Positions 1-64,000 of a stretch of DNA of 64,000 bases are shown piece by piece (the first letter of the stretch is position 1; the number at the start of each line of letters is the position of its first letter). The notes under the pieces were generated by a model. It was not told the DNA's origin. It saw only the letters and a list, made by a program, of their open reading frames with translations, and ran no database searches. The stretch is from Isurus oxyrinchus (Eukaryota). The translations under genes were made by a program, and so were the position numbers. The DNA is taken from the NCBI GenBank assembly GCA_026770705.1, contig JANJGN010000013.1, positions 61,442,001 through 61,506,000 on the forward strand. Reading direction: 5' to 3'.

Positions 1-349
1 ATCTCTTTGAAGTAACTGGGATGCAGCTTTTCTGTACCACTTCAGGCTGCTCCCAACAACCGCTAACTCTCAAAAATTGTGCTGCTTGCGTTTGGTGAGG
101 CTGGAGGCAGAAATGTGTCCCAGAAGATAATGTTTGCTGCAAGGTGGTAAATTGGCTGTTGGTGTATAAAAACTGTGAGTCTGAAGGTTGTTTGTGGAGC
201 AGCAAAAGAGAATGTTGGCACGGCCTGTTAAATCAAGCACGAGGAATTGATGGTTGTGCTTTTGTCATTGCAGAAGAGACAACGGTGTACTCCAGTTCAG
301 TTAGTGTACAGAACTGACAGCATACAGCAGCATGGAAAAATAACTGCAT

Positions 350-469
350 GACAGCATGGCTGACTGGTCGAAGGTGCCAAACTCAAAGAGCGTGTATTCC
401 TTGTCTTGCAATGGCTTAGTGAATTCTGATCCCTTTCCAAGAGCATGGGTCCAAATCCCACTCCGGACA
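350..469 (+). pseudogene. Degenerate tRNA-Leu(CAA) pseudogene (left edge copy)
   Basis: GACAGCATGGCTGACTGG...CTCAAA...GGTCCAAATCCCACTCCGGACA; many stem, A-box and B-box substitutions. Confidence 0.85.
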
Positions 470-714
470 TTACTTTTTCAAAGACTCTCGTCAGCATACA
501 TTTCCTGAAAGCATCTCCAGAAATTTACGCCTGGCATATTTTACCACTTCAACGCTATTTACGTCTCAATACAAACAGAAGTTAAGCACTGCTGCTTAAA
601 TCAAGCAGGAGCAATTGATGGTTGTGCTTTGTCACTGCACAAGAGACAACGGTGTGCTCCAGTTCAGTTAGTGTACAGAATTGCAGCACACATCAACCAA
701 TAATACAGCAACTT

Positions 715-833
715 GGCAGGATGGCCCAGTGGTCTAAGTCACCAAACTCAAGAGTTGACTTTCTTTTCCTTGCAACGGCCTGGTGAATGCTCGTCCCTTT
801 CTCGGGGCGTGGGTTCAAATCCCCCTCCTGACA
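715..833 (+). pseudogene. tRNA-Leu(CAA) pseudogene, class C
   Basis: D and anticodon stems disrupted (CCAAA/GCTCG); T4 in intron at 764-767; A and B boxes retained. Confidence 0.85.
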
Positions 834-1827
834 ATACTTTTTCAAATACTCTCGCCAGCCTACATTTCCTGCCAGCCTCTCCTGAATTTTGCACCTACCA
901 CGTTTTACCACTTCAACTCTATTTACGCCTCAATACAAACACAGGTGACGCCTCCACAACCATGTCCATCACACACAAAACTTTACATGTTATATGCCTC
1001 ATGCATCAAATCACACTTCTCACACAATCAAGACCCAAACTGCAAACACAACACTCTGAGCAAACTGCATTTATACCTAGCTCCTTGCTGCATTCCACAT
1101 TGCATTCTAGGACTGCATCTTGCAATGCCATGGCGTACATTGCTTTTTCTCAAAATCAGGCCAACAGTTTCGAACAATGCCACTTCTACACAAAAACAAC
1201 TCAGTTCAACTCCCTTACTTTGGTAAGTACTTGCAAGGAAATCAGTGTCTTTAACATTCCAACTCATCCCCGGATGTGAAGCACATTACTGACCAATGAG
1301 ATGAGTTTGAATGCTGGGCCTTTCAGGTGGTAATGTTCAGAGTAATGCCATTGGCCAGGGGCACAGGGGCTGCAAGTTACCTTCATTCAATTCCAATATT
1401 GGGAGCTGCTGCTCATTGACTGGTCTTCAGCCGTTGCAGGTCCATCACGTTAATGTCATGAAAAGAAAGTCATGTGAATGAGAGGCTGAAATATCCGCTT
1501 GGAAGGATTATGTCTTACTGCCGTGTTTTTTGAAGGACTTGTGTTCCAATGGCAACTGTGTTGCTTGCATTTGGTCAAACTGAATGCCAAAATGTGTCTC
1601 AAAAAATGATGTGTGCTGCAAGGTGGAAAAATGACTGTTGATGAATAAAAGCTGTGAGTCTAAAGGTTGTTTATGGAGCAGGAAAGTAGAATTTTGTCAC
1701 TGCCTGATAAATCAAGCATGAGCAATTGATGGTTGTGCTTTGTCACTGCACAAGAGACAACGGTGTGCTCCAGTTCAGTTAGTGTACAGAATATGGAGCA
1801 CATATCAACAGAATTAAACAACAACTT

Positions 1828-1946
1828 GTCAGGATAGCTAAGTGGTCTAAGGTACCAGACTCAAAGAATGTGATTCCTTTCCTTGCAATGGCTTGGTGAA
1901 TTCTGATTCTTTTCTAGGGGTGTGGGTTCAAATCCTGCTACTGACA
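1828..1946 (+). pseudogene. tRNA-Leu(CAA) pseudogene, class B
   Basis: TAGCTAAG...GGTACC; TTCTGATTCTTTTCT with T4 at 1910-1913; altered T stem and acceptor (CCTGCTACTGAC). Confidence 0.85.
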
Positions 1947-2942
1947 TTAATTTTTCAAAAGCTCTCGCCAGCTTACATTTCCTGCCAGCCTCTCCTGAAA
2001 TTTGCGCCTGCCACATTTTACCGCTTCAACGCTATTTACGCCTCAATACAAACACAAGTTACGTCTCCACAACCATGTCCTTCACACACAAAACTTTACA
2101 TGTAATATGCCTCATGCATCAAATCGCACTTCTCACACAATCAAGACCCAAACTGCAAACACAACACTCTGAGCAAATTGCATTTATACCTAGCTCCTGG
2201 CTGCATTCCACATTGCATTCTAGGACTGCATCTTTCAATGCCATGACGTACACTGCTTTTTCTCAAAACCAGGCCAACTGTTTCAAACAATGCCACTTCT
2301 TCTACACAAAAACAACTCACTTCAACTCCCTTACTTTGGTAAGTACTAGCAAGGAAATCAGTGTCTTTAACATTCCAACTCATCCCCGGATGTGAAGCAC
2401 ATTACTGACCAATGAGATGCCTTTGAATGCTGAGCCTTTCAGGTGGTAATATTCAGAGTATTAGCTTTGGCCAGGGGCACAGGGGCTACAAATTCCCTTC
2501 GTTCAATTCCAATATTGGGAGCTGCAGCTCGTTGACTGATCTGTAGCTGTCGCAGGTCCATCACATTAATGTCATGAAAAGAAGTCATGTGAATGAGAGG
2601 CTGAAATGTCCGCTTTGAAGGAGTATGTCTTAATGCCGTGCTTTTTGAAGGACTTGTGTTCCAATGGCAACTGTATTGCTTGTGTTTGGTCAAGCTGGAC
2701 GCCAAAATGTGTTTCAGAAAATGATGCGTGCTGCAAGGTGGTAAAACGGCTGTTGATGAATGACAGCTGTGAGTCTGAAGGCTGTGTGTGGAGCAGGAAA
2801 GTAGAATTTTGTCACTGCCTGTTAAATCAAGCACGAGCAATTGATGGTTGTGCTTTGTCACTGCACAAGAGACAACGGTGTGCTCCAGTTCAGTTAGTGT
2901 ACAGAATATGGAGCACACAACAACAACATCAGACAACAACTT

Positions 2943-3061
2943 GTCAGGATGGCCGAGTGGTCTAAGGCGCCAGACTCAAGGAGTGTGATTCCTTTCCTTG
3001 CAATGGCTTGGTGAATTCTGGTCCCTTTCTAGGGGCGTGGGTTCAAATCCCACTCCTGACA
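2943..3061 (+). tRNA. tRNA-Leu-CAA: tRNA-Leu(CAA), intron-containing (intron 2981-3015), intact, class A
   Basis: Acceptor GTCAGGA/TCCTGAC+A, D stem GCC/GGC, anticodon stem CCAGA/TCTGG with loop CT-CAA-G^T, type II variable arm CCCT/AGGG, T arm GTGGG-TTCAAAT-CCCAC. The 5' exon matches the vertebrate Leu-CAA sequence as I know it. TTTT terminator 6 nt downstream. Confidence 0.95.
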
Positions 3062-3066
3062 TTAAC

Positions 3067-3070
3067 TTTT
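3067..3070 (+). terminator. RNA Pol III T4 terminator (representative; present after most copies)
   Basis: ...CCTGACA-TTAAC-TTTT-C directly after the gene. Confidence 0.8.
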
Positions 3071-4057
3071 CAAATGCTCTCGCCAGCTTACATTTCCTGC
3101 CAGCCTCTCCTGAAATTTGCTCCTGCCACGTTTTACCACTTCAACGCTATTTACGCCTCAATACAAACACAAGTTACGCCTCCACAACCATGTCCATCAC
3201 ACACAAAACTTTACATGTTATATGCCTCATGCATCAAATCACACTTCTCACACAATCAATACCCAAACTGCAAACACAACACTCTGAGCAAACTGCATTT
3301 ATACCTAGCTCCTTGCTGCATTCCACATTGTATTCTAGGACTGCATCGTTCAATGCCATGGGGTACACTGCTGTTTCTCAAACCCAGGCCAACTGTTTCG
3401 AACAATGCCACTTCCTGTACACAAAAACAACTCACTTCAACTCCCTTAATTTGGTAAGTACTTGCAAGGAAATCAGTGTCTTTAACATTCCAACTCATCC
3501 CCGGATGTGAAGCACATTACTGACCAATGAGATGCCTTTGAATGCTGGGCCTTTCAAGTGCTAATGTTCAGAGTAATGCCATTGGCCAGGGGCACAGGGG
3601 CTGCAAATTCCGTTCGATCAATTCCAATATTGGGAGCTGCTGCTCATTGACTGATCTTCAGCCATCGCAAGTCCATCACGTTAATGTCATGAAAAGAAAG
3701 TCATGTGAATTAGAGGCTGAAATGTCCGCTTGGAAGGATTATGTCTTACTGCCATGTTTTTTGAAGGACTTGTGTTCCAATGGCAACTGTGTTGCTTGCA
3801 TTTGGTCAAACTGAATGCCAAAATGTGTCTCAAAAAATGATGTGTGCTGCAAGGTGGTAAAATGACTGTTGATGAATAAAAGCTGTGAGTCTAAAGGTTG
3901 TTTATGGAGCAGGAAAGTAGAATTTTGTCACTGCCTGTTAAGTCAAGCATGAGCAATTGATGGTTGTGCTTTGTCACTGCACAAGAGACAACGGTGTGCT
4001 CCAGTTCAGTTAGTGTACAGAATTTGCAGCACACATCAACCAATTATTTAGCAACTT

Positions 4058-4176
4058 GTCAGGATGGCCCAGTGGTCTAAATCACCAAACTCAATAGTTG
4101 ATTTTCTTTTCCTTGCAACAGCCTGGTGAATGCTCATCCCTTTCTCGGGGCGTGGGTTCAAATCCCCCTCCTGACA
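4058..4176 (+). pseudogene. tRNA-Leu(CAA) pseudogene, class C
   Basis: Disrupted D and anticodon stems; ATTTTCTTTT in intron. Confidence 0.85.
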
Positions 4177-5173
4177 ATGCTTTTTCAAATGCTCTCGCCA
4201 GCCTACATTTCCTGCCAGCCTCTCCTGAATTTTGCACCTACCACGTTTTACCACTTCAACTCTATTTACGCCTCAATACAAACACAGGTGACGCCTCCAC
4301 AACCATGTCCATCACACACAAAACTTTACATGTTATATGCCTCATGCATCAAATCACACTTCTCACACAATCAAGACCCAAACTGCAAACACAACACTCT
4401 GAGCAAACTGCATTTATACCTAGCTCCTTGCTGCATTCCACATTGTATTCTAGGACTGCATCGTTCAATGCCATGGGGTACACTGCTGTTTCTCAAACAC
4501 AGGCCAACAGTTTCAAACAATGCCACTTCTTCTACACAAAAACAACTCAGTTCAAGTCTCTTACTTTGGTAAGTACTAGCAAGGAAATCAGTGTCTTTCA
4601 CATTCCAACTCATCCCCGGATGTGAAGCACATTACTGACCAATGAGATGAGTTTGAATGCTGGGCCTTTCAGGTGCAAATGTTCAGATTAATGCCATTGG
4701 CCAGGGGCACAGGGGCTGCAAATTCCCATCATTCAATTCCAATATTGGGAGCTGCTGCTCATTGACTGATCTTCAGCCATCGCAGGTCCATCACGTTAAT
4801 GTCATGAAAAGAAAGTCATGTGAATGAGAGGCTGAAATGTCCGCTTTGAAGGATTATGTCTCACTGCTGTGTTTTTTGAAGGACTTGTGTTCCAATGGCA
4901 ACTGTGTTGCTTGCAGTTGGTCAAACTGAACGCCATAATGTGTCTCATAAAATGATGTGTGCTGCAAGGTGGTAAAACGGCTGTTGATGAATAAGAGCTG
5001 TGAGTCTGAAGGTTGTCTGTGGAGCAGGAAAGGAGAATTTTGTCACTGCCTGTTAAATCAAGCATGAGCAATTGATGGTTGTGCTTTGTCACTACACAAG
5101 AGACAACGGTGTGCTCCAGTTCAGTTAGTGTACAGAATATGGAGCACATATCAACAAAATTAAACAACAACTT

Positions 5174-5292
5174 GTCAGTATAGCTAAGTGGTCTAAGGTA
5201 CCAGACTCAAGGAATGTGATTCCTTTCCTTGCAATGGCTTGGTGAATTCTGATTCCTCTCTAGGGGTGTGGGTTCAAATCCTGCTACTGACA
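5174..5292 (+). pseudogene. tRNA-Leu(CAA) pseudogene, class B
   Basis: Class B substitutions; this copy lacks the internal T4 (ATTCCTCTCT) and has GTCAGTA, which pairs with TACTGAC. Confidence 0.8.
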
Positions 5293-6286
5293 TTAATTTT
5301 TCAAATGCTCTTGCCAGCTTACATTTCCTGCCAGCCTCTCCTGAAATTTGCTCCTGCCACATTTTACCGCTTCAACGCTATTTACGCCTCAATACAAACA
5401 CAAGTTACGTCTCCACAACCATGTCCATCACACACAAAACTTTACATGTTATATGCCTCATGCATCAAATCACACTTCTCACACAATCAAGACCCAAACT
5501 GCAAACACACCACTCTGAGCAAACTGCATTTATACCTAATTCCTTGCTGCATTCCACATTGCATTCTAGGACTGCATCTTTCAATGCCATGGCATACACT
5601 GATTTTTCTCAAAACCAGGCCAACAGTTTCGAACAATGCCACTTCAACACAAAAACAACTCAGTTCAAGTCCCTTACTTTGGTAAGTACTTGCAAGGAAA
5701 TCAGTGTCTTTCACATTCCAACTCATCCCCGGATGTGAAGCACATTACTGACCAATGAAATGAGTTTGAATGCTAGGCCTTTCAGGTGCTAATGTTCAGA
5801 TTAATGCCATTGGCCAGGGGCACAGGGGCTGCAAATTCCCTTCATTCAATTCCAATATTGGGAGCTGCTGCTCATTGACTGGTCTTCAGCCATCGCAGGT
5901 CCATCACGTTAATGTCATGAAAAGAAAGTCATGTGAATGAGAGGCTGAAATGTCCGCTTTGAAGGATTATGTCTCACTGCTGTGTTTTTTGAAGGACTTG
6001 TGTTCCAATGGCAACTGTGTTGCTTGCAGTTGGTCAAACTGAACGCCATAATGTGTCTCATAAAATGATGTGTGCTGCAAGGTGGTAAAACGGCTGTTGA
6101 TGAATAAGAGCTGTGAGTCTGAAGGTTGTCTGTGGAGCAGGAAAGGAGAATTTTGTCACTGCCTGTTAAATCAAGCATGAGCAATTGATGGTTGTGCTTT
6201 GTCACTGCACAAGAGACAACGGTGTGCTCCAGTTCAGTTAGTGTACAGAATATGGAGCACATATCAACAAAATTAAACAACAAATT

Positions 6287-6405
6287 GTCAGGAAGGCCGA
6301 GTGGTCTAAGGTGCCAGACTCAAGGAGTGTGATTCCTTTCCTTGCAACGGCTTGGTGAGTTCTGGTCCCTTTCTAGGGGCGTGGGTTCAAATCCCACTCC
6401 TGACA
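6287..6405 (+). tRNA. tRNA-Leu-CAA: tRNA-Leu(CAA), class A, probably impaired (U8>A, C25>U)
   Basis: GTCAGGAAGGCCGAG: invariant U8 / A-box T lost; sits behind a B-type leader. Confidence 0.6.
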
Positions 6406-7402
6406 TTAACTTTTCAAATGCTCTCGCCAGCTTACATTTCCTGCCAGCCTCTCCTGAAATTTGCTCCTGCCACGTTTTACCACTTCAATGCTATTTACGC
6501 CTCAATACAAACACAAGTTACGCCTCCACAACCATGTACATCACACACAAAACTTTACATGTTATATGCCTCATGCATCAAATCACACTTCTCACACAAT
6601 CAAGACCCAAACTGCAAACACAACACTCTGAGCAAATTGCATTTATACCTAGCTCCTTGCTGCATTCCACATTGTATTCTAGGACTGCATCGTTCAATGC
6701 CATGGGGTACACTGCTGTTTCTCAAACCCAGGCCAACTGTTTCGAACAATGCCACTTCCTGTACACAAAAACAACTCACTTCAACTCCCTTAATTTGGTA
6801 AGTACTTGCAAGGAAATCAGTGTCTTTAACATTCCAACTCATCCCCGGATGTGAAGCACATTACTGACCAATGAGATGCCTTTGAATGCTGGGCCTTTCA
6901 GGTGCTAATGTTCAGAGTAATGCCATTGGCCAGGGGCACAGGGGCTGCAAATTCCGTTCGTTCAATTCCAATATTGGGAGCTGCTGCTCATTGACTGATC
7001 TTCAGCCATCGCAGGTCCATCACGTTAATGTCATGAAAAGAAAGTCATGTGAATGAGAGGCTGAAATGTCCGCTTGGAAGGATTATGTCTTACTGCCGTG
7101 TTTTTTGAAGGACTTGTGTTCCAATGGCAACTGTGTTGCTTGCATTTGGTCAAACTGAATGCCAAAATGTGTCTCATAAAATGATGTGTGCTGCAAGGTG
7201 GTAAAATGACTGTTGATGAATAAAAGCTGTGAGTCTGAAGGTTGTCTGTGGAGCAGGAAAGTAGAATTTTGTCACTGCCTGTTAAATCAAGCACGAGCAA
7301 TTGATGGTTGTGCTTTGTCACTGCACAAGAGACAACGGTGTGCTCCAGTTCAGTTAGTGTACAGAATATGGAGCACACAACAACAACATCAAACAACAAC
7401 TT

Positions 7403-7521
7403 GTCAGGATGGCTGAGTGGTCTAAGGTGCCAGCCTCAAGGAGTGTGATTCCTTTCCTTGCAACGGCTTGGTGAATTCTGGTCCCTTTCTAGGGGCGTGG
7501 GTTCAAATCCCACTCCTGACA
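7403..7521 (+). tRNA. tRNA-Leu-CAA: tRNA-Leu(CAA), class A, probably impaired
   Basis: GGCTGAG, GGTG and CCAGC: two D-stem wobbles and an anticodon-stem mismatch. Confidence 0.6.
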
Positions 7522-8517
7522 TTAACTTTTCAAATGTTCTCGCCAGCTTACATTTCCTGCCAGCCTCTCCTGAAATTTGCTCCTGCCATATTTTACCACT
7601 TCAACGCTATTTACGCCTCAATACAAACACAAGTTACGCCTCCACAACCATGTCCATCACACACAAAACTTTACATGTCATATGCCTCATGCATCAAATC
7701 ACACTTCTCACACAATCAAGACCCAAACTGCAAACACACCACTCTGAGCAAATTGCATTTATACCTAGCTCCTTGCTGCATTCCACATTGCATTCTAGGA
7801 CTGCATCTTTCAATGCCATGGCGTACACTGCTGTTTCTCAAACCCAGGCCAACTGTTTCAAACAATGCCACTTCTTCTACACAAAAACAACTCACTTCAA
7901 CTCCCTTACTTTGGTAAGTACTAGCAAGGAAATCAGTGTCTTTAACATTCCAACTCATCCCCGGATGTGAAGCACATTACTGACCAATGAGATGCCTTTG
8001 AATGCTGAGCCTTTCAGGTGGTAATATTCAGAGTATTAGCTTTGGCCAGGGGCACAGGGGCTGCAAATTCCCTTCGTTCAATTCCAATGTTGGGAGCTGC
8101 TGCTCGTTGACTGAGCTGTAGCCGTCGCAGGTCCATCACATTAATTTCATGAAAAGAAGTCATGTGAATGAGAGGCTGAAATGTCCGCTTTGAAGGAGTA
8201 TGTCTTAATGCCGTGTTTTTTGAAGGACTTGTGTTCCAATGGCAACTGTATTGCTTGTGTTTGGTCAAGCTGGACGCCAAAATGCGTCTCAGAAAATGAT
8301 GCGTGCTGCAAGATGGTAAAACGGCTGTTGATGAATGACAGCTGTGAGTCTGAAGGCTGTGTGTGGAGCAGGAAAGTAGAATTTTGTCACTGCCTGTTAA
8401 ATCAAGCACGAGCAATTGATGGTTGTGCTTTGTCACTGAACAAGAGACAACGGTGTGCTCCAGTTCAGTTAGTGTACAGAATATGGAGCACACAACAACA
8501 ACATCAAACAACAACTT

Positions 8518-8636
8518 GTCAGGATGGCCGAGTGGTCTAAGGCGCCAGACTCAAGGAGTGTGATTCCTTTCCTTGCAACAGCTTGGTGAATTCTGGTCCC
8601 TTTCTAGGGGCGTGGGTTCAAATCCCACTCCTGACA
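8518..8636 (+). tRNA. tRNA-Leu-CAA: tRNA-Leu(CAA), intron-containing, intact
   Basis: Exons identical to the 2943 copy; TTTT terminator. Confidence 0.95.
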
Positions 8637-9632
8637 TTAACTTTTCAAATGCTCTCGCCAGCTTACATTTCCTGCCAGCCTCTCCTGAAATTTGCTCCTG
8701 CCACGTTTTACCACTTCAACGCTATTTACGCCTCAATACAAACACAAGTTACGCCTCCACAACCATGTACATCACACACAAAACTTTACATGTTATATGC
8801 CTCATGCATCAAATCACACTTCTCACACAATCAAGACCCAAACTGCAAACACACCACTCTGAGCAAACTGCATTTATACCTAGCTCCTTGCTGCATTCCA
8901 CATTGTATTCTAGGACTGCATCGTTCAATGCCATGGGGTACACTGCTGTTTCTGAAACCCAGGCCAACTGTTTCAAACAATGCCACTTCCTCTACACAAA
9001 AACAACTCACTTCAACTCCCTTAATTTGGTAAGTACTTGCAAGGAAATCAGTGTCTTTCACATTCCAACTCATCCCCGGATGTGAAGCACATTACTGACC
9101 AATGAGATGCCTTTGATTGCTGGGCCTTTCTGGTGCTAATGTTCAGAGTAATGCCATTGGCCAGGGGCACAGGGGCTGCAAATTCCATTAGTTCAATTCC
9201 AATATCGGGAGCTGCTGCTCATTGACTGATCTTCAGCCATCGCAGGTCCATCACATTAATGTCATGAAAAGAAAGTCATGTGAATGAGAGGCTGAAATGT
9301 CCGCTTGGAAGGATTATGTCTTACTGCCATGTTTTTTGAAGGACTTGTGTTCCAGTGGCAACTGTGTTGCTTGCATTTGGTCAAACTGAATGCCAAAATG
9401 TGTCTCAAAAAATGATGTGTGCTGCAAGGTGGAAAAATGACTGTTGATGAATAAAAGCTGTGAGTCTAAAGGTTGTTTATGCAGCAGGAAAGTAGAATTT
9501 TGTCACTGCCTGTTAAGTCAAGCATGAGCAATTGATGGTTGTGCTTTGTCACTGCACAAGAGACAACGGTGTGCTTCAGTTCAGTTAGTGTACAGAATTT
9601 GCAGCACACATCAACCAATTAGTTAGCAACTT

Positions 9633-9751
9633 GTCAGGATGGCCCAGTGGTCTAAATCACCAAACTCAATAGTTGATTTTCTTTTCCTTGCAACAGCCTG
9701 GTGAATGCTCATCCCTTTCTCGGGGCGTGGGTTCAAATCCCACTCCTGACA
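9633..9751 (+). pseudogene. tRNA-Leu(CAA) pseudogene, class C
   Basis: Class C substitutions; intronic T4 runs. Confidence 0.85.
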
Positions 9752-10748
9752 ATGCTTTTTCAAATGCTCTCGCCAGCCTACATTTCCTGCCAGCCTCTCC
9801 TGAATTTTGCACCTACCACGTTTTACCACTTCAACTCTATTTACGCCTCAATACAAACACAGGTGACGCCTCCACAACCATGTCCATCACACACAAAACT
9901 TTACATGTTATATGCCTCATGCATCAAATCACACTTCTCACACAATCAAGACCCAAACTGCAAACACAACACTCTGAGCAAACTGCATTTATACCTAGCT
10001 CCTTGCTGCATTCCACATTGTATTCTAGGACTGCATCGTTCAATGCCATGGGGTACACTGCTGTTTCTCAAACACAGGCCAACTGTTTCAAACAATGCCA
10101 CTTCTTCTACACAAAAACAACTCAGTTCAAGTCCCTTACTTTGGTAAGTACTAGCAAGGAAATCAGTGTCTTTCACATTCCAACTCATCCCCGGATGTGA
10201 AGCACATTACTGACCAATGAGATGAGTTTGAATGCTGGGCCTTTCAGGTGCTAATGTTCAGATTAATGCCATTGGCCAGGGGCACAGGGGCTGCAAATTC
10301 CCATCATTCAATTCCAATATTGGGAGCTGCTGCTCATTGACTGGTCTTCAGCCATCGCAGGTCCATCACGTTAATGTCATGAAAAGAAAGTCATGTGAAT
10401 GAGAGGCTGAAATGTCCGCTTTGAAGGATTATGTCTCACTGCTGTGTTTTTTGAAGGACTTGTGTTCCAATGGCAACTATGTTGCTTGCAGTTGGTCAAA
10501 CTGAACGCCATAATGTGTCTCATAAAATGATGTGTGCTGCAAGGTGGTAAAACGGCTGTTGATGAATAAGAGCTGTGAGTCTGAAGGTTGTCTGTGGAGC
10601 AGGAAAGGAGAATTTTGTCACTGCCTGTTAAATCAAGCATGATCAATTGATGGTTGTGCTTTGTCACTACACAAGAGACAACGGTGTGCTCCAGTTCAGT
10701 TAGTGTACAGAATATGGAGCACATATCAACAAAATTAAACAACAACTT

Positions 10749-10867
10749 GTCAGGATAGCTAAGTGGTCTAAGGTACCGGACTCAAGGAATGTGATTCCTT
10801 TCCTTGCAATGGCTTGGTGAATTCTGATTCTTTTCTAGGGGTGTGGGTTCAAATCCTGCTACTGACA
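10749..10867 (+). pseudogene. tRNA-Leu(CAA) pseudogene, class B
   Basis: Class B substitutions; T4 in variable arm. Confidence 0.85.
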
Positions 10868-11864
10868 TTAATTTTTCAAATGCTCTCGCCAGCTTACATT
10901 TCCTGCCAGCCTCTCCTGAAATTTGCGCCTGCCACATTTTACCGCTTCAACGCTATTTACGCCTCAATACAAACACAAGTTACGTCTCCACAACCATGTC
11001 CATCACACACAAAACTTTACATTCAATATGCCTCATGCATCAAATCGCACTTCTCACACAATCAAGACCAAAACTGCAAACACACCACTCTGAGCAAATT
11101 GCATTTATACCTAGCTCCTTGCTGCATTCCACATTGCATTCTAGGACTGCATCGTTCAATGCCATGAGGTACACTGCTTTTTCTCAAACCCAGGCCAACT
11201 GTTTCAAACAATGCCACTTCCTGTACACAAAAACAACTCAGTTCAACTCCCTTACTTTGGTAAGTACTAGCAAGGAAATCAGTGTCTTTAACATTCCAAC
11301 TCATCCCCGGATGTGAAGCACATTACTGACCAATGAGATGCCTTTGAATGCTGGGCCTTTCAAGTGCTAATGTTCAGAGTAATGACATTGGCCAGGGGCA
11401 CAGGGGCTGCAAATTCCGTTCGTTCAATTCCAATATTGGGAGCTGCTGCTCATTGACTGATCTTCAGCCATCGCAGGTCCATCACGTTAATGTCATGAAA
11501 AGAAAGTCATGTGAATGAGAGGCTGAAATGTCCGCTTGGAAGGATTATGTCTTACTGCCGTGTTTTTTGAAGGACTTGTGTTCCAATGGCAACTGTGTTG
11601 CTTGCATTTGGTCAAACTGAATGCCAAAATGTGTCTCAAAAAATGATGTGTGCTGCAAGGTGGTAAAATGACTGTTGATGAATAAAAGCTGTGAGTCTGA
11701 AGGTTGTCTGTGGAGCAGGAAAGTAGAATTTTGTCACTGCCTGTTAAATCAAGCACGAGCAATTGATGGTTGTGCTTTGTCACTGCACAAGAGACAACGG
11801 TGTGCTCCAGTTCAGTTAGTGTACAGAATATGGAGCACACAACAACAACATCAAACAACAACTT

Positions 11865-11983
11865 GTCAGGATGGCCGAGTGGTCTAAGGCGCCAGACTCA
11901 AGGAGTGTGATTCCTTTCCTTGCAATGGCTTGGTGAATTCTGGTCCCTTTCTAGGGGCGTGGGTTCAAATCCCACTCCTGACA
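11865..11983 (+). tRNA. tRNA-Leu-CAA: tRNA-Leu(CAA), intact exons; proximal terminator reduced to TTT
   Basis: Exons identical to the 2943 copy; trailer TTAACTTTAC. Confidence 0.93.
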
Positions 11984-12979
11984 TTAACTTTACAAATGCT
12001 CTCGCCAGCTTACATTTCCTGCCAGCCTCTCCTGAAATTTGCTCCTGCAGTATTTTACCACTTCAACGCTATTTACGCCTCAATACAAACAGAAGTTACG
12101 CCTCCACAACCATGTCCATCACACACAAAACTTTACATGTCATATGCCTCATGCATCAAATCACACTTCTCACACAATCAAGACCCAAACTGCAAACACA
12201 CCACTCTGAGCAAATTGCATTTATACCTAGCTCCTTGCTGCATTCCACATTGCACTCTAGGACTGCATCTTTCAATGCCATGACGTACACTGCTTTTTCT
12301 CAAAATCAGGCCAACTGTTTCAAACAATGCCACTTCTTCAACACAAAAACAACTCACTTCAACTCCCTTACTTTGGTAAGTACTAGCAAGGAAATCAGTG
12401 TCTTTAACATTCCAACTCATCCCCGGATGTGAAGCCCATTACTGACCAATGAGATGCCTTTGAATGCTGAGCCTTTCAGGTGGTAATATTCAGAGTATTA
12501 GCTTTGGCCAGGGGCACAGGGGCTGCAAATTCCCTTCATTCAATTCCAATGTTGGGAGCTGCTGCTCGTTGACTGAGCTGTAGCCGTCGCAGGTCCATCA
12601 CATTAATGTCATGAAAAGAAGTCATGTGAATGAGAGGCTGAAATGTCTGCTTTGAAGGAGTATGTCTTAATGCCGTGTTTTTTGAAGGACTTGTGTTCCA
12701 ATGGCAACTGTATTGCTTGTGTTTGGTCAAGCTGGACGCCAAAATGTGTCTCAGAAAATGATGCGTGCTGCAAGGTGGTAAAACGGCTGTTGCTGAATGA
12801 CAGCTTTGAGTCTGAAGGCTGTGTGTAGAGCAGGAAAGTAGAATTTTGTCACTGCCTGTTAAATCAAGCACGAGCAATTGATGGTTGTGCTTTGTCACTG
12901 CACAAGAGACAACGGTGTGCTCCAGTTCAGTTAGTGTACAGAATATGGAGTACACAACAACAACATCAGACAACAACTT

Positions 12980-13098
12980 GTCAGGATGGCCGAGTGGTCT
13001 AAGGTGCCAGACTCAAGGAGCGTGATTCCTTTCATTGCAACGGCTTGGTGAATTCTGGTCCCTTTCTAGGGGCGTGGGTTCAAATCCCACTCCTGACA
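12980..13098 (+). tRNA. tRNA-Leu-CAA: tRNA-Leu(CAA), near-intact (C25>U, G-U wobble)
   Basis: Single exon change AAGGTGCC. Confidence 0.85.
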
Positions 13099-14095
13099 TT
13101 AACTTTTCAAATGCTCTCGCCAGCTTACATTTCCTGCCAGCCTCTCCTGAAATTTGCTCCTGCCACGTTTTACCACTTCAACGCTATTTACGCCTCAATA
13201 CAAACACAAGTTACGCCTCCACAACCATGTACATCACACACAAAACTTTACATGTTATATGCCTCATGCATCAAATCACACTTCTCACACAATCAAGACC
13301 CAAACTGCAAACACACCACTCTGAGCAAACTACATTTATACCTAGCTCCTTGCTGCATTCCACATTGTATTCTAGGACTGCATCGTTCAATGCCATGGGG
13401 TACACTGCTGTTTCTCAAACACAGGCCAACTGTTTCGAACAATGCCACTTCCTGTACACAAAAACAACTCAGTTCAAGTCCCTTACTTTGGTAAGTACTA
13501 GCAAGGAAATCAGTGTCTTTCACATTCCAACTCATCCCCGGATGTGAAGCACATTACTGACCAATGAGATGAGTTTGAATGCTGGGCCTTTCAGGTGCTA
13601 ATGTTCAGATTAATGCCATTGGCCAGGGGCACAGGGGCTGCAAATTCCCATCATTCAATTCCAATATTGGGAGCTGCTGCTCATTGACTGGTCTTCAGCC
13701 ATCGCAGGTCCATCACGTTAATGTCATGAAAAGAAAGTCATGTGAATGAGAGGCTGAAATGTCCGCTTTGAAGGATTATGTCTCACTGCTGTGTTTTTTG
13801 AAGGACTTGTGTTCCAATGGCAACTATGTTGCTTGCAGTTGGTCAATCTGAACGCCATAATGTGTCTCAAAAAATGATGTGTGCTGCAAGGTGGTAAAAT
13901 GACTGTTGATGAATAAAAGCTGTGAGTCTGAAGGTTGTCTGTGGAGCAGGAAAGTAGAATTTTGTCACTGCCTGTTAAATCAAGCACGAGCAATTGATGG
14001 TTGTGCTTTGTCACTGCACAAGAGACAACGGTGTGCTCCAGTTCAGTTAGTGTACAGAATATGGAGCACACAACAACAACATCAAACAACAACTT

Positions 14096-14214
14096 GTCAG
14101 GATGGCCGAGTGGTCTAAGGCGCCAGACTCAAGGAGTGTGATTCCTTTCCTTGCAATGGCTTGGTGAATTCTGGTCCCTTTCTAGGGGCGTGGGTTCAAA
14201 TCCCACTCCTGACA
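14096..14214 (+). tRNA. tRNA-Leu-CAA: tRNA-Leu(CAA), intact exons; proximal terminator reduced to TTT
   Basis: Exons identical to the 2943 copy. Confidence 0.93.
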
Positions 14215-15210
14215 TTAACTTTACAAATGCTCTCGCCAGCTTACATTTCCTGCCAGCCTCTCCTGAAATTTGCTCCTGCAGTATTTTACCACTTCAACGC
14301 TATTTACGCCTCAATACAAACAGAAGTTACGCCTCCACAACCATGTCCATCACACACAAAACTTTACATGTAATATGCCTCATGCATCAAATCGCACTTC
14401 TCACACAATCAAGACCCAAACTGCAAACACAGCACTCTGACCAAATTGCATTTATACCTAGCTCCTTGCTGCATTCCACATTGCACTCTAGGACTGCATC
14501 TTTCAATGCCATGACGTACACTGCTTTTTCTCAAAACCAGGCCAACTGTTTCAAACAATGCCACTTCTTCTACACAAAAACAACTCACTTCAACTCCCTT
14601 ACTTTGGTAAGTACTTGCAAGGAAATCAGTGTCTTTAACATTCCAACTCATCCCCGGATGTGAAGCACATTACTGACCAATGAGATGCCTTTGAATGCTG
14701 AGCCTTTCAGGTGGTAATATTCAGAGTATTAGCTTTGGCCAGGGGCACAGGGGCTACAAATTCCCTTCGTTCAATTCCAATATTGGGAGCTGCTGCTCGT
14801 TGACTGAGCTGTAGCCATCGCAGGTCCATCACATTAATGTCATGAAAAGAAGTCATGTGAATGAGAGGCTGAAATGTCCGCTTTGAAGGAGTATGTCTTA
14901 ATGCCGTGTTTTTTGAAGGACTTGTGTCGCAATGGCAACTGTATTGCTTGTGTTTGGTCAAGCTGGACGCCAAAATGTGTCTCAGAAAATGATGCGTGCT
15001 GCAAGGTGGTAAAACGGCTGTTGATGAATGACAGCTGTGAGTCTGAAGGCTGTGTGTGGAGCAGGAAAGTAGAATTTTGTCACTGCCTGTTAAATCAAGC
15101 ACGAGCAATTGATGGTTGTGCTTTGTCACTGCACAAGAGACAACGGTGTGCTCCAGTTCAGTTAGTGTACAGAATATGGAGCACACAACAACAACATCAA
15201 ACAACAACTT

Positions 15211-15329
15211 GTCAGGATGGCCGAGTGGTCTAAGGCGCCAGACTCAAGGAGTGTGATTCCTTTCCTTGCAACGGCTTGGTGAATTCTGGTCCCTTTCTAG
15301 GGGCGTGGGTTCAAATCCCACTCCTGACA
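15211..15329 (+). tRNA. tRNA-Leu-CAA: tRNA-Leu(CAA), intron-containing, intact
   Basis: Exons identical to the 2943 copy; TTTT terminator. Confidence 0.95.
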
Positions 15330-16325
15330 TTAACTTTTCAAATGCTCTCGCCAGCTTACATTTCCTGCCAGCCTCTCCTGAAATTTGCTCCTGCCACTTT
15401 TTACCACTTCAACGCTATTTACGCCTCAATACAAACACAATTTACGCCTCCACAACCATGTCCATCACACTCAAAACTTTACATGTAATATGCCTCATGC
15501 ATCAAATCACACTTCTCACACAATCAAGACCCAAACTGCAAACACACCACTCTGAGCAAACTACATTTATACCTAGCTCCTTGCTGCATTCCACATTGTA
15601 TTCTAGGACTGCATCGTTCAATGCCATGGGGTACACTGCTGTTTCTCAAACCCAGGCCAACTGTTTCGAACAATGCCACTTCCTGTACACAAAAACAACT
15701 CACTTCAACTCCCTTAATTTGGTAAGTACTTGCAAGGAAATCAGTGTCTTTAACATTCCAATTCATCCCCGGATGTGAAGCACATTACTGACCAATGAGA
15801 TGAGTTTGAATGCTGGGCCTTTCAGGTGGTAATGTTCAGATTAATGCCATTGGCCAGGGGCACAGGGGCTGCAAATTCCCTTCGTTCAATTCCAATATTG
15901 GGAGCTGCTGCTCATTGACTGGTCTTCAGCCGTTGCAGGTCGATCACGTTAATGTCATGAAAAGAAAGTCATGTGAATGAGAGGCTGAAATGTCCGCTTT
16001 GAAGGATTATGTCTCACTGCTGTGTTTTTTGAAGGATTGTGTTCCAATGGCAACTGTGTTGCTTGCAGTTGGTCAAACTGAACGCCATAATGTGTCTCAT
16101 AAAATGATGTGTGCTGCAAGGTGGTAAAACGGCTGTTGATGAATAAAAGCTGTGAGTCTGAATGTTGTTTGTGGAGCAGGAAAGGAGAATTTTGTCACTG
16201 CCTGTTAAATCAAGCATGAGCAATTGATGGTTGTGCTTTGTCACTGCACAAGAGACAACGGTGTGCTCCAGTTCAGTTAGTGTACAGAATATGGAGCACA
16301 TATCAACAAAATTAAACAACAACTT

Positions 16326-16444
16326 GTCAGGATAGCTAAGTGGTCTAAGGTAACAGAATCAAGGAATGTGATTCCTTTCCTTGCAATGGCTTGGTGAATT
16401 CTGATTCTTTTCTAGGGGTGTGGGTTCAAATCCCACTCCTGACA
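16326..16444 (+). pseudogene. tRNA-Leu(CAA) pseudogene, class B
   Basis: TAGCTAAG...GGTAACAGAATCAAG; T4 in variable arm; A-like 3' end. Confidence 0.85.
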
Positions 16445-17440
16445 TTAATTTTTCAAATGCTCTCGCCAGCTTACATTTCCTGCCAGCCTCTCCTGAAATT
16501 TGCACCTACCACGTTTTACCACTTCAACGCTATTTACGCCTCAATACAAACACAAGTTACGTCTCCACAACCATGTCCATCACACACAAAACTTTACATG
16601 TAATATGCCTCATGCATCAAATCGCACTTCTCACACAATCAAGACCCAAACTGCAAACACAGCACTCTGACCAAATTGCATTTATACCTAGCTCCTTGCT
16701 GCATTCCACATTGCACTCTAGGACTGCATCTTTCAATGCCATGACGTACACTGCTTTTTCTCAAAACCAGGCCAACTGTTTCAAACAATGCCACTTCTTC
16801 TACACAAAAACAACTCACTTCAACTCCCTTACTTTGGTAAGTACTTGCAAGGAAATCAGTGTCTTTAACATTCCAACTCATCCCCGGATGTGAAGCACAT
16901 TACTGACCAATGAGATGCCTTTGAATGCTGAGCCTTTCAGGTGGTAATATTCAGAGTATTAGCTTTGGCCAGGGGCACAGGGGCTACAAATTCCCTTCGT
17001 TCAATTCCAATATTGGGAGCTGCTGCTCGTTGACTGAGCTGTAGCCGTCGCAGGTCCATCACATTAATGTCATGAAAAGAAGTCATGTGAATGAGAGGCT
17101 GAAATGTCCGCTTTGAAGGAGTATGTCTTAATGCCGTGTTTTTTGAAGGACTTGTGTCGCAATGGCAACTGTATTGCTTGTGTTTGGTCAAGCTGGACGC
17201 CAAAATGTGTCTCAGAAAATGATGCGTGCTGCAAGGTGGTAAAACGGCTGTTGATGAATGACAGCTGTGAGTCTGAAGGCTGTGTGTGGAGCAGGAAAGT
17301 AGAATTTTGTCACTACCTGTTAAATCAAGCACGAGCAATTGATGGTTGTGCTTTGTCACTGCACAAGAGACAACGGTGTGCTCCAGTTCAGTTAGTGTAC
17401 AGAATATGGAGCACACAACAACAACATCAAACAACAACTT

Positions 17441-17559
17441 GTCAGGATGGCCGAGTGGTCTAAGGCACCAGACTCAAGGAGTGTGATTCCTTTCCTTGCA
17501 ACGGCTTGGTGAATTCTGGTCCCTTTCTAGGGGCGTGGGTTCAAATCCCACTCCTGACA
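17441..17559 (+). tRNA. tRNA-Leu-CAA: tRNA-Leu(CAA), near-intact (G26>A)
   Basis: Single exon change AAGGCACCAG; all stems intact. Confidence 0.85.
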
Positions 17560-18555
17560 TTAACTTTTCAAATGCTCTCGCCAGCTTACATTTCCTGCCA
17601 GCCTCTCCTGAAATTTGCTCCTGCCACTTTTTACCACTTCAACGCTATTTACGCCTCAATACAAACACAATTTACGCCTCCACAACCATGTCCATCACAC
17701 TCAAAACTTTACATGTAATATGCCTCATGCATCAAATCACACTTCTCACACAATCAAGACCCAAACTGCAAACACACCACTCTGAGCAAACTACATTTAT
17801 ACCTAGCTCCTTGCTGCATTCCACATTGTATTCTAGGACTGCATCGTTCAATGCCATGGGGTACACTGCTGTTTCTCAAACCCAGGCCAACTGTTTCAAA
17901 CAATGCCACTTCCTGCACACAAAAACAACTCACTTCAACTCCCTTAATTTGGTAAGTACTTGCAAGAAAATCAGTGTCTTTAACATTCCAACTCATCCCC
18001 GGATGTGAAGCACATTACTGACCAATGAGATGCCTTTGAATGCTGGGCCTTTCAGGTGCTAATGTTCAGAGTAATGCCATTGGCCAGGGGCACAGGGGCT
18101 GCAAATTCTGTTCGTTCAATTCCAATATTGGGAGCTGCTGCTCATTGACTGATCTTCAGCCATCGCAGGTCCATCACGTTAATGTCATGAAAATAAAGTC
18201 ATGTGAATGAGATGCTGAAATGTCCGCTTGGAAGGATTATGTCTTACTGCTGTGTTTTTTGAAGGACTTGTGTTGCAATGGCAACTGTGTTGCTTGCATT
18301 TGGTCAAACTGAATGCCAAAATGTGTCTCAAAAAATGATGTGTGCTGCAAGGTGGTAAAATGACTGTTGATGAATAAAAGCTGTGAGTCTAAAGATTGTT
18401 TATGGAGCAGGAAAGTAGAATTTTGTCACTGCCTGTTAAATCAAGCATGAGCAATTGATGGTTGTGCTTTGTCACTGCACAAGAGACAACGGTGTGCTCC
18501 AGTTCAGTTAGTGTACAGAATTTGCAGCACACATCAACCAATTAGATAGCAACTT

Positions 18556-18674
18556 GTCAGGATGGCCCAGTGGTCTAAGTCACCAAACTCAATAGTTGAT
18601 TTTCTTTTCCTTGCAACAGCCTGGTGAATGCTCATCCCTTTCTAGGGGCGTGGGTTCAAATCCCCCTCCTGACA
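18556..18674 (+). pseudogene. tRNA-Leu(CAA) pseudogene, class C
   Basis: Class C substitutions; intronic T4 runs. Confidence 0.85.
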
Positions 18675-19671
18675 ATGCTTTTTCAAATGCTCTCGCCAGC
18701 CTACATTTCCTGCCAGCCTCTCCTGAATTTTGCACCTACCACGTTTAACCACTTCAACTCTATTTATGCCTCAATACAAACACAGGTGACGCCTCCACAA
18801 CCATGTCCATCACACACAAAACTTTACATGATATATGCCTCATGCATCAAATCACACTTCTCACACAATCAAGACCCAAACTGCAAACACAACACTCTGA
18901 GCAAACTGCATTTATACCTAGCTCCTTGCTGCATTCCACATTGAATTCTAGGACTGCATCGTTCAATGCCATGGGGTACACTGCTGTTTCTGAAACCCAG
19001 GCCAACTGTTTCAAACAATGCCACTTCCTCTACACAAAAACAACTCACTTCAACTCCCTTAATTTGGTAAGTACTTGCAAGGAAATCAGTGTCTTTCACA
19101 TTCCAACTCATCCCCGGATGTGAAGCACATTACTGACCAATGAGATGCCTTTGATTGCTGGGCCTTTCTGGTGCTAATGTTCAGAGTAATGCCATTGGCC
19201 AGGGGCACAGGGGCTGCAAATTCCATTAGTTCAATTCCAATATCGGGAGCTACTGCTCATTGACTGATCTTCAGCCATCGCAGGTCCATCACATTAATGT
19301 CATGAAAAGAAAGTCATGTGAATGAGAGGCTGAAATGTCCGCTTGGAAGAATTATGTCTTACTGCCGTGTTTTTTGAAGGACTTGTGTTCCAATGGCAAC
19401 TGTGTTGCTTGCATTAGGTCAAAATGAATGCCAAAATGTGTCTCAAAAAATGATGTGTGCTGCAAGGTGGTAAAACGGCTGTTGATGAATAAGAGCTGTG
19501 AGTCTGAAGGTTGTCTGTGGAGCAGGAAAGGAGAATTTTGTCACTGCCTGTTAAATCAAGCATGAGCAATTGATGGTTGTGCTTTGTCACTACACAAGAG
19601 ACAACGGTGTGCTCCAGTTCAGTTAGTGTACAGAATATGGAGCACATATCAACAAAATTAAAGAACAACGT

Positions 19672-19790
19672 GTCAGGATAGTTAAGTGGGTTAAGGTACC
19701 AGACTCAAGGAATGTGATTCCTTTCCTTGCAATGGCTTGGTGAATTCTGATTCTTTTCTAGGGGTGTGGGTTCAAATCCTGCTACTGACA
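19672..19790 (+). pseudogene. tRNA-Leu(CAA) pseudogene, class B
   Basis: Class B plus further D-arm changes (TAGTTAAGTGGGTT). Confidence 0.85.
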
Positions 19791-20786
19791 TTAACTTTTC
19801 AAATGCTCTCGCCAGCTTACATTTCCTGCCAGCCTCTCCTGAAATTTGCTCCTGCCACGTTTTACCACTTCAACGCTATTTACGCCTCAATACAAACACA
19901 AGTTACGCCTCCACAACCATGTACATCACACACAAAACTTTACATGTTATATGCCTCATGCATCAAATCACACTTCTCACACAATCAAGACCCAAACTGC
20001 AAACACACCACTCTGAGCAAACTACATTTCTACCTAGCTCCTTGCTGCATTCCACATTGTATTCTAGGACTGCATCGTTCAATGCCATGGGGTACACTGC
20101 TGTTTCTCAAACCCAGGCCAACTGTTTCGAACAATGCCACTTCCTGTACACAAAAACAACTCACTTCAACTCCCTTAATTTGGTAAGTACTTGCAAGGAA
20201 ATCAGTGTCTTTAACATTCCAATTCATCCCCGGATGTGAAGCACATTACTGACCAATGAGATGAGTTTGAATGCTGGGCCTTTCAGGTGGTAATGTTCAG
20301 ATTAATGCCATTGGCCAGGGGCACAGGGGCTGCAAATTCCCTTCATTCAATTCCAATATTGGGAGCTGCTGCTCATTGACTGGTCTTCAGCCGTTGCAGG
20401 TCCATCACGTTAATGTCATGAAAAGAAAGTCATGTGAATGAGAGGCTGAAATGTCCGCTTTGAAGGATTATGTCTCACTGCTGTGTTTTTTGAAGGATTG
20501 TGTTCCAATGGCAACTGTGTTGCTTGCAGTTGGTCAAACTGAACGCCATAATGTGTCTCATAAAATGATGTGTGCTGCAAGGTGGTAAAACGGCTGTTGA
20601 TGAATAAAAGCTGTGAGTCTGAATGTTGTTTGTGGAGCAGGAAAGGAGAATTTTGTCACTGCCTGTTAAATCAAGCATGAGCAATTGATGGTTGTGCTTT
20701 GTCACTGCACAAGAGACAACGGTGTGCTCCAGTTCAGTTAGTGTACAGAATATGGAGCACATATCAACAAAATTAAACAGCAACTT

Positions 20787-20905
20787 GTCAGGATAGCTAA
20801 GTGGTCTAAGGTAACAGACTCAAGGAATGTGATTCCTTTCCTTGCAATGGCTTGGTGAATTCTGATTCTTTTCTAGGGGTGTGGGTTCAAATCCCACTCC
20901 TGACA
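20787..20905 (+). pseudogene. tRNA-Leu(CAA) pseudogene, class B
   Basis: Class B substitutions; T4 in variable arm. Confidence 0.85.
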
Positions 20906-21901
20906 TTAATTTTTCAAATGCTCTCGCCAGCTTACATTTCCTGCCAGCCTCTCCTGAAATTTGCACCTACCACGTTTTACCACTTCAACGCTATTTACGC
21001 CTCAATACAAACACAAGTTACGTCTCCACAACCATGTCCATCACACACAAAACTTTACATGTAATATGCCTCATGCATCAAATCGCACTTCTCACACAAT
21101 CAAGACCCAAACTGCAAACACAGCACTCTGACCAAATTGCATTTATACCTAGCTCCTTGCTGCATTCCACATTGCACTCTAGGACTGCATCTTTCAATGC
21201 CATGACGTACACTGCTTTTTCTCAAAACCAGGCCAACTGTTTCAAACAATGCCACTTCTTCTACACAAAAACAACTCACTTCAACTCCCTTACTTTGGTA
21301 AGTACTTGCAAGGAAATCAGTGTCTTTAACATTCCAACTCATCCCCGGATGTGAAGCACATTACTGACCAATGAGATGCCTTTGAATGCTGAGCCTTTCA
21401 GGTGGTAATATTCAGAGTATTAGCTTTGGCCAGGGGCACAGGGGCTACAAATTCCCTTCGTTCAATTCCAATATTGGGAGCTGCTGCTCGTTGACTGAGC
21501 TGTAGCCGTCGCAGGTCCATCACATTAATGTCATGAAAAGAAGTCATGTGAATGAGAGGCTGAAATGTCCGCTTTGAAGGAGTATGTCTTAATGCCGTGT
21601 TTTTTGAAGGACTTGTGTCGCAATGGCAACTGTATTGCTTGTGTTTGGTCAAGCTGGACGCCAAAATGTGTCTCAGAAAATGATGCGTGCTGCAAGGTGG
21701 TAAAACGGCTGTTGATGAATGACAGCTGTGAGTCTGAAGGCTGTGTGTGGAGCAGGAAAGTAGAATTTTGTCACTGCCTGTTAAATCAAGCACGAGCAAT
21801 TGATGGTTGTGCTTTGTCACTGCACAAGAGACAACGGTGTGCTCCAGTTCAGTTAGTGTACAGAATATGGAGCACACAACAACAACATCAAACAACAACT
21901 T

Positions 21902-22020
21902 GTCAGGATGGCCGAGTGGTCTAAGGCGCCAGACTCAAGGAGTGTGATTCCTTTCCTTGCAACGGCTTGGTGAATTCTGGTCCCTTTCAAGGGGCGTGGG
22001 TTCAAATCCCACTCCTGACA
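21902..22020 (+). tRNA. tRNA-Leu-CAA: tRNA-Leu(CAA), intact (variable-loop TTCT>TTCA)
   Basis: All stems and both boxes intact; TTTT terminator. Confidence 0.92.
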
Positions 22021-23016
22021 TTAACTTTTCAAATGCTCTCGCCAGCTTACATTTCCTGCCAGCCTCTCCTGAAATTTGCTCCTGCCACTTTTTACCACTT
22101 CAACGCTATTTACGCCTCAATACAAACACAATTTACGCCTCCACAACCATGTCCATCACACTCACAACTTTACATGTAATATGCCTCATGCATCAAATCA
22201 CACTTCTCACACAATCAAGACCCAAACTGCAAACACACCACTCTGAGCAAACTACATTTATACCTAGCTCCTTGCTGCATTCCACATTGTATTCTAGGAC
22301 TGCATCGTTCAATGCCATGGGGTACACTGCTGTTTCTCAAACCCAGGCCAACTGTTTCAAACAATGCCACTTCCTGCACACAAAAACAACTCAGTTCAAC
22401 TCCCTTAATTTGGTAAGTACTAGCAAGGAAATCAGTGTCTTTAACATTCCAACTCATCCCCGGATGTGAAGCACATTACTGACCAATGAGATGCCTTTGA
22501 ATGCTGGGCCTTTCAGGTGCTAATGATCAGAGTAATGGCATTGGCCAGGGGCACAGGGGCTGCAAATTCTGTTCGTTCAATTCCAATATTGGGAGCTGCT
22601 GCTCATTGACTGATCTTCAGCCATCGCAGGTCCATCACGTTAATGTCATGAAAATAAAGTCATGTGAATGAGATGCTGAAATGTCCGCTTGGAAGGATTA
22701 TGTCTTACTGCTGTGTTTTTTGAAGGACTTGTGTTGCAATGGCAACTGTGTTGCTTGCATTTGGTCAAACTGAATGCCAAAATGTGTCTCAAAAAATGAT
22801 GTGTGCTGCAAGGTGGTAAAATGACTGTTGATGAATAAAAGCTGTGAGTCTAAAGATTGTTTATGGAGCAGGAAAGTAGAATTTTGTCACTGCCTGTTAA
22901 ATCAAGCATGAGCAATTGATGGTTGTGCTTTGTCACTGCACAAGAGACAACGGTGTGCTCCAGTTCAGTTAGTGTACAGAATTTGCAGCACACATCAACC
23001 AATTAGATAGCAACTT

Positions 23017-23135
23017 GTCAGGATGGCCCAGTGGTCTAAGTCACCAAACTCAATAGTTGATTTTCTTTTCCTTGCAACAGCCTGGTGAATGCTCATCCCT
23101 TTCTAGGGGCGTGGGTTCAAATCCCACTCCTGACA
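23017..23135 (+). pseudogene. tRNA-Leu(CAA) pseudogene, class C
   Basis: Class C substitutions; intronic T4 runs. Confidence 0.85.
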
Positions 23136-24132
23136 ATGCTTTTTCAAACGCTCTCGCCAGCCTACATTTCCTGCCAGCCTCTCCTGAATTTTGCACCTAC
23201 CACGTTTTACCACTTCAACTCTATTTACGCCTCAATACAAACACAGGTGACGCCTCCACAACCATGTCCATCACACACAAAACTTTACATGTTATATGCC
23301 TCATGCATCAAATCACACTTCTCACACAATCAAGACCCAAACTGCAAACACAACGCTCTGAGCAAACTGCATTTATACCTAGCTCCTTGCTGCATTCCAC
23401 ATTGAATTCTAGGACTGCATCGTTCAATGCCATGGGGTACACTGCTGTTTCTGAAACCCAGGCCAACTGTTTCAAACAATGCCACTTCCTCTACACAAAA
23501 ACAACTCACTTCAACTCCCTTAATTTGGCAAGTACTTGCAAGGAAATCAGTGTCTTTCACATTCCAACTCATCCCCGGATGTGAAGCACATTACTGACCA
23601 ATGAGATGCCTTTGATTGCTGGGCCTTTCTGGTGCTAATGTTCAGAGTAATGCCATTGGCCAGGGGCACAGGGGCTGCAAATTCCATTAGTTCAATTCCA
23701 ATATTGGGAGCTGCTGCTCATTGACTGATCTTCAGCCATCGCAGGTCCATCACATTAATGTCATGAAAAGAAAGTCATGTGAATGAGAGGCTGAAATGTC
23801 CGCTTGGAAGAATTATGTCTTACTGCCGTGTTTTTTGAAGGACTTGTGTTCCAATGGCAACTGTGTTGCTTGCATTAGGTCAAAATGAATGCCAAAATGT
23901 GTCTCAAAAAATGATGTGTGCTGCAAGGTGGTAAAACGGCTGTTGATGAATAAGAGCTGTGAGTCTGAAGGTTGTCTGTGGAGCAGGAAAGGAGAATTTT
24001 GTCACTGCCTGTTAAATCAAGCATGAGCAATTGATGGTTGTGCTTTGTCACTACACAAGAGACAACGGTGTGCTCCAGTTCAGTTAGTGTACAGAATATG
24101 GAGCACATATCAACAAAATTAAAGAACAACGT

Positions 24133-24251
24133 GTCAGGATAGTTAAGTGGGTTAAGGTACCAGACTCAAGGAATGTGATTCCTTTCCTTGCAATGGCTTG
24201 GTGAATTCTGATTCTTTTCAAGGGGTGTGGGTTCAAATCCTGCTACTGACA
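24133..24251 (+). pseudogene. tRNA-Leu(CAA) pseudogene, class B
   Basis: Same D-arm variant as the 19672 copy. Confidence 0.85.
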
Positions 24252-25247
24252 TTAATTTTTCAAATGCTCTCGCCAGCTTACATTTCCTGCCAGCCTCTCC
24301 TGAAATTTGCGCCTGCCACATTTTACCGCTTCAATGCTATTTACGCCTCAATACAAACACAAGTTACGTCTCCACAAACATGTCCATCACACACAAAACT
24401 TTACATGTAATATGCCTCATGCATCAAATCTCACTTCTCACACAATCAAGACCCAAACTGCAAACACAGCACTCTGACCAAATTGCATTTATACCTAGCT
24501 CCTTGCTGCATTCCACATTGCACTCTAGGACTGCATCTTTCAATGCCATGACGTACACTGCTTTTTCTCAAAACCAGGCCAACTGTTTCAAACAATGCCA
24601 CTTCTTCTACACAAAAACAACTCACTTCAACTCCCTTACTTTGGTAAGTACTTGCAAGGAAATCAGTGTCTTTAACATTCCAACTCATCCCCGGATGTGA
24701 AGCACATTATTGACCAATGAGATGCCTTTGAATGCTGAGCCTTTCAGGTGGTAATATTCAGAGTATTAGCTTTGGCCAGGGGCACAGGGGCTACAAATTC
24801 CCTTCGTTCAATTCCAATATTGGGAGCTGCTGCTCGTTGACTGAGCTGTAGCCGTCGCAGGTCCATCACATTAATGTCATGAAAAGAAGTCATGTGAATG
24901 AGAGGCTGAAATGTCCGCTATGAAGGAGTATGTCTTAATGCCGTGTTTTATGAAGGACTTGTGTCGCAATGGCAACTGTATTGCTTGTGTTTGGTCAAGC
25001 TGGACGCCAAAACGTGTCTCAGAAAATGATGCGTGCTGCAAGGTGGTAAAACGGCTGTTGATGAATGACAGCTGTGAGTCTGAAGGCTGTGTGTGGAGCA
25101 GGAAAGTAGAATTTTGTCACTGCCTGTTAAATCAAGCACGAGCAATTGATGGTTGTGCTTTGTCACTGCACAAGAGACAACGGTGTGCTCCAGTTCAGTT
25201 AGTGTACAGAATATGGAGCACACAACAACAACATCAAACAACAACTT

Positions 25248-25366
25248 GTCAGGATGGCCGAGTGGTCTAAGGCGCCAGACTCAAGGAGTGTGATTCCTTT
25301 CTTTGCAACAGCTTGGTGAATTCTGGTCCCTTTCTAGGGGCGTGGGTTCAAATCCCACTCCTGACA
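25248..25366 (+). tRNA. tRNA-Leu-CAA: tRNA-Leu(CAA), intron-containing, intact exons
   Basis: Exons identical to the 2943 copy; changes only in the intron. Confidence 0.93.
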
Positions 25367-26361
25367 TTAACTTTTCAAATGCTCTCGCCAGCTTCCATTT
25401 CCTGCCAGCCTCTCCTGAAATTTGCTCCTGCCACTGTTTACCACTTCAACGCTATTTACGCCTCAATACAAACACAAGTTACGCCTCCACAACCATGTCC
25501 ATCACACACAAAACTTTACATGTTATATGCCTCATGCATCAAATCACACTTCTCACACAATCAAGACCCAAACTGCAAACACAGCACTCTGACCAAATTG
25601 CATTTATACCTAGCTCCTTGCTGCATTCCACATTGCACTCTAGGACTGCATCGTTCAATGCCATGGGGTACACTGCTGTTTCTCAAACCCAGGCCAACTG
25701 TTTCAAACAATGCCACTTCCTGCACACAAAAACAACTCACTTCAACTCCCTTACTTTGGTAAGTACTAGCAAGGAAATCAGTGTCGTTAACATTCCAACT
25801 CATCCCCAATGTGAAGCACATTACTGACCAATGAGATGCCTTTGAATGCTGGGCCTTTCAGGTGCTAATGTTCAGAGTAACGCCATTGGCCAGGGGCACA
25901 GGGGCTGCAAATTCCCTTCGTTCAATTCCAATATTGGGAGCTGCTGCTCGTTGACTGATCTTCAGCCGTCGCAGGTCCATCACATTAATGTCATGAAAAG
26001 AAGTCATGTGAATGAAAGGCTGAAATGTCCGCTTTGAAGGAGTATGTCTTAATGCCGTGTTTTTTGAAGGACTTGTGTTCCAATGGCAACTGTATTGCTT
26101 GTGTTTGGTCAAGCTGGACGCCAAAATGTGTCTCAGAAAATGATGCGTGCTGCAAGGTGGTAAAACGGCTGTTGATGAATGACAGCTGTGAGTCTGAAGG
26201 CTGTGTGTGGAGCAGGAAAGTAGAATTTTGTCACTGCCTGTTAAATCAAGCATGAGCAATTGATGGTTGTGCTTTGTCACTGCACAAGAGACAACGGTGT
26301 GCTCCAGTTCAGTTAGTGTACAGAATATGGAGCACATATCAACAAAATTAAACAACAACTT

Positions 26362-26480
26362 GTCAGGATAGCTAAGTGGTCTAAGGTAACAGAATCAAGG
26401 AATGTGATTCCTTTCCTTGCAATGGCTTGGTGAATTCTGATTCTTTTCTAGGGGTGTGGGTTCAAATCCCACTCCTGACA
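26362..26480 (+). pseudogene. tRNA-Leu(CAA) pseudogene, class B
   Basis: Same variant as the 16326 copy. Confidence 0.85.
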
Positions 26481-27477
26481 TTAATTTTTCAAATGCTCTC
26501 GCCAGCTTACATTTCCTGCCAGCCTCTCCTGAAATTTGCACCTACCACGTTTTACCACTTCAACGCTATTTACGCCTCAATACAAACACAAGTTACGTCT
26601 CCACAACCATGTCCATCACACACAAAACTTTACATGTAATATGCCTCATGCATCAAATCGCACTTCTCACACAATCAAGACCCAAACTGCAAACACAGCA
26701 CTCTGACCAAATTGCATTTATACCTAGCTCCTTGCTGCATTCCACATTGCACTCTAGGACTGCATCTTTCAATGCCATGACGTACACTGCTTTTTCTCAA
26801 AACCAGGCCAACTGTTTCAAACAATGCCACTTCTTCTACACAAAAACAACTCACTTCAACTCCCTTACTTTGGTAAGTACTTGCAAGGAAATCAGTGTCT
26901 TTAACATTCCAACTCATCCCCGGATGTGAAGCACATTACTGACCAATGAGATGCCTTTGAATGCTGAGCCTTTCAGGTGGTAATATTCAGAGTATTAGCT
27001 TTGGCCAGGGGCACAGGGGCTACAAATTCCCTTCGTTCAATTCCAATATTGGGAGCTGCTGCTCGTTGACTGATCTTCAGCCATCGCAGGTCCATCACGT
27101 TAATGTCATGAAAATAAAGTCATGTGAATGAGATGCTGAAATGTCCGCTTGGAAGGATTATGTCTTACTGCTGTGTTTTTTGAAGGACTTGTGTTGCAAT
27201 GGCAACTGTGTTGCTTGCATTTGGTCAAACTGAATGCCAAAATGTGTCTCAAAAAATGATGTGTGCTGCAAGGTGGTAAAATGACTGTTGATGAATAAAA
27301 GCTGTGAGTCTAAAGATTGTTTATGGAGCAGGAAAGTAGAATTTTGTCACTGCCTGTTAAATCAAGCATGAGCAATTGATGGTTGTGCTTTGTCACTGCA
27401 CAAGAGACAACGGTGTGCTCCAGTTCAGTTAGTGTACAGAATTTGCAGCACACAAAAACAACATCAGACAACAACTT

Positions 27478-27596
27478 GTCAGGATGGCCGAGTGGTCTAA
27501 GGCGCCTGACTCAAGGAGTGTGATTCCTTTCCTTGCAACGGCTTGGTGAATTCTGGTCCCTTTCTAGGGGCGTGGGTTCAAATCCCACTCCTGACA
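27478..27596 (+). tRNA. tRNA-Leu-CAA: tRNA-Leu(CAA), class A with an anticodon-stem mismatch (A29>U)
   Basis: GGCGCCTGACTCAAG; otherwise canonical. Confidence 0.65.
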
Positions 27597-28582
27597 TTAA
27601 CTTTTCAAATGCTCTCGCCAGCTTACATTTCCTGCCAGCCTCTCCTGAAATTTGCTCCTGCCACTGTTTACCACTTCAACGCTATTTACGCCTCAATACA
27701 AACACAAGTTACGCCTCCACAACCATGTCCATCACACTCAAAACTTTACATGTTATATGCCTCATGCATCAAATCACACTTCTCACACAATCAAGACCCA
27801 AACTGCAAACACAGCACTCTGACCAAATTGCAGTTATACCTAGCTCCTTGCTGCATTCCACATTGCACTCTAGGACTGCATCGTTCAATGCCATGGGGTA
27901 CACTGCTGTTTCTCAAACCCAGGCCAACTGTTTCAAACAATGCCACTTCCTGCACACAAAAACAACTCACTTACTTTGGTAAGTACTTGCAAGGAAATCA
28001 GTGTCTATAACATTCCAACTCATCCCCAATGTGAAGCACATTACTGACCAATGAGATGCCTTTGAATGCTGGGCCTTTCAGGTGCTAATGTTCAGAGTAA
28101 CGCCATTGGCCAGGGGCACAGGGGCTGCAAATTCCGTTCGTTGAATTCCAATATTGGGAGCTGCTGCTCGTTGACTGATCTTCAGCCATCGCAGGTCCAT
28201 CACGTTAATGTCATGAAAAGAAAGTCATGTGAATGAGAGGCTGAAATGTCCGCTTTGAAGGATTATGTCTCACTGCTGTGTTTTTTGAAGGACTTGTGTT
28301 CCAATGGCAACTATGTTGCTTGCAGTTGGTCAAACTGAACGCCATAATGTGTCTCATAAAATGATGTGTGCTGCAAGGTGGTAAAACGGCTGTTGATGAA
28401 TAAGAGCTGTGAGTCTGAAGGTTGTCTGTGGAGCAGGAAAGGAGAATTTTGTCACTGCCTGTTAAATCAAGCATGAGCAATTGATGGTTGTGCTTTGTCA
28501 CTACACAAGAGGCAACGGTGTGCTCCAGTTCAGTTAGTGTACAGAATATGGAGCACATATCAACAAAATTAAACAACAACTT

Positions 28583-28701
28583 GTCAGGATAGCTAAGTGG
28601 TCTAAGGTACCGGACTCAAGGAATGTGATTCCTTTCCTTGCAATGGCTTGGTGAATTCTGATTCTTTTCTAGGGGTTTGGGTTCAAATCCTGCTACTGAC
28701 A
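28583..28701 (+). pseudogene. tRNA-Leu(CAA) pseudogene, class B
   Basis: Class B substitutions; T4 in variable arm. Confidence 0.85.
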
Positions 28702-29697
28702 TTAATTTTTCAAATGCTCTCGCCAGCTTACATTTCCTGCCAGCCTCTCCTGAAATTTGCGCCTGCCACATTTTACCGCTTCAACGCTATTTACGCCTCA
28801 ATACAAACACAAGTTACGTCTCCACAACCATGTCCTTCACACACAAAACTTTACATTTAATATGCCTCATGCATCAAATCGCACTTCTCACACAATCAAG
28901 ACCAAAACTGAAAACACAACACTCTGAGCAAATTGCATTTATACCTAGCTCCTTGCTGCATTCCACATTGCATTCTAGGACTGCATCGTTCAATGCCATG
29001 AGGTACACTGCTTTTTCTCAAACCCAGGCCAACTGTTTCAAACAATGCCACTTCCTGTACACAAAAACAACTCAGTTCAACTCCCTTACTTTGGTAAGTA
29101 CTAGCAAGGAAATCAGTGTCTTTAACATTCCAACTCATCCCCGGATGTGAAGCACATTACTGACCAATGAGATGCCTTTGAATGCTGGGCCTTTCAGGTG
29201 CTAATGTTCAGAGTAATGGCATTGGCCAGGGGCACAGGGGCTGCAAATTCCGTTCGTTAAATTCCAATATTGGGAGCTGCTGCTCATTGACTGATCTTCA
29301 GCCATCGCAGGTCCATCACGTTAATGTCATGAAAAGAAAGTCATGTGAATGAGAGGCTGAAATGTCCGCTTGGAAGGATTATGTCTTACTGCCATGTTTT
29401 TTGAAGGACTTGTGTTCCAATGGCAACTGTGTTGCTTGCATTTGGTCAAACTGAATGCCAAAATGTGTCTCAAAAAATGATGTGTGCTGCAAGGTGGAAA
29501 AATGACTGTTGATGAATAAAAGCTGTGAGTCTAAAGGTTGTTTATGCAGCAGGAAAGTAGAATTTTGTCACTGCCTGTTAAGTCAAGCATGAGCAATTGA
29601 TGGTTGTGCTTTGTCACTGCACAAGAGACAACGGTGTGCTTCAGTTCAGTTAGTGTACAGAATTTGCAGCACACATCAACCAATTAGTTAGCAACTT

Positions 29698-29816
29698 GTC
29701 AGGATGGCCCAGTGGTCTAAATCACCAAACTCAATAGTTGATTTTCTTTTCCTTGCAACAGCCTGGTGAATGCTCATCCCTTTCTCGGGGCGTGGGTTCA
29801 AATCCCACTCCTGACA
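29698..29816 (+). pseudogene. tRNA-Leu(CAA) pseudogene, class C
   Basis: Same variant as the 9633 copy. Confidence 0.85.
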
Positions 29817-30813
29817 ATGCTTTTTCAAATGCTCTCGCCAGCCTACATTTCCTGCCAGCCTCTCCTGAATTTTGCACCTACCACGTTTTACCACTTCAAC
29901 TCTATTTACGCCTCAATACAAACACAGGTGACGCCTCCACAACCATGTCCATCACACACAAAACTTTACATGTTATATGCCTCATGCATCAAATCACACT
30001 TCTCACACAATCAAGACCCAAACTGCAAACACAACACTCTGAGCAAACTGCATTTATACCTAGCTCCTTGCTGCATTCCACATTGTATTCTAGGACTGCA
30101 TCGTTCAATGCCATGGGGTACACTGCTGTTTCTCAAACACAGGCCAACTGTTTCAAACAATGCCACTTCTTCTACACAAAAACAACTCAGTTCAAGTCCC
30201 TTACTTTGGTAAGTACTAGCAAGGAAATCAGTGTCTTTCACATTCCAACTCATCCCCGGATGTGAAGCACATTACTGACCAATGAGATGAGTTTGAATGC
30301 TGGGCCTTTCAGGTGCTAATGTTCAGATTAATGCCATTGGCCAGGGGCACAGGGGCTGCAAATTCCCATCATTCAATTCCAATATTGGGAGCTGCTGCTC
30401 ATTGACTGGTCTTCAGCCATCGCAGGTCCATCACGTTAATGTCATGAAAAGAAAGTCATGTGAATGAGAGGCTGAAATGTCCGCTTTGAAGGATTATGTC
30501 TCACTGCTGTGTTTTTTGAAGGACTTGTGTTCCAATGGCAACTATGTTGCTTGCAGTTGGTCAAACTGAACGCCATAATGTGTCTCATAAAATGATGTGT
30601 GCTGCAAGGTGGTAAAACGGCTGTTGATGAATAAGAGCTGTGAGTCTGAAGGTTGTCTGTGGAGCAGGAAAGGAGAATTTTGTCACTGCCTGTTAAATCA
30701 AGCATGATCAATTGATGGTTGTGCTTTGTCACTACACAAGAGACAACGGTGTGCTCCAGTTCAGTTAGTGTACAGAATATGGAGCACATATCAACAAAAT
30801 TAAACAACAACTT

Positions 30814-30932
30814 GTCAGGATAGCTAAGTGGTCTAAGGTACCGGACTCAAGGAATGTGATTCCTTTCCTTGCAATGGCTTGGTGAATTCTGATTCTTTTC
30901 TAGGGGTGTGGGTTCAAATCCTGCTACTGACA
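30814..30932 (+). pseudogene. tRNA-Leu(CAA) pseudogene, class B
   Basis: Same variant as the 10749 copy. Confidence 0.85.
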
Positions 30933-31929
30933 TTAATTTTTCAAATGCTCTCGCCAGCTTACATTTCCTGCCAGCCTCTCCTGAAATTTGCGCCTGCCAC
31001 ATTTTACCGCTTCAACGCTATTTACGCCTCAATACAAACACAAGTTACGTCTCCACAACCATGTCCATCACACACAAAACTTTACATTTAATATGCCTCA
31101 TGCATCAAATCGCACTTCTCACACAATCAAGACCAAAACTGCAAACACACCACTCTGAGCAAATTGCATTTATACCTAGCTCCTTGCTGCATTCCACATT
31201 GCATTCTAGGACTGCATCGTTCAATGCCATGAGGTACACTGCTTTTTCTCAAACCCAGGCCAACTGTTTCAAACAATGCCACTTCCTGTACACAAAAACA
31301 ACTCAGTTCAACTCCCTTACTTTGGTAAGTACTAGCAAGGAAATCAGTGTCTTTAACATTCCAACTCATCCCCGGATGTGAAGCACATTACTGACCAATG
31401 AGATGCCTTTGAATGCTGGGCCTTTCAAGTGCTAATGTTCAGAGTAATGACATTGGCCAGGGGCACAGGGGCTGCAAATTCCGTTCGTTCAATTCCAATA
31501 TTGGGAGCTGCTGCTCATTGACTGATCTTCAGCCATCGCAGGTCCATCACGTTAATGTCATGAAAAGAAAGTCATGTGAATGAGAGGCTGAAATGTCCGC
31601 TTGGAAGGATTATGTCTTACTGCCGTGTTTTTTGAAGGACTTGTGTTCCAATGGCAACTGTGTTGCTTGCATTTGGTCAAACTGAATGCCAAAATGTGTC
31701 TCAAAAAATGATGTGTGCTGCAAGGTGGTAAAATGACTGTTGATGAATAAAAGCTGTGAGTCTGAAGGTTGTCTGTGGAGCAGGAAAGTAGAATTTTGTC
31801 ACTGCCTGTTAAATCAAGCACGAGCAATTGATGGTTGTGCTTTGTCACTGCACAAGAGACAACGGTGTGCTCCAGTTCAGTTAGTGTACAGAATATGGAG
31901 CACACAACAACAACATCAAACAACAACTT

Positions 31930-32048
31930 GTCAGGATGGCCGAGTGGTCTAAGGCGCCAGACTCAAGGAGTGTGATTCCTTTCCTTGCAACGGCTTGGTG
32001 AATTCTGGTCCCTTTCTAGGGGCGTGGGTTCAAATCCCACTCCTGACA
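31930..32048 (+). tRNA. tRNA-Leu-CAA: tRNA-Leu(CAA), intact exons; no T4 until 32359
   Basis: Exons identical to the 2943 copy; trailer TTAACTTTAC. Confidence 0.93.
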
Positions 32049-33044
32049 TTAACTTTACAAATGCTCTCGCCAGCTTACATTTCCTGCCAGCCTCTCCTGA
32101 AATTTGCTCCTGCAGTACTTTACCACTTCAACGCTATTTACGCCTCAATACAAACAGAAGTTACGCCTCCACAACCATGTCCATCACACACAAAACTTTA
32201 CATGTCATATGCCTCATGCATCAAATCACACTTCTCACACAATCAAGACCCAAACTGCAAACACACCACTCTGAGCAAATTGCATTTATACCTAGCTCCT
32301 TGCTGCATTCCACATTGCACTCTAGGACTGCATCTTTCAATGCCATGACGTACACTGCTTTTTCTCAAAATCAGGCCAACTGTTTCAAACAATGCCACTT
32401 CTTCAACACAAAAACAACTCACTTCAACTCCCTTACTTTGGTAAGTACTAGCAAGGAAATCAGTGTCTTTAACATTCCAACTCATCCCCGGATGTGAAGC
32501 ACATTACTGACCAATGAGATGCCTTTGAATGCTGAGCCTTTCAGGTGGTAATATTCAGAGTATTAGCTTTGGCCAGGGGCACAGGGGCTGCAAATTCCCT
32601 TCATTCAATTCCAATGTTGGGAGCTGCTGCTCGTTGACTGAGCTGTAGCCGTCGCAGGTCCATCACATTAATGTCATGAAAAGAAGTCATGTGAATGAGA
32701 GGCTGAAATGTCCGCTTTGAAGGAGTATGTCTTAATGCCGTGTTTTTTGAAGGACTTGTGTCGCAATGGCAACTGTATTGCTTGTGTTTGGTCAAGCTGG
32801 ACGCCAAAATGTGTCTCAGAAAATGATGCGTGCTGCAAGGTGGTAAAACGGCTGTTGATGAATGACAGCTGTGAGTCTGAAGGCTGTGTGTGGAGCAGGA
32901 AAGTAGAATTTTGTCACTGCCTGTTAAATCAAGCACGAGCAATTGATGGTTGTGCTTTGTCACTGCACAAGAGACAACGGTGTGCTCCAGTTCAGTTAGT
33001 GTACAGAATATGGAGCACACAACAACAACATCAAACAACAACTT

Positions 33045-33163
33045 GTCAGGATGGCCGAGTGGTCTAAGGCACCAGACTCAAGGAGTGTGATTCCTTTCCT
33101 TGCAACGGCTTGGTGAATTCTGGTCCTTTTCTAGGGGCGTGGGTTCAAATCCCACTCCTGACA
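33045..33163 (+). tRNA. tRNA-Leu-CAA: tRNA-Leu(CAA), class A, probably impaired (internal T4 in variable arm, G26>A)
   Basis: TGGTCCTTTTCTAGGGG. Confidence 0.6.
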
Positions 33164-34159
33164 TTAACTTTTCAAATGCTCTCGCCAGCTTACATTTCCT
33201 GCCAGCCTCTCCTGAAATTTGCTCCTGCCACTTTTTACCACTTCAACGCTATTTACGCCTCAATACAAACACAATTTACGCCTCCACAACCATGTCCATC
33301 ACACTCAAAACTTTACATGTAATATGCCTCATGCATCAAATCACACTTCTCACACAATCAAGACCCAAACTGCAAACACACCACTCTGAGCAAACTACAT
33401 TTATACCTAGCTCCTTGCTGCATTCCACATTGTATTCTAGGACTGCATCGTTCAATGCCATGGGGTACACTGCTGTTTCTCAAACCCAGGCCAACTGTTT
33501 CGAACAATGCCACTTCCTGTACACAAAAACAACTCACTTCAACTCCCTTAATTTGGTAAGTACTTGCAAGGAAATCAGTGTCTTTAACATTCCAATTCAT
33601 CCCCGGATGTGAAGCACATTACTGACCAATGAGATGAGTTTGAATGCTGGGCCTTTCAGGTGGTAATGTTCAGATTAATGCCATTGGCCAGGGGCACAGG
33701 GGCTGCAAATTCCCTTCATTCAATTCCAATATTGGGAGCTGCTGCTCATTGACTGGTCTTCAGCCGTTGCAGGTCGATCACGTTAATGTCATGAAAAGAA
33801 AGTCATGTGAATGAGAGGCTGAAATGTCCGCTTTGAAGGATTATGTCTCACTGCTGTGTTTTTTGAAGGATTGTGTTCCAATGGCAACTGTGTTGCTTGC
33901 AGTTGGTCAAACTGAACGCCATAATGTGTCTCATAAAATGATGTGTGCTGCAAGGTGGTAAAACGGCTGTTGATGAATAAAAGCTGTGAGTCTGAATGTT
34001 GTTTGTGGAGCAGGAAAGGAGAATTTTGTCACTGCCTGTTAAATCAAGCATGAGCAATTGATGGTTGTGCTTTGTCACTGCACAAGAGACAACGGTGTGC
34101 TCCAGTTCAGTTAGTGTACAGAATATGGAGCACATATCAACAAAATTAAACAACAACTT

Positions 34160-34278
34160 GTCAGGATAGCTAAGTGGTCTAAGGTAACAGAATCAAGGAA
34201 TGTGATTCCTTTCCTTGCAATGGCTTGGTGAATTCTGATTCTTTTCTAGGGGTGTGGGTTCAAATCCCACTCCTGACA
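34160..34278 (+). pseudogene. tRNA-Leu(CAA) pseudogene, class B
   Basis: Same variant as the 16326 copy. Confidence 0.85.
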
Positions 34279-35274
34279 TTAATTTTTCAAATGCTCTCGC
34301 CAGCTTACATTTCCTGCCAGCCTCTCCTGAAATTTGCACCTACCACGTTTTACCACTTCAACGCTATTTACGCCTCAATACAAACACAAGTTACGTCTCC
34401 ACAACCATGTCCATCACACACAAAACTTTACATGTAATATGCCTCATGCATCAAATCGCACTTCTCACACAATCAAGACCCAAACTGCAAACACAGCACT
34501 CTGACCAAATTGCATTTATACCTAGCTCCTTGCTGCATTCCACATTGCACTCTAGGACTGCATCTTTCAATGCCATGACGTACACTGCTTTTTCTCAAAA
34601 CCAGGCCAACTGTTTCAAACAATGCCACTTCTTCTACACAAAAACAACTCACTTCAACTCCCTTACTTTGGTAAGTACTTGCAAGGAAATCAGTGTCTTT
34701 AACATTCCAACTCATCCCCGGATGTGAAGCACATTACTGACCAATGAGATGCCTTTGAATGCTGAGCCTTTCAGGTGGTAATATTCAGAGTATTAGCTTT
34801 GGCCAGGGGCACAGGGGCTACAAATTCCCTTCGTTCAATTCCAATATTGGGAGCTGCTGCTCGTTGACTGAGCTGTAGCCGTCGCAGGTCCATCACATTA
34901 ATGTCATGAAAAGAAGTCATGTGAATGAGAGGCTGAAATGTCCGCTTTGAAGGAGTATGTCTTAATGCCGTGTTTTTTGAAGGACTTGTGTCGCAATGGC
35001 AACTGTATTGCTTGTGTTTGGTCAAGCTGGACGCCATAATGTGTCTCAGAAAATGATGTGTGCTGCAAGGTGGTAAAACGGCTGTTGATGAATAAAAGCT
35101 GTGAGTCTGAATGTTGTTTGTGGAGCAGGAAAGGAGAATTTTGTCACTGCCTGTTAAATCAAGCATGAGCAATTGATGGTTGTGCTTTGTCACTGCACAA
35201 GAGACAACGGTGTGCTCCAGTTCAGTTAGTGTACAGAATATGGAGCACATATCAACAGAATTAAACAACAACTT

Positions 35275-35393
35275 GTCAGGATAGCTAAGTGGGCTAAGGT
35301 AACAAACTCAAGGAATGTGATTCCTTTCCTTGCAATGGCTTGGTGAATTCTGATTCTTTTCTAGGGGTGTGGGTTAAAATCCTGCTACTGAGA
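35275..35393 (+). pseudogene. tRNA-Leu(CAA) pseudogene, class B, B box mutated
   Basis: GGTTAAAATCC; ends in CTGAGA. Confidence 0.88.
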
Positions 35394-36389
35394 TTAATTT
35401 TTCAAATGCTCTCGCCAGCTTACATTTCCTGCCAGCCTCTCCTGAAATTTGCGCCTGCCACATTTTACCGCTTCAACGCTATTTACGCCTCAATACAAAC
35501 ACAAGTTACGTCTCCACAACCATGTCCATCACACACAAAACTGTACATGTAATATGCCTCATGCATCAAATCGCACTTCTCACACAATCAAGACCCAAAC
35601 TGCAAACACAACACTCTGAGCAAATTGCATTTATACCTAGCTCCTTGCTGCATTCCACATTGTATTCTAGGACTGCATCGTTCAATGCCATGACGTACAC
35701 TGCTTTTTCTCAAAACCAGGCCAACTGTTTCAAACAATCACACTTCTTCTACACAAAAACAACTCACTTCAACTCCCTTACTTTGGTAAGTACTAGCAAG
35801 GAAATCAGTGTCTTTAACATTCCAACTCATCCCCGGATGTGAAGCACATTACTGACCAATGAGATGCCTTTGAATGCTGAGCCTTTCAGGTGGTAATATT
35901 CAGAGTATTAGCTTTGGCCAGGGGCACAGGGGCTACAAATTCCCTTCGTTCAATTCCAATATTGGGAGCTGCTGCTCGTTGGGTGATCTGTAGCCGTCGC
36001 AGGTCCATCACATTAATGTCATGAAAAGAAGTCATGTGAATGAGAGGCTGAAATGTCCGCTTTGAAGGAGTATGTCTTAATGCCGTGTTTTTTGAAGGAC
36101 TTGTGTCGCAATGGCAACTGTATTGCTTGTGTTTGGTCAAGCTGGACGCCAAAATGTGTCTCAGAAAATGATGCGTGCTGCAAGGTGGTAAAACGGCTGT
36201 TGATGAATGACAGCTGTGAGTCTGAAGGCTGTGTGTGGACCAGGAAAGTAGAATTTTGTCACTGCCTGTTAAATCAAGCACGACCAATTGATGGTTGTGC
36301 TTTGTCACTGCACAAGAGACAACGGTGTGCTCCAGTTCAGTTAGTGTACAGAATATGGAGCACACAACAAAAACATCAAAAAACAACTT

Positions 36390-36508
36390 GTCAGGATGGC
36401 CGAGTGGTCTAAGGCGCCAGACTCAAGGAGTGTGATTCCTTTCCTTGCAACGGCTTGGTGAATTCTGGTCCCTTTCTAGGGGCGTGGGTTCAAATCCCAC
36501 TCCTGACA
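36390..36508 (+). tRNA. tRNA-Leu-CAA: tRNA-Leu(CAA), intron-containing, intact
   Basis: Exons identical to the 2943 copy; TTTT terminator. Confidence 0.95.
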
Positions 36509-37504
36509 TTAACTTTTCAAATGCTCTCGCCAGCTTACATTTCCTGCCAGCCTCTCCTGAAATTTGCACCTACCACGTTTTACCACTTCAACGCTATTTA
36601 CGCCTCAATACAAACACAAGTTACGTCTCCACAACCATGTCCATCACACACAAAACTTTACATGTAATATGCCTCATGCATCAAATCGCACTTCTCACAC
36701 AATCAAGACCCAAACTGCAAACACAGCACTCTGACCAAATTGCATTTATACCTAGCTCCTTGCTGCATTCCACATTGCACTCTAGGACTGCATCTTTCAA
36801 TGCCATGACGTACACTGCTTTTTCTCAAAACCAGGCCAACTGTTTCAAACAATGCCACTTCTTCTACACAAAAACAACTCACTTCAACTCCCTTACTTTG
36901 GTAAGTACTTGCAAGGAAATCAGTGTCTTTAACATTCCAACTCATCCCCGGATGTGAAGCACATTACTGACCAATGAGATGCCTTTGAATGCTGAGCCTT
37001 TCAGGTGGTAATATTCAGAGTATTAGCTTTGGCCAGGGGCACAGGGGCTACAAATTCCCTTCGTTCAATTCCAATATTGGGAGCTGCTGCTCGTTGACTG
37101 AGCTGTAGCCGTCGCAGGTCCATCACATTAATGTCATGAAAAGAAGTCATGTGAATGAGAGGCTGAAATGTCCGCTTTGAAGGAGTATGTCTTAATGCCG
37201 TGTTTTTTGAAGGACTTGTGTCGCAATGGCAACTGTATTGCTTGTGTTTGGTCAAGCTGGACGCCATAATGTGTCTCAGAAAATGATGTGTGCTGCAAGG
37301 TGGTAAAACGGCTGTTGATGAATAAAAGCTGTGAGTCTGAATGTTGTTTGTGGAGCAGGAAAGGAGAATTTTGTCACTGCCTGTTAAATCAAGCATGAGC
37401 AATTGATGGTTGTGCTTTGTCACTGCACAAGAGACAACGGTGTGCTCCAGTTCAGTTAGTGTACAGAATATGGAGCACATATCAACAAAATTAAACAGCA
37501 ACTT

Positions 37505-37623
37505 GTCAGGATAGCTAAGTGGTCTAAGGTAACAGACTCAAGGAATGTGATTCCTTTCCTTGCAATGGCTTGGTGAATTCTGATTCTTTTCTAGGGGTGT
37601 GGGTTCAAATCCCACTCCTGACA
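37505..37623 (+). pseudogene. tRNA-Leu(CAA) pseudogene, class B
   Basis: Same variant as the 20787 copy. Confidence 0.85.
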
Positions 37624-38619
37624 TTAATTTTTCAAATGCTCTCGCCAGCTTACATTTCCTGCCAGCCTCTCCTGAAATTTGCACCTACCACGTTTTACCA
37701 CTTCAACGCTATTTACGCCTCAATACAAACACAAGTTACGTCTCCACAACCATGTCCATCACACACAAAACTTTACATGTAATATGCCTCATGCATCAAA
37801 TCGCACTTCTCACACAATCAAGACCCAAACTGCAAACACAGCACTCTGACCAAATTGCATTTATACCTAGCTCCTTGCTGCATTCCACATTGCACTCTAG
37901 GACTGCATCTTTCAATGCCATGACGTACACTGCTTTTTCTCAAAACCAGGCCAACTGTTTCAAACAATGCCACTTCTTCTACACAAAAACAACTCACTTC
38001 AACTCCCTTACTTTGGTAAGTACTTGCAAGGAAATCAGTGTCTTTAACATTCCAACTCATCCCCGGATGTGAAGCACATTACTGACCAATGAGATGCCTT
38101 TGAATGCTGAGCCTTTCAGGTGGTAATATTCAGAGTATTAGCTTTGGCCAGGGGCACAGGGGCTACAAATTCCCTTCGTTCAATTCCAATATTGGGAGCT
38201 GCTGCTCGTTGACTGAGCTGTAGCCGTCGCAGGTCCATCACATTAATGTCATGAAAAGAAGTCATGTGAATGAGAGGCTGAAATGTCCGCTTTGAAGGAG
38301 TATGTCTTAATGCCGTGTTTTTTGAAGGACTTGTGTCGCAATGGCAACTGTATTGCTTGTGTTTGGTCAAGCTGGACGCCAAAATGTGTCTCAGAAAATG
38401 ATGCGTGCTGCAAGGTGGTAAAACGGCTGTTGATGAATGACAGCTGTGAGTCTGAAGGCTGTGTGTGGAGCAGGAAAGTAGAATTTTGTCACTGCCTGTT
38501 AAATCAAGCACGAGCAATTGATGGTTGTGCTTTGTCACTGCACAAGAGACAACGGTGTGCTCCAGTTCAGTTAGTGTACAGAATATGGAGCACACAACAA
38601 CAACATCAAAAAACAACTT

Positions 38620-38738
38620 GTCAGGATGGCCGAGTGGTCTAAGGCGCCAGACTCAAGGAGTGTGATTCCTTTCCTTGCAACGGCTTGGTGAATTCTGGTC
38701 CCTTTCTAGGGGCGTGGGTTCAAATCCCACTCCTGACA
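38620..38738 (+). tRNA. tRNA-Leu-CAA: tRNA-Leu(CAA), intron-containing, intact
   Basis: Exons identical to the 2943 copy; TTTT terminator. Confidence 0.95.
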
Positions 38739-39733
38739 TTAACTTTTCAAATGCTCTCGCCAGCTTACATTTCCTGCCAGCCTCTCCTGAAATTTGCACC
38801 TACCACGTTTTACCACTTCAACGCTATTTACGCCTCAATACAAACACAAGTTACGTCTCCACAACCATGTCCATCACACACAAAACTTTACATGTAATAT
38901 GCCTCATGCATCAAATCGCACTTCTCACACAATCAAGACCCAAACTGCAAACACAGCACTCTGACCAAATTGCATTTATACCTAGCTCCTTGCTGCATTC
39001 CACATTGCACTCTAGGACTGCATCTTTCAATGCCATGACGTACACTGCTTTTTCTCAAAACCAGGCCAACTGTTTCAAACAATGCCACTTCTTCTACACA
39101 AAAACAACTCACTTCAACTCCCTTACTTTGGTAAGTACTTGCAAGGAAATCAGTGTCTTTAACATTCCAACTCATCCCCAATGTGAAGCACATTACTGAC
39201 CAATGAGATGCCTTTGAATGCTGGGCCTTTCAGGTGCTAATGTTCAGAGTAACGCCATTGGCCAGGGGCACAGGGGCTGCAAATTCCGTTCGTTCAATTC
39301 CAATATTGGGAGCTGCTGCTCGTTGACTGATCTTCAGCCATCGCAGGTCCATCACGTTAATGTCATGAAAATAAAGTCATGTGAATGAGATGCTGAAATG
39401 TCCGCTTGGAAGGATTATGTCTTACTGCCGTGTTTGTTGAAGGACTTGTGTTCCAATGGCAACTGTGTTGCTTGCATTTGGTCAAACTGAATGCCAAAAT
39501 GTGTCTCAAAAAATGATGTGTGCTGCAAGGTGGTAAAATGACTGTTGATGAATAAAAGCTGTGAGTCTAAAGGTTGTTTATGGAGCAGGAAAGTAGAATT
39601 TTGTCACTGCCTGTTAAATCAAGCACGAGCAATTGATGGTTGTGCTTTGTCACTGCACAAGAGACAACGGTGTGCTCCAGTTCAGTTAGTGTACAGAATT
39701 TGCAGCACACATCAACCAATTAAATAGCAACTT

Positions 39734-39852
39734 GTCAGGATGGCCCAGTGGTTTAAGTCGCTCAACTCAAGAGTTAACTTTCTTTTCCTTGCAACAGCCT
39801 GGTGAATGCTCATCCCTTTCTAGGGGCGTGGGTTCAAATCCCCCTCCTGACA
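39734..39852 (+). pseudogene. tRNA-Leu(CAA) pseudogene, class C
   Basis: Class C substitutions; intronic T4. Confidence 0.85.
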
Positions 39853-40846
39853 ATGCTTTTTCAAATGCTCTCGCCAGCCTACATTTCCTGCCAGCCTCTC
39901 CTGAATTTTGTACCTACCACGTTTTACCACTTCAACTCTATTTACGCCTCAATACAAACACAGGTGACGCCTCCACAACCATGTCCATCACACACAAAAC
40001 TTTACATGTTATATGCCTCATGCATCAAATCACACTTCTCACGCAATCAAGACCCAAACTGCAAACACAACACTCTGAGCAAACTGCATTTATACCTAGC
40101 TCCTTGCTGCATTCCACATTGCATTCTAGGACTGCATCTTTCAATGCCATGGCGTACACTGCTTTTTCTCAAAATCAGGCCAACAGTTTCGAACAATGCC
40201 ACTTCTACACAAAAACAACTCACTTCAACTCCCTTACTTTGGTAAGTACTTGCAAGGAAATCAGTGTCTTTAACATTCCAACTCATCCCCGGATGTGAAG
40301 CACATTACTGACCAATGAAATGAGTTTGAATGCTGGGCCTTTCAGGTGGTAATGTTCAGATTAATGCCATTGGCCAGGGGCACAGGGGCTGCAAATTCCC
40401 TTCATTCAATTCCAATATTGGGAGCTGCTGCTCATTGACTGGTCTTCAGCCGTTGCAGGTCCATCACGTTAATGTCATGAAAAGAAAGTCATGTGAATGA
40501 GAGGCTGAAATGTCCGCTTTGAAGGATTATGTCTCACTGCTGTGTTTTTTGAAGGACTTGTGTTCCAATGGCAACTGTGTTGCTTGCAGTTGGTCAAACT
40601 GAACGCCATAATGTGTCTCATAAAATGATGTGTGCTGCAAGGTGGTAAAACGGCTGTTGATGAATAAAAGCTGTGAGTCTGAAGGTTGTTTGTGGAGCAG
40701 GAAAGGAGAATTTTGTCACTGCCTGTTAAATCAAGCATGAGCAATTGATGGTTGTGCTTTGTCACTGCACAAGAGACAACGGTGTGCTCCAGTTCAGTTA
40801 GTGTACAGAATATGGAGCACATATCAACAGAATTAAACAACAACTT

Positions 40847-40965
40847 GTCAGGATAGCTAAGTGGGCTAAGGTAACAAACTCAAGGAATGTGATTCCTTTC
40901 CTTGCAATGGCTTGGTGAATTCTGATTCTTTTCTAGGGGTGTGGGTTAAAATCCTGCTACTGAGA
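40847..40965 (+). pseudogene. tRNA-Leu(CAA) pseudogene, class B, B box mutated
   Basis: Same variant as the 35275 copy. Confidence 0.88.
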
Positions 40966-41969
40966 TTAATTTTTCAAATGCTCTCGCCAGCTTACATTTC
41001 CTGCCAGCCTCTCCTGAAATTTGCGCCTGCCACATTTTACCGCTTCAACGCTATTTACGCCTCAATACAAACACAAGTTACGTCTCCACAACCATGTCCA
41101 TCACACACTTTACATCAAAACTTTACATGTAATATGCCTCATGCATCAAATCGCACTTCTCACACAATCAAGACCCAAACTGCAAACACAACACTCTGAG
41201 CAAATTGCATTTATACCTAGCTCCTTGCTGCATTCCACATTGTATTCTAGGACTGCATCGTTCAATGCCATGACGTACACTGCTTTTTCTCAAAACCAGG
41301 CCAACTGTTTCAAACAATCACACTTCTTCTACACAAAAACAACTCACTTCAACTCCCTTACTTTGGTAAGTACTAGCAAGGAAATCAGTGTCTTTAACAT
41401 TCCAACTCATCCCCGGATGTGAAGCACATTACTGACCAATGAGATGCCTTTGAATGCTGAGCCTTTCAGGTGGTAATATTCAGAGTATTAGCTTTGGCCA
41501 GGGGCACAGGGGCTACAAATTCCCTTCGTTCAATTCCAATATTGGGAGCTGCTGCTCGTTGACTGATCTGTAGCCGTCGCAGGTCCATCACATTAATGTC
41601 ATGAAAAGAAGTCATGTGAATGAGAGGCTGAAATGTCCGCTTTGAAGGAGTATGTCTTAATGCCGTGTTTTTTGAAGGACTTGTGTTCCAATGGTAACTG
41701 TATTGCTTGTGTTTGGTCAAGCTGGACGCCAAAATGTGTCTCAGAAAATGATGTGTGCTGCAAGGTGGTGAAACGGCCGTTGATGAATGAAAGCTGTGAG
41801 TCTGAAGGCTGTGTGTGGAGCAGGAAAGTAGAATTTTGTCACTGCCTGTTAATTCAAGCACGAGCAATTGATGGTTGTGCTTTGTCACTGCACAAGAGAC
41901 AACGGTGTGCTCCAGTTCAGTTAGTGTACAGAATATGGGGCACCCAACAACAACATCAAACAACAACTT

Positions 41970-42088
41970 GTCAGGATGGCCGAGTGGTCTAAGGCGCCAG
42001 ACTCAAGGAGTGTGATTCCTTTCCTTGCAACGGCTTGGTGAATTCTGGTCCCTTTCTAGGGGCGTGGGTTCAAATCCCACTCCTGACA
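41970..42088 (+). tRNA. tRNA-Leu-CAA: tRNA-Leu(CAA), intron-containing, intact
   Basis: Exons identical to the 2943 copy; T5 terminator. Confidence 0.95.
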
Positions 42089-43085
42089 TTAATTTTTCAA
42101 ATGTTCTCGCCAGCTTACATTTCCTGCCAGCGTCTCCTGAAATTTGCTCCTGCCACGTTTTACCACTTCAACGCCATTTACGCCTCAATACAAACACAAG
42201 TTACGCCTCCACAACCATGTCCATCACACACAAAACTTTACATGTTATATGCCTCATGCATCAAATCACACTTCTCACACAATCAAGACCCAAACTGCAA
42301 ACACACCACTCTGAGCAAACTACATTTATACCTCGCTCCTTGCTGCATTCCACATTGTATTCTAGGACTGCATCGTTCAATGCCATGGGGTACACTGCTG
42401 TTTCTCAAACCCAGGCCAACTGTTTCGAACAATGCCACTGCCTGTACACAAAAACAACTCACTTCAACTCCCTTACTTTGGTAAGTACTTGCAAGGAAAT
42501 CAGTGTCTTTAACATTCCAACTCATCCCCGGATGTGAAGCACATTACTGACCAATGAGATGCCTTTGAATGCTGGGCCTTTCAGGTGCTAATGTTCAGAG
42601 TAATGCCATTGGCCAGGGGCACAGGGGCTGCAAATTCCGTTCGTTCAATTCCAATATTGGGAGCTGCTGCTCGTTAACTGATCTTCAGCCATCGCATTTC
42701 CATCACGTTAATGTCATGAAAAGAAAGTCATGTGAATGAGAGGCTGCAATGTCCGCTTGGAAGGATTATGTCTTACTGCCGTGTTTTTTGAAGGACTTGT
42801 GTTCCAATGGCAACTGTGTTGCTTGCATTTGGTCAAACTGAATGCCAAAATGTGTCTCAAAAAATGATGTGTGCTGCAAGGTGGTAAAATGACTGTTGAT
42901 GAATAAAAGCTGTGAGTCTAAAGGTTGTTTATGGAGCAGGAAAGTAGAATTTTGTCACTGCCTGTTAAATCAAGCATGAGCAATTGATGGTTGTGCTTTG
43001 TCACTGCACAAGAGACAACGGTGTGCTCCAGTTCAGTTAGTGTACAGAATTTGCAGCACACAACAACAACATCAGACAACAACTT

Positions 43086-43204
43086 GTCAGGATGGCCGAG
43101 TGGTCTAAGGCGCCAGACTCAAGGAGTGTGATTCCTTTCCTTGCAACGGCTTGGTGAATTCTGGTCCCTTTCTAGGGGCGTGGGTTCAAATCCCACTCCT
43201 GACA
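43086..43204 (+). tRNA. tRNA-Leu-CAA: tRNA-Leu(CAA), intron-containing, intact
   Basis: Exons identical to the 2943 copy; TTTT terminator. Confidence 0.95.
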
Positions 43205-44189
43205 TTAACTTTTCAAATGCTCTCGCCAGCTTACATTTCCTGCCAGCCTCTCCTGAAATTTGCTCCTGCCACTGTTTACCACTTCAACGCTATTTACGCC
43301 TCAATACAAACACAAGTTACGCCTCCACAACCATGTCCATCACACTCAAAACTTTACATGTTATATGCCTCATGCATCAAATCACACTTCTCACACAATC
43401 AAGACCCAAACTGCAAACACAGCACTCTGACCAAATTGCATTTATACCTCGCTCCTTGCTGCATTCCACATTGCACTCTAGGACTGCATCGTTCAATGCC
43501 ATGGGGTACACTGCTGTTTCTCAAACCCAGGCCAACTGTTTCAAACAATGCCACTTCCTGCACACAAAAACAACTCACTTACTTTGGTAAGTACTTGCAA
43601 GGAAATCAGTGTCTTTAACATTCCAACTCATCCCCAATGTGAAGCACATTACTGACCAATGAGATGCCTTTGAATGCTGGGCCTTTCAGGTGCTAATGTT
43701 CAGAGTAACGCCATTGGCCAGGGGCACAGGGGCTGCAAATTCCGTTCGTTCAATTCCAATATTGGGAGCTGCTGCTCGTTGACTGATCTTCAGCCATCGC
43801 AGGTCCATCACGTTAATGTCATGAAAAGAAAGTCATGTGAATGAGAGGCTGAAATGTCCGCTTTGAAGGATTATGTCTCACTGCTGTGTTTTTTGAAGGA
43901 TTGTGTTCCAATGGCAACTGTGTTGCTTGCAGTTGGTCAAACTGAACGCCATAATGTGTCTCATAAAATGATGTGTGCTGCAAGGTGGTAAAACGGCTGT
44001 TGATGAATAAAAGCTGTGAGTCTGAATGTTGTTTGTGGAGCAGGAAAGGAGAATTTTGTCACTGCCTGTTAAATCAAGCATGAGCAATTGATGGTTGTGC
44101 TTTGTCACTGCACAAGAGACAACGGTGTGCTCCAGTTCAGTTAGTGTACAGAATATGGAGCACATATCAACAAAATTAAACAACAACTT

Positions 44190-44308
44190 GTCAGGATAGC
44201 TAAGTGGTCTAAGGTAACAGACTCAAGGAATGTGATTCCTTTCCTTGCAATGGCTTGGTGAATTCTGATTCTTTTCTAGGGGTGTGGGTTCAAATCCCAC
44301 TCCTGACA
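44190..44308 (+). pseudogene. tRNA-Leu(CAA) pseudogene, class B
   Basis: Class B substitutions; T4 in variable arm. Confidence 0.85.
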
Positions 44309-45305
44309 TTAATTTTTCAAATGCTCTCGCCAGCTTACATTTCCTGCCAGCCTCTCCTGAAATTTGCTCCTGCCACGTTTTACCACTTCAACGCCATTTA
44401 CGCCTCAATACAAACACAAGTTACGCCTCCACAACCATGTCCATCACACACAAAACTTTACATGTTATATGCCTCATGCATCAAATCACACTTCTCACAC
44501 AATCAAGACCCAAACTGCAAACACACCACTCTGAGCAAACTACATTTATACCTCGCTCCTTGCTGCATTCCACATTGTATTCTAGGACTGCATCGTTCAA
44601 TGCCATGGGGTACACTGCTGTTTCTCAAACCCAGGCCAACTGTTTCGAACAATGCCACTGCCTGTACACAAAAACAACTCACTTCAACTCCCTTACTTTG
44701 GTAAGTACTTGCAAGGAAATCAGTGTCTTTAACATTCCAACTCATCCCCGGATGTGAAGCACATTACTGACCAATGAGATGCCTTTGAATGCTGGGCCTT
44801 TCAGGTGCTAATGTTCAGAGTAATGCCATTGGCCAGGGGCACAGGGGCTGCAAATTCCGTTCGTTCAATTCCAATATTGGGAGCTGCTGCTCGTTAACTG
44901 ATCTTCAGCCATCGCATTTCCATCACGTTAATGTCATGAAAAGAAAGTCATGTGAATGAGAGGCTGCAATGTCCGCTTGGAAGGATTATGTCTTACTGCC
45001 GTGTTTTTTGAAGGACTTGTGTTCCAATGGCAACTGTGTTGCTTGCATTTGGTCAAACTGAATGCCAAAATGTGTCTCAAAAAATGATGTGTGCTGCAAG
45101 GTGGTAAAATGACTGTTGATGAATAAAAGCTGTGAGTCTAAAGGTTGTTTATGGAGCAGGAAAGTAGAATTTTGTCACTGCCTGTTAAATCAAGCATGAG
45201 CAATTGATGGTTGTGCTTTGTCACTGCACAAGAGACAACGGTGTGCTCCAGTTCAGTAAATGTACAGAATTTGCAGCACACAACAACAACATCAGACAAC
45301 AACTT

Positions 45306-45424
45306 GTCAGGATGGCCGAGTGGTTTAAGGCGCCAGACTCAAGGAGTGTGATTCCTTTCCTTGCAACGGCTTGGTGAATTCTGGTCCCTTTCTAGGGGCG
45401 TGGGTTCAAATCCCACTCCTGACA
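45306..45424 (+). tRNA. tRNA-Leu-CAA: tRNA-Leu(CAA), near-intact (D-loop C>T)
   Basis: GAGTGGTTTAAGGCGCC; stems intact. Confidence 0.88.
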
Positions 45425-46409
45425 TTAACTTTTCAAATGCTCTCGCCAGCTTACATTTCCTGCCAGCCTCTCCTGAAATTTGCTCCTGCCACTGTTTACC
45501 ACTTCAACGCTATTTACGCCTCAATACAAACACAAGTTACGCCTCCACAACCATGTCCATCACACTCAAAACTTTACATGTTATATGCCTCATGCATCAA
45601 ATCACACTTCTCACACAATCAAGACCCAAACTGCAAACACAGCACTCTGACCAAATTGCATTTATACCTAGCTCCTTGCTGCATTCCACATTGCACTCTA
45701 GGACTGCATCGTTCAATGCCATGGGGTACACTGCTGTTTCTCAAACCCAGGCCAACTGTTTCAAACAATGCCACTTCCTGCACACAAAAACAACTCACTT
45801 ACTTTGGTAAGTACTTGCAAGGAAATCAGTGTCTTTAACATTCCAACTCATCCCCAATGTGAAGCACATTACTGACCAATGAGATGCCTTTGAATGCTGG
45901 GCCTTTCAGGTGCTAATGTTCAGAGTAACGCCATTGGCCAGGGGCACAGGGGCTGCAAATTCCGTTCGTTCAATTCCAATATTGGGAGCTGCTGCTCGTT
46001 GACTGATCTTCAGCCATCGCAGGTCCATCACGTTAATGTCATGAAAAGAAAGTCATGTGAATGAGAGGCTGAAATGTCCGCTTTGAAGGATTATGTCTCA
46101 CTGCTGTGTTTTTTGAAGGATTGTGTTCCAATGGCAACTGTGTTGCTTGCAGTTGGTCAAACTGAACGCCATAATGTGTCTCATAAAATGATGTGTGCTG
46201 CAAGGTGGTAAAACGGCTGTTGATGAATAAAAGCTGTGAGTCTGAATGTTGTTTGTGGAGCAGGAAAGGAGAATTTTGTCACTGCCTGTTAAATCAAGCA
46301 TGAGCAATTGATGGTTGTGCTTTGTCACTGCACAAGAGACAACGGTGTGCTCCAGTTCAGTTAGTGTACAGAATATGGAGCACATATCAACAAAATTAAA
46401 CAACAACTT

Positions 46410-46528
46410 GTCAGGATAGCTAAGTGGTCTAAGGTAACAGACTCAAGGAATGTGATTCCTTTCCTTGCAATGGCTTGGTGAATTCTGATTCTTTTCTAGG
46501 GGTGTGGGTTCAAATCCCACTCCTGACA
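46410..46528 (+). pseudogene. tRNA-Leu(CAA) pseudogene, class B
   Basis: Same variant as the 44190 copy. Confidence 0.85.
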
Positions 46529-47523
46529 TTAATTTTTCAAATGCTCTCGCCAGCTTACATTTCCTGCCAGCCTCTCCTGAAATTTGCACCTACCACGTTT
46601 TACCACTTCAACGCTATTTACGCCTCAATACAAACACAAGTTACGTCTCCACAACCATGTCCATCACACACAAAACTTTACATGTAATATGCCTCATGCA
46701 TCAAATCGCACTTCTCACACAATCAAGACCCAAACTGCAAACACAGCACTCTGACCAAATTGCATTTATACCTAGCTCCTTGCTGCATTCCACATTGCAC
46801 TCTAGGACTGCATCTTTCAATGCCATGACGTACACTGCTTTTTCTCAAAACCAGGCCAACTGTTTCAAACAATGCCACTTCTTCTACACAAAAACAACTC
46901 ACTTCAACTCCCTTACTTTGGTAAGTACTTGCAAGGAAATCAGTGTCTTTAACATTCCAACTCATCCCCAATGTGAAGCACATTACTGACCAATGAGATG
47001 CCTTTGAATGCTGGGCCTTTCAGGTGCTAATGTTCAGAGTAACGCCATTGGCCAGGGGCACAGGGGCTGCAAATTCCGTTCGTTCAATTCCAATATTGGG
47101 AGCTGCTGCTCGTTGACTGATCTTCAGCCATCGCAGGTCCATCACGTTAATGTCATGAAAATAAAGTCATGTGAATGAGATGCTGAAATGTCCGCTTGGA
47201 AGGATTATGTCTTACTGCCGTGTTTGTTGAAGGACTTGTGTTCCAATGGCAACTGTGTTGCTTGCATTTGGTCAAACTGAATGCCAAAATGTGTCTCAAA
47301 AAATGATGTGTGCTGCAAGGTGGTAAAATGACTGTTGATGAATAAAAGCTGTGAGTCTAAAGGTTGTTTATGGAGCAGGAAAGTAGAATTTTGTCACTGC
47401 CTGTTAAATCAAGCACGAGCAATTGATGGTTGTGCTTTGTCACTGCACAAGAGACAACGGTGTGCTCCAGTTCAGTTAGTGTACAGAATTTGCAGCACAC
47501 ATCAACCAATTAAATAGCAACTT

Positions 47524-47642
47524 GTCAGGATGGCCCAGTGGTTTAAGTCACTCAACTCAAGAGTTAACTTTCTTTTCCTTGCAACAGCCTGGTGAATGCT
47601 CATCCCTTTCTAGGGGCGTGGGTTCAAATCCCCCTCCTGACA
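47524..47642 (+). pseudogene. tRNA-Leu(CAA) pseudogene, class C
   Basis: Near-identical to the 39734 copy. Confidence 0.85.
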
Positions 47643-48636
47643 ATGCTTTTTCAAATGCTCTCACCAGCCTACATTTCCTGCCAGCCTCTCCTGAATTTTG
47701 TACCTACCACGTTTTACCACTTCAACTCTATTTACGCCTCAATACAAACACAGGTGACGCCTCCACAACCATGTCCATCACACACAAAACTTTACATGTT
47801 ATATGCCTCATGCATCAAATCACACTTCTCACGCAATCAAGACCCAAACTGCAAACACAACACTCTGAGCAAACTGCATTTATACCTAGCTCCTTGCTGC
47901 ATTCCACATTGCATTCTAGGACTGCATCTTTCAATGCCATGGCGTACACTGTTTTTTCTCAAAATCAGGCCAACAGTTTCGAACAATGCCACTTCTACAC
48001 AAAAACAACTCACTTCAACTCCCTTACTTTGGTAAGTACTTGCAAGGAAATCAGTGTCTTTAACATTCCAACTCATCCCCGGATGTGAAGCACATTACTG
48101 ACCAATGAAATGAGTTTGAATGCTGGGCCTTTCAGGTGGTAATGTTCAGATTAATGCCATTGGCCAGGGGCACAGGGGCTGCAAATTCCCTTCATTCAAT
48201 TCCAATATTGGGAGCTGCTGCTCATTGACTGGTCTTCAGCCGTTGCAGGTCCATCACGTTAATGTCATGAAAAGAAAGTCATGTGAATGAGAGGCTGAAA
48301 TGTCCGCTTTGAAGGATTATGTCTCACTGCTGTGTTTTTTGAAGGACTTGTGTTCCAATGGCAACTGTGTTGCTTGCAGTTGGTCAAACTGAACGCCATA
48401 ATGTGTCTCATAAAATGATGTGTGCTGCAAGGTGGTAAAACGGCTGTTGATGAATAAAAGCTGTGAGTCTGAATGTTGTTTGTGGAGCAGGAAAGTAGAA
48501 TTTTGTCACTGCCTGTTAAATCAAGCATGAGCAATTGATGGTTGTGCTTTGTCACTGCACAAGAGACAACGGTGTGCTCCAGTTCAGTTAGTGTACAGAA
48601 TATGGAGCACATATCAACAGAATTAAACAACAACTT

Positions 48637-48755
48637 GTCAGGATAGCTAAGTGGGCTAAGGTAACAAACTCAAGGAATGTGATTCCTTTCCTTGCAATGG
48701 CTTGGTGAATTCTGATTCTTTTCTAGGGGTGTGGGTTAAAATCCTGCTACTGAGA
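48637..48755 (+). pseudogene. tRNA-Leu(CAA) pseudogene, class B, B box mutated
   Basis: Same variant as the 35275 and 40847 copies. Confidence 0.88.
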
Positions 48756-49751
48756 TTAATTTTTCAAATGCTCTCGCCAGCTTACATTTCCTGCCAGCCT
48801 CTCCTGAAATTTGCGCCTGCCACATTTTACCGCTTCAACGCTATTTACGCCTCAATACAAACACAAGTTACGTCTCCACAACCATGTCCATCACACACAA
48901 AACTTTACATGTAATATGCCTCATGCATCAAATCGCACTTCTCACACAATCAAGACCCAAACTGCAAACACAACACTCTGAGCAAATTGCATTTATACCT
49001 AGCTCCTTGCTGCATTCCACATTGTATTCTAGGACTGCATCGTTCAATGCCATGACGTACACTGCTTTTTCTCAAAACCAGGCCAACTGTTTCAAACAAT
49101 CACACTTCTTCTACACAAAAACAACTCACTTCAACTCCCTTACTTTGGTAAGTACTAGCAAGGAAATCAGTGTCTTTAACATTCCAACTCATCCCCGGAT
49201 GTGAAGCACATTACTGACCAATGAGATGCCTTTGAATGCTGAGCCTTTCAGGTGGTAATATTCAGAGTATTAGCTTTGGCCAGGGGCACAGGGGCTACAA
49301 ATTCCCTTCGTTCAATTCCAATATTGGGAGCTGCTGCTCGTTGACTGATCTGTAGCCGTCGCAGGTCCATCACATTAATGTCATGAAAAGAAGTCATGTG
49401 AATGAGAGGCTGAAATGTCCGCTTTGAAGGAGTATGTCTTAATGCCGTGTTTTTTGAAGGACTTGTGTTCCAATGGTAACTGTATTGCTTGTGTTTGGTC
49501 AAGCTGGACGCCAAAATGTGTCTCAGAAAATGATGTGTGCTGCAAGGTGGTGAAACGGCCGTTGATGAATGAAAGCTGTGAGTCTGAAGGCTGTGTGTGG
49601 AGCAGGAAAGTAGAATTTTGTCACTGCCTGTTAATTCAAGCACGAGCAATTGATGGTTGTGCTTTGTCACTGCACAAGAGACAACGGTGTGCTCCAGTTC
49701 AGTTAGTGTACAGAATATGGGGCACACAACAACAACATCAAACAACAACTT

Positions 49752-49870
49752 GTCAGGATGGCCGAGTGGTCTAAGGCGCCAGACTCAAGGAGTGTGATTC
49801 CTTTCCTTGCAACGGCTTGGTGAATTCTGGTCCCTTTCTAGGGGCGTGGGTTCAAATCCCACTCCTGACA
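49752..49870 (+). tRNA. tRNA-Leu-CAA: tRNA-Leu(CAA), intron-containing, intact
   Basis: Exons identical to the 2943 copy; TTTT terminator. Confidence 0.95.
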
Positions 49871-50866
49871 TTAACTTTTCAAATGTTCTCGCCAGCTTAC
49901 ATTTCCTGCCAGCGTCTCCTGAAATTTGCTCCTGCCACGTTTTACCACTTCAACGCCATTTACGCCTCAATACAAACACAAGTTACGCCTCCACAACCAT
50001 GTCCATCACACACAAAACTTTACATGTTATATGCCTCATGCATCAAATCACACTTCTCACACAATCAAGACCCAAACTGCAAACACACCACTCTGAGCAA
50101 ACTACATTTATACCTCGCTCCTTGCTGCATTCCACATTGTATTCTAGGACTGCATCGTTCAATGCCATGGGGTACACTGCTGTTTCTCAAACCCAGGCCA
50201 ACTGTTTCGAACAATGCCACTGCCTGTACACAAAAACAACTCACTTCAACTCCCTTACTTTGGTAAGTACTTGCAAGGAAATCAGTGTCTTTAACATTCC
50301 AACTCATCCCCGGATGTGAAGCACATTACTGACCAATGAGATGCCTTTGAATGCTAGGCCTTTCAGGTGCTAATGTTCAGAGTAATGCCATTGGCCAGGG
50401 GCACAGGGGCTGCAAATTCCGTTCGTTCAATTCCAATATTGGGAGCTGCTGCTCGTTAACTGATCTTCAGCCATCGCATTTCCATCACGTTAATGTCATG
50501 AAAAGAAAGTCATGTGAATGAGAGGCTGCAATGTCCGCTTGGAAGGATTATGTCTTACTGCCGTGTTTTTTGAAGGACTTGTGTTCCAATGGCAACTGTG
50601 TTGCTTGCATTTGGTCAAACTGAATGCCAAAATGTGTCTCAAAAAATGATGTGTGCTGCAAGGTGGTAAAATGACTGTTGATGAATAAAAGCTGTGAGTC
50701 TAAAGGTTGTTTATGGAGCAGGAAAGTAGAATTTTGTCACTGCCTGTTAAATCAAGCACGAGCAATTGATGGTTGTGCTTTGTCACTGCACAAGAGACAA
50801 CGGTGTGCTTCAGTTCAGTTAGTGCACAGAATTTGCAGCACACATCAACCAATTAAATAGCAACTT

Positions 50867-50985
50867 GTCAGGATGGCCCAGTGGTCTAAGTTAACAAACT
50901 CAAGAGTTGACTTTCTTTTCCTTGCAACAGCCTGGTGAATGCTCATCCCTTTCTAGGGGCGTGGGTTCAAATCCCCCTCCTTACA
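50867..50985 (+). pseudogene. tRNA-Leu(CAA) pseudogene, class C
   Basis: Class C plus an acceptor change (CCTTACA). Confidence 0.85.
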
Positions 50986-51980
50986 ATGCTTTTTCAAATG
51001 CTCTCGCCAGCCTACATTTCCTGCCAGCCTCTCCTGAATTTTGCACCTACCACGTTTTACCACTTCAACTCTATTTACGCCTCAATACAAACACAGGTGA
51101 TGCCTCCACAACCATGTCCATCACACACAAAACTTTACATGTTATATGCCTCATGCATCAAATCACACTTCTCACACAATCAAGACCCAAACTGCAAACA
51201 CAGCACTCTGAGCAAACTGCATTTATACCTAGCTCCTTGCTGCATTCCACATTGCATTCTAGGACTGCATCTTTCAATGCCATGGCGTACACTGCTTTTT
51301 CTCAAAACCAGGCCAACAGTTTCGAACAATGCCACTTCTACACAAAAACAACTCAGTTCAACTCCCTTACTTTGGTAAGTACTTGCAAGGAAATCAGTGT
51401 CTTTAACATTCCAACTCATCCCCGGATGTGAAGCACATTACTGACCAATGAGATGAGTTTGAATGCTGGGCCTTTCAGGTGGTAATGCTCAGAGTAATGC
51501 CATTGGCCAAGGGCACAGGGGCTGCAAATTGCCTTCATTCAATTCCAATATTGGGAGCTGCTGCTCATTGACTGGTCTTCAGCCGTTGCAGGTCCATCAC
51601 GTTAACGTCATGAAAAGAAAGTCATTTGAATGAGAGGCTGAAATGTCCGCTTTGAAGGATTATGTCTCACTGCTCTGTTTTTTGAAGGACTTGTGTTCCA
51701 ATGGCAACTGTGTTGCTTGCAGTTGGTCAAACTGAACCGCCATAATGTGTCTCATAAAATGATGTGTGCTGCAAGGTGGTAAAACTGCTGTTGATGAATA
51801 AAAGCTGTGAGTCTGAAGGTTGTTTGTGGAGCAGGAAAGTAGAATTTTGTCACTGCCTGTTAAATCAAGCATGAGCAATTGATGGTTGTGCTTTGTCACT
51901 GCACAAGAGACAATGGTGTGCTCCAGTTCAGTTAGTGTACAGAATATGGAGCACATATCAACAGAATTAAACAACAACTT

Positions 51981-52099
51981 GTCTGGATGGCCAAGTGCTC
52001 TAAGGTGCCATACTCAAGGAGTGTGATTCCTTTCCTTGCAAAGGCTTGGTGAATTCTGGTTCCTTTCTAGGGGTGTGGCCTCAAATCCCACTCCTGACA
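51981..52099 (+). pseudogene. tRNA-Leu(CAA) pseudogene (decayed A-like)
   Basis: GTCTGGA, AAGTGCTC, GGCCTCAAAT: acceptor, A box and B box all mutated. Confidence 0.88.
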
Positions 52100-53096
52100 T
52101 TAACTTTTCAAATGCTCTCGCCAGCTTACATTTCCTGCCAGCCTCTCCTGAAATTTGCTCCTGCCACATTTTACCACTTCAACGCCATTTACGCCTCAAT
52201 ACAAACACAAGTTACGCCTCCACAACCATGTCCATCACACACAAAACTTTACAATTAATATGCCTCATGCATCAAATCTCACTTCTCACACAATCAAGAC
52301 CCAAACTACAAACACACCACTCTGAGCAAACAGCATTTATACCTAGCTCCTTGCTGCATTCCACATTGCATTCTAGGACTGCATTGTTCAATGCCATGGG
52401 GTACACTGCTGTTTCTCAAACCCAGGCCAACTGTTTCAAACAATGCCACTTCTTCTACAGAAAAACAACTCACTTCAACTCCCTTATTTTGGTAAGTACT
52501 TGCAAGGAAATCAGAGACTTTAACATTCCAACTCATCCCTGGATGTGAAGCAGGTTACTGACAGGTGAGATGCCTTTGAATGCTGAGCCTTTCAGGTGGT
52601 AATATTGAGAGTATTACCTTTGGCCAGGGGCACAGGGGCTGCAAATTACCTTCGTTCAATTCCAATATTGGGAGCTGCTGCTCGTTGACTGATCTGTACC
52701 TGTTGCAGGTCCATCACATTAATGTCATGAAAAGAAAGTCATGGGAATGAGCGGCTGAAATGTCCGCTTTGAAGGAGTATGTCTTACTGCCGTGCTTTTT
52801 GAAGGCCTTGTGTTCCAATGGCAACTGTATTGCTTATGTTTGGTCAAGCTAGACGCCAAAATGTGTCTCAGAAAATGATGCGTGCTGCAAGGTGGTAAAA
52901 TGACTGTTGATGAATAAAAGCTGTGAGTCTGAAGGTTGTTTGTGGAGCAGGAAAGTAGAATTTTGTCACTGCCTGTTAAATCAAGCACGAGCAATTGATA
53001 GTTGTGCTTTGTCACTGCACAAGAGACAACGGTGTACTCCAGTTCAGTTAGTGTACAGAATATGGAGCACACAACAACAACATCAAATGACAACTT

Positions 53097-53215
53097 GTCA
53101 GGATGGCCGAGTGGTCTAAGGTGCCAGACTCAAGGAGTGTGATTCCTTTCCTTGAAACGGCTTGGTGAATTCTGGTCCCTTTCTAGGGGCGTGGGTTCAA
53201 ATCCCACTCCTGACA
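53097..53215 (+). tRNA. tRNA-Leu-CAA: tRNA-Leu(CAA), near-intact (C25>U)
   Basis: Single exon change; TTTT terminator. Confidence 0.85.
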
Positions 53216-54211
53216 TTAACTTTTCAAATGCTCTCGCCGGCTTACATTTCCTGCCAGCCTCTCCTGAAATTTGCTCCTGCCACATTTCACCACTTCAACG
53301 CTATTTACGCCTCAATACAAACACAAGTTACGCATCCACAACCATGTCCATCACACACAAAACTTTACATTTAATATGCCTCATGCTTCAAATCACACTT
53401 CTCACACAATCAAGACCCAAACTGCAAACACACCTCTCTGAGCAAACTGCATTTATACCTAGCTCCTAGCTGCATTCCACATTGCATTCTAGGACTGCAT
53501 CTTTCAATGCCATGGCGTACACTGCTGTTTCTCAAAACCAGGACAACTGCTTAAAACAATGCCACTTCTTCTACACAAAAACAACTCACTTCAACTCCCT
53601 TACTTTGGTAAGTACTTGCAAGGAAATCAGAGACTTCAACATTCCAACTCATCCCGGGATGTGAAGCACATTACTGACAGGTGAGATGCCTTTGAATGCT
53701 GAGCCTTTCAGGTGGTAATATTCAGAGTATTACCTTTGGCCAGGGGCACAGGGGCTGCAAATTCCCTTCGTTCAATTCCAATATTGGGAGCTGCTGCTCG
53801 TTGACTGATCTGTAGCCGTCGCATGTCCATCACATTAATGTCATGAAAATAAAGTCATGTGAATGAGAGGCTGAAATGTCCGCTTTGAAGGAGTATGTCT
53901 CACTGCCGTGTTTTTTGAAGGACTTGTGTTCCAATGGCAACTGTATTGCTTGTGTTTGGTCAAGCTGGATGCCAAAATGTGTCTCAAAAAATGATGTGTG
54001 CTGCAAGGTGGTAAAACTGTTGTTGAAGAAAAAAGCTGTGAGTCTAAAGGTTGTTTGTGGAGCACGAAAGTAGAATTTTGTCACTGCCTGTTAAATCAAG
54101 CACGAGCAATTGATGGTTGTGCTTTGTCACTGCACAAGAGACAACGGTGTGCTCCAGTTCAGTTAGTGTACAGAATTTGCAGCACATATCAACCAAAATG
54201 AAAAACAACTT

Positions 54212-54330
54212 GTCAGGATAGCTAAGTGGTCTAAGGCGCCAGATGCAGCAAATGTGATTCTTTTCCTTACAACGGCCTGGTGAATGCTCGTCCTTTTCTA
54301 GGGGCGTGGGTTCAAATCCCCCTCCTGACA
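54212..54330 (+). pseudogene. tRNA-Leu pseudogene, class D (anticodon loop TGCAGC)
   Basis: B-like D arm, C-like 3' exon, altered anticodon loop, two internal T4 runs. Confidence 0.85.
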
Positions 54331-55318
54331 ATACTTTTTCAAACACTCTCGCCAGCCTACATTTCCTGCCAGCCTCTCCTGAAATTTGCTCCTGCCACGT
54401 TTTACCACTTCAACGCTATTTACGCCTCAATACAAACACAAGTGACGCCTCCACAACCATGTCCATCACACACAAAACTTTACATGTAATATGCCTCATG
54501 CATCAAATCACACTTCTCACACAATCAAGACCCAAACTGCAAACACACCACTCTGAGCAAACTACATTTATACCTAGCTCCTTGCTGCATTCCACATTGT
54601 ATTCTAGGACTGCATCTTTCAATGCCATGGGGTACACTGCTGTTTCTCAAACCCAGGCCAACTGTTTCAAACAATACCACTTCCTCTACACAAAAACAAC
54701 TCACTTCAACTCCCTTAATTTGGTAAGTACTTGCAAGGAAATCAGTGTCTTTAACATTCCAATTCATCCCCGGATGTGAAGCACATTACTGACCAAGGAG
54801 ATGCCTTTGAATGCTGGGCCTTTCAGGTGCTAATGTTCAGAGTAATGCCATTGGCCAGGGGTAAAGGGGCTGCAAATTCCGTTCGTTCAATTCCAATATT
54901 GGGAGCTGCTGCTCATTGACTGATCTTCAGCCATCGCAGGTCCATCACGTTAATGTCATGAAAAGAAAGTCATGTGAATGAGAGGCTGAAATGTCCGCTT
55001 GGAAGGATTAAGACTTACTGCCGTGTTTTTTGAAGGACTTGTGTTCCAATGGCAACTGTATTGCTTGTGTTTGGTCAAGCTGGATGCCAAAATGTGTCTC
55101 AAAAAATGATGTGTGCTGCAAGGTGGTAAAACTGTTGTTGAAGAAAAAAGCTATGAGTCTAAAGGTTGTTTGTGGAGCACGAAAGTAGAATTTTGTCACT
55201 GCCTGTTAAATCAAGCACGATGGTTGTGCTTTGTCTCTGCACAGGAGACAACAGTGTGCTCCAGTTCAGCTGGTGTACAGAATTTGCAGCACATCTCAAC
55301 CAAAATGAAAAACAACTT

Positions 55319-55423
55319 GTCAGGATAGCTGAGTGATCTAAGGTGCCAAACTCTTTTCCTTGCAACGGCCTGGTGAATGCTTGTCCCTTTCTAGGGGCGT
55401 GGGTTCAAATCCCACTCCTGACA
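55319..55423 (+). pseudogene. tRNA-Leu pseudogene, class D, 14-bp deletion through anticodon and 5' splice site
   Basis: ...CCAAACTC|TTTTCCTTG...; 105 bp instead of 119. Confidence 0.88.
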
Positions 55424-55672
55424 ATACTTTTTCAAATACTCTCGCCAGCTTACATTTCCAGCCAGCCTCTCCTTAAATTTGCTCCTGCCACGTTTTACCA
55501 CTTCAACGCTATTTACGCCTCAATACAAACACAAGTGACGCCTCCACAACCATGTCCATCACACACAAAACTTTACATGTAATATGCCTCATGCATCAAA
55601 TCACACTTCTCACACAATCAAGACCCAAACTGCATACACACCACTCTGAGCAAACTACATTTATACCTAGCT

Positions 55673-56369
55673 GACCTGCGGTCTGTCCGCAAGAATGACC
55701 CAAACCTCCCTGTCGCTTGCCATTTTAACACTCCACCCTGCTCTCTTGCCCACATGTCTGTCCTTGGCTTGCTGCATTGTTCCAGTGCAGCCCAACGCAA
55801 ACTGGAGGAACAACACCTCATCTTCCGACTAGGCACCTTACAGCCTTCCGGACTGAATATTGAATTCAACAACTTTAGGTCGTGAGCTCCCTCCCCCATC
55901 CCCACCCCATTTCTGTTTCCCCCTTTCTTTTTTTTTCCAATAAATTATATAGATTTTTCTTTTCCCACCTATTTCCATTATTTTTAAATATTTTAAAATC
56001 TTTTATGCTCTCCCCACCCCCATTAGAGCTATACCTTGAGTGCCCTACCATCCATTCTTAATTAGCACATTCGTTTAGATAATATCACCAACTTTAACTT
56101 TAACACCTATGTGTTCTATTGTACCATTGTTGTTGACATCTTTTGATGATCTGCTTCTATCACTGCTTGTTTGTCCATACAACCACCTCTCTCTCTCTCT
56201 ATCTCTCCACCCCCCACACACACACCTTAAACCAGCTTATATTTCAACTTTTTCTTGGACTCGAACTCAAGTTCTGTCGAAGGGTCATGAGGACGCGAAA
56301 CGTCAACTCTTTTCTTCTCCGCCGATGCTGCCAGACCTGCTGAGTTTTTCCAGGCAATTCTGTTTTTGT
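55673..56369 (+). mobile_element. 5'-truncated Penelope-like retroelement insertion with 13-bp target-site duplication
   Basis: TSD TTTATACCTAGCT at 55660-55672 and 56370-56382. 55673-55885 encodes the GIY-YIG C-terminal part (LRSVRKNDPNLPVACHFN...EQHLIFRLGTLQPSGLNIEFNNFRS*). Hammerhead-like motif near the 3' end. Confidence 0.9.
56270..56308 (+). ncRNA. Minimal hammerhead-ribozyme-like motif in the Penelope 3' terminus (variant core)
   Basis: AGTT-CTGTCGA-A-GGGTC.ATGAG.GACGC-GAAA-CG-TC-AACT: stem I AGTT/AACT, core like CUGANGA...GAAA..UH, minimal stem III. Penelope-like elements are known to carry such motifs. Confidence 0.65.
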
Positions 56370-57128
56370 TTTATACCTAGCTCCTTGCTGCATTCCACAT
56401 TGTATTCTAGGACTGCATCTTTCAATGCCATGGGGTACACTGCTGTTTCTCAAACCCAGGCCAACTGTTTCAAACAATGTCACTTCTTTACACAAAAACA
56501 ACTCTGTTCAACTCCCTTAATTTGGTAAGTACTAGCAAGGAAATCAGTGTCTTTAACATTCCAACTCATCCCCGGTGTGAAGCACATTACTGACCAATGA
56601 GATGCCTTTGAATGCTGGGCCTTTCAGGTGCTAATGTTCAGAGTAATGCCATTGGCCAGTAACAAAGGGGCTGCAAATTCCGTTCGTTCAATTCTAATAT
56701 TGGGAGCTGCTGCTCATTGACTGATCTTCAGCCATCGCAGGTCCATCACGTTAATGTCATGAAAAGAAAGTCATGTGAATGAGAGGCTGAAATGTTCGCT
56801 TGGAAGGATTATGTCTTACTGCCGTGTTTTTTGAAGGACTTGTGTTCCAATGGCAACTGTATTGCTTGCATTTGGACAAGCTGGATGCCAAAATGTGTCT
56901 CAAAAAATGATGTGTGTTGCAAGGTGGTAAAATGACTGTTGATGAATAAAAGCTGTGAGTCTAAAGGTTGTTTATGGAGCTGGAAAGTAGAATTTTGGCA
57001 CTGCCTGTTAAATCAAGCATGAGCAATTGATGGTTGTGTTTTGTCACTGCACAAGAGACAACGGTGTGCTCCAGTTCAGTTAGTGTACAGAATATGGAGC
57101 ACATATCAACACTGTTAAACAACAACTT

Positions 57129-57247
57129 GTCAGGATAGCTAAGTGGTCTAAGGTGCCATACTCAAGGAGTGTGATTCCTTTCCTTATAATGGCTTGGTGA
57201 ATTCTGATTCTTTTCTAGGGGTGTGGGTTCAAATCCTGCTACTGACA
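57129..57247 (+). pseudogene. tRNA-Leu(CAA) pseudogene, class B
   Basis: Class B D arm and 3' exon; T4 in variable arm. Confidence 0.85.
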
Positions 57248-58243
57248 TTAATTTTTCAAATGCTCTCGCCAGCTTACATTTCCTGCCAGCCTCTCCTGAA
57301 ATTTGCTCCTGCCACATTTTACCACTTCAACGCTATTTACGCCTCAATACAAACACAAGTGACGCCTCCACAACCATGTCCATCACACACAAAACTTTAC
57401 ATTTAATATGCCTCATGCATCAAATCACACTTCTCACACAATCAAGACCCAAACTGCAAACACACCACTCTGAGCAAACCGCATTTATACCTAGCTCCTT
57501 GCTGCATTCCACATTGCATTCTAGGACTACATCTTTCAATGCCATGGGGTACACTGCTGTTTCTCAAACCCAGGCCAACTGTTTCAAACAATGCCACTTC
57601 TTCTACACAAAAACAACTCACTTCAACTCCCTTACGTTGGTAAGTACTTGCAAGGAAATCAGAGACTTTAACATTCCAACTCATCCCCGGATGTGAAGCA
57701 TATTACTGACCAATGAGATGCCTTTGAATGCTGGGCTTTTCAGGTGGCAATATTCGGAGTAATGCCATTGGCCAGGGGCACAGGGGCTGCAAATTCCCTT
57801 TGTTCAATTCCAATATTGGGAGCTGCTGCTCGTTGACTGATCTTCAGCCGCCGCACGTCCATCACGTTAATGTCATGAAAAGAAAGTCATGTGAATGAGA
57901 GGCTGAAATGTCCGCTTGGAAGGATTATGTCTTACTGCCGTGTTTTTTGAAGGACTTGTGTTCCAATGGCACGTGTGTTGCTTGCATTTGGTCAAGCTGG
58001 ACGCCAAAATGTGTCTCAAAAAATGATGTGTGCTGCAAGGTGGTAAAACTGTTGTTGAAGAAAAAAGCTGTGAGTCTAAAGGTTGTTTGTGGAGCACGAA
58101 AGTAGAATTTTGTCACTGCCTGTTAAATCAAGCACGAGCAATTGATGGTTGTGCTTTGTCACTGCACAAGAGACAACGGTGTGCTCCAGTTCAGTTAGTG
58201 TACAGAATTTGCAGCACATATCAACCAAAATGAAAAACAACTT

Positions 58244-58362
58244 GTCAGGATAGCTGAGTGGTCTAAGGTGCCAGATGCAATGAATGTGATTCTTTTCCTT
58301 GCAACGGCCTGGTGAATGCTCGTCCCTTTCTAGGGGCGTGGATTCAAATCCCCCTCCTGACA
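58244..58362 (+). pseudogene. tRNA-Leu pseudogene, class D
   Basis: CCAGATGCAAT loop, B box GGATTCAAAT, intronic T4. Confidence 0.85.
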
Positions 58363-59354
58363 ATACTTTTTCAAATACTCTCGCCAGCCTACATTTCCTG
58401 CCAGCCTCTCCTGAAATTTGCGCCTGCCACGTTTTACCACTTCAACTCTATTTACGCCTCAATACGAACACAAGTGACGCCTCCACAACCATGTCCATCA
58501 CACACAAAACTTTACATTTAATATGCCTCATGCATCAAATCACACTTCTCACACAATCAAGACCCAAACTGCAAACACACCACTCTGAGCAAACTACATT
58601 TATACCTAGCTCCTTGCTGCATTCCACATTGTATTCTAGGACTGCATCTTTCAATGCCATGGGGTACACTGCTGTTTCTCAAACCCAGGCCAACTGTTTC
58701 GAACAATGCCACTTCCTCTACACAAAAACAACTCACTTCAACTCCCTTAATTTGGTAAGTACTTGCAAGGAAATCAGTGTTTTTAACATTCCAACTCATC
58801 CCCGGATGTGAAGCACATTATGACCAATGAGATGCCTTCGAATGCTGGGCCTTTCAGGTGCTAATGTTCAGAGTAATGCCATTGGCCAGGGGCACAGGGG
58901 CTGCAAATTCCGTTCGTTCAATTCCAATATTGGGAGCTGCTGCTCATTGACTGGTCTTCAGCTGTCGCAGGTCCATCACGTTAATGTCATGAAAAGAAAG
59001 TCATGTGAATGAGAGGCTGCAATGTCCTCTTTGAAGGATTATTCCCTTCTGCTTTTTTTTGAAGGACTTGTGTTCCAATGGCAACTGTGTTGCTTGCATT
59101 TGGTCAAGCTGGACGCCAAAATGTGTCTCAGAAAATGATGTGTGCTGCAAGGTGGTAAAATAGCTTTTGGTGTATAAAAGCTGTGAGTCTGAAGCTTGTT
59201 TGTGGAGCAGGAAAGGAGAATTTTGTCACTGCCTGTTAAATCAAGCACGAGCAATTGATGATTGTGCTTTGTCACTGCACAAGAGACAACGGTGTGCTCC
59301 AGTTGTTAGTGTACAGAATTTGCAGCACACATCAATAATAATAAATAGCAACTT

Positions 59355-59473
59355 GTCAGGATGGCTGAGTTGTGTAAGGTGCCAGACTCAAGGAGTGAGA
59401 TTCCTTACCTTGCAATGGCTTGGTGAATTCTGGTTCCTTTCTTGGGGCGTGGGTTCAAATCCCCCTCCTGACA
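59355..59473 (+). pseudogene. tRNA-Leu(CAA) pseudogene (edge copy)
   Basis: D loop GAGTTGTGTAA, T-stem mismatch. Confidence 0.85.
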
Positions 59474-59876
59474 AACTTTTGAAATGCTCTCCCAAGCCTA
59501 CATTTCCTGCCAGCCTCTCCTGAAATATGCGCCTGCCACATTTTACCACTTCGATGCTATTTACGACTCAATACAAACACAAGTTACACCTCCACTACCA
59601 TGTCCATCACAAACAAAACTTTACATGTTATATGCCTCATGCATCAAATCACACTTCTCACACAATCAAGACCCAAACTGCAAACACACCACTCTGAGCA
59701 AACTGCATTTATACCTAGCTCCTTGCTGCATTCCACATGGCATTCTAGGACTGCATCGTTCAATGCCATGGGGTACACTGCTGTTTCTCAAAACCAGGAC
59801 AACTGTTTCAAACAATGCCACTTCTTCTACACAAAAACAACTCACTTCAACTCCCTTACTTTGGCAAGTACTTGCA

Positions 59877-59976
59877 NNNNNNNNNNNNNNNNNNNNNNNN
59901 NNNNNNNNNNNNNNNNNNNNNNNNNNNNNNNNNNNNNNNNNNNNNNNNNNNNNNNNNNNNNNNNNNNNNNNNNNNN
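59877..59976. other. Assembly gap (100 N)
   Basis: Run of exactly 100 N; true size unknown. Confidence 0.99.
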
Positions 59977-60398
59977 TCAATGTACCGGAGGAAGAGTTGT
60001 GGGAGGGGGAATGTTCCACATACCCGATAAAGAGATAGGCATAGCTGGGGCCCATGCGGGTACCCATAGCCACACCTTTTATTTGGAGGAAGTGAGAGGA
60101 GTTAAAGGAGAAATTGTTCAGCGTGAGAACAAGTTCAGCCAGACGGAGGAGAATAGTGGTGGATGGGGATTGTTATGGGCCTCTGTTCGAGGAAGAAGCT
60201 AAGAGCCCTCAGACCATCCTGGTGGGGGATGGAGTTGTAGAGGGATTGGATGTCCATGGTGAAGAGAAGGTGGTTGGGGCCAGGGAACTGGAAATTGTTG
60301 ATATGACATAAGGTGTCAGAGGAATCACGGATGTAGGTGGGAAGGGACTGGACAAGGGGAGAGAGAAGGGAGTTAAGATAACGAGAAATGAGTTCCGT
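59977..60398 (-). pseudogene. Penelope-type reverse transcriptase fragment (frameshifted)
   Basis: Manual translation TELISRYLNSLLSPLVQSLPTYIRDSSD...LFTMDIQSLYNSIPHQDGL...(frameshift near 60177)...LLRLAELVLTLNNFSFNSSHFLQIKGVAMGTRMGPSYAYLF, matching RT motifs A and B'. Confidence 0.9.
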
Positions 60399-60402
60399 CT
60401 AA

Positions 60403-60753
60403 GGGCCCAAACACTCCTTTCAAGTGAAGCAGCATTTTACTCGCATTTTCCCCAACTTAGTCTACTGCATTCATTGCTCCCAATGCGGTTTTCTCTACAT
60501 TGGACAGACCAACCGAAGACTGGGAGACCGCTTTGCAGAACACCTTCCGTCTGTCCGCAAGAATGACCCAGACCTCCCTGTCACTTGCCATTTTAACACT
60601 CCACCCTGCTCTCTTGCCCACATGTCTGTCCTTGGCTTGCTGCACTGTTCCAGTGAAGCTCAACGCAAACTGGAGAAACAGCACCTCATCTTCCGACTAG
60701 TCACTTTGCAGCCTTTCGGACTGAATACTGAGTTCAACAACTTTAGATCTTGA
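60403..60753 (+). pseudogene. Penelope GIY-YIG (Uri) endonuclease domain fragment
   Basis: GPKHSFQVKQHFT...NLVYCIHCSQCGFLYIGQTNRRLGDRFAEH...HFN...LEKQHLI...GLN: VY-CxxC-YIG signature. Confidence 0.92.
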
Positions 60754-61065
60754 ATGACCTCCTCCATCCCCACCCCCTTTCTGTTTCTTCCCCCTCCCTT
60801 TTGTTTTTTCCAATAATTTATATAGATTTTTTTCCCCACCTATTTCCATTATATTTAAATCTATACTTTTATGCTCTTTTAGTCTTATTTCACCCCACCC
60901 CCACCAGAGCTATCTGTACCTTGAATGTCCCTGCTATCCATTCTTAATTAGCACATTCTTTTAGATTATATCACCATCTTCAATAACTCTTTGTTCTCTT
61001 GTCTGTGACATCTTTTGGTTATCTGCTCCTATCACTGCCTGCTTGTCGCTACAACCATCCCTGCA

Positions 61066-61156
61066 CCCCCCCCACCCTCCACTTCTTCCCCCCCACCCAC
61101 CCCCCCCCGCACCTCTCTCCCCAACCACCGCCCCCCCCCCCCCCCCCCCCCCCCCC
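61066..61156 (+). repeat. C-rich low-complexity tract including C26 within the Penelope 3' UTR
   Basis: C runs from 61066, uninterrupted C at 61131-61156. Confidence 0.9.
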
Positions 61157-61199
61157 ACCTTAAACTAGCTTATATTTCACCCCTCTCCTATTTTTACTT

Positions 61200-61239
61200 A
61201 GTTCTGTTGAAGGGTCATTCGGACTCAGAAACATTGACT
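61200..61239 (+). ncRNA. Degenerate hammerhead-like motif (Penelope 3' terminus)
   Basis: AGTT-CTGTTGA-AGGGTC.ATTCG.GACTC-A-GAAA-CA-TT-GACT. Confidence 0.5.
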
Positions 61240-61732
61240 GTGTTCCTCTCTGCAGATGCTGCCAGACCTGCTGAGTTTTTCCAGGTATTTTTGTTTTTGT
61301 TTACTGACAAACTAGATGCCTTTGAATGCTGGGCCTTTCAGGTGGTAATGTTCAGAGTAACGCCTCAATACAAACACAAGTTACACTTCCACAACCATGT
61401 CCATGACACACAAAACTTTACACATAATATACCTCATCTTTCAAATGACACTTCTCCCACAATCATGACCCAAACTGCAAACACACCACTCTGAGCAAAC
61501 TACGTTTATTCGGAGCTCCTTGCTGCATTCCACATTGCATTCTAGGACTACATCTTTCAATGCCATGGGGTACACTGCTGTTTCTCAAACCCAGGACAAC
61601 TGTTTCAAACAATGCCACTTCTTCTACACAAAAACAACTCACTTCAACTCCCTTACTTTGGCAAGTACTTGCAAGGATACCATTGAATTTACCTTTCCAA
61701 GTCATCCCCTGATGAGAAGCAGAATACTGACA

Positions 61733-62170
61733 CACCCCCTTTCCAATAATTTATATAGATTTTTCTTTTCCCACCTATTTCCATTTTTTAAAATTTATTT
61801 CCATCCATTCTTTTAACTTTACCTTTTTCGATTCCTTCACCCCACCCCACCCCGTCTAGGGCCATCTGTAAATTTTGTGTCCTGCTTTCTACCCTTAATT
61901 AGCACATTCTTTAGATAATATCGCCACATTCAACATCTCTTTGTCCTTTTGACTGTGACATCTTTTGGTTATCTCCACGTATCACTGACCCTTTACCCAG
62001 TTCAACTTGTCCCACACCACCCGCCCCCCCTTAAAGCAGCTTATATTTCACCCCTCTCCTATTTTTACTTAGTTCTGTTGAAGGGTCATTCGGACTCGAA
62101 TCATTGACTGTGTTCCTCTCTGCAGATGCTGCCAGACCTGCTGAGTTTTTCCAGGTATTTTGTTTTTGTT
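61733..62170 (+). mobile_element. Short Penelope-like 3' fragment with 8-bp target-site duplication
   Basis: TACTGACA at 61725-61732 and 62171-62178; homologous to the 3' UTR of the other copies; hammerhead-like motif at 62071-62109. Confidence 0.85.
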
Positions 62171-62755
62171 TACTGACAAACTGGATGCCTTTGAATGCTG
62201 GGCCTTTCAGGTGGTAATGTTCAGAGTAATGCGATTGGCCAGGGGCACAGGGGCTGCAAATGCCCTTCGTTCAATTCCAATATTGGGAGCTGCTGCTCAT
62301 TGTCTGGTCTTCAGCCGTTGCAGGTCTATCACGTTAATGTCATGAAAAGAAAGGCATGTGAATGAGAGGCTGAAATGTCCGCTTGGAAGGATTATTCCCT
62401 TCTGCTGTGTGTTTTGAAGGACTTGTGTTCCAATGGCAACTCTGTTGCTTGCGATTGGTGAAGCTGGTGGCAGAAATGTGTCTCAGAAAATGATGTTTGC
62501 TGCAAGGGGGTAAATGGCTGTTGATGAATAAAAGCTGTGAGTCTGAAGGTTGTTTGTGGAGCAGGAAAGGAGAATTTTGGCACTGCCTGTTAAATCAAGC
62601 ACGAGCAATTGATGGTTGTGCTTTGTCACTACACAAGAGACAACGGTGTGCTCCAGTTCAGTTAGTGTACAGAATTTGCAGCACACCCTGGCAATCTTGA
62701 GCAGCTGCTCAACAATGGAAATAGGTGGGAAAAAAAAAATCTATATAAATTATTG

Positions 62756-62844
62756 GAGTGGTCTCACGGAGTGTGATGCCTTGCAATGGCTTGGTGAATT
62801 CTGGTCCCTTTCTCAGGGCATGGGTTCAAATCCCACTCCTGACG
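62756..62844 (+). pseudogene. tRNA-Leu remnant (5' end replaced, internal deletions)
   Basis: GAGTGGTCT..GGAGTGTGAT..TTCTGGTCCC...GGGTTCAAATCCCACTCCTGAC. Confidence 0.85.
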
Positions 62845-63335
62845 TTCCTTTTTCAACCGCACAAATGCTCTCGCCAGCTTACATTTCCTGCCAGGCTCTC
62901 CTGAAATTTGCGCCTGCCACATTTTACCACTTCAACGCTATTTACGCCTCAGTACAATCACAAGTTACGCCTCCACAACCATATCCATGACACACAAAAC
63001 TTTACACGTAATATGCCTCATGTATCAAATCACACTTCTCACACAATCAAGACCCAAACTGCAAACACACCACTCTGAGCAAACTGCATTTATACCTAGC
63101 TCCTTGCTGCGTTCCACATTGCATTCTAGGACTGCATCTTTCAATGCCATGGGGTACACTGCTGTTTCTCAAACCCAGGCCAACTGTTTCAACCAATGCC
63201 ACTTCTTTTACACAAAAACAACTCACTTCAACTCCCTTACTTTGGCAAGTACTTGCAAGGTTATCAGTGACTTTAACTTTCCAAGTCATCTGCTGGTGAG
63301 AAGCACAGTCTGGTGACAGACTCGATGCCTTTGAA

Positions 63336-64000
63336 GAACAAAAACAGAATTTCCTGGAAAAACTCATCAGGCCTGGCAGCATTGGCGGAAAAGGACAAAG
63401 TTGATGTTTTGAGTCCTCATGACCCTTCAACAGAAATAAGTAAAAATAGGAGAGGGGTGAAATATAAGCTGGTTTAAGGTGGGGCGGGGGATGGAGCTTG
63501 TGTATGTGTGGGGGGGTGGTGAGAAGTAGTGGTGGCGGTGGTTGTAGGGGCAAGCAGGCAGTGATAGGAGCAGATAACTAAAAGATGTCACAAACAAAAG
63601 AACAAAGAGGTGTTGAAGGTGGTGATATTATCTAAATGAATGTCCTAATTAAGAATGTACAGCAGGACACGCAAGGTACAGATAGCTCTAGTGGGGGTGG
63701 GTTGAAATAAGACTAAAAGGGCATAAAAGGTATAAATTTAAATATAATGGTAATTGAGCAGCTGCTCAACAATGGAAATAGGTGGGAAAAAATCTATATA
63801 AATTATTGGAAAAAACAAAAGGAAGGGGGAAGAAACAGAAAGGGGGTGGGGATGGAGAAGGGAGTTCAAGACCTAAAGTTGTTGAACTCAATATTCAGTC
63901 TTGACGGCTGTTAAGTGCCTAGTTGGAAGATGAGGTGCTGTTCCTCCAGTTTGCGTTGAGCTTCACTGGAACAATGCAGCAAGCCAAGGACAGACATGTG
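63336..64000 (-). mobile_element. Penelope-like retroelement 3' portion, reverse orientation, running off the window
   Basis: Reverse complement gives HMSVLGLLHCSSEAQRKLEEQHLIFQLGT*QPSRLNIEFNNFRS*, then the 3' UTR, a decayed hammerhead motif at 63399-63437 and the TTTTTGTT terminus at about 63337. Confidence 0.88.

What the first reader, a model, noticed from the sequence alone, without database searches (positions are those of the whole stretch)
350..62844. A ~63-kb single-isoacceptor array of intron-containing tRNA-Leu(CAA) genes in which only about a third of copies look functional
Seen: 54 copies plus a remnant on one strand at ~1115-bp spacing; 13 have canonical exons, 4 are near-intact, and the rest are defective but were co-amplified. 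Known: tandem tRNA arrays exist in vertebrates such as Xenopus and zebrafish, often linked to oocyte supply, and Leu-CAA is one of the few intron-bearing vertebrate isoacceptors. Inference: this may be a dosage or germline-type Leu-CAA locus evolving as a macrosatellite. Its variable arm (CCCT-TTCT-AGGG) and Watson-Crick G5-C acceptor pair differ from the mammalian Leu-CAA sequences I recall, suggesting an array-specific isodecoder.
Basis: partly seen in the sequence, partly recalled or inferred. Interest (0 to 1): 0.75.

Follow-up and report, generated by a model that had tools for sequence, protein, structure and literature searches.

The report
Tandem array of leucine tRNA genes
A shark-like genome holds a 60-kb head-to-tail array of 54 intron-containing leucine tRNA genes, a third of them intact, that encode a tRNA variant distinct from its three scattered genes and that likely stock eggs or early embryos, as clustered tRNA genes do in zebrafish.

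Summary
Confirmed: 54 tRNA-Leu(CAA) copies plus a remnant, + strand, ~1,115-bp period. 12 have perfect exons, 6 more keep all stems and promoter boxes, 3 are damaged and 33 are decayed. The array tRNA differs from the genome's three dispersed Leu-CAA genes at 8 of 84 positions, including two compensatory variable-arm pairs. No sibling array shares the spacer.

Indirect evidence of function: (1) five independent spacer-less, intron-keeping copies elsewhere look like retrocopies of its pre-tRNA; (2) since those arose, the intact lineage fixed 0 exon changes and 3 intron changes; (3) new mutations pile up just upstream of intact copies, matching the published signature of tRNA transcription. Dead copies were co-amplified in multi-unit blocks.

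The kind is known: this genome also has Cys, Lys and Sec arrays, sharks are reported to have expanded intron-containing tRNA loci, and zebrafish has a maternal clustered versus late dispersed Leu-CAA switch. No RNA or read data were obtained, so splicing, tissue bias and true copy number are untested (an assembly gap cuts the array). New member of a known kind; interest 0.4.

The parts
228..59876 (+). Tandem array of ~1,115-bp units, each one tRNA-Leu(CAA) gene (119 bp: exon 38, intron 35, exon 46) plus ~996 bp spacer; 54 gene copies
2943..3061 (+). Intact (class A) copy, perfect exons, T4 terminator; reference copy
8518..8636 (+). Class A, perfect exons, T4
11865..11983 (+). Class A, perfect exons, terminator reduced to T3
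14096..14214 (+). Class A, perfect exons, terminator reduced to T3
15211..15329 (+). Class A, perfect exons, T4
25248..25366 (+). Class A, perfect exons, T4
31930..32048 (+). Class A, perfect exons, terminator reduced to T3
36390..36508 (+). Class A, perfect exons, T4
38620..38738 (+). Class A, perfect exons, T4
41970..42088 (+). Class A, perfect exons, T5
43086..43204 (+). Class A, perfect exons, T4
49752..49870 (+). Class A, perfect exons, T4
12980..13098 (+). Class A near-intact (1 exon change, all stems paired); likewise 17441, 21902, 33045 (2 changes), 45306, 53097
6287..6405 (+). Class A but damaged (U8 lost, A box broken); likewise 7403 and 27478 (an anticodon-stem pair broken)
1828..1946 (+). 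Example of decayed class B (19 of 51 aligned units; 9-17 exon changes, most gene CpGs lost, intron nearly intact)
4058..4176 (+). Example of decayed class C (8 of 51 aligned units; anticodon stem broken, 10-11 intron changes); followed by a B copy in 7 of 8 cases
2913..2942 (+). 5' flank (-30..-1 of each gene): most variable part of the unit, every site from -19 to -7 polymorphic
55319..55423 (+). Copy with a ~15-nt deletion over the anticodon and intron start
55660..56382 (+). 3' fragment of a GIY-YIG-type (Penelope-like, family name recalled) retroelement inserted in a spacer, flanked by a 13-bp target-site duplication
   Evidence: family by likeness to the ORF at 60403-60750
59877..59976 (.). 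Assembly gap (100 N) at the right end of the array; true copy number unknown
61301..63335 (+). Relic, rearranged unit pieces between retroelement fragments, including the 5'-truncated tRNA remnant 62763-62843

Best explanation
This is a tandem array of tRNA-Leu(CAA) genes whose intact third encodes a distinct, fully base-paired isodecoder that is likely transcribed by Pol III, likely spliced, and likely serves as a high-dose egg or early-embryo supply, while the three dispersed genes would cover later somatic need. Shown from sequence: copy count, classes, intact cloverleaf, promoter boxes, terminator, intron geometry, compensatory variable-arm changes, a mosaic spacer and multi-unit block duplications. 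Inferred: transcription in the germline (retro-like copies, 5'-flank hypermutation); purifying selection on the intact lineage; turnover by unequal crossing-over and gene conversion that carries dead copies along as neighbours in blocks (for example A-C-B). By analogy only: the maternal bias. Odds: a functional source of tRNA about 0.8; maternal or germline bias given function about 0.6.
For: Structure: all stems paired, anticodon CAA, C32 pairs with intron position -3, T4 terminator; cloverleaf -34.3 versus -31.1 kcal/mol for the dispersed type. LeuRS identity elements A73, A4:U69, G5:C68 and the long arm are present. Against the dispersed genes: 5' exon 38 of 38 identical, intron only 23-24 of 36-37 aligned columns, 8 mature differences of which 4 form two compensatory pairs. 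Five independent dispersed copies of the array type start at gene positions +1, +2, +13, +17 and +42, end at +121 to +130, keep the intron and carry no spacer. They have decayed at 23 of 326 non-CpG exon sites, the oldest at 9 of 76, while the intact lineage differs from their shared state at 3 of 35 intron and 0 of 84 exon sites once one CpG homoplasy is set aside (Fisher p=0.024). Against relic units: 27 of 537 spacer sites versus 0 of 67 non-CpG exon sites (p=0.039). 5' flank: 26 alleles in 30 sites versus about 9 expected; young alleles in core intact copies 6/30 versus 38/935 in spacer (p=0.0017), not significant in dead copies (3/30 versus 49/935, p=0.22). This matches the -12 to -15 peak reported for active tRNA genes (PMC6130373). 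Precedent: in zebrafish, Leu-CAA switches isodecoder at about 5 hpf, with early forms in repetitive clusters and late forms dispersed (PMC11417395), and a maternally expressed Leu-CAA cluster is named in 10.1101/869651.
Against: No RNA or read evidence was obtained. 33 of 54 copies are dead. Intact copies carry CpG transitions at 3 of 6 CpG sites against 6 of 78 other exon sites, which points to methylation or to conversion from dead copies. Constraint among young alleles is weak: 9 exon alleles in class A versus 15.9 expected, p=0.045, and private exon alleles in core A copies (3/84) occur at about the spacer rate. The retro-like copies show no convincing target-site duplications and predate the present intron, so they date past rather than present activity. 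There is no C>T over G>A strand excess in the gene (9 versus 10 alleles), and the 5' flank is CAA-rich, which could raise variation by itself. Zebrafish clustered tRNA genes are near-fully CpG-methylated in embryos (PMC11574265). Germline transcription marks are expected of housekeeping genes too: the dispersed type also has three decayed intron-keeping copies.
Confidence: 0.5

Rival explanations
1. A functional but not stage-specific dosage array: the intact copies are simply the main Leu-CAA source in all tissues.
For: The assembly has only 3 intact dispersed genes against 18 functional-looking array copies. All the evidence for selection and transcription fits housekeeping use equally well. 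Arraying seems a general habit of this genome, even for tRNA-Sec.
Against: Two distinct isodecoders are kept, one clustered and one dispersed, the layout that marks maternal versus somatic types in zebrafish. CpG loss in intact copies fits part-time methylation better than constant use.
Confidence: 0.3
2. A now-inert or nearly inert tRNA-derived satellite: a once-active gene was amplified neutrally, and the intact class persists by drift.
For: 61% of copies are decayed yet were amplified in recent blocks (1-7 differences per unit). CpG decay reaches intact copies. Within-class constraint is borderline. Copy-number drift was proposed for the Arabidopsis tRNA array (PMC2886086 abstract).
Against: Zero fixed exon changes over a span in which spacer-less copies lost up to about 12% of non-CpG exon sites. 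A bimodal distance distribution with an empty 4-6 class, unlike ten 84-nt spacer windows. Young 5'-flank mutations are enriched around intact copies.
Confidence: 0.15
3. The copy number and block structure are partly assembly artefacts (collapsed or doubled haplotypes).
For: Some units differ at only 1-3 sites; the array ends at a gap.
Against: Nearest-neighbour distances range from 1 to 65, no two aligned units are identical, mosaic patterns are nested, and relic units lie on both sides.
Confidence: 0.05

Closest known systems
Zebrafish maternal-type clustered tRNA isodecoders, including Leu-CAA (PMC11417395; 10.1101/869651)
   Same: One isoacceptor present as a repetitive cluster with its own isodecoder plus a few dispersed genes of another isodecoder.
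   Different: There expression in eggs is measured; here it is not. Orthology and synteny are not established: no host gene was found in 70 kb on either side and no SRP RNA gene nearby.
Expanded tRNA loci of sharks, including intron-containing and selenocysteine tRNAs (10.1101/2025.06.08.657570)
   Same: This genome has 21 arrayed tRNA-Sec copies over the Rfam cut-off and this intron-containing array; the locus is a concrete case of the reported counts.
   Different: The passages read give counts and chromosomal clusters, not unit structure, isodecoder identity, the fraction of dead copies or tests of selection.
Human 1q23.3 tRNA variable-number tandem repeat (PMC4041453) and the Arabidopsis Ser-Tyr-Tyr tRNA array (PMC2886086; isotypes recalled)
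   Same: Head-to-tail tRNA units turning over by unequal crossing-over and concerted evolution.
   Different: Those units carry several tRNA genes (7.3-kb unit; triplet unit). Here one gene per 1.1-kb unit, with about 60% pseudogenes. Copy-number variation between individuals was not tested here.
Xenopus oocyte-type tandem tRNA gene cluster (recalled; search gave no direct paper)
   Same: Tandemly amplified tRNA genes tied to oocyte supply.

Membership tests
Eukaryotic intron-containing tRNA-Leu(CAA) gene | Cloverleaf with all stems paired and CAA anticodon | tested here: met
   19 of 54 copies (the class A copies without a broken pair) pair in all five stems; 18 are called by ARAGORN with the canonical intron
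Eukaryotic intron-containing tRNA-Leu(CAA) gene | Internal A and B boxes and an oligo-T terminator | tested here: met
   20 of 21 class A copies have both boxes (also 23 of 33 decayed copies); T4 or longer in 18 of 21 class A copies
Eukaryotic intron-containing tRNA-Leu(CAA) gene | Intron between 37 and 38 with anticodon-intron pair and 3-nt 3' bulge (PMC10539383) | tested here: met
   35-nt intron; C32 faces G at intron -3 in all 21 class A copies; the MFE fold shows that pair and the 3-nt bulge
Eukaryotic intron-containing tRNA-Leu(CAA) gene | LeuRS identity elements A73, A4:U69, G5:C68, long variable arm (PMC11028032) | tested here: met
Eukaryotic intron-containing tRNA-Leu(CAA) gene | Spliced, CCA-tailed, aminoacylated RNA exists | not testable with these tools
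   No RNA holder was listed and no reads were laid
Maternal-type clustered isodecoder (zebrafish kind) | Encoded in a repetitive cluster, with a different isodecoder in isolated genes | tested here: met
   Array type differs at 8 of 84 sites from 3 dispersed intact genes; no intact array-type gene was found outside the array
Maternal-type clustered isodecoder (zebrafish kind) | Abundant in eggs and early embryos, replaced after zygotic activation | not testable with these tools
   No stage-resolved tRNA data available
Maternal-type clustered isodecoder (zebrafish kind) | Orthology with the zebrafish Leu-CAA cluster | tested here: inconclusive
   The 45 ORFs scanned (of 163 of 110 aa or more) from the flanking 140 kb gave only retroelement and transposase domains; no SRP RNA hit
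Macrosatellite / tRNA tandem repeat | Long head-to-tail units under concerted evolution | tested here: met
   Units 90-98% alike, mosaic spacers, block duplications
Macrosatellite / tRNA tandem repeat | Copy number varies among individuals | not tested
   One assembly only, with a gap at the array end
tRNA-derived SINE | Many dispersed copies with a tRNA head, a non-tRNA body and a tail | tested here: not met
   Only 7 dispersed array-type copies were seen, tRNA-only with no shared body (these searches score only their best 40 candidates); the spacer occurs only at this locus

The most novel reading that the evidence does not exclude
Cartilaginous fishes run a dual maternal/somatic tRNA system like zebrafish: this array is the egg-type Leu-CAA locus with its own compensatorily diverged isodecoder, and the Cys, Lys and Sec arrays are its counterparts. 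That would place clustered maternal tRNA sets at or before the jawed-vertebrate ancestor (or show repeated origin) and explain why sharks have inflated tRNA counts.
Probability: 0.35. Interest if true: 0.65.

Novelty: new member of a known kind. Interest (0 to 1): 0.4.

Why it matters
[quoted passage not shown] The array is also a natural experiment on tRNA gene mutation: live and dead genes share one spacer, and the gene and its 5' flank are 2-3 times as diverse as that spacer. It also cautions against using tRNA gene counts as a measure of supply, since about two thirds of these copies are dead.

Tried and rejected
Sequencing runs: no RNA holder listed; this is no evidence either way. Laying reads returned nothing, which leaves splicing, expression, depth-based copy number and cross-species letters open.

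ARAGORN's His, Glu, Arg, Thr and Leu-CAG calls on array or dispersed copies are mis-parsed introns and were rejected. A unit tree was not interpreted because the units are recombinant mosaics. The ACB permutation had a coding error (p printed as 0); it was redone (5 observed, 1.26 expected, p=0.0026). Local alignments ran into non-homologous flanks of the dispersed copies, so the strict counts are used. Unit-level statistics use 51 of 54 units (350, 715 and 55319 left out as partial or deleted); 'core' statistics also leave out the six aligned edge units numbered 48 and above.

SINE origin: rejected (no body, few dispersed copies). Sibling arrays: 57 genome-wide candidates for a spacer probe equal the 57 copies in the 204 kb held around the locus. 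Synteny search found no host gene. A protein-coding reading of the spacer was not pursued: the stop-to-stop frames listed for 55.6-64 kb were not scanned beyond three retroelement ORFs. Earlier scan notes: none for this genome; the eight word hits were unrelated loci in other genomes. Literature searches listed no description of a shark Leu-CAA array; the library lacks most subscription journals, and the zebrafish preprint's supplementary table (not available) would give that cluster's place and sequence.
Full report
OBSERVATION. The window is C13:61,442,001-61,506,000 of a 4.98-Gb genome. One gene copy used as a query finds 54 copies from 350 to 59,473 and a truncated remnant at 62,763-62,843, all on the + strand. 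51 of 53 spacings are 1,104-1,123 bp. The first unit is internally deleted (365 bp) and one spacer holds a ~700-bp retroelement fragment with a 13-bp target duplication. Whole units are about 90-98% identical to a reference unit. The array ends at a 100-N gap at 59,877-59,976, so 54 is a minimum or an assembly estimate. Decayed relic units lie beyond the gap and up to about 34 kb upstream. Rfam scores 38 of 54 copies as tRNA; the best score, 52.5 bits, is close to the 52.9 of the dispersed intact genes.

CLASSES. Exon distance to the intact haplotype is bimodal: 12 copies with 0 changes, 6 with 1, 2 with 2, 1 with 3 (class A, 21 copies), none with 4-6, and 33 with 7-17 or a deletion. Of class A, 18 keep all stems and both promoter boxes; 3 are damaged; 3 of the 12 perfect copies have only T3 at the terminator, with the next T4 70, 70 and 311 bp downstream. 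The dead copies are mostly two old haplotypes. B (19 of 51 aligned units) has lost most gene CpGs; C (8 of 51) has a broken anticodon stem and a changed intron. Mean CpG count in the gene is 3.5 in A and 0.8 in dead copies. 23 of 33 dead copies still match both promoter boxes, so some may be transcribed into faulty precursors (inference).

THE tRNA. The gene has a 38-nt exon, a 35-nt intron and a 46-nt exon. C32 pairs with the G three bases before the intron end, leaving a 3-nt bulge, the geometry described for human TSEN substrates (PMC10539383 passages). A73, A4:U69, G5:C68 and the long arm, listed as human LeuRS identity elements (PMC11028032 passages), are present. An exact search for the 5' exon finds 16 places: 13 in the array and 3 dispersed genes on C1 and C9. 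A search with the dispersed 3' half adds only decayed copies and Leu-CAG genes among the 12 loci fetched. The mature array tRNA differs from the dispersed type at 8 of 84 positions: two compensatory pair swaps and two loop bases in the variable arm, A for G at T-loop 57, and C for U at 68. The introns match at only 23-24 of 36-37 columns. All 52 collinear copies carry A57.

IS IT ACTIVE? No direct data: no RNA holder was listed and no reads were laid. Three indirect lines point to activity.

(a) Seven dispersed copies of the array type, from five independent insertions (the three on C21 share a flank), lack the spacer, keep the intron, begin at gene positions +1, +2, +13, +17 or +42 and end at +121 to +130. 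Ends at the mature 5' end and in the 3' trailer fit reverse-transcribed pre-tRNA; no convincing target duplication was found, so this is inference. The dispersed type has three such decayed copies too.

(b) These copies have decayed at 23 of 326 non-CpG exon sites, up to 9 of 76. Differences shared by at least 3 of 5 mark changes in the source lineage: three intron sites and one exon CpG site. The CpG change is absent from two duplicates of a copy that has it, so it is homoplasy. That gives 3 of 35 intron versus 0 of 84 exon sites (p=0.024). Relic units give 27 of 537 spacer versus 0 of 67 non-CpG exon sites (p=0.039).

(c) Diversity peaks at the gene: pi is 0.053 in the spacer, 0.148 in the 30-nt 5' flank, 0.118 in exons and 0.113 in the intron; within class A, exons fall to 0.014 against 0.046 in the spacer. 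The 5' flank has 26 alleles against about 9 expected; the highest 30-nt spacer window has 15. Every site from -19 to -7 varies. Young private alleles in core class A copies are five times enriched there (p=0.0017), but not significantly in dead copies (p=0.22). Thornlow et al. report a peak 12-15 nt upstream of active tRNA genes (PMC6130373, parts 1-2 of 6 read).

Against activity: CpG transitions at 3 of 6 CpG sites in class A exons; borderline within-class constraint (p=0.045); no strand asymmetry; a low-complexity flank; and alleles shared by descent make the Poisson tests approximate.

HOW THE ARRAY EVOLVES. Spacers are mosaics. Association between gene class and neighbouring variants is r2 0.57-0.76 from -60 to +240 and at most 0.4 further out. 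Gene distances between classes (0.13-0.23) far exceed spacer distances (0.054-0.062), so the spacer is homogenised across classes while old gene haplotypes persist. Recent block duplications mix live and dead copies, for example units 10-12 with 28-30 and 37-39 with 44-46 (1-7 differences per unit). C is followed by B in 7 of 8 cases (p=0.0026) and A-C-B occurs 5 times (p=0.0026). Unequal crossing-over plus short conversion tracts, with selection keeping enough intact copies, explains this (inference). A spacer probe has 57 genome-wide candidates and 57 copies in the 204 kb held around the locus, so the assembly shows no sibling array.

CONTEXT. Single-isoacceptor arrays are common here: Cys-GCA (6 copies, 1.87-kb period, decayed tRNA-like copies in the units), Lys-UUU (6 at 4.5 kb; 9 at mostly 0.9-1.3 kb) and tRNA-Sec (21 copies over cut-off at a 2.77-kb period on C6 and an unplaced contig). 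Many tRNA-Sec copies and abundant intron-containing tRNA loci are reported as shark traits (10.1101/2025.06.08.657570 passages), which is my basis for calling the genome shark-like. In zebrafish, Leu-CAA is one of the named examples of an isodecoder switch at about 5 hpf, with egg forms in repetitive clusters and late forms dispersed (PMC11417395, passages and section 20). A maternally expressed Leu-CAA cluster is mentioned in 10.1101/869651 (parts 1-2 of 3). Clustered zebrafish tRNA genes are heavily methylated in embryos (PMC11574265 passages). Other tRNA arrays: PMC4041453 (search listing with start of abstract) and PMC2886086 (abstract and outline). PMC8450103 (passages) added nothing on this locus. 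Xenopus oocyte clusters are recalled only. Eight searches listed no account of this locus.

VERDICT. Most likely a functional clustered Leu-CAA isodecoder array (about 0.8), probably egg or germline-biased (about 0.5 overall). It is a new member of a known kind. Interest 0.4, or 0.65 if the maternal system is shown in sharks (probability 0.35).

Noticed in passing
G000 C6:165,702,110-165,728,772 and C4202:2,396-33,021: Tandem tRNA-Sec array with a 2,770-bp period, 9 plus 12 copies over the Rfam cut-off, in at least three score classes; part lies on an unplaced contig.
   Followed up: no
L061-L062 (C14), L063-L065 (C35), L066-L067 (C2): Other single-isoacceptor arrays: Cys-GCA x6 at 1.87 kb with a decayed tRNA-like copy in the units, Lys-UUU x6 at 4.5 kb, Lys-UUU x9 with alternating spacing.
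   Followed up: partly
L015:1426-1532 and 2185-2291, - strand: Two near-full-length U6 snRNA copies, each followed by the same GC-rich sequence, one preceded by a weak tRNA match; they look like a retroelement inserted at or fused to U6, about 28 kb upstream of the array.
   Followed up: no
L045:929-1211 (C10): A decayed array-type Leu-CAA copy lies within about 160 bp of further tRNA-like sequences (one Rfam hit, 47 bits), suggesting concatenated tRNA copies.
   Followed up: no
L026, L068, L069 (C21:113.06, 113.86, 113.21 Mb): One retro-like array-type copy occurs three times with the same flank, so it was later duplicated segmentally.
   Followed up: partly
L051, L053, L057: Decayed copies of the dispersed Leu-CAA type also keep their introns, so copying of unspliced pre-tRNA seems general in this genome; no spliced copy of either type was seen among those examined.
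   Followed up: partly
L027:1615-1635 versus the array trailer: The C1 dispersed gene shares about 20 bp of 3' trailer similarity with the array unit, while the array intron start resembles the C9 genes; a hint at the array's origin.
   Followed up: no
G000 C50, C40, C37: Many matches to the Leu 3' exon are spread over small contigs; the six examined are intact intronless Leu-CAG genes.
   Followed up: partly
window 60,403-60,750: GIY-YIG ORF fragment of a Penelope-like retroelement (Pfam E=0.0018, below the curated cut-off; atlas score 0.95); related fragments break up the array's right edge.
   Followed up: partly
L023:3631-7697: A 4-kb 18-bp CT-rich minisatellite about 54 kb downstream of the window creates long spurious ORFs.
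   Followed up: yes

Follow-up and report, generated by a model that had tools for sequence, protein, structure and literature searches.

Why do nearly all the degenerate copies in a tandem array of tRNA genes carry a run of four Ts (T4), a potential Pol III terminator, inside the gene? The question arises in the window analyzed here, a stretch of 64,000 nucleotides from Isurus oxyrinchus, whose preliminary description proposed that these runs could yield discrete truncated tRNA-like RNAs.

The array, its intact genes, and its pseudogenes

The window holds a tandem array (350..62848, +) of intron-containing tRNA-Leu(CAA) sequences, with a unit of ~1,115 bp and one gene or pseudogene per unit, as identified by BLAST, copy extraction, and Rfam. 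The starts of its 53 copies span 715..59355, and two further degenerate copies without internal T4 lie at the array ends (350–469 and 62761–62848, a 3′ half). The 53 copies were assigned to classes that bear our own labels (A 21, B 18, C 9, D 3, E 2). Rfam tRNA (RF00005) matches 38 of them, and the units have a mean pairwise distance of 0.063. ARAGORN in bacterial mode, which is uninformative for this array, called 0 genes. Unit-level counts cover 50 of the 53 copies, that is, all except 715 (duplicated upstream) and 55319 and 59355 (absent from the unit alignment); position-wise gene counts cover the 52 copies of 119 nt. All statistical tests are post hoc and bear on one haplotype and few events.

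Class A is intact. In the copy at 2943..3061 (+; 119 nt, Rfam 52.1 bits), exon 1 occupies nt 1–38, the 35-nt intron nt 39–73, and exon 2 nt 74–119, with the A box at nt 8–18 and the B box at nt 98–108. Rfam scores of class A copies range from 46 to 52.5 bits, stem mismatches are absent in 19/21, and the anticodon is CAA in all 21. With this anticodon and a long variable arm, class A has the cloverleaf of a eukaryotic intron-containing tRNA-Leu(CAA). Introns of eukaryotic tRNA genes lie one base 3′ of the anticodon and form an anticodon–intron C-G pair; the class A intron is placed accordingly, and the C33-G71 pair is found in 21/21 copies. Both boxes are kept in 20/21 copies, and a proximal T4/T5 terminator in 18/21. 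The latter is C-TTTT-C in the example copy (3067..3070, +) but copies 11865, 14096, and 31930 retain only T3. The change C124T lengthens it to T5 in 17/18 B, 9/9 C, and 2/2 D copies, and in 1/21 A copies (aligned units).

The B, C, and D copies are tRNA pseudogenes with a broken cloverleaf. Stem mismatches number 5–7 per copy in C, 3–4 in D, and 1–4 in B (which also has G-U pairs); 8/18 class B copies have a single one, and some B copies may partly fold as a cloverleaf. The promoter boxes are better preserved in some classes than in others. The A-box pattern TRGCNNARYGG, taken from the preliminary description, matches A 20/21, B 16/18, C 9/9, D 2/3, and E 0/2, which bears out the fit reported there for class C and most of class B. 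The B-box pattern GGTTCRANTCC matches A 21/21, B 15/18, C 9/9, D 2/3, and E 1/2. Both boxes are kept in 9/9 class C copies (e.g., 715..833, +, where the anticodon stem is destroyed) and in 13/18 class B copies, and a putative type 2 promoter is present in these sequences. The statement that pseudogene classes keep their boxes holds for C and for most of B but fails for D, where only 1/3 copies has both. Similarly, the three B-box breaks already listed (35275, 40847, and 48637) are real, but 51981 and 58244 are broken as well. The copy at 51981..52099 (+) has lost both boxes and has no T4; copy 59355–59473 also lacks T4.

Origin of the internal T4 runs

Internal T4 is present in C 9/9, D 3/3, B 17/18, A 1/21, and E 0/2 copies. 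All the positions given for it in the preliminary description are exact. In classes C and D the run lies in the intron at nt 50–53 and results from C50T (e.g., 764..767, +); five class C copies have a second run at nt 45–48, as at 4102–4105, next to 4107–4110. In class B (e.g., copy 1828..1946, +, scored for stems, boxes, and CpGs) it lies in the variable arm at nt 83–86 and results from C83T (1910..1913, +). The variable-arm run also occurs in A copy 33045 (33127–33130) and in D copy 54212 (54294–54297), which carries the intron run too. In the deleted 55319 copy (105 nt), T4 is at 55354–55357. The class B exception, copy 5174..5292 (+), has intact boxes and, as claimed earlier, no internal T4.

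Two inherited founder events, C50T and C83T, account for these runs, and 29/32 non-A copies have T4 because they descend from the two founders. The B and C founder clades are recovered in the gene tree. A class C unit is followed by a class B unit in 8/9 cases (p = 0.00025); a C-B-A block at 9633..11983 (+) is near-identical to 29698–32048, and a second such pair is found at 39734–42088 and 47524–49870, with nearest-neighbor unit distances of 0.001–0.006 in both pairs. The pseudogene classes B, C, and D have therefore multiplied through duplication of single units or of blocks. The mean distance is flat over offsets 2–25 (0.055–0.066), which speaks against a fixed higher-order period.

Each founder change is a single C>T adjoining a T3 that pre-exists in the intact gene; the C/D run, for example, has its precursor in TTTCCTT at nt 51–57 of the class A intron (2993..2999, +). 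Five single changes would make T4 in the class A gene, all of them C>T, and these Cs have changed as often as other non-CpG Cs (2/5 vs. 8/21, p = 1). In the spacer, T alleles occur at 4/8 sites where a C precedes TTT, versus 22/205 for other Cs (p = 0.009), an estimate drawn from 8 sites that weakens when both strands are combined (4/10 vs. 65/376, p = 0.08). The same CTTT>TTTT change has lengthened the terminator that follows B, C, and D genes, with no truncating effect there. Among degenerate lineages, 2/6 have T4, against 1.3–1.9 expected, so that independent gains are not above the mutation-only null. The probability that both amplified founders carry T4 is 0.04–0.11 without a hotspot and 0.07–0.16 with it (0.035–0.07 with the hotspot and minimal change counts). 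We consider it likely that the B and C runs are a by-product of a CTTT>TTTT hotspot spread by C-B(-A) block duplication, and not the result of selection for a short RNA.

Diversity reaches a peak across the 20-nt leader and the gene itself. Variable sites are more frequent in the leader than farther upstream (13/18 vs. 26/125, p = 3e-5), and in non-box exon positions than in the spacer (23/52 vs. 198/860, p = 0.001). Transcription-associated mutagenesis at tRNA genes gives a like excess in the gene and the 20 nt upstream, with C>T and G>A the commonest changes, in the available part of a study (PMC6130373) that compares species or alleles, whereas here paralogous units of one array are compared. 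Rare leader alleles are enriched in B/C (6/18 vs. 57/860, p = 0.002; p = 0.04 once three adjacent changes in one copy are merged), hinting at recent transcription initiation. No sign of ongoing mutagenesis was found in B/C gene bodies, where singletons occur at the spacer rate (5/83 vs. 42/860, p = 0.6). Private changes over nt 1–53, 54–86, and 87–119 show none of the thinning 3′ of T4 that an arrest of transcription at the run would cause, with few events in either class B (5/45, 2/29, 2/29) or class C (2/45, 0/29, 1/29). All four gene CpGs are lost in class B (kept 0/72, vs. 72/84 in A).

In the history that we favor, intact tRNA-Leu(CAA) genes share the array with two decayed lineages, each of which gained T4 by one C>T beside an existing T3, likely through the hotspot, and was amplified, likely in C-B(-A) blocks. 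The diversity peak would be the trace of old transcription-associated mutagenesis; as this process needs working boxes, it may also be why the most diverged copies keep theirs. Later methylation-type CpG decay in class B would be a sign of silencing.

Truncated RNAs and selective readings of the runs

The internal runs have the C-T4-C context of class A's own downstream terminator and many of their carriers keep both boxes (13/18 B, 9/9 C), and therefore some early termination is expected if B and C copies are transcribed. Truncated RNAs from T4-bearing copies are thus plausible as a mechanism, as previously proposed, whereas a selected design is unsupported. That the products are discrete is doubtful: T4 terminates at 18–75% in human reporters (PMC5725217), and the class A intron already holds TTTCCTT, which in one native flank, 3′ of human TRNAV18, terminates Pol III according to the available part of PMC3141230. 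If B or C copies still load Pol III, their output would be a leaky mixture in which ~50-nt (C) and ~85-nt (B) products accompany read-through RNA, all of it probably degraded.

Selection might have acted as a filter, such that a mutant lineage lasts and multiplies only if its promoter is dead or it carries an internal terminator, the misfolded full-length pre-tRNA of live-promoter mutants being a burden on processing. Indeed, this would account for 33/34 heavily degenerate copies, 29 through their T4 and 4 through a box that is broken or absent, 5174 being the sole exception, and both amplified lineages carry T4 (P 0.04–0.16). Still, “T4 or broken box” would arise by chance in ~70–93% of lineages, which makes 6/6 unremarkable; 5174 and the stem-damaged A copies 7403 and 27478 persist with boxes and without T4; T4 is leaky (PMC5725217); and B and C were amplified as a single block. 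Such a filter is unlikely. Alternatively, B and C units may be kept as TFIIIC landing sites (insulators or chromatin organizers), the RNA and T4 being irrelevant. The B box is intact in 26/30 B/C/D copies, and both founders retained both boxes (P = 0.012 with 15 and 18 changes, 0.07 with 8 and 12). Yet the 21 interspersed A copies already provide boxes every 1–3 kb, a class B subclade of three B-box-dead copies was amplified, and box sites vary like the spacer (4/20 vs. 141/860, p = 0.76). Box positions mutating like the rest had been named as evidence against a role for B and C units; this is what is seen after founding (class-private changes 2/20 in boxes vs. 10/83 at other gene sites, p = 1, with low power), but not clearly in the founders (P 0.01–0.07), and class C has variable sites at 0/20 box positions versus 9/52 in exons (p = 0.055). 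We give the landing-site reading very little credence.

Class B might also have been exapted for Pol III synthesis of an ~85-nt hairpin RNA, with release at the variable-arm T4; its 5′ arm would be the tRNA 5′ end and its 3′ arm the complement, and class C would give a ~50-nt 5′-half-like RNA. The predicted class B product (nt 1–86; e.g., 10749..10834, +, at −26.2 kcal/mol, z −2.2) is an ~80-nt hairpin, nt 1–25 pairing with 54–80, plus a U tail. Its energy lies between −24 and −27 kcal/mol in 14/18 copies (z −1.7 and −2.2 in the two tested), class B changes spare its energy slightly more than chance (P = 0.0375), 21 B alleles keep (6), break (2), or miss (13) the ancestral helix (P = 0.076), and 13/18 copies have both boxes. 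However, the helix is inherited, because it is also the minimum free energy fold of intact class A nt 1–86 (ancestral fold −25.9). No compensatory change was found, with 0/28 pairs changed on both sides among 18 B copies with few variable sites. The hairpin collapses to −18.4 in two B copies, three have lost the B box, every gene CpG is gone, gene-body singletons occur at the spacer rate, and the class C fragment shows no fold (z +0.9, +1.2). Exaptation seems very improbable. It is equally hard to credit that class B would mark the birth of a Pol III small-RNA gene within a tRNA array, in which the variable-arm C>T would stop transcription before the B box and let the 5′ two-thirds of the pre-tRNA refold into a potential regulator of the array or of tRNA-Leu(CAA). 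In conclusion, the array appears to be in ordinary birth-and-death decay, and a selected function of truncated RNAs is unlikely.

Significance and comparison with known systems

On the favored reading, the array is a clean natural record of tRNA array decay, with a mutation peak on gene and leader in unconstrained paralogues and a CTTT>TTTT bias that yields terminator-like runs without selection. It calls for caution, as “every pseudogene has a terminator” can stand for two events copied many times. It is also a test bed for intragenic T4 termination, with near-identical units, one-base T-run differences, and class-diagnostic SNPs, namely A9, T12, A13, A79, and T81 for class B and C13, T25, and A31 for class C. 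Were class B expressed and conserved, it would exemplify a one-mutation route from a pre-tRNA to a hairpin RNA gene.

A search of mainly open-access main texts turned up no report of tRNA arrays whose pseudogene classes bear an internal T4. In shark genomes, the expanded tRNA loci (bioRxiv 10.1101/2025.06.08.657570) are likewise many, clustered, and intron-containing; they are counted above a score cut-off, and the available part of that source mentions neither classes of pseudogenes nor terminators inside them. Human tRNA-Lys genes, also Pol III genes of type 2, contain a T run in the anticodon loop that is reported to slow the polymerase locally (bioRxiv 10.1101/2025.10.17.683076, available part), but these runs belong to a functional tRNA, whereas those of the array occur in broken copies, within the intron or the variable arm. 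The tRNA-miRNA units of murine gammaherpesvirus 68, as presented in the available part of PMC3141230, resemble class B in having a type 2 promoter, a hairpin product, and a T-run end; the viral hairpin follows the tRNA-like part, whereas the one predicted for class B is the refolded 5′ two-thirds and ends before the B box. Parallels in layout, in the available parts of the reports, are the pseudogene-containing Arabidopsis tRNA-Cys and Ser/Tyr clusters (PMC10701932), where every head-to-tail unit holds a single Pol III gene, copies vary and have mispaired stems, and copy numbers shift by whole units, and the fish 5S arrays (PMC3123226), which evolve by birth-and-death. What sets the present array apart from these is that ~60% of its copies are degenerate and that two clades with internal T4 are interleaved with the intact genes.

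Array organization and copy classes

The array consists of a unit of ~1,115 bp repeated head-to-tail, with one + strand tRNA-like gene per unit. There are 53 copies with starts between 715 and 59355, 52 of 119 nt and one of 105 nt, and Rfam calls a tRNA in 38 of them; degenerate end copies at 350–469 and 62761–62848 lie outside this set. The former, heavily decayed and directly 5′ of copy 715, is contained in a 364-bp local duplication (228–941). The intact form is tRNA-Leu(CAA), whose gene is interrupted by a 35-nt intron (nt 39–73). By rules set in this analysis, the 53 copies divide into classes A (21 copies), B (18), C (9), D (3), and E (2). Stem mismatches are absent in 19 of the 21 class A copies, class B has one to four of them plus G-U pairs, and class C has five to seven and lacks the anticodon stem. 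The class D copy at 54212 appears mosaic, with B-like changes in 5′ and C-like changes in 3′; it has both internal T4 sites (runs of four Ts), and the triplet CAG occupies the anticodon position in a damaged stem. The region ~140 to 60 nt 5′ of each gene (e.g., 2803–2883) shows the lowest variability of the unit (diversity 0.01–0.03 versus a spacer mean of 0.06, the gene itself being less uniform), and may be either an upstream element or a hotspot of conversion.

One spacer carries a ~700-bp insertion (55673–56369) flanked by 13-bp direct repeats (55660–55672 and 56370–56382). The insertion has a reading frame that corresponds to the C-terminal portion of a GIY-YIG-like frame at 60403–60753, and Pfam gives no hit for this piece; it is likely a Penelope-like retroelement truncated at its 5′ end. 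On the 3′ side of a 100-N gap (59877–59976), the array is broken into unit fragments and pieces of the same element (59977–61300, 61740–62170, and 63330–64000), with weak Pfam matches to GIY-YIG (E 0.0018) and RVT_1 (E 0.086), both below the Pfam cut-off.

Origin and spread of the internal T runs

Internal T4s occur in all nine C and all three D copies, in 17/18 B copies, in 1/21 A copies, and in neither of the two E copies, and the coordinates given for them in the preliminary description are all correct. Because B and C each form clades in the gene tree, the T4s in 29 of the 32 non-A copies are inherited from two mutations, C50T and C83T. The latter is recurrent, as it is also found in copies 33045 and 54212. 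Five single changes, all C to T, would create a T4 in the intact gene. Two of these five Cs changed, compared with 8 of the remaining 21 non-CpG Cs (p = 1), and when 15–18 changes are simulated a T4 arises in 19–36% of lineages, and in both founders in 4–11%. The route creating T4, from C to T before TTT, is a mutation hotspot as well: in the spacer, a T allele is present at 4/8 Cs preceding TTT versus 22/205 other Cs (p = 0.009; 4/10 versus 65/376 on both strands, p = 0.08). All three Cs before TTT in the transcribed part have mutated, including C124T, which lengthens the normal terminator and does nothing else. Under the hotspot null, 1.3–1.9 of six degenerate lineages are expected to have a T4, and two are observed. 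Since C is followed by B in 8/9 cases (p = 0.00025), and two pairs of C-B-A blocks show 0.1–0.6% divergence within the pair, the B and C founders spread nonindependently.

Two hotspot changes (C50T and C83T) followed by duplication of C-B blocks would give the T4 pattern, and probably explain it to within chance. The terminator-bearing pseudogene classes proposed earlier correspond to a real pattern, but one that can be explained without selection; that internal terminators act as a tolerance filter, letting mutant copies persist without making aberrant tRNA, is unlikely. No description of such a pattern was found in the literature searched, where subscription journals are mostly absent.

Promoter boxes and the peak of variation

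All nine C copies, 13/18 B copies, and one of the three D copies fit the consensus at both Pol III promoter boxes (A, nt 8–18; B, nt 98–108). The B box had been described as intact with few exceptions, to which breaks at 51981 and 58244 must be added; three B copies form a subclade in which the B box is dead. The claim that boxes are kept in B and C finds its best evidence in the founders, as both boxes survive 15 and 18 random changes with P = 0.012 (P = 0.07 if 8 and 12 changes, those common to all members, are counted). Rates after founding point the opposite way, with changes private to B or C equally frequent in boxes (2/20) and other gene sites (10/83). At non-CpG sites of B, C, and D together, with counts covering 50 of the 53 units, boxes vary at 4/20 sites, versus 21/52 in other exon (p = 0.17) and 141/860 in spacer (p = 0.76). 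A role of B and C units as TFIIIC sites would suit the founders' boxes but not these later rates, and is very improbable.

Variation across the unit peaks at the gene together with its 20-nt leader (leader, 13/18 variable sites versus 26/125 immediately upstream, p = 3e-5; non-box exon, 23/52 versus 198/860 in spacer, p = 0.001). The same interval is where transcription-associated mutagenesis has been reported for tRNA genes (PMC6130373). If copies with working boxes diverge fast and others do not, the most diverged lineages would tend toward intact boxes, and the peak would offer a simpler cause for these than protection. Most of the excess variation is old, because the singleton rate in B/C gene bodies matches that of the spacer (5/83 versus 42/860) and the four gene CpGs are all lost in 18/18 class B copies, a loss that suggests methylation. 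At nt 12–13 and 26–27 of class B, the CpG is altered at both bases, CG to TA (18/18 and 17/18 copies), which is unusual for simple deamination. Rare leader alleles in B/C are mildly in excess (p = 0.002; p = 0.04 with one cluster merged), which may be compatible with recent initiation. The peak could also arise if the genealogy of the gene runs deeper than that of the spacer, a cause separable from mutagenesis only incompletely.

Predicted transcripts and turnover of the array

Provided that the copies undergo transcription, partial termination at the internal T4s is likely, since these runs share an identical C-T4-C context with class A's own terminator. T4 termination in human cells was 75%, 27%, and 18% with three promoters (PMC5725217), and a 2025 preprint reports 4T as best for transcript release and T runs in the tRNA-Lys anticodon loop as slowing the polymerase (10.1101/2025.10.17.683076). 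In class A, the intron contains TTTCCTT, a motif that terminates human Pol III 3′ of one tRNA-Val gene, and the variable arm contains T3CT, with termination under 10% in vitro (PMC3141230). Hence, working copies must already cross a T-rich tract, and the classes differ along it in degree. In the otherwise intact A copies 11865, 14096, and 31930, the proximal T4 is cut to T3; because the next T4 of the unit consensus begins ~70 nt beyond the gene end, long 3′ trailers would be expected.

The B and C copies may yield putative, leaky short RNAs. The predicted C fragment (nt 1–53) is unfolded (z +0.9 and +1.2). For the predicted B fragment (nt 1–86), folding gives a hairpin of ~80 nt, at −26.2 (z −2.2) and −24.3 kcal/mol (z −1.7) in the two copies tested; this hairpin is inherited, as the MFE structure of class A nt 1–86 has the same helix (−25.9). 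A functional class B hairpin RNA would fit the slight sparing of this helix by B alleles (two breaks versus 4.6 expected from type-matched random changes, P = 0.076; energy P = 0.0375), a weak, post hoc signal; with the helix inherited from class A and 0/28 pairs compensated on both sides, such a function seems quite improbable. The array is a new instance of a known phenomenon, a tRNA array in birth-and-death turnover, and its genes contain introns, a type of tRNA locus reported to be abundant in shark genomes (10.1101/2025.06.08.657570).
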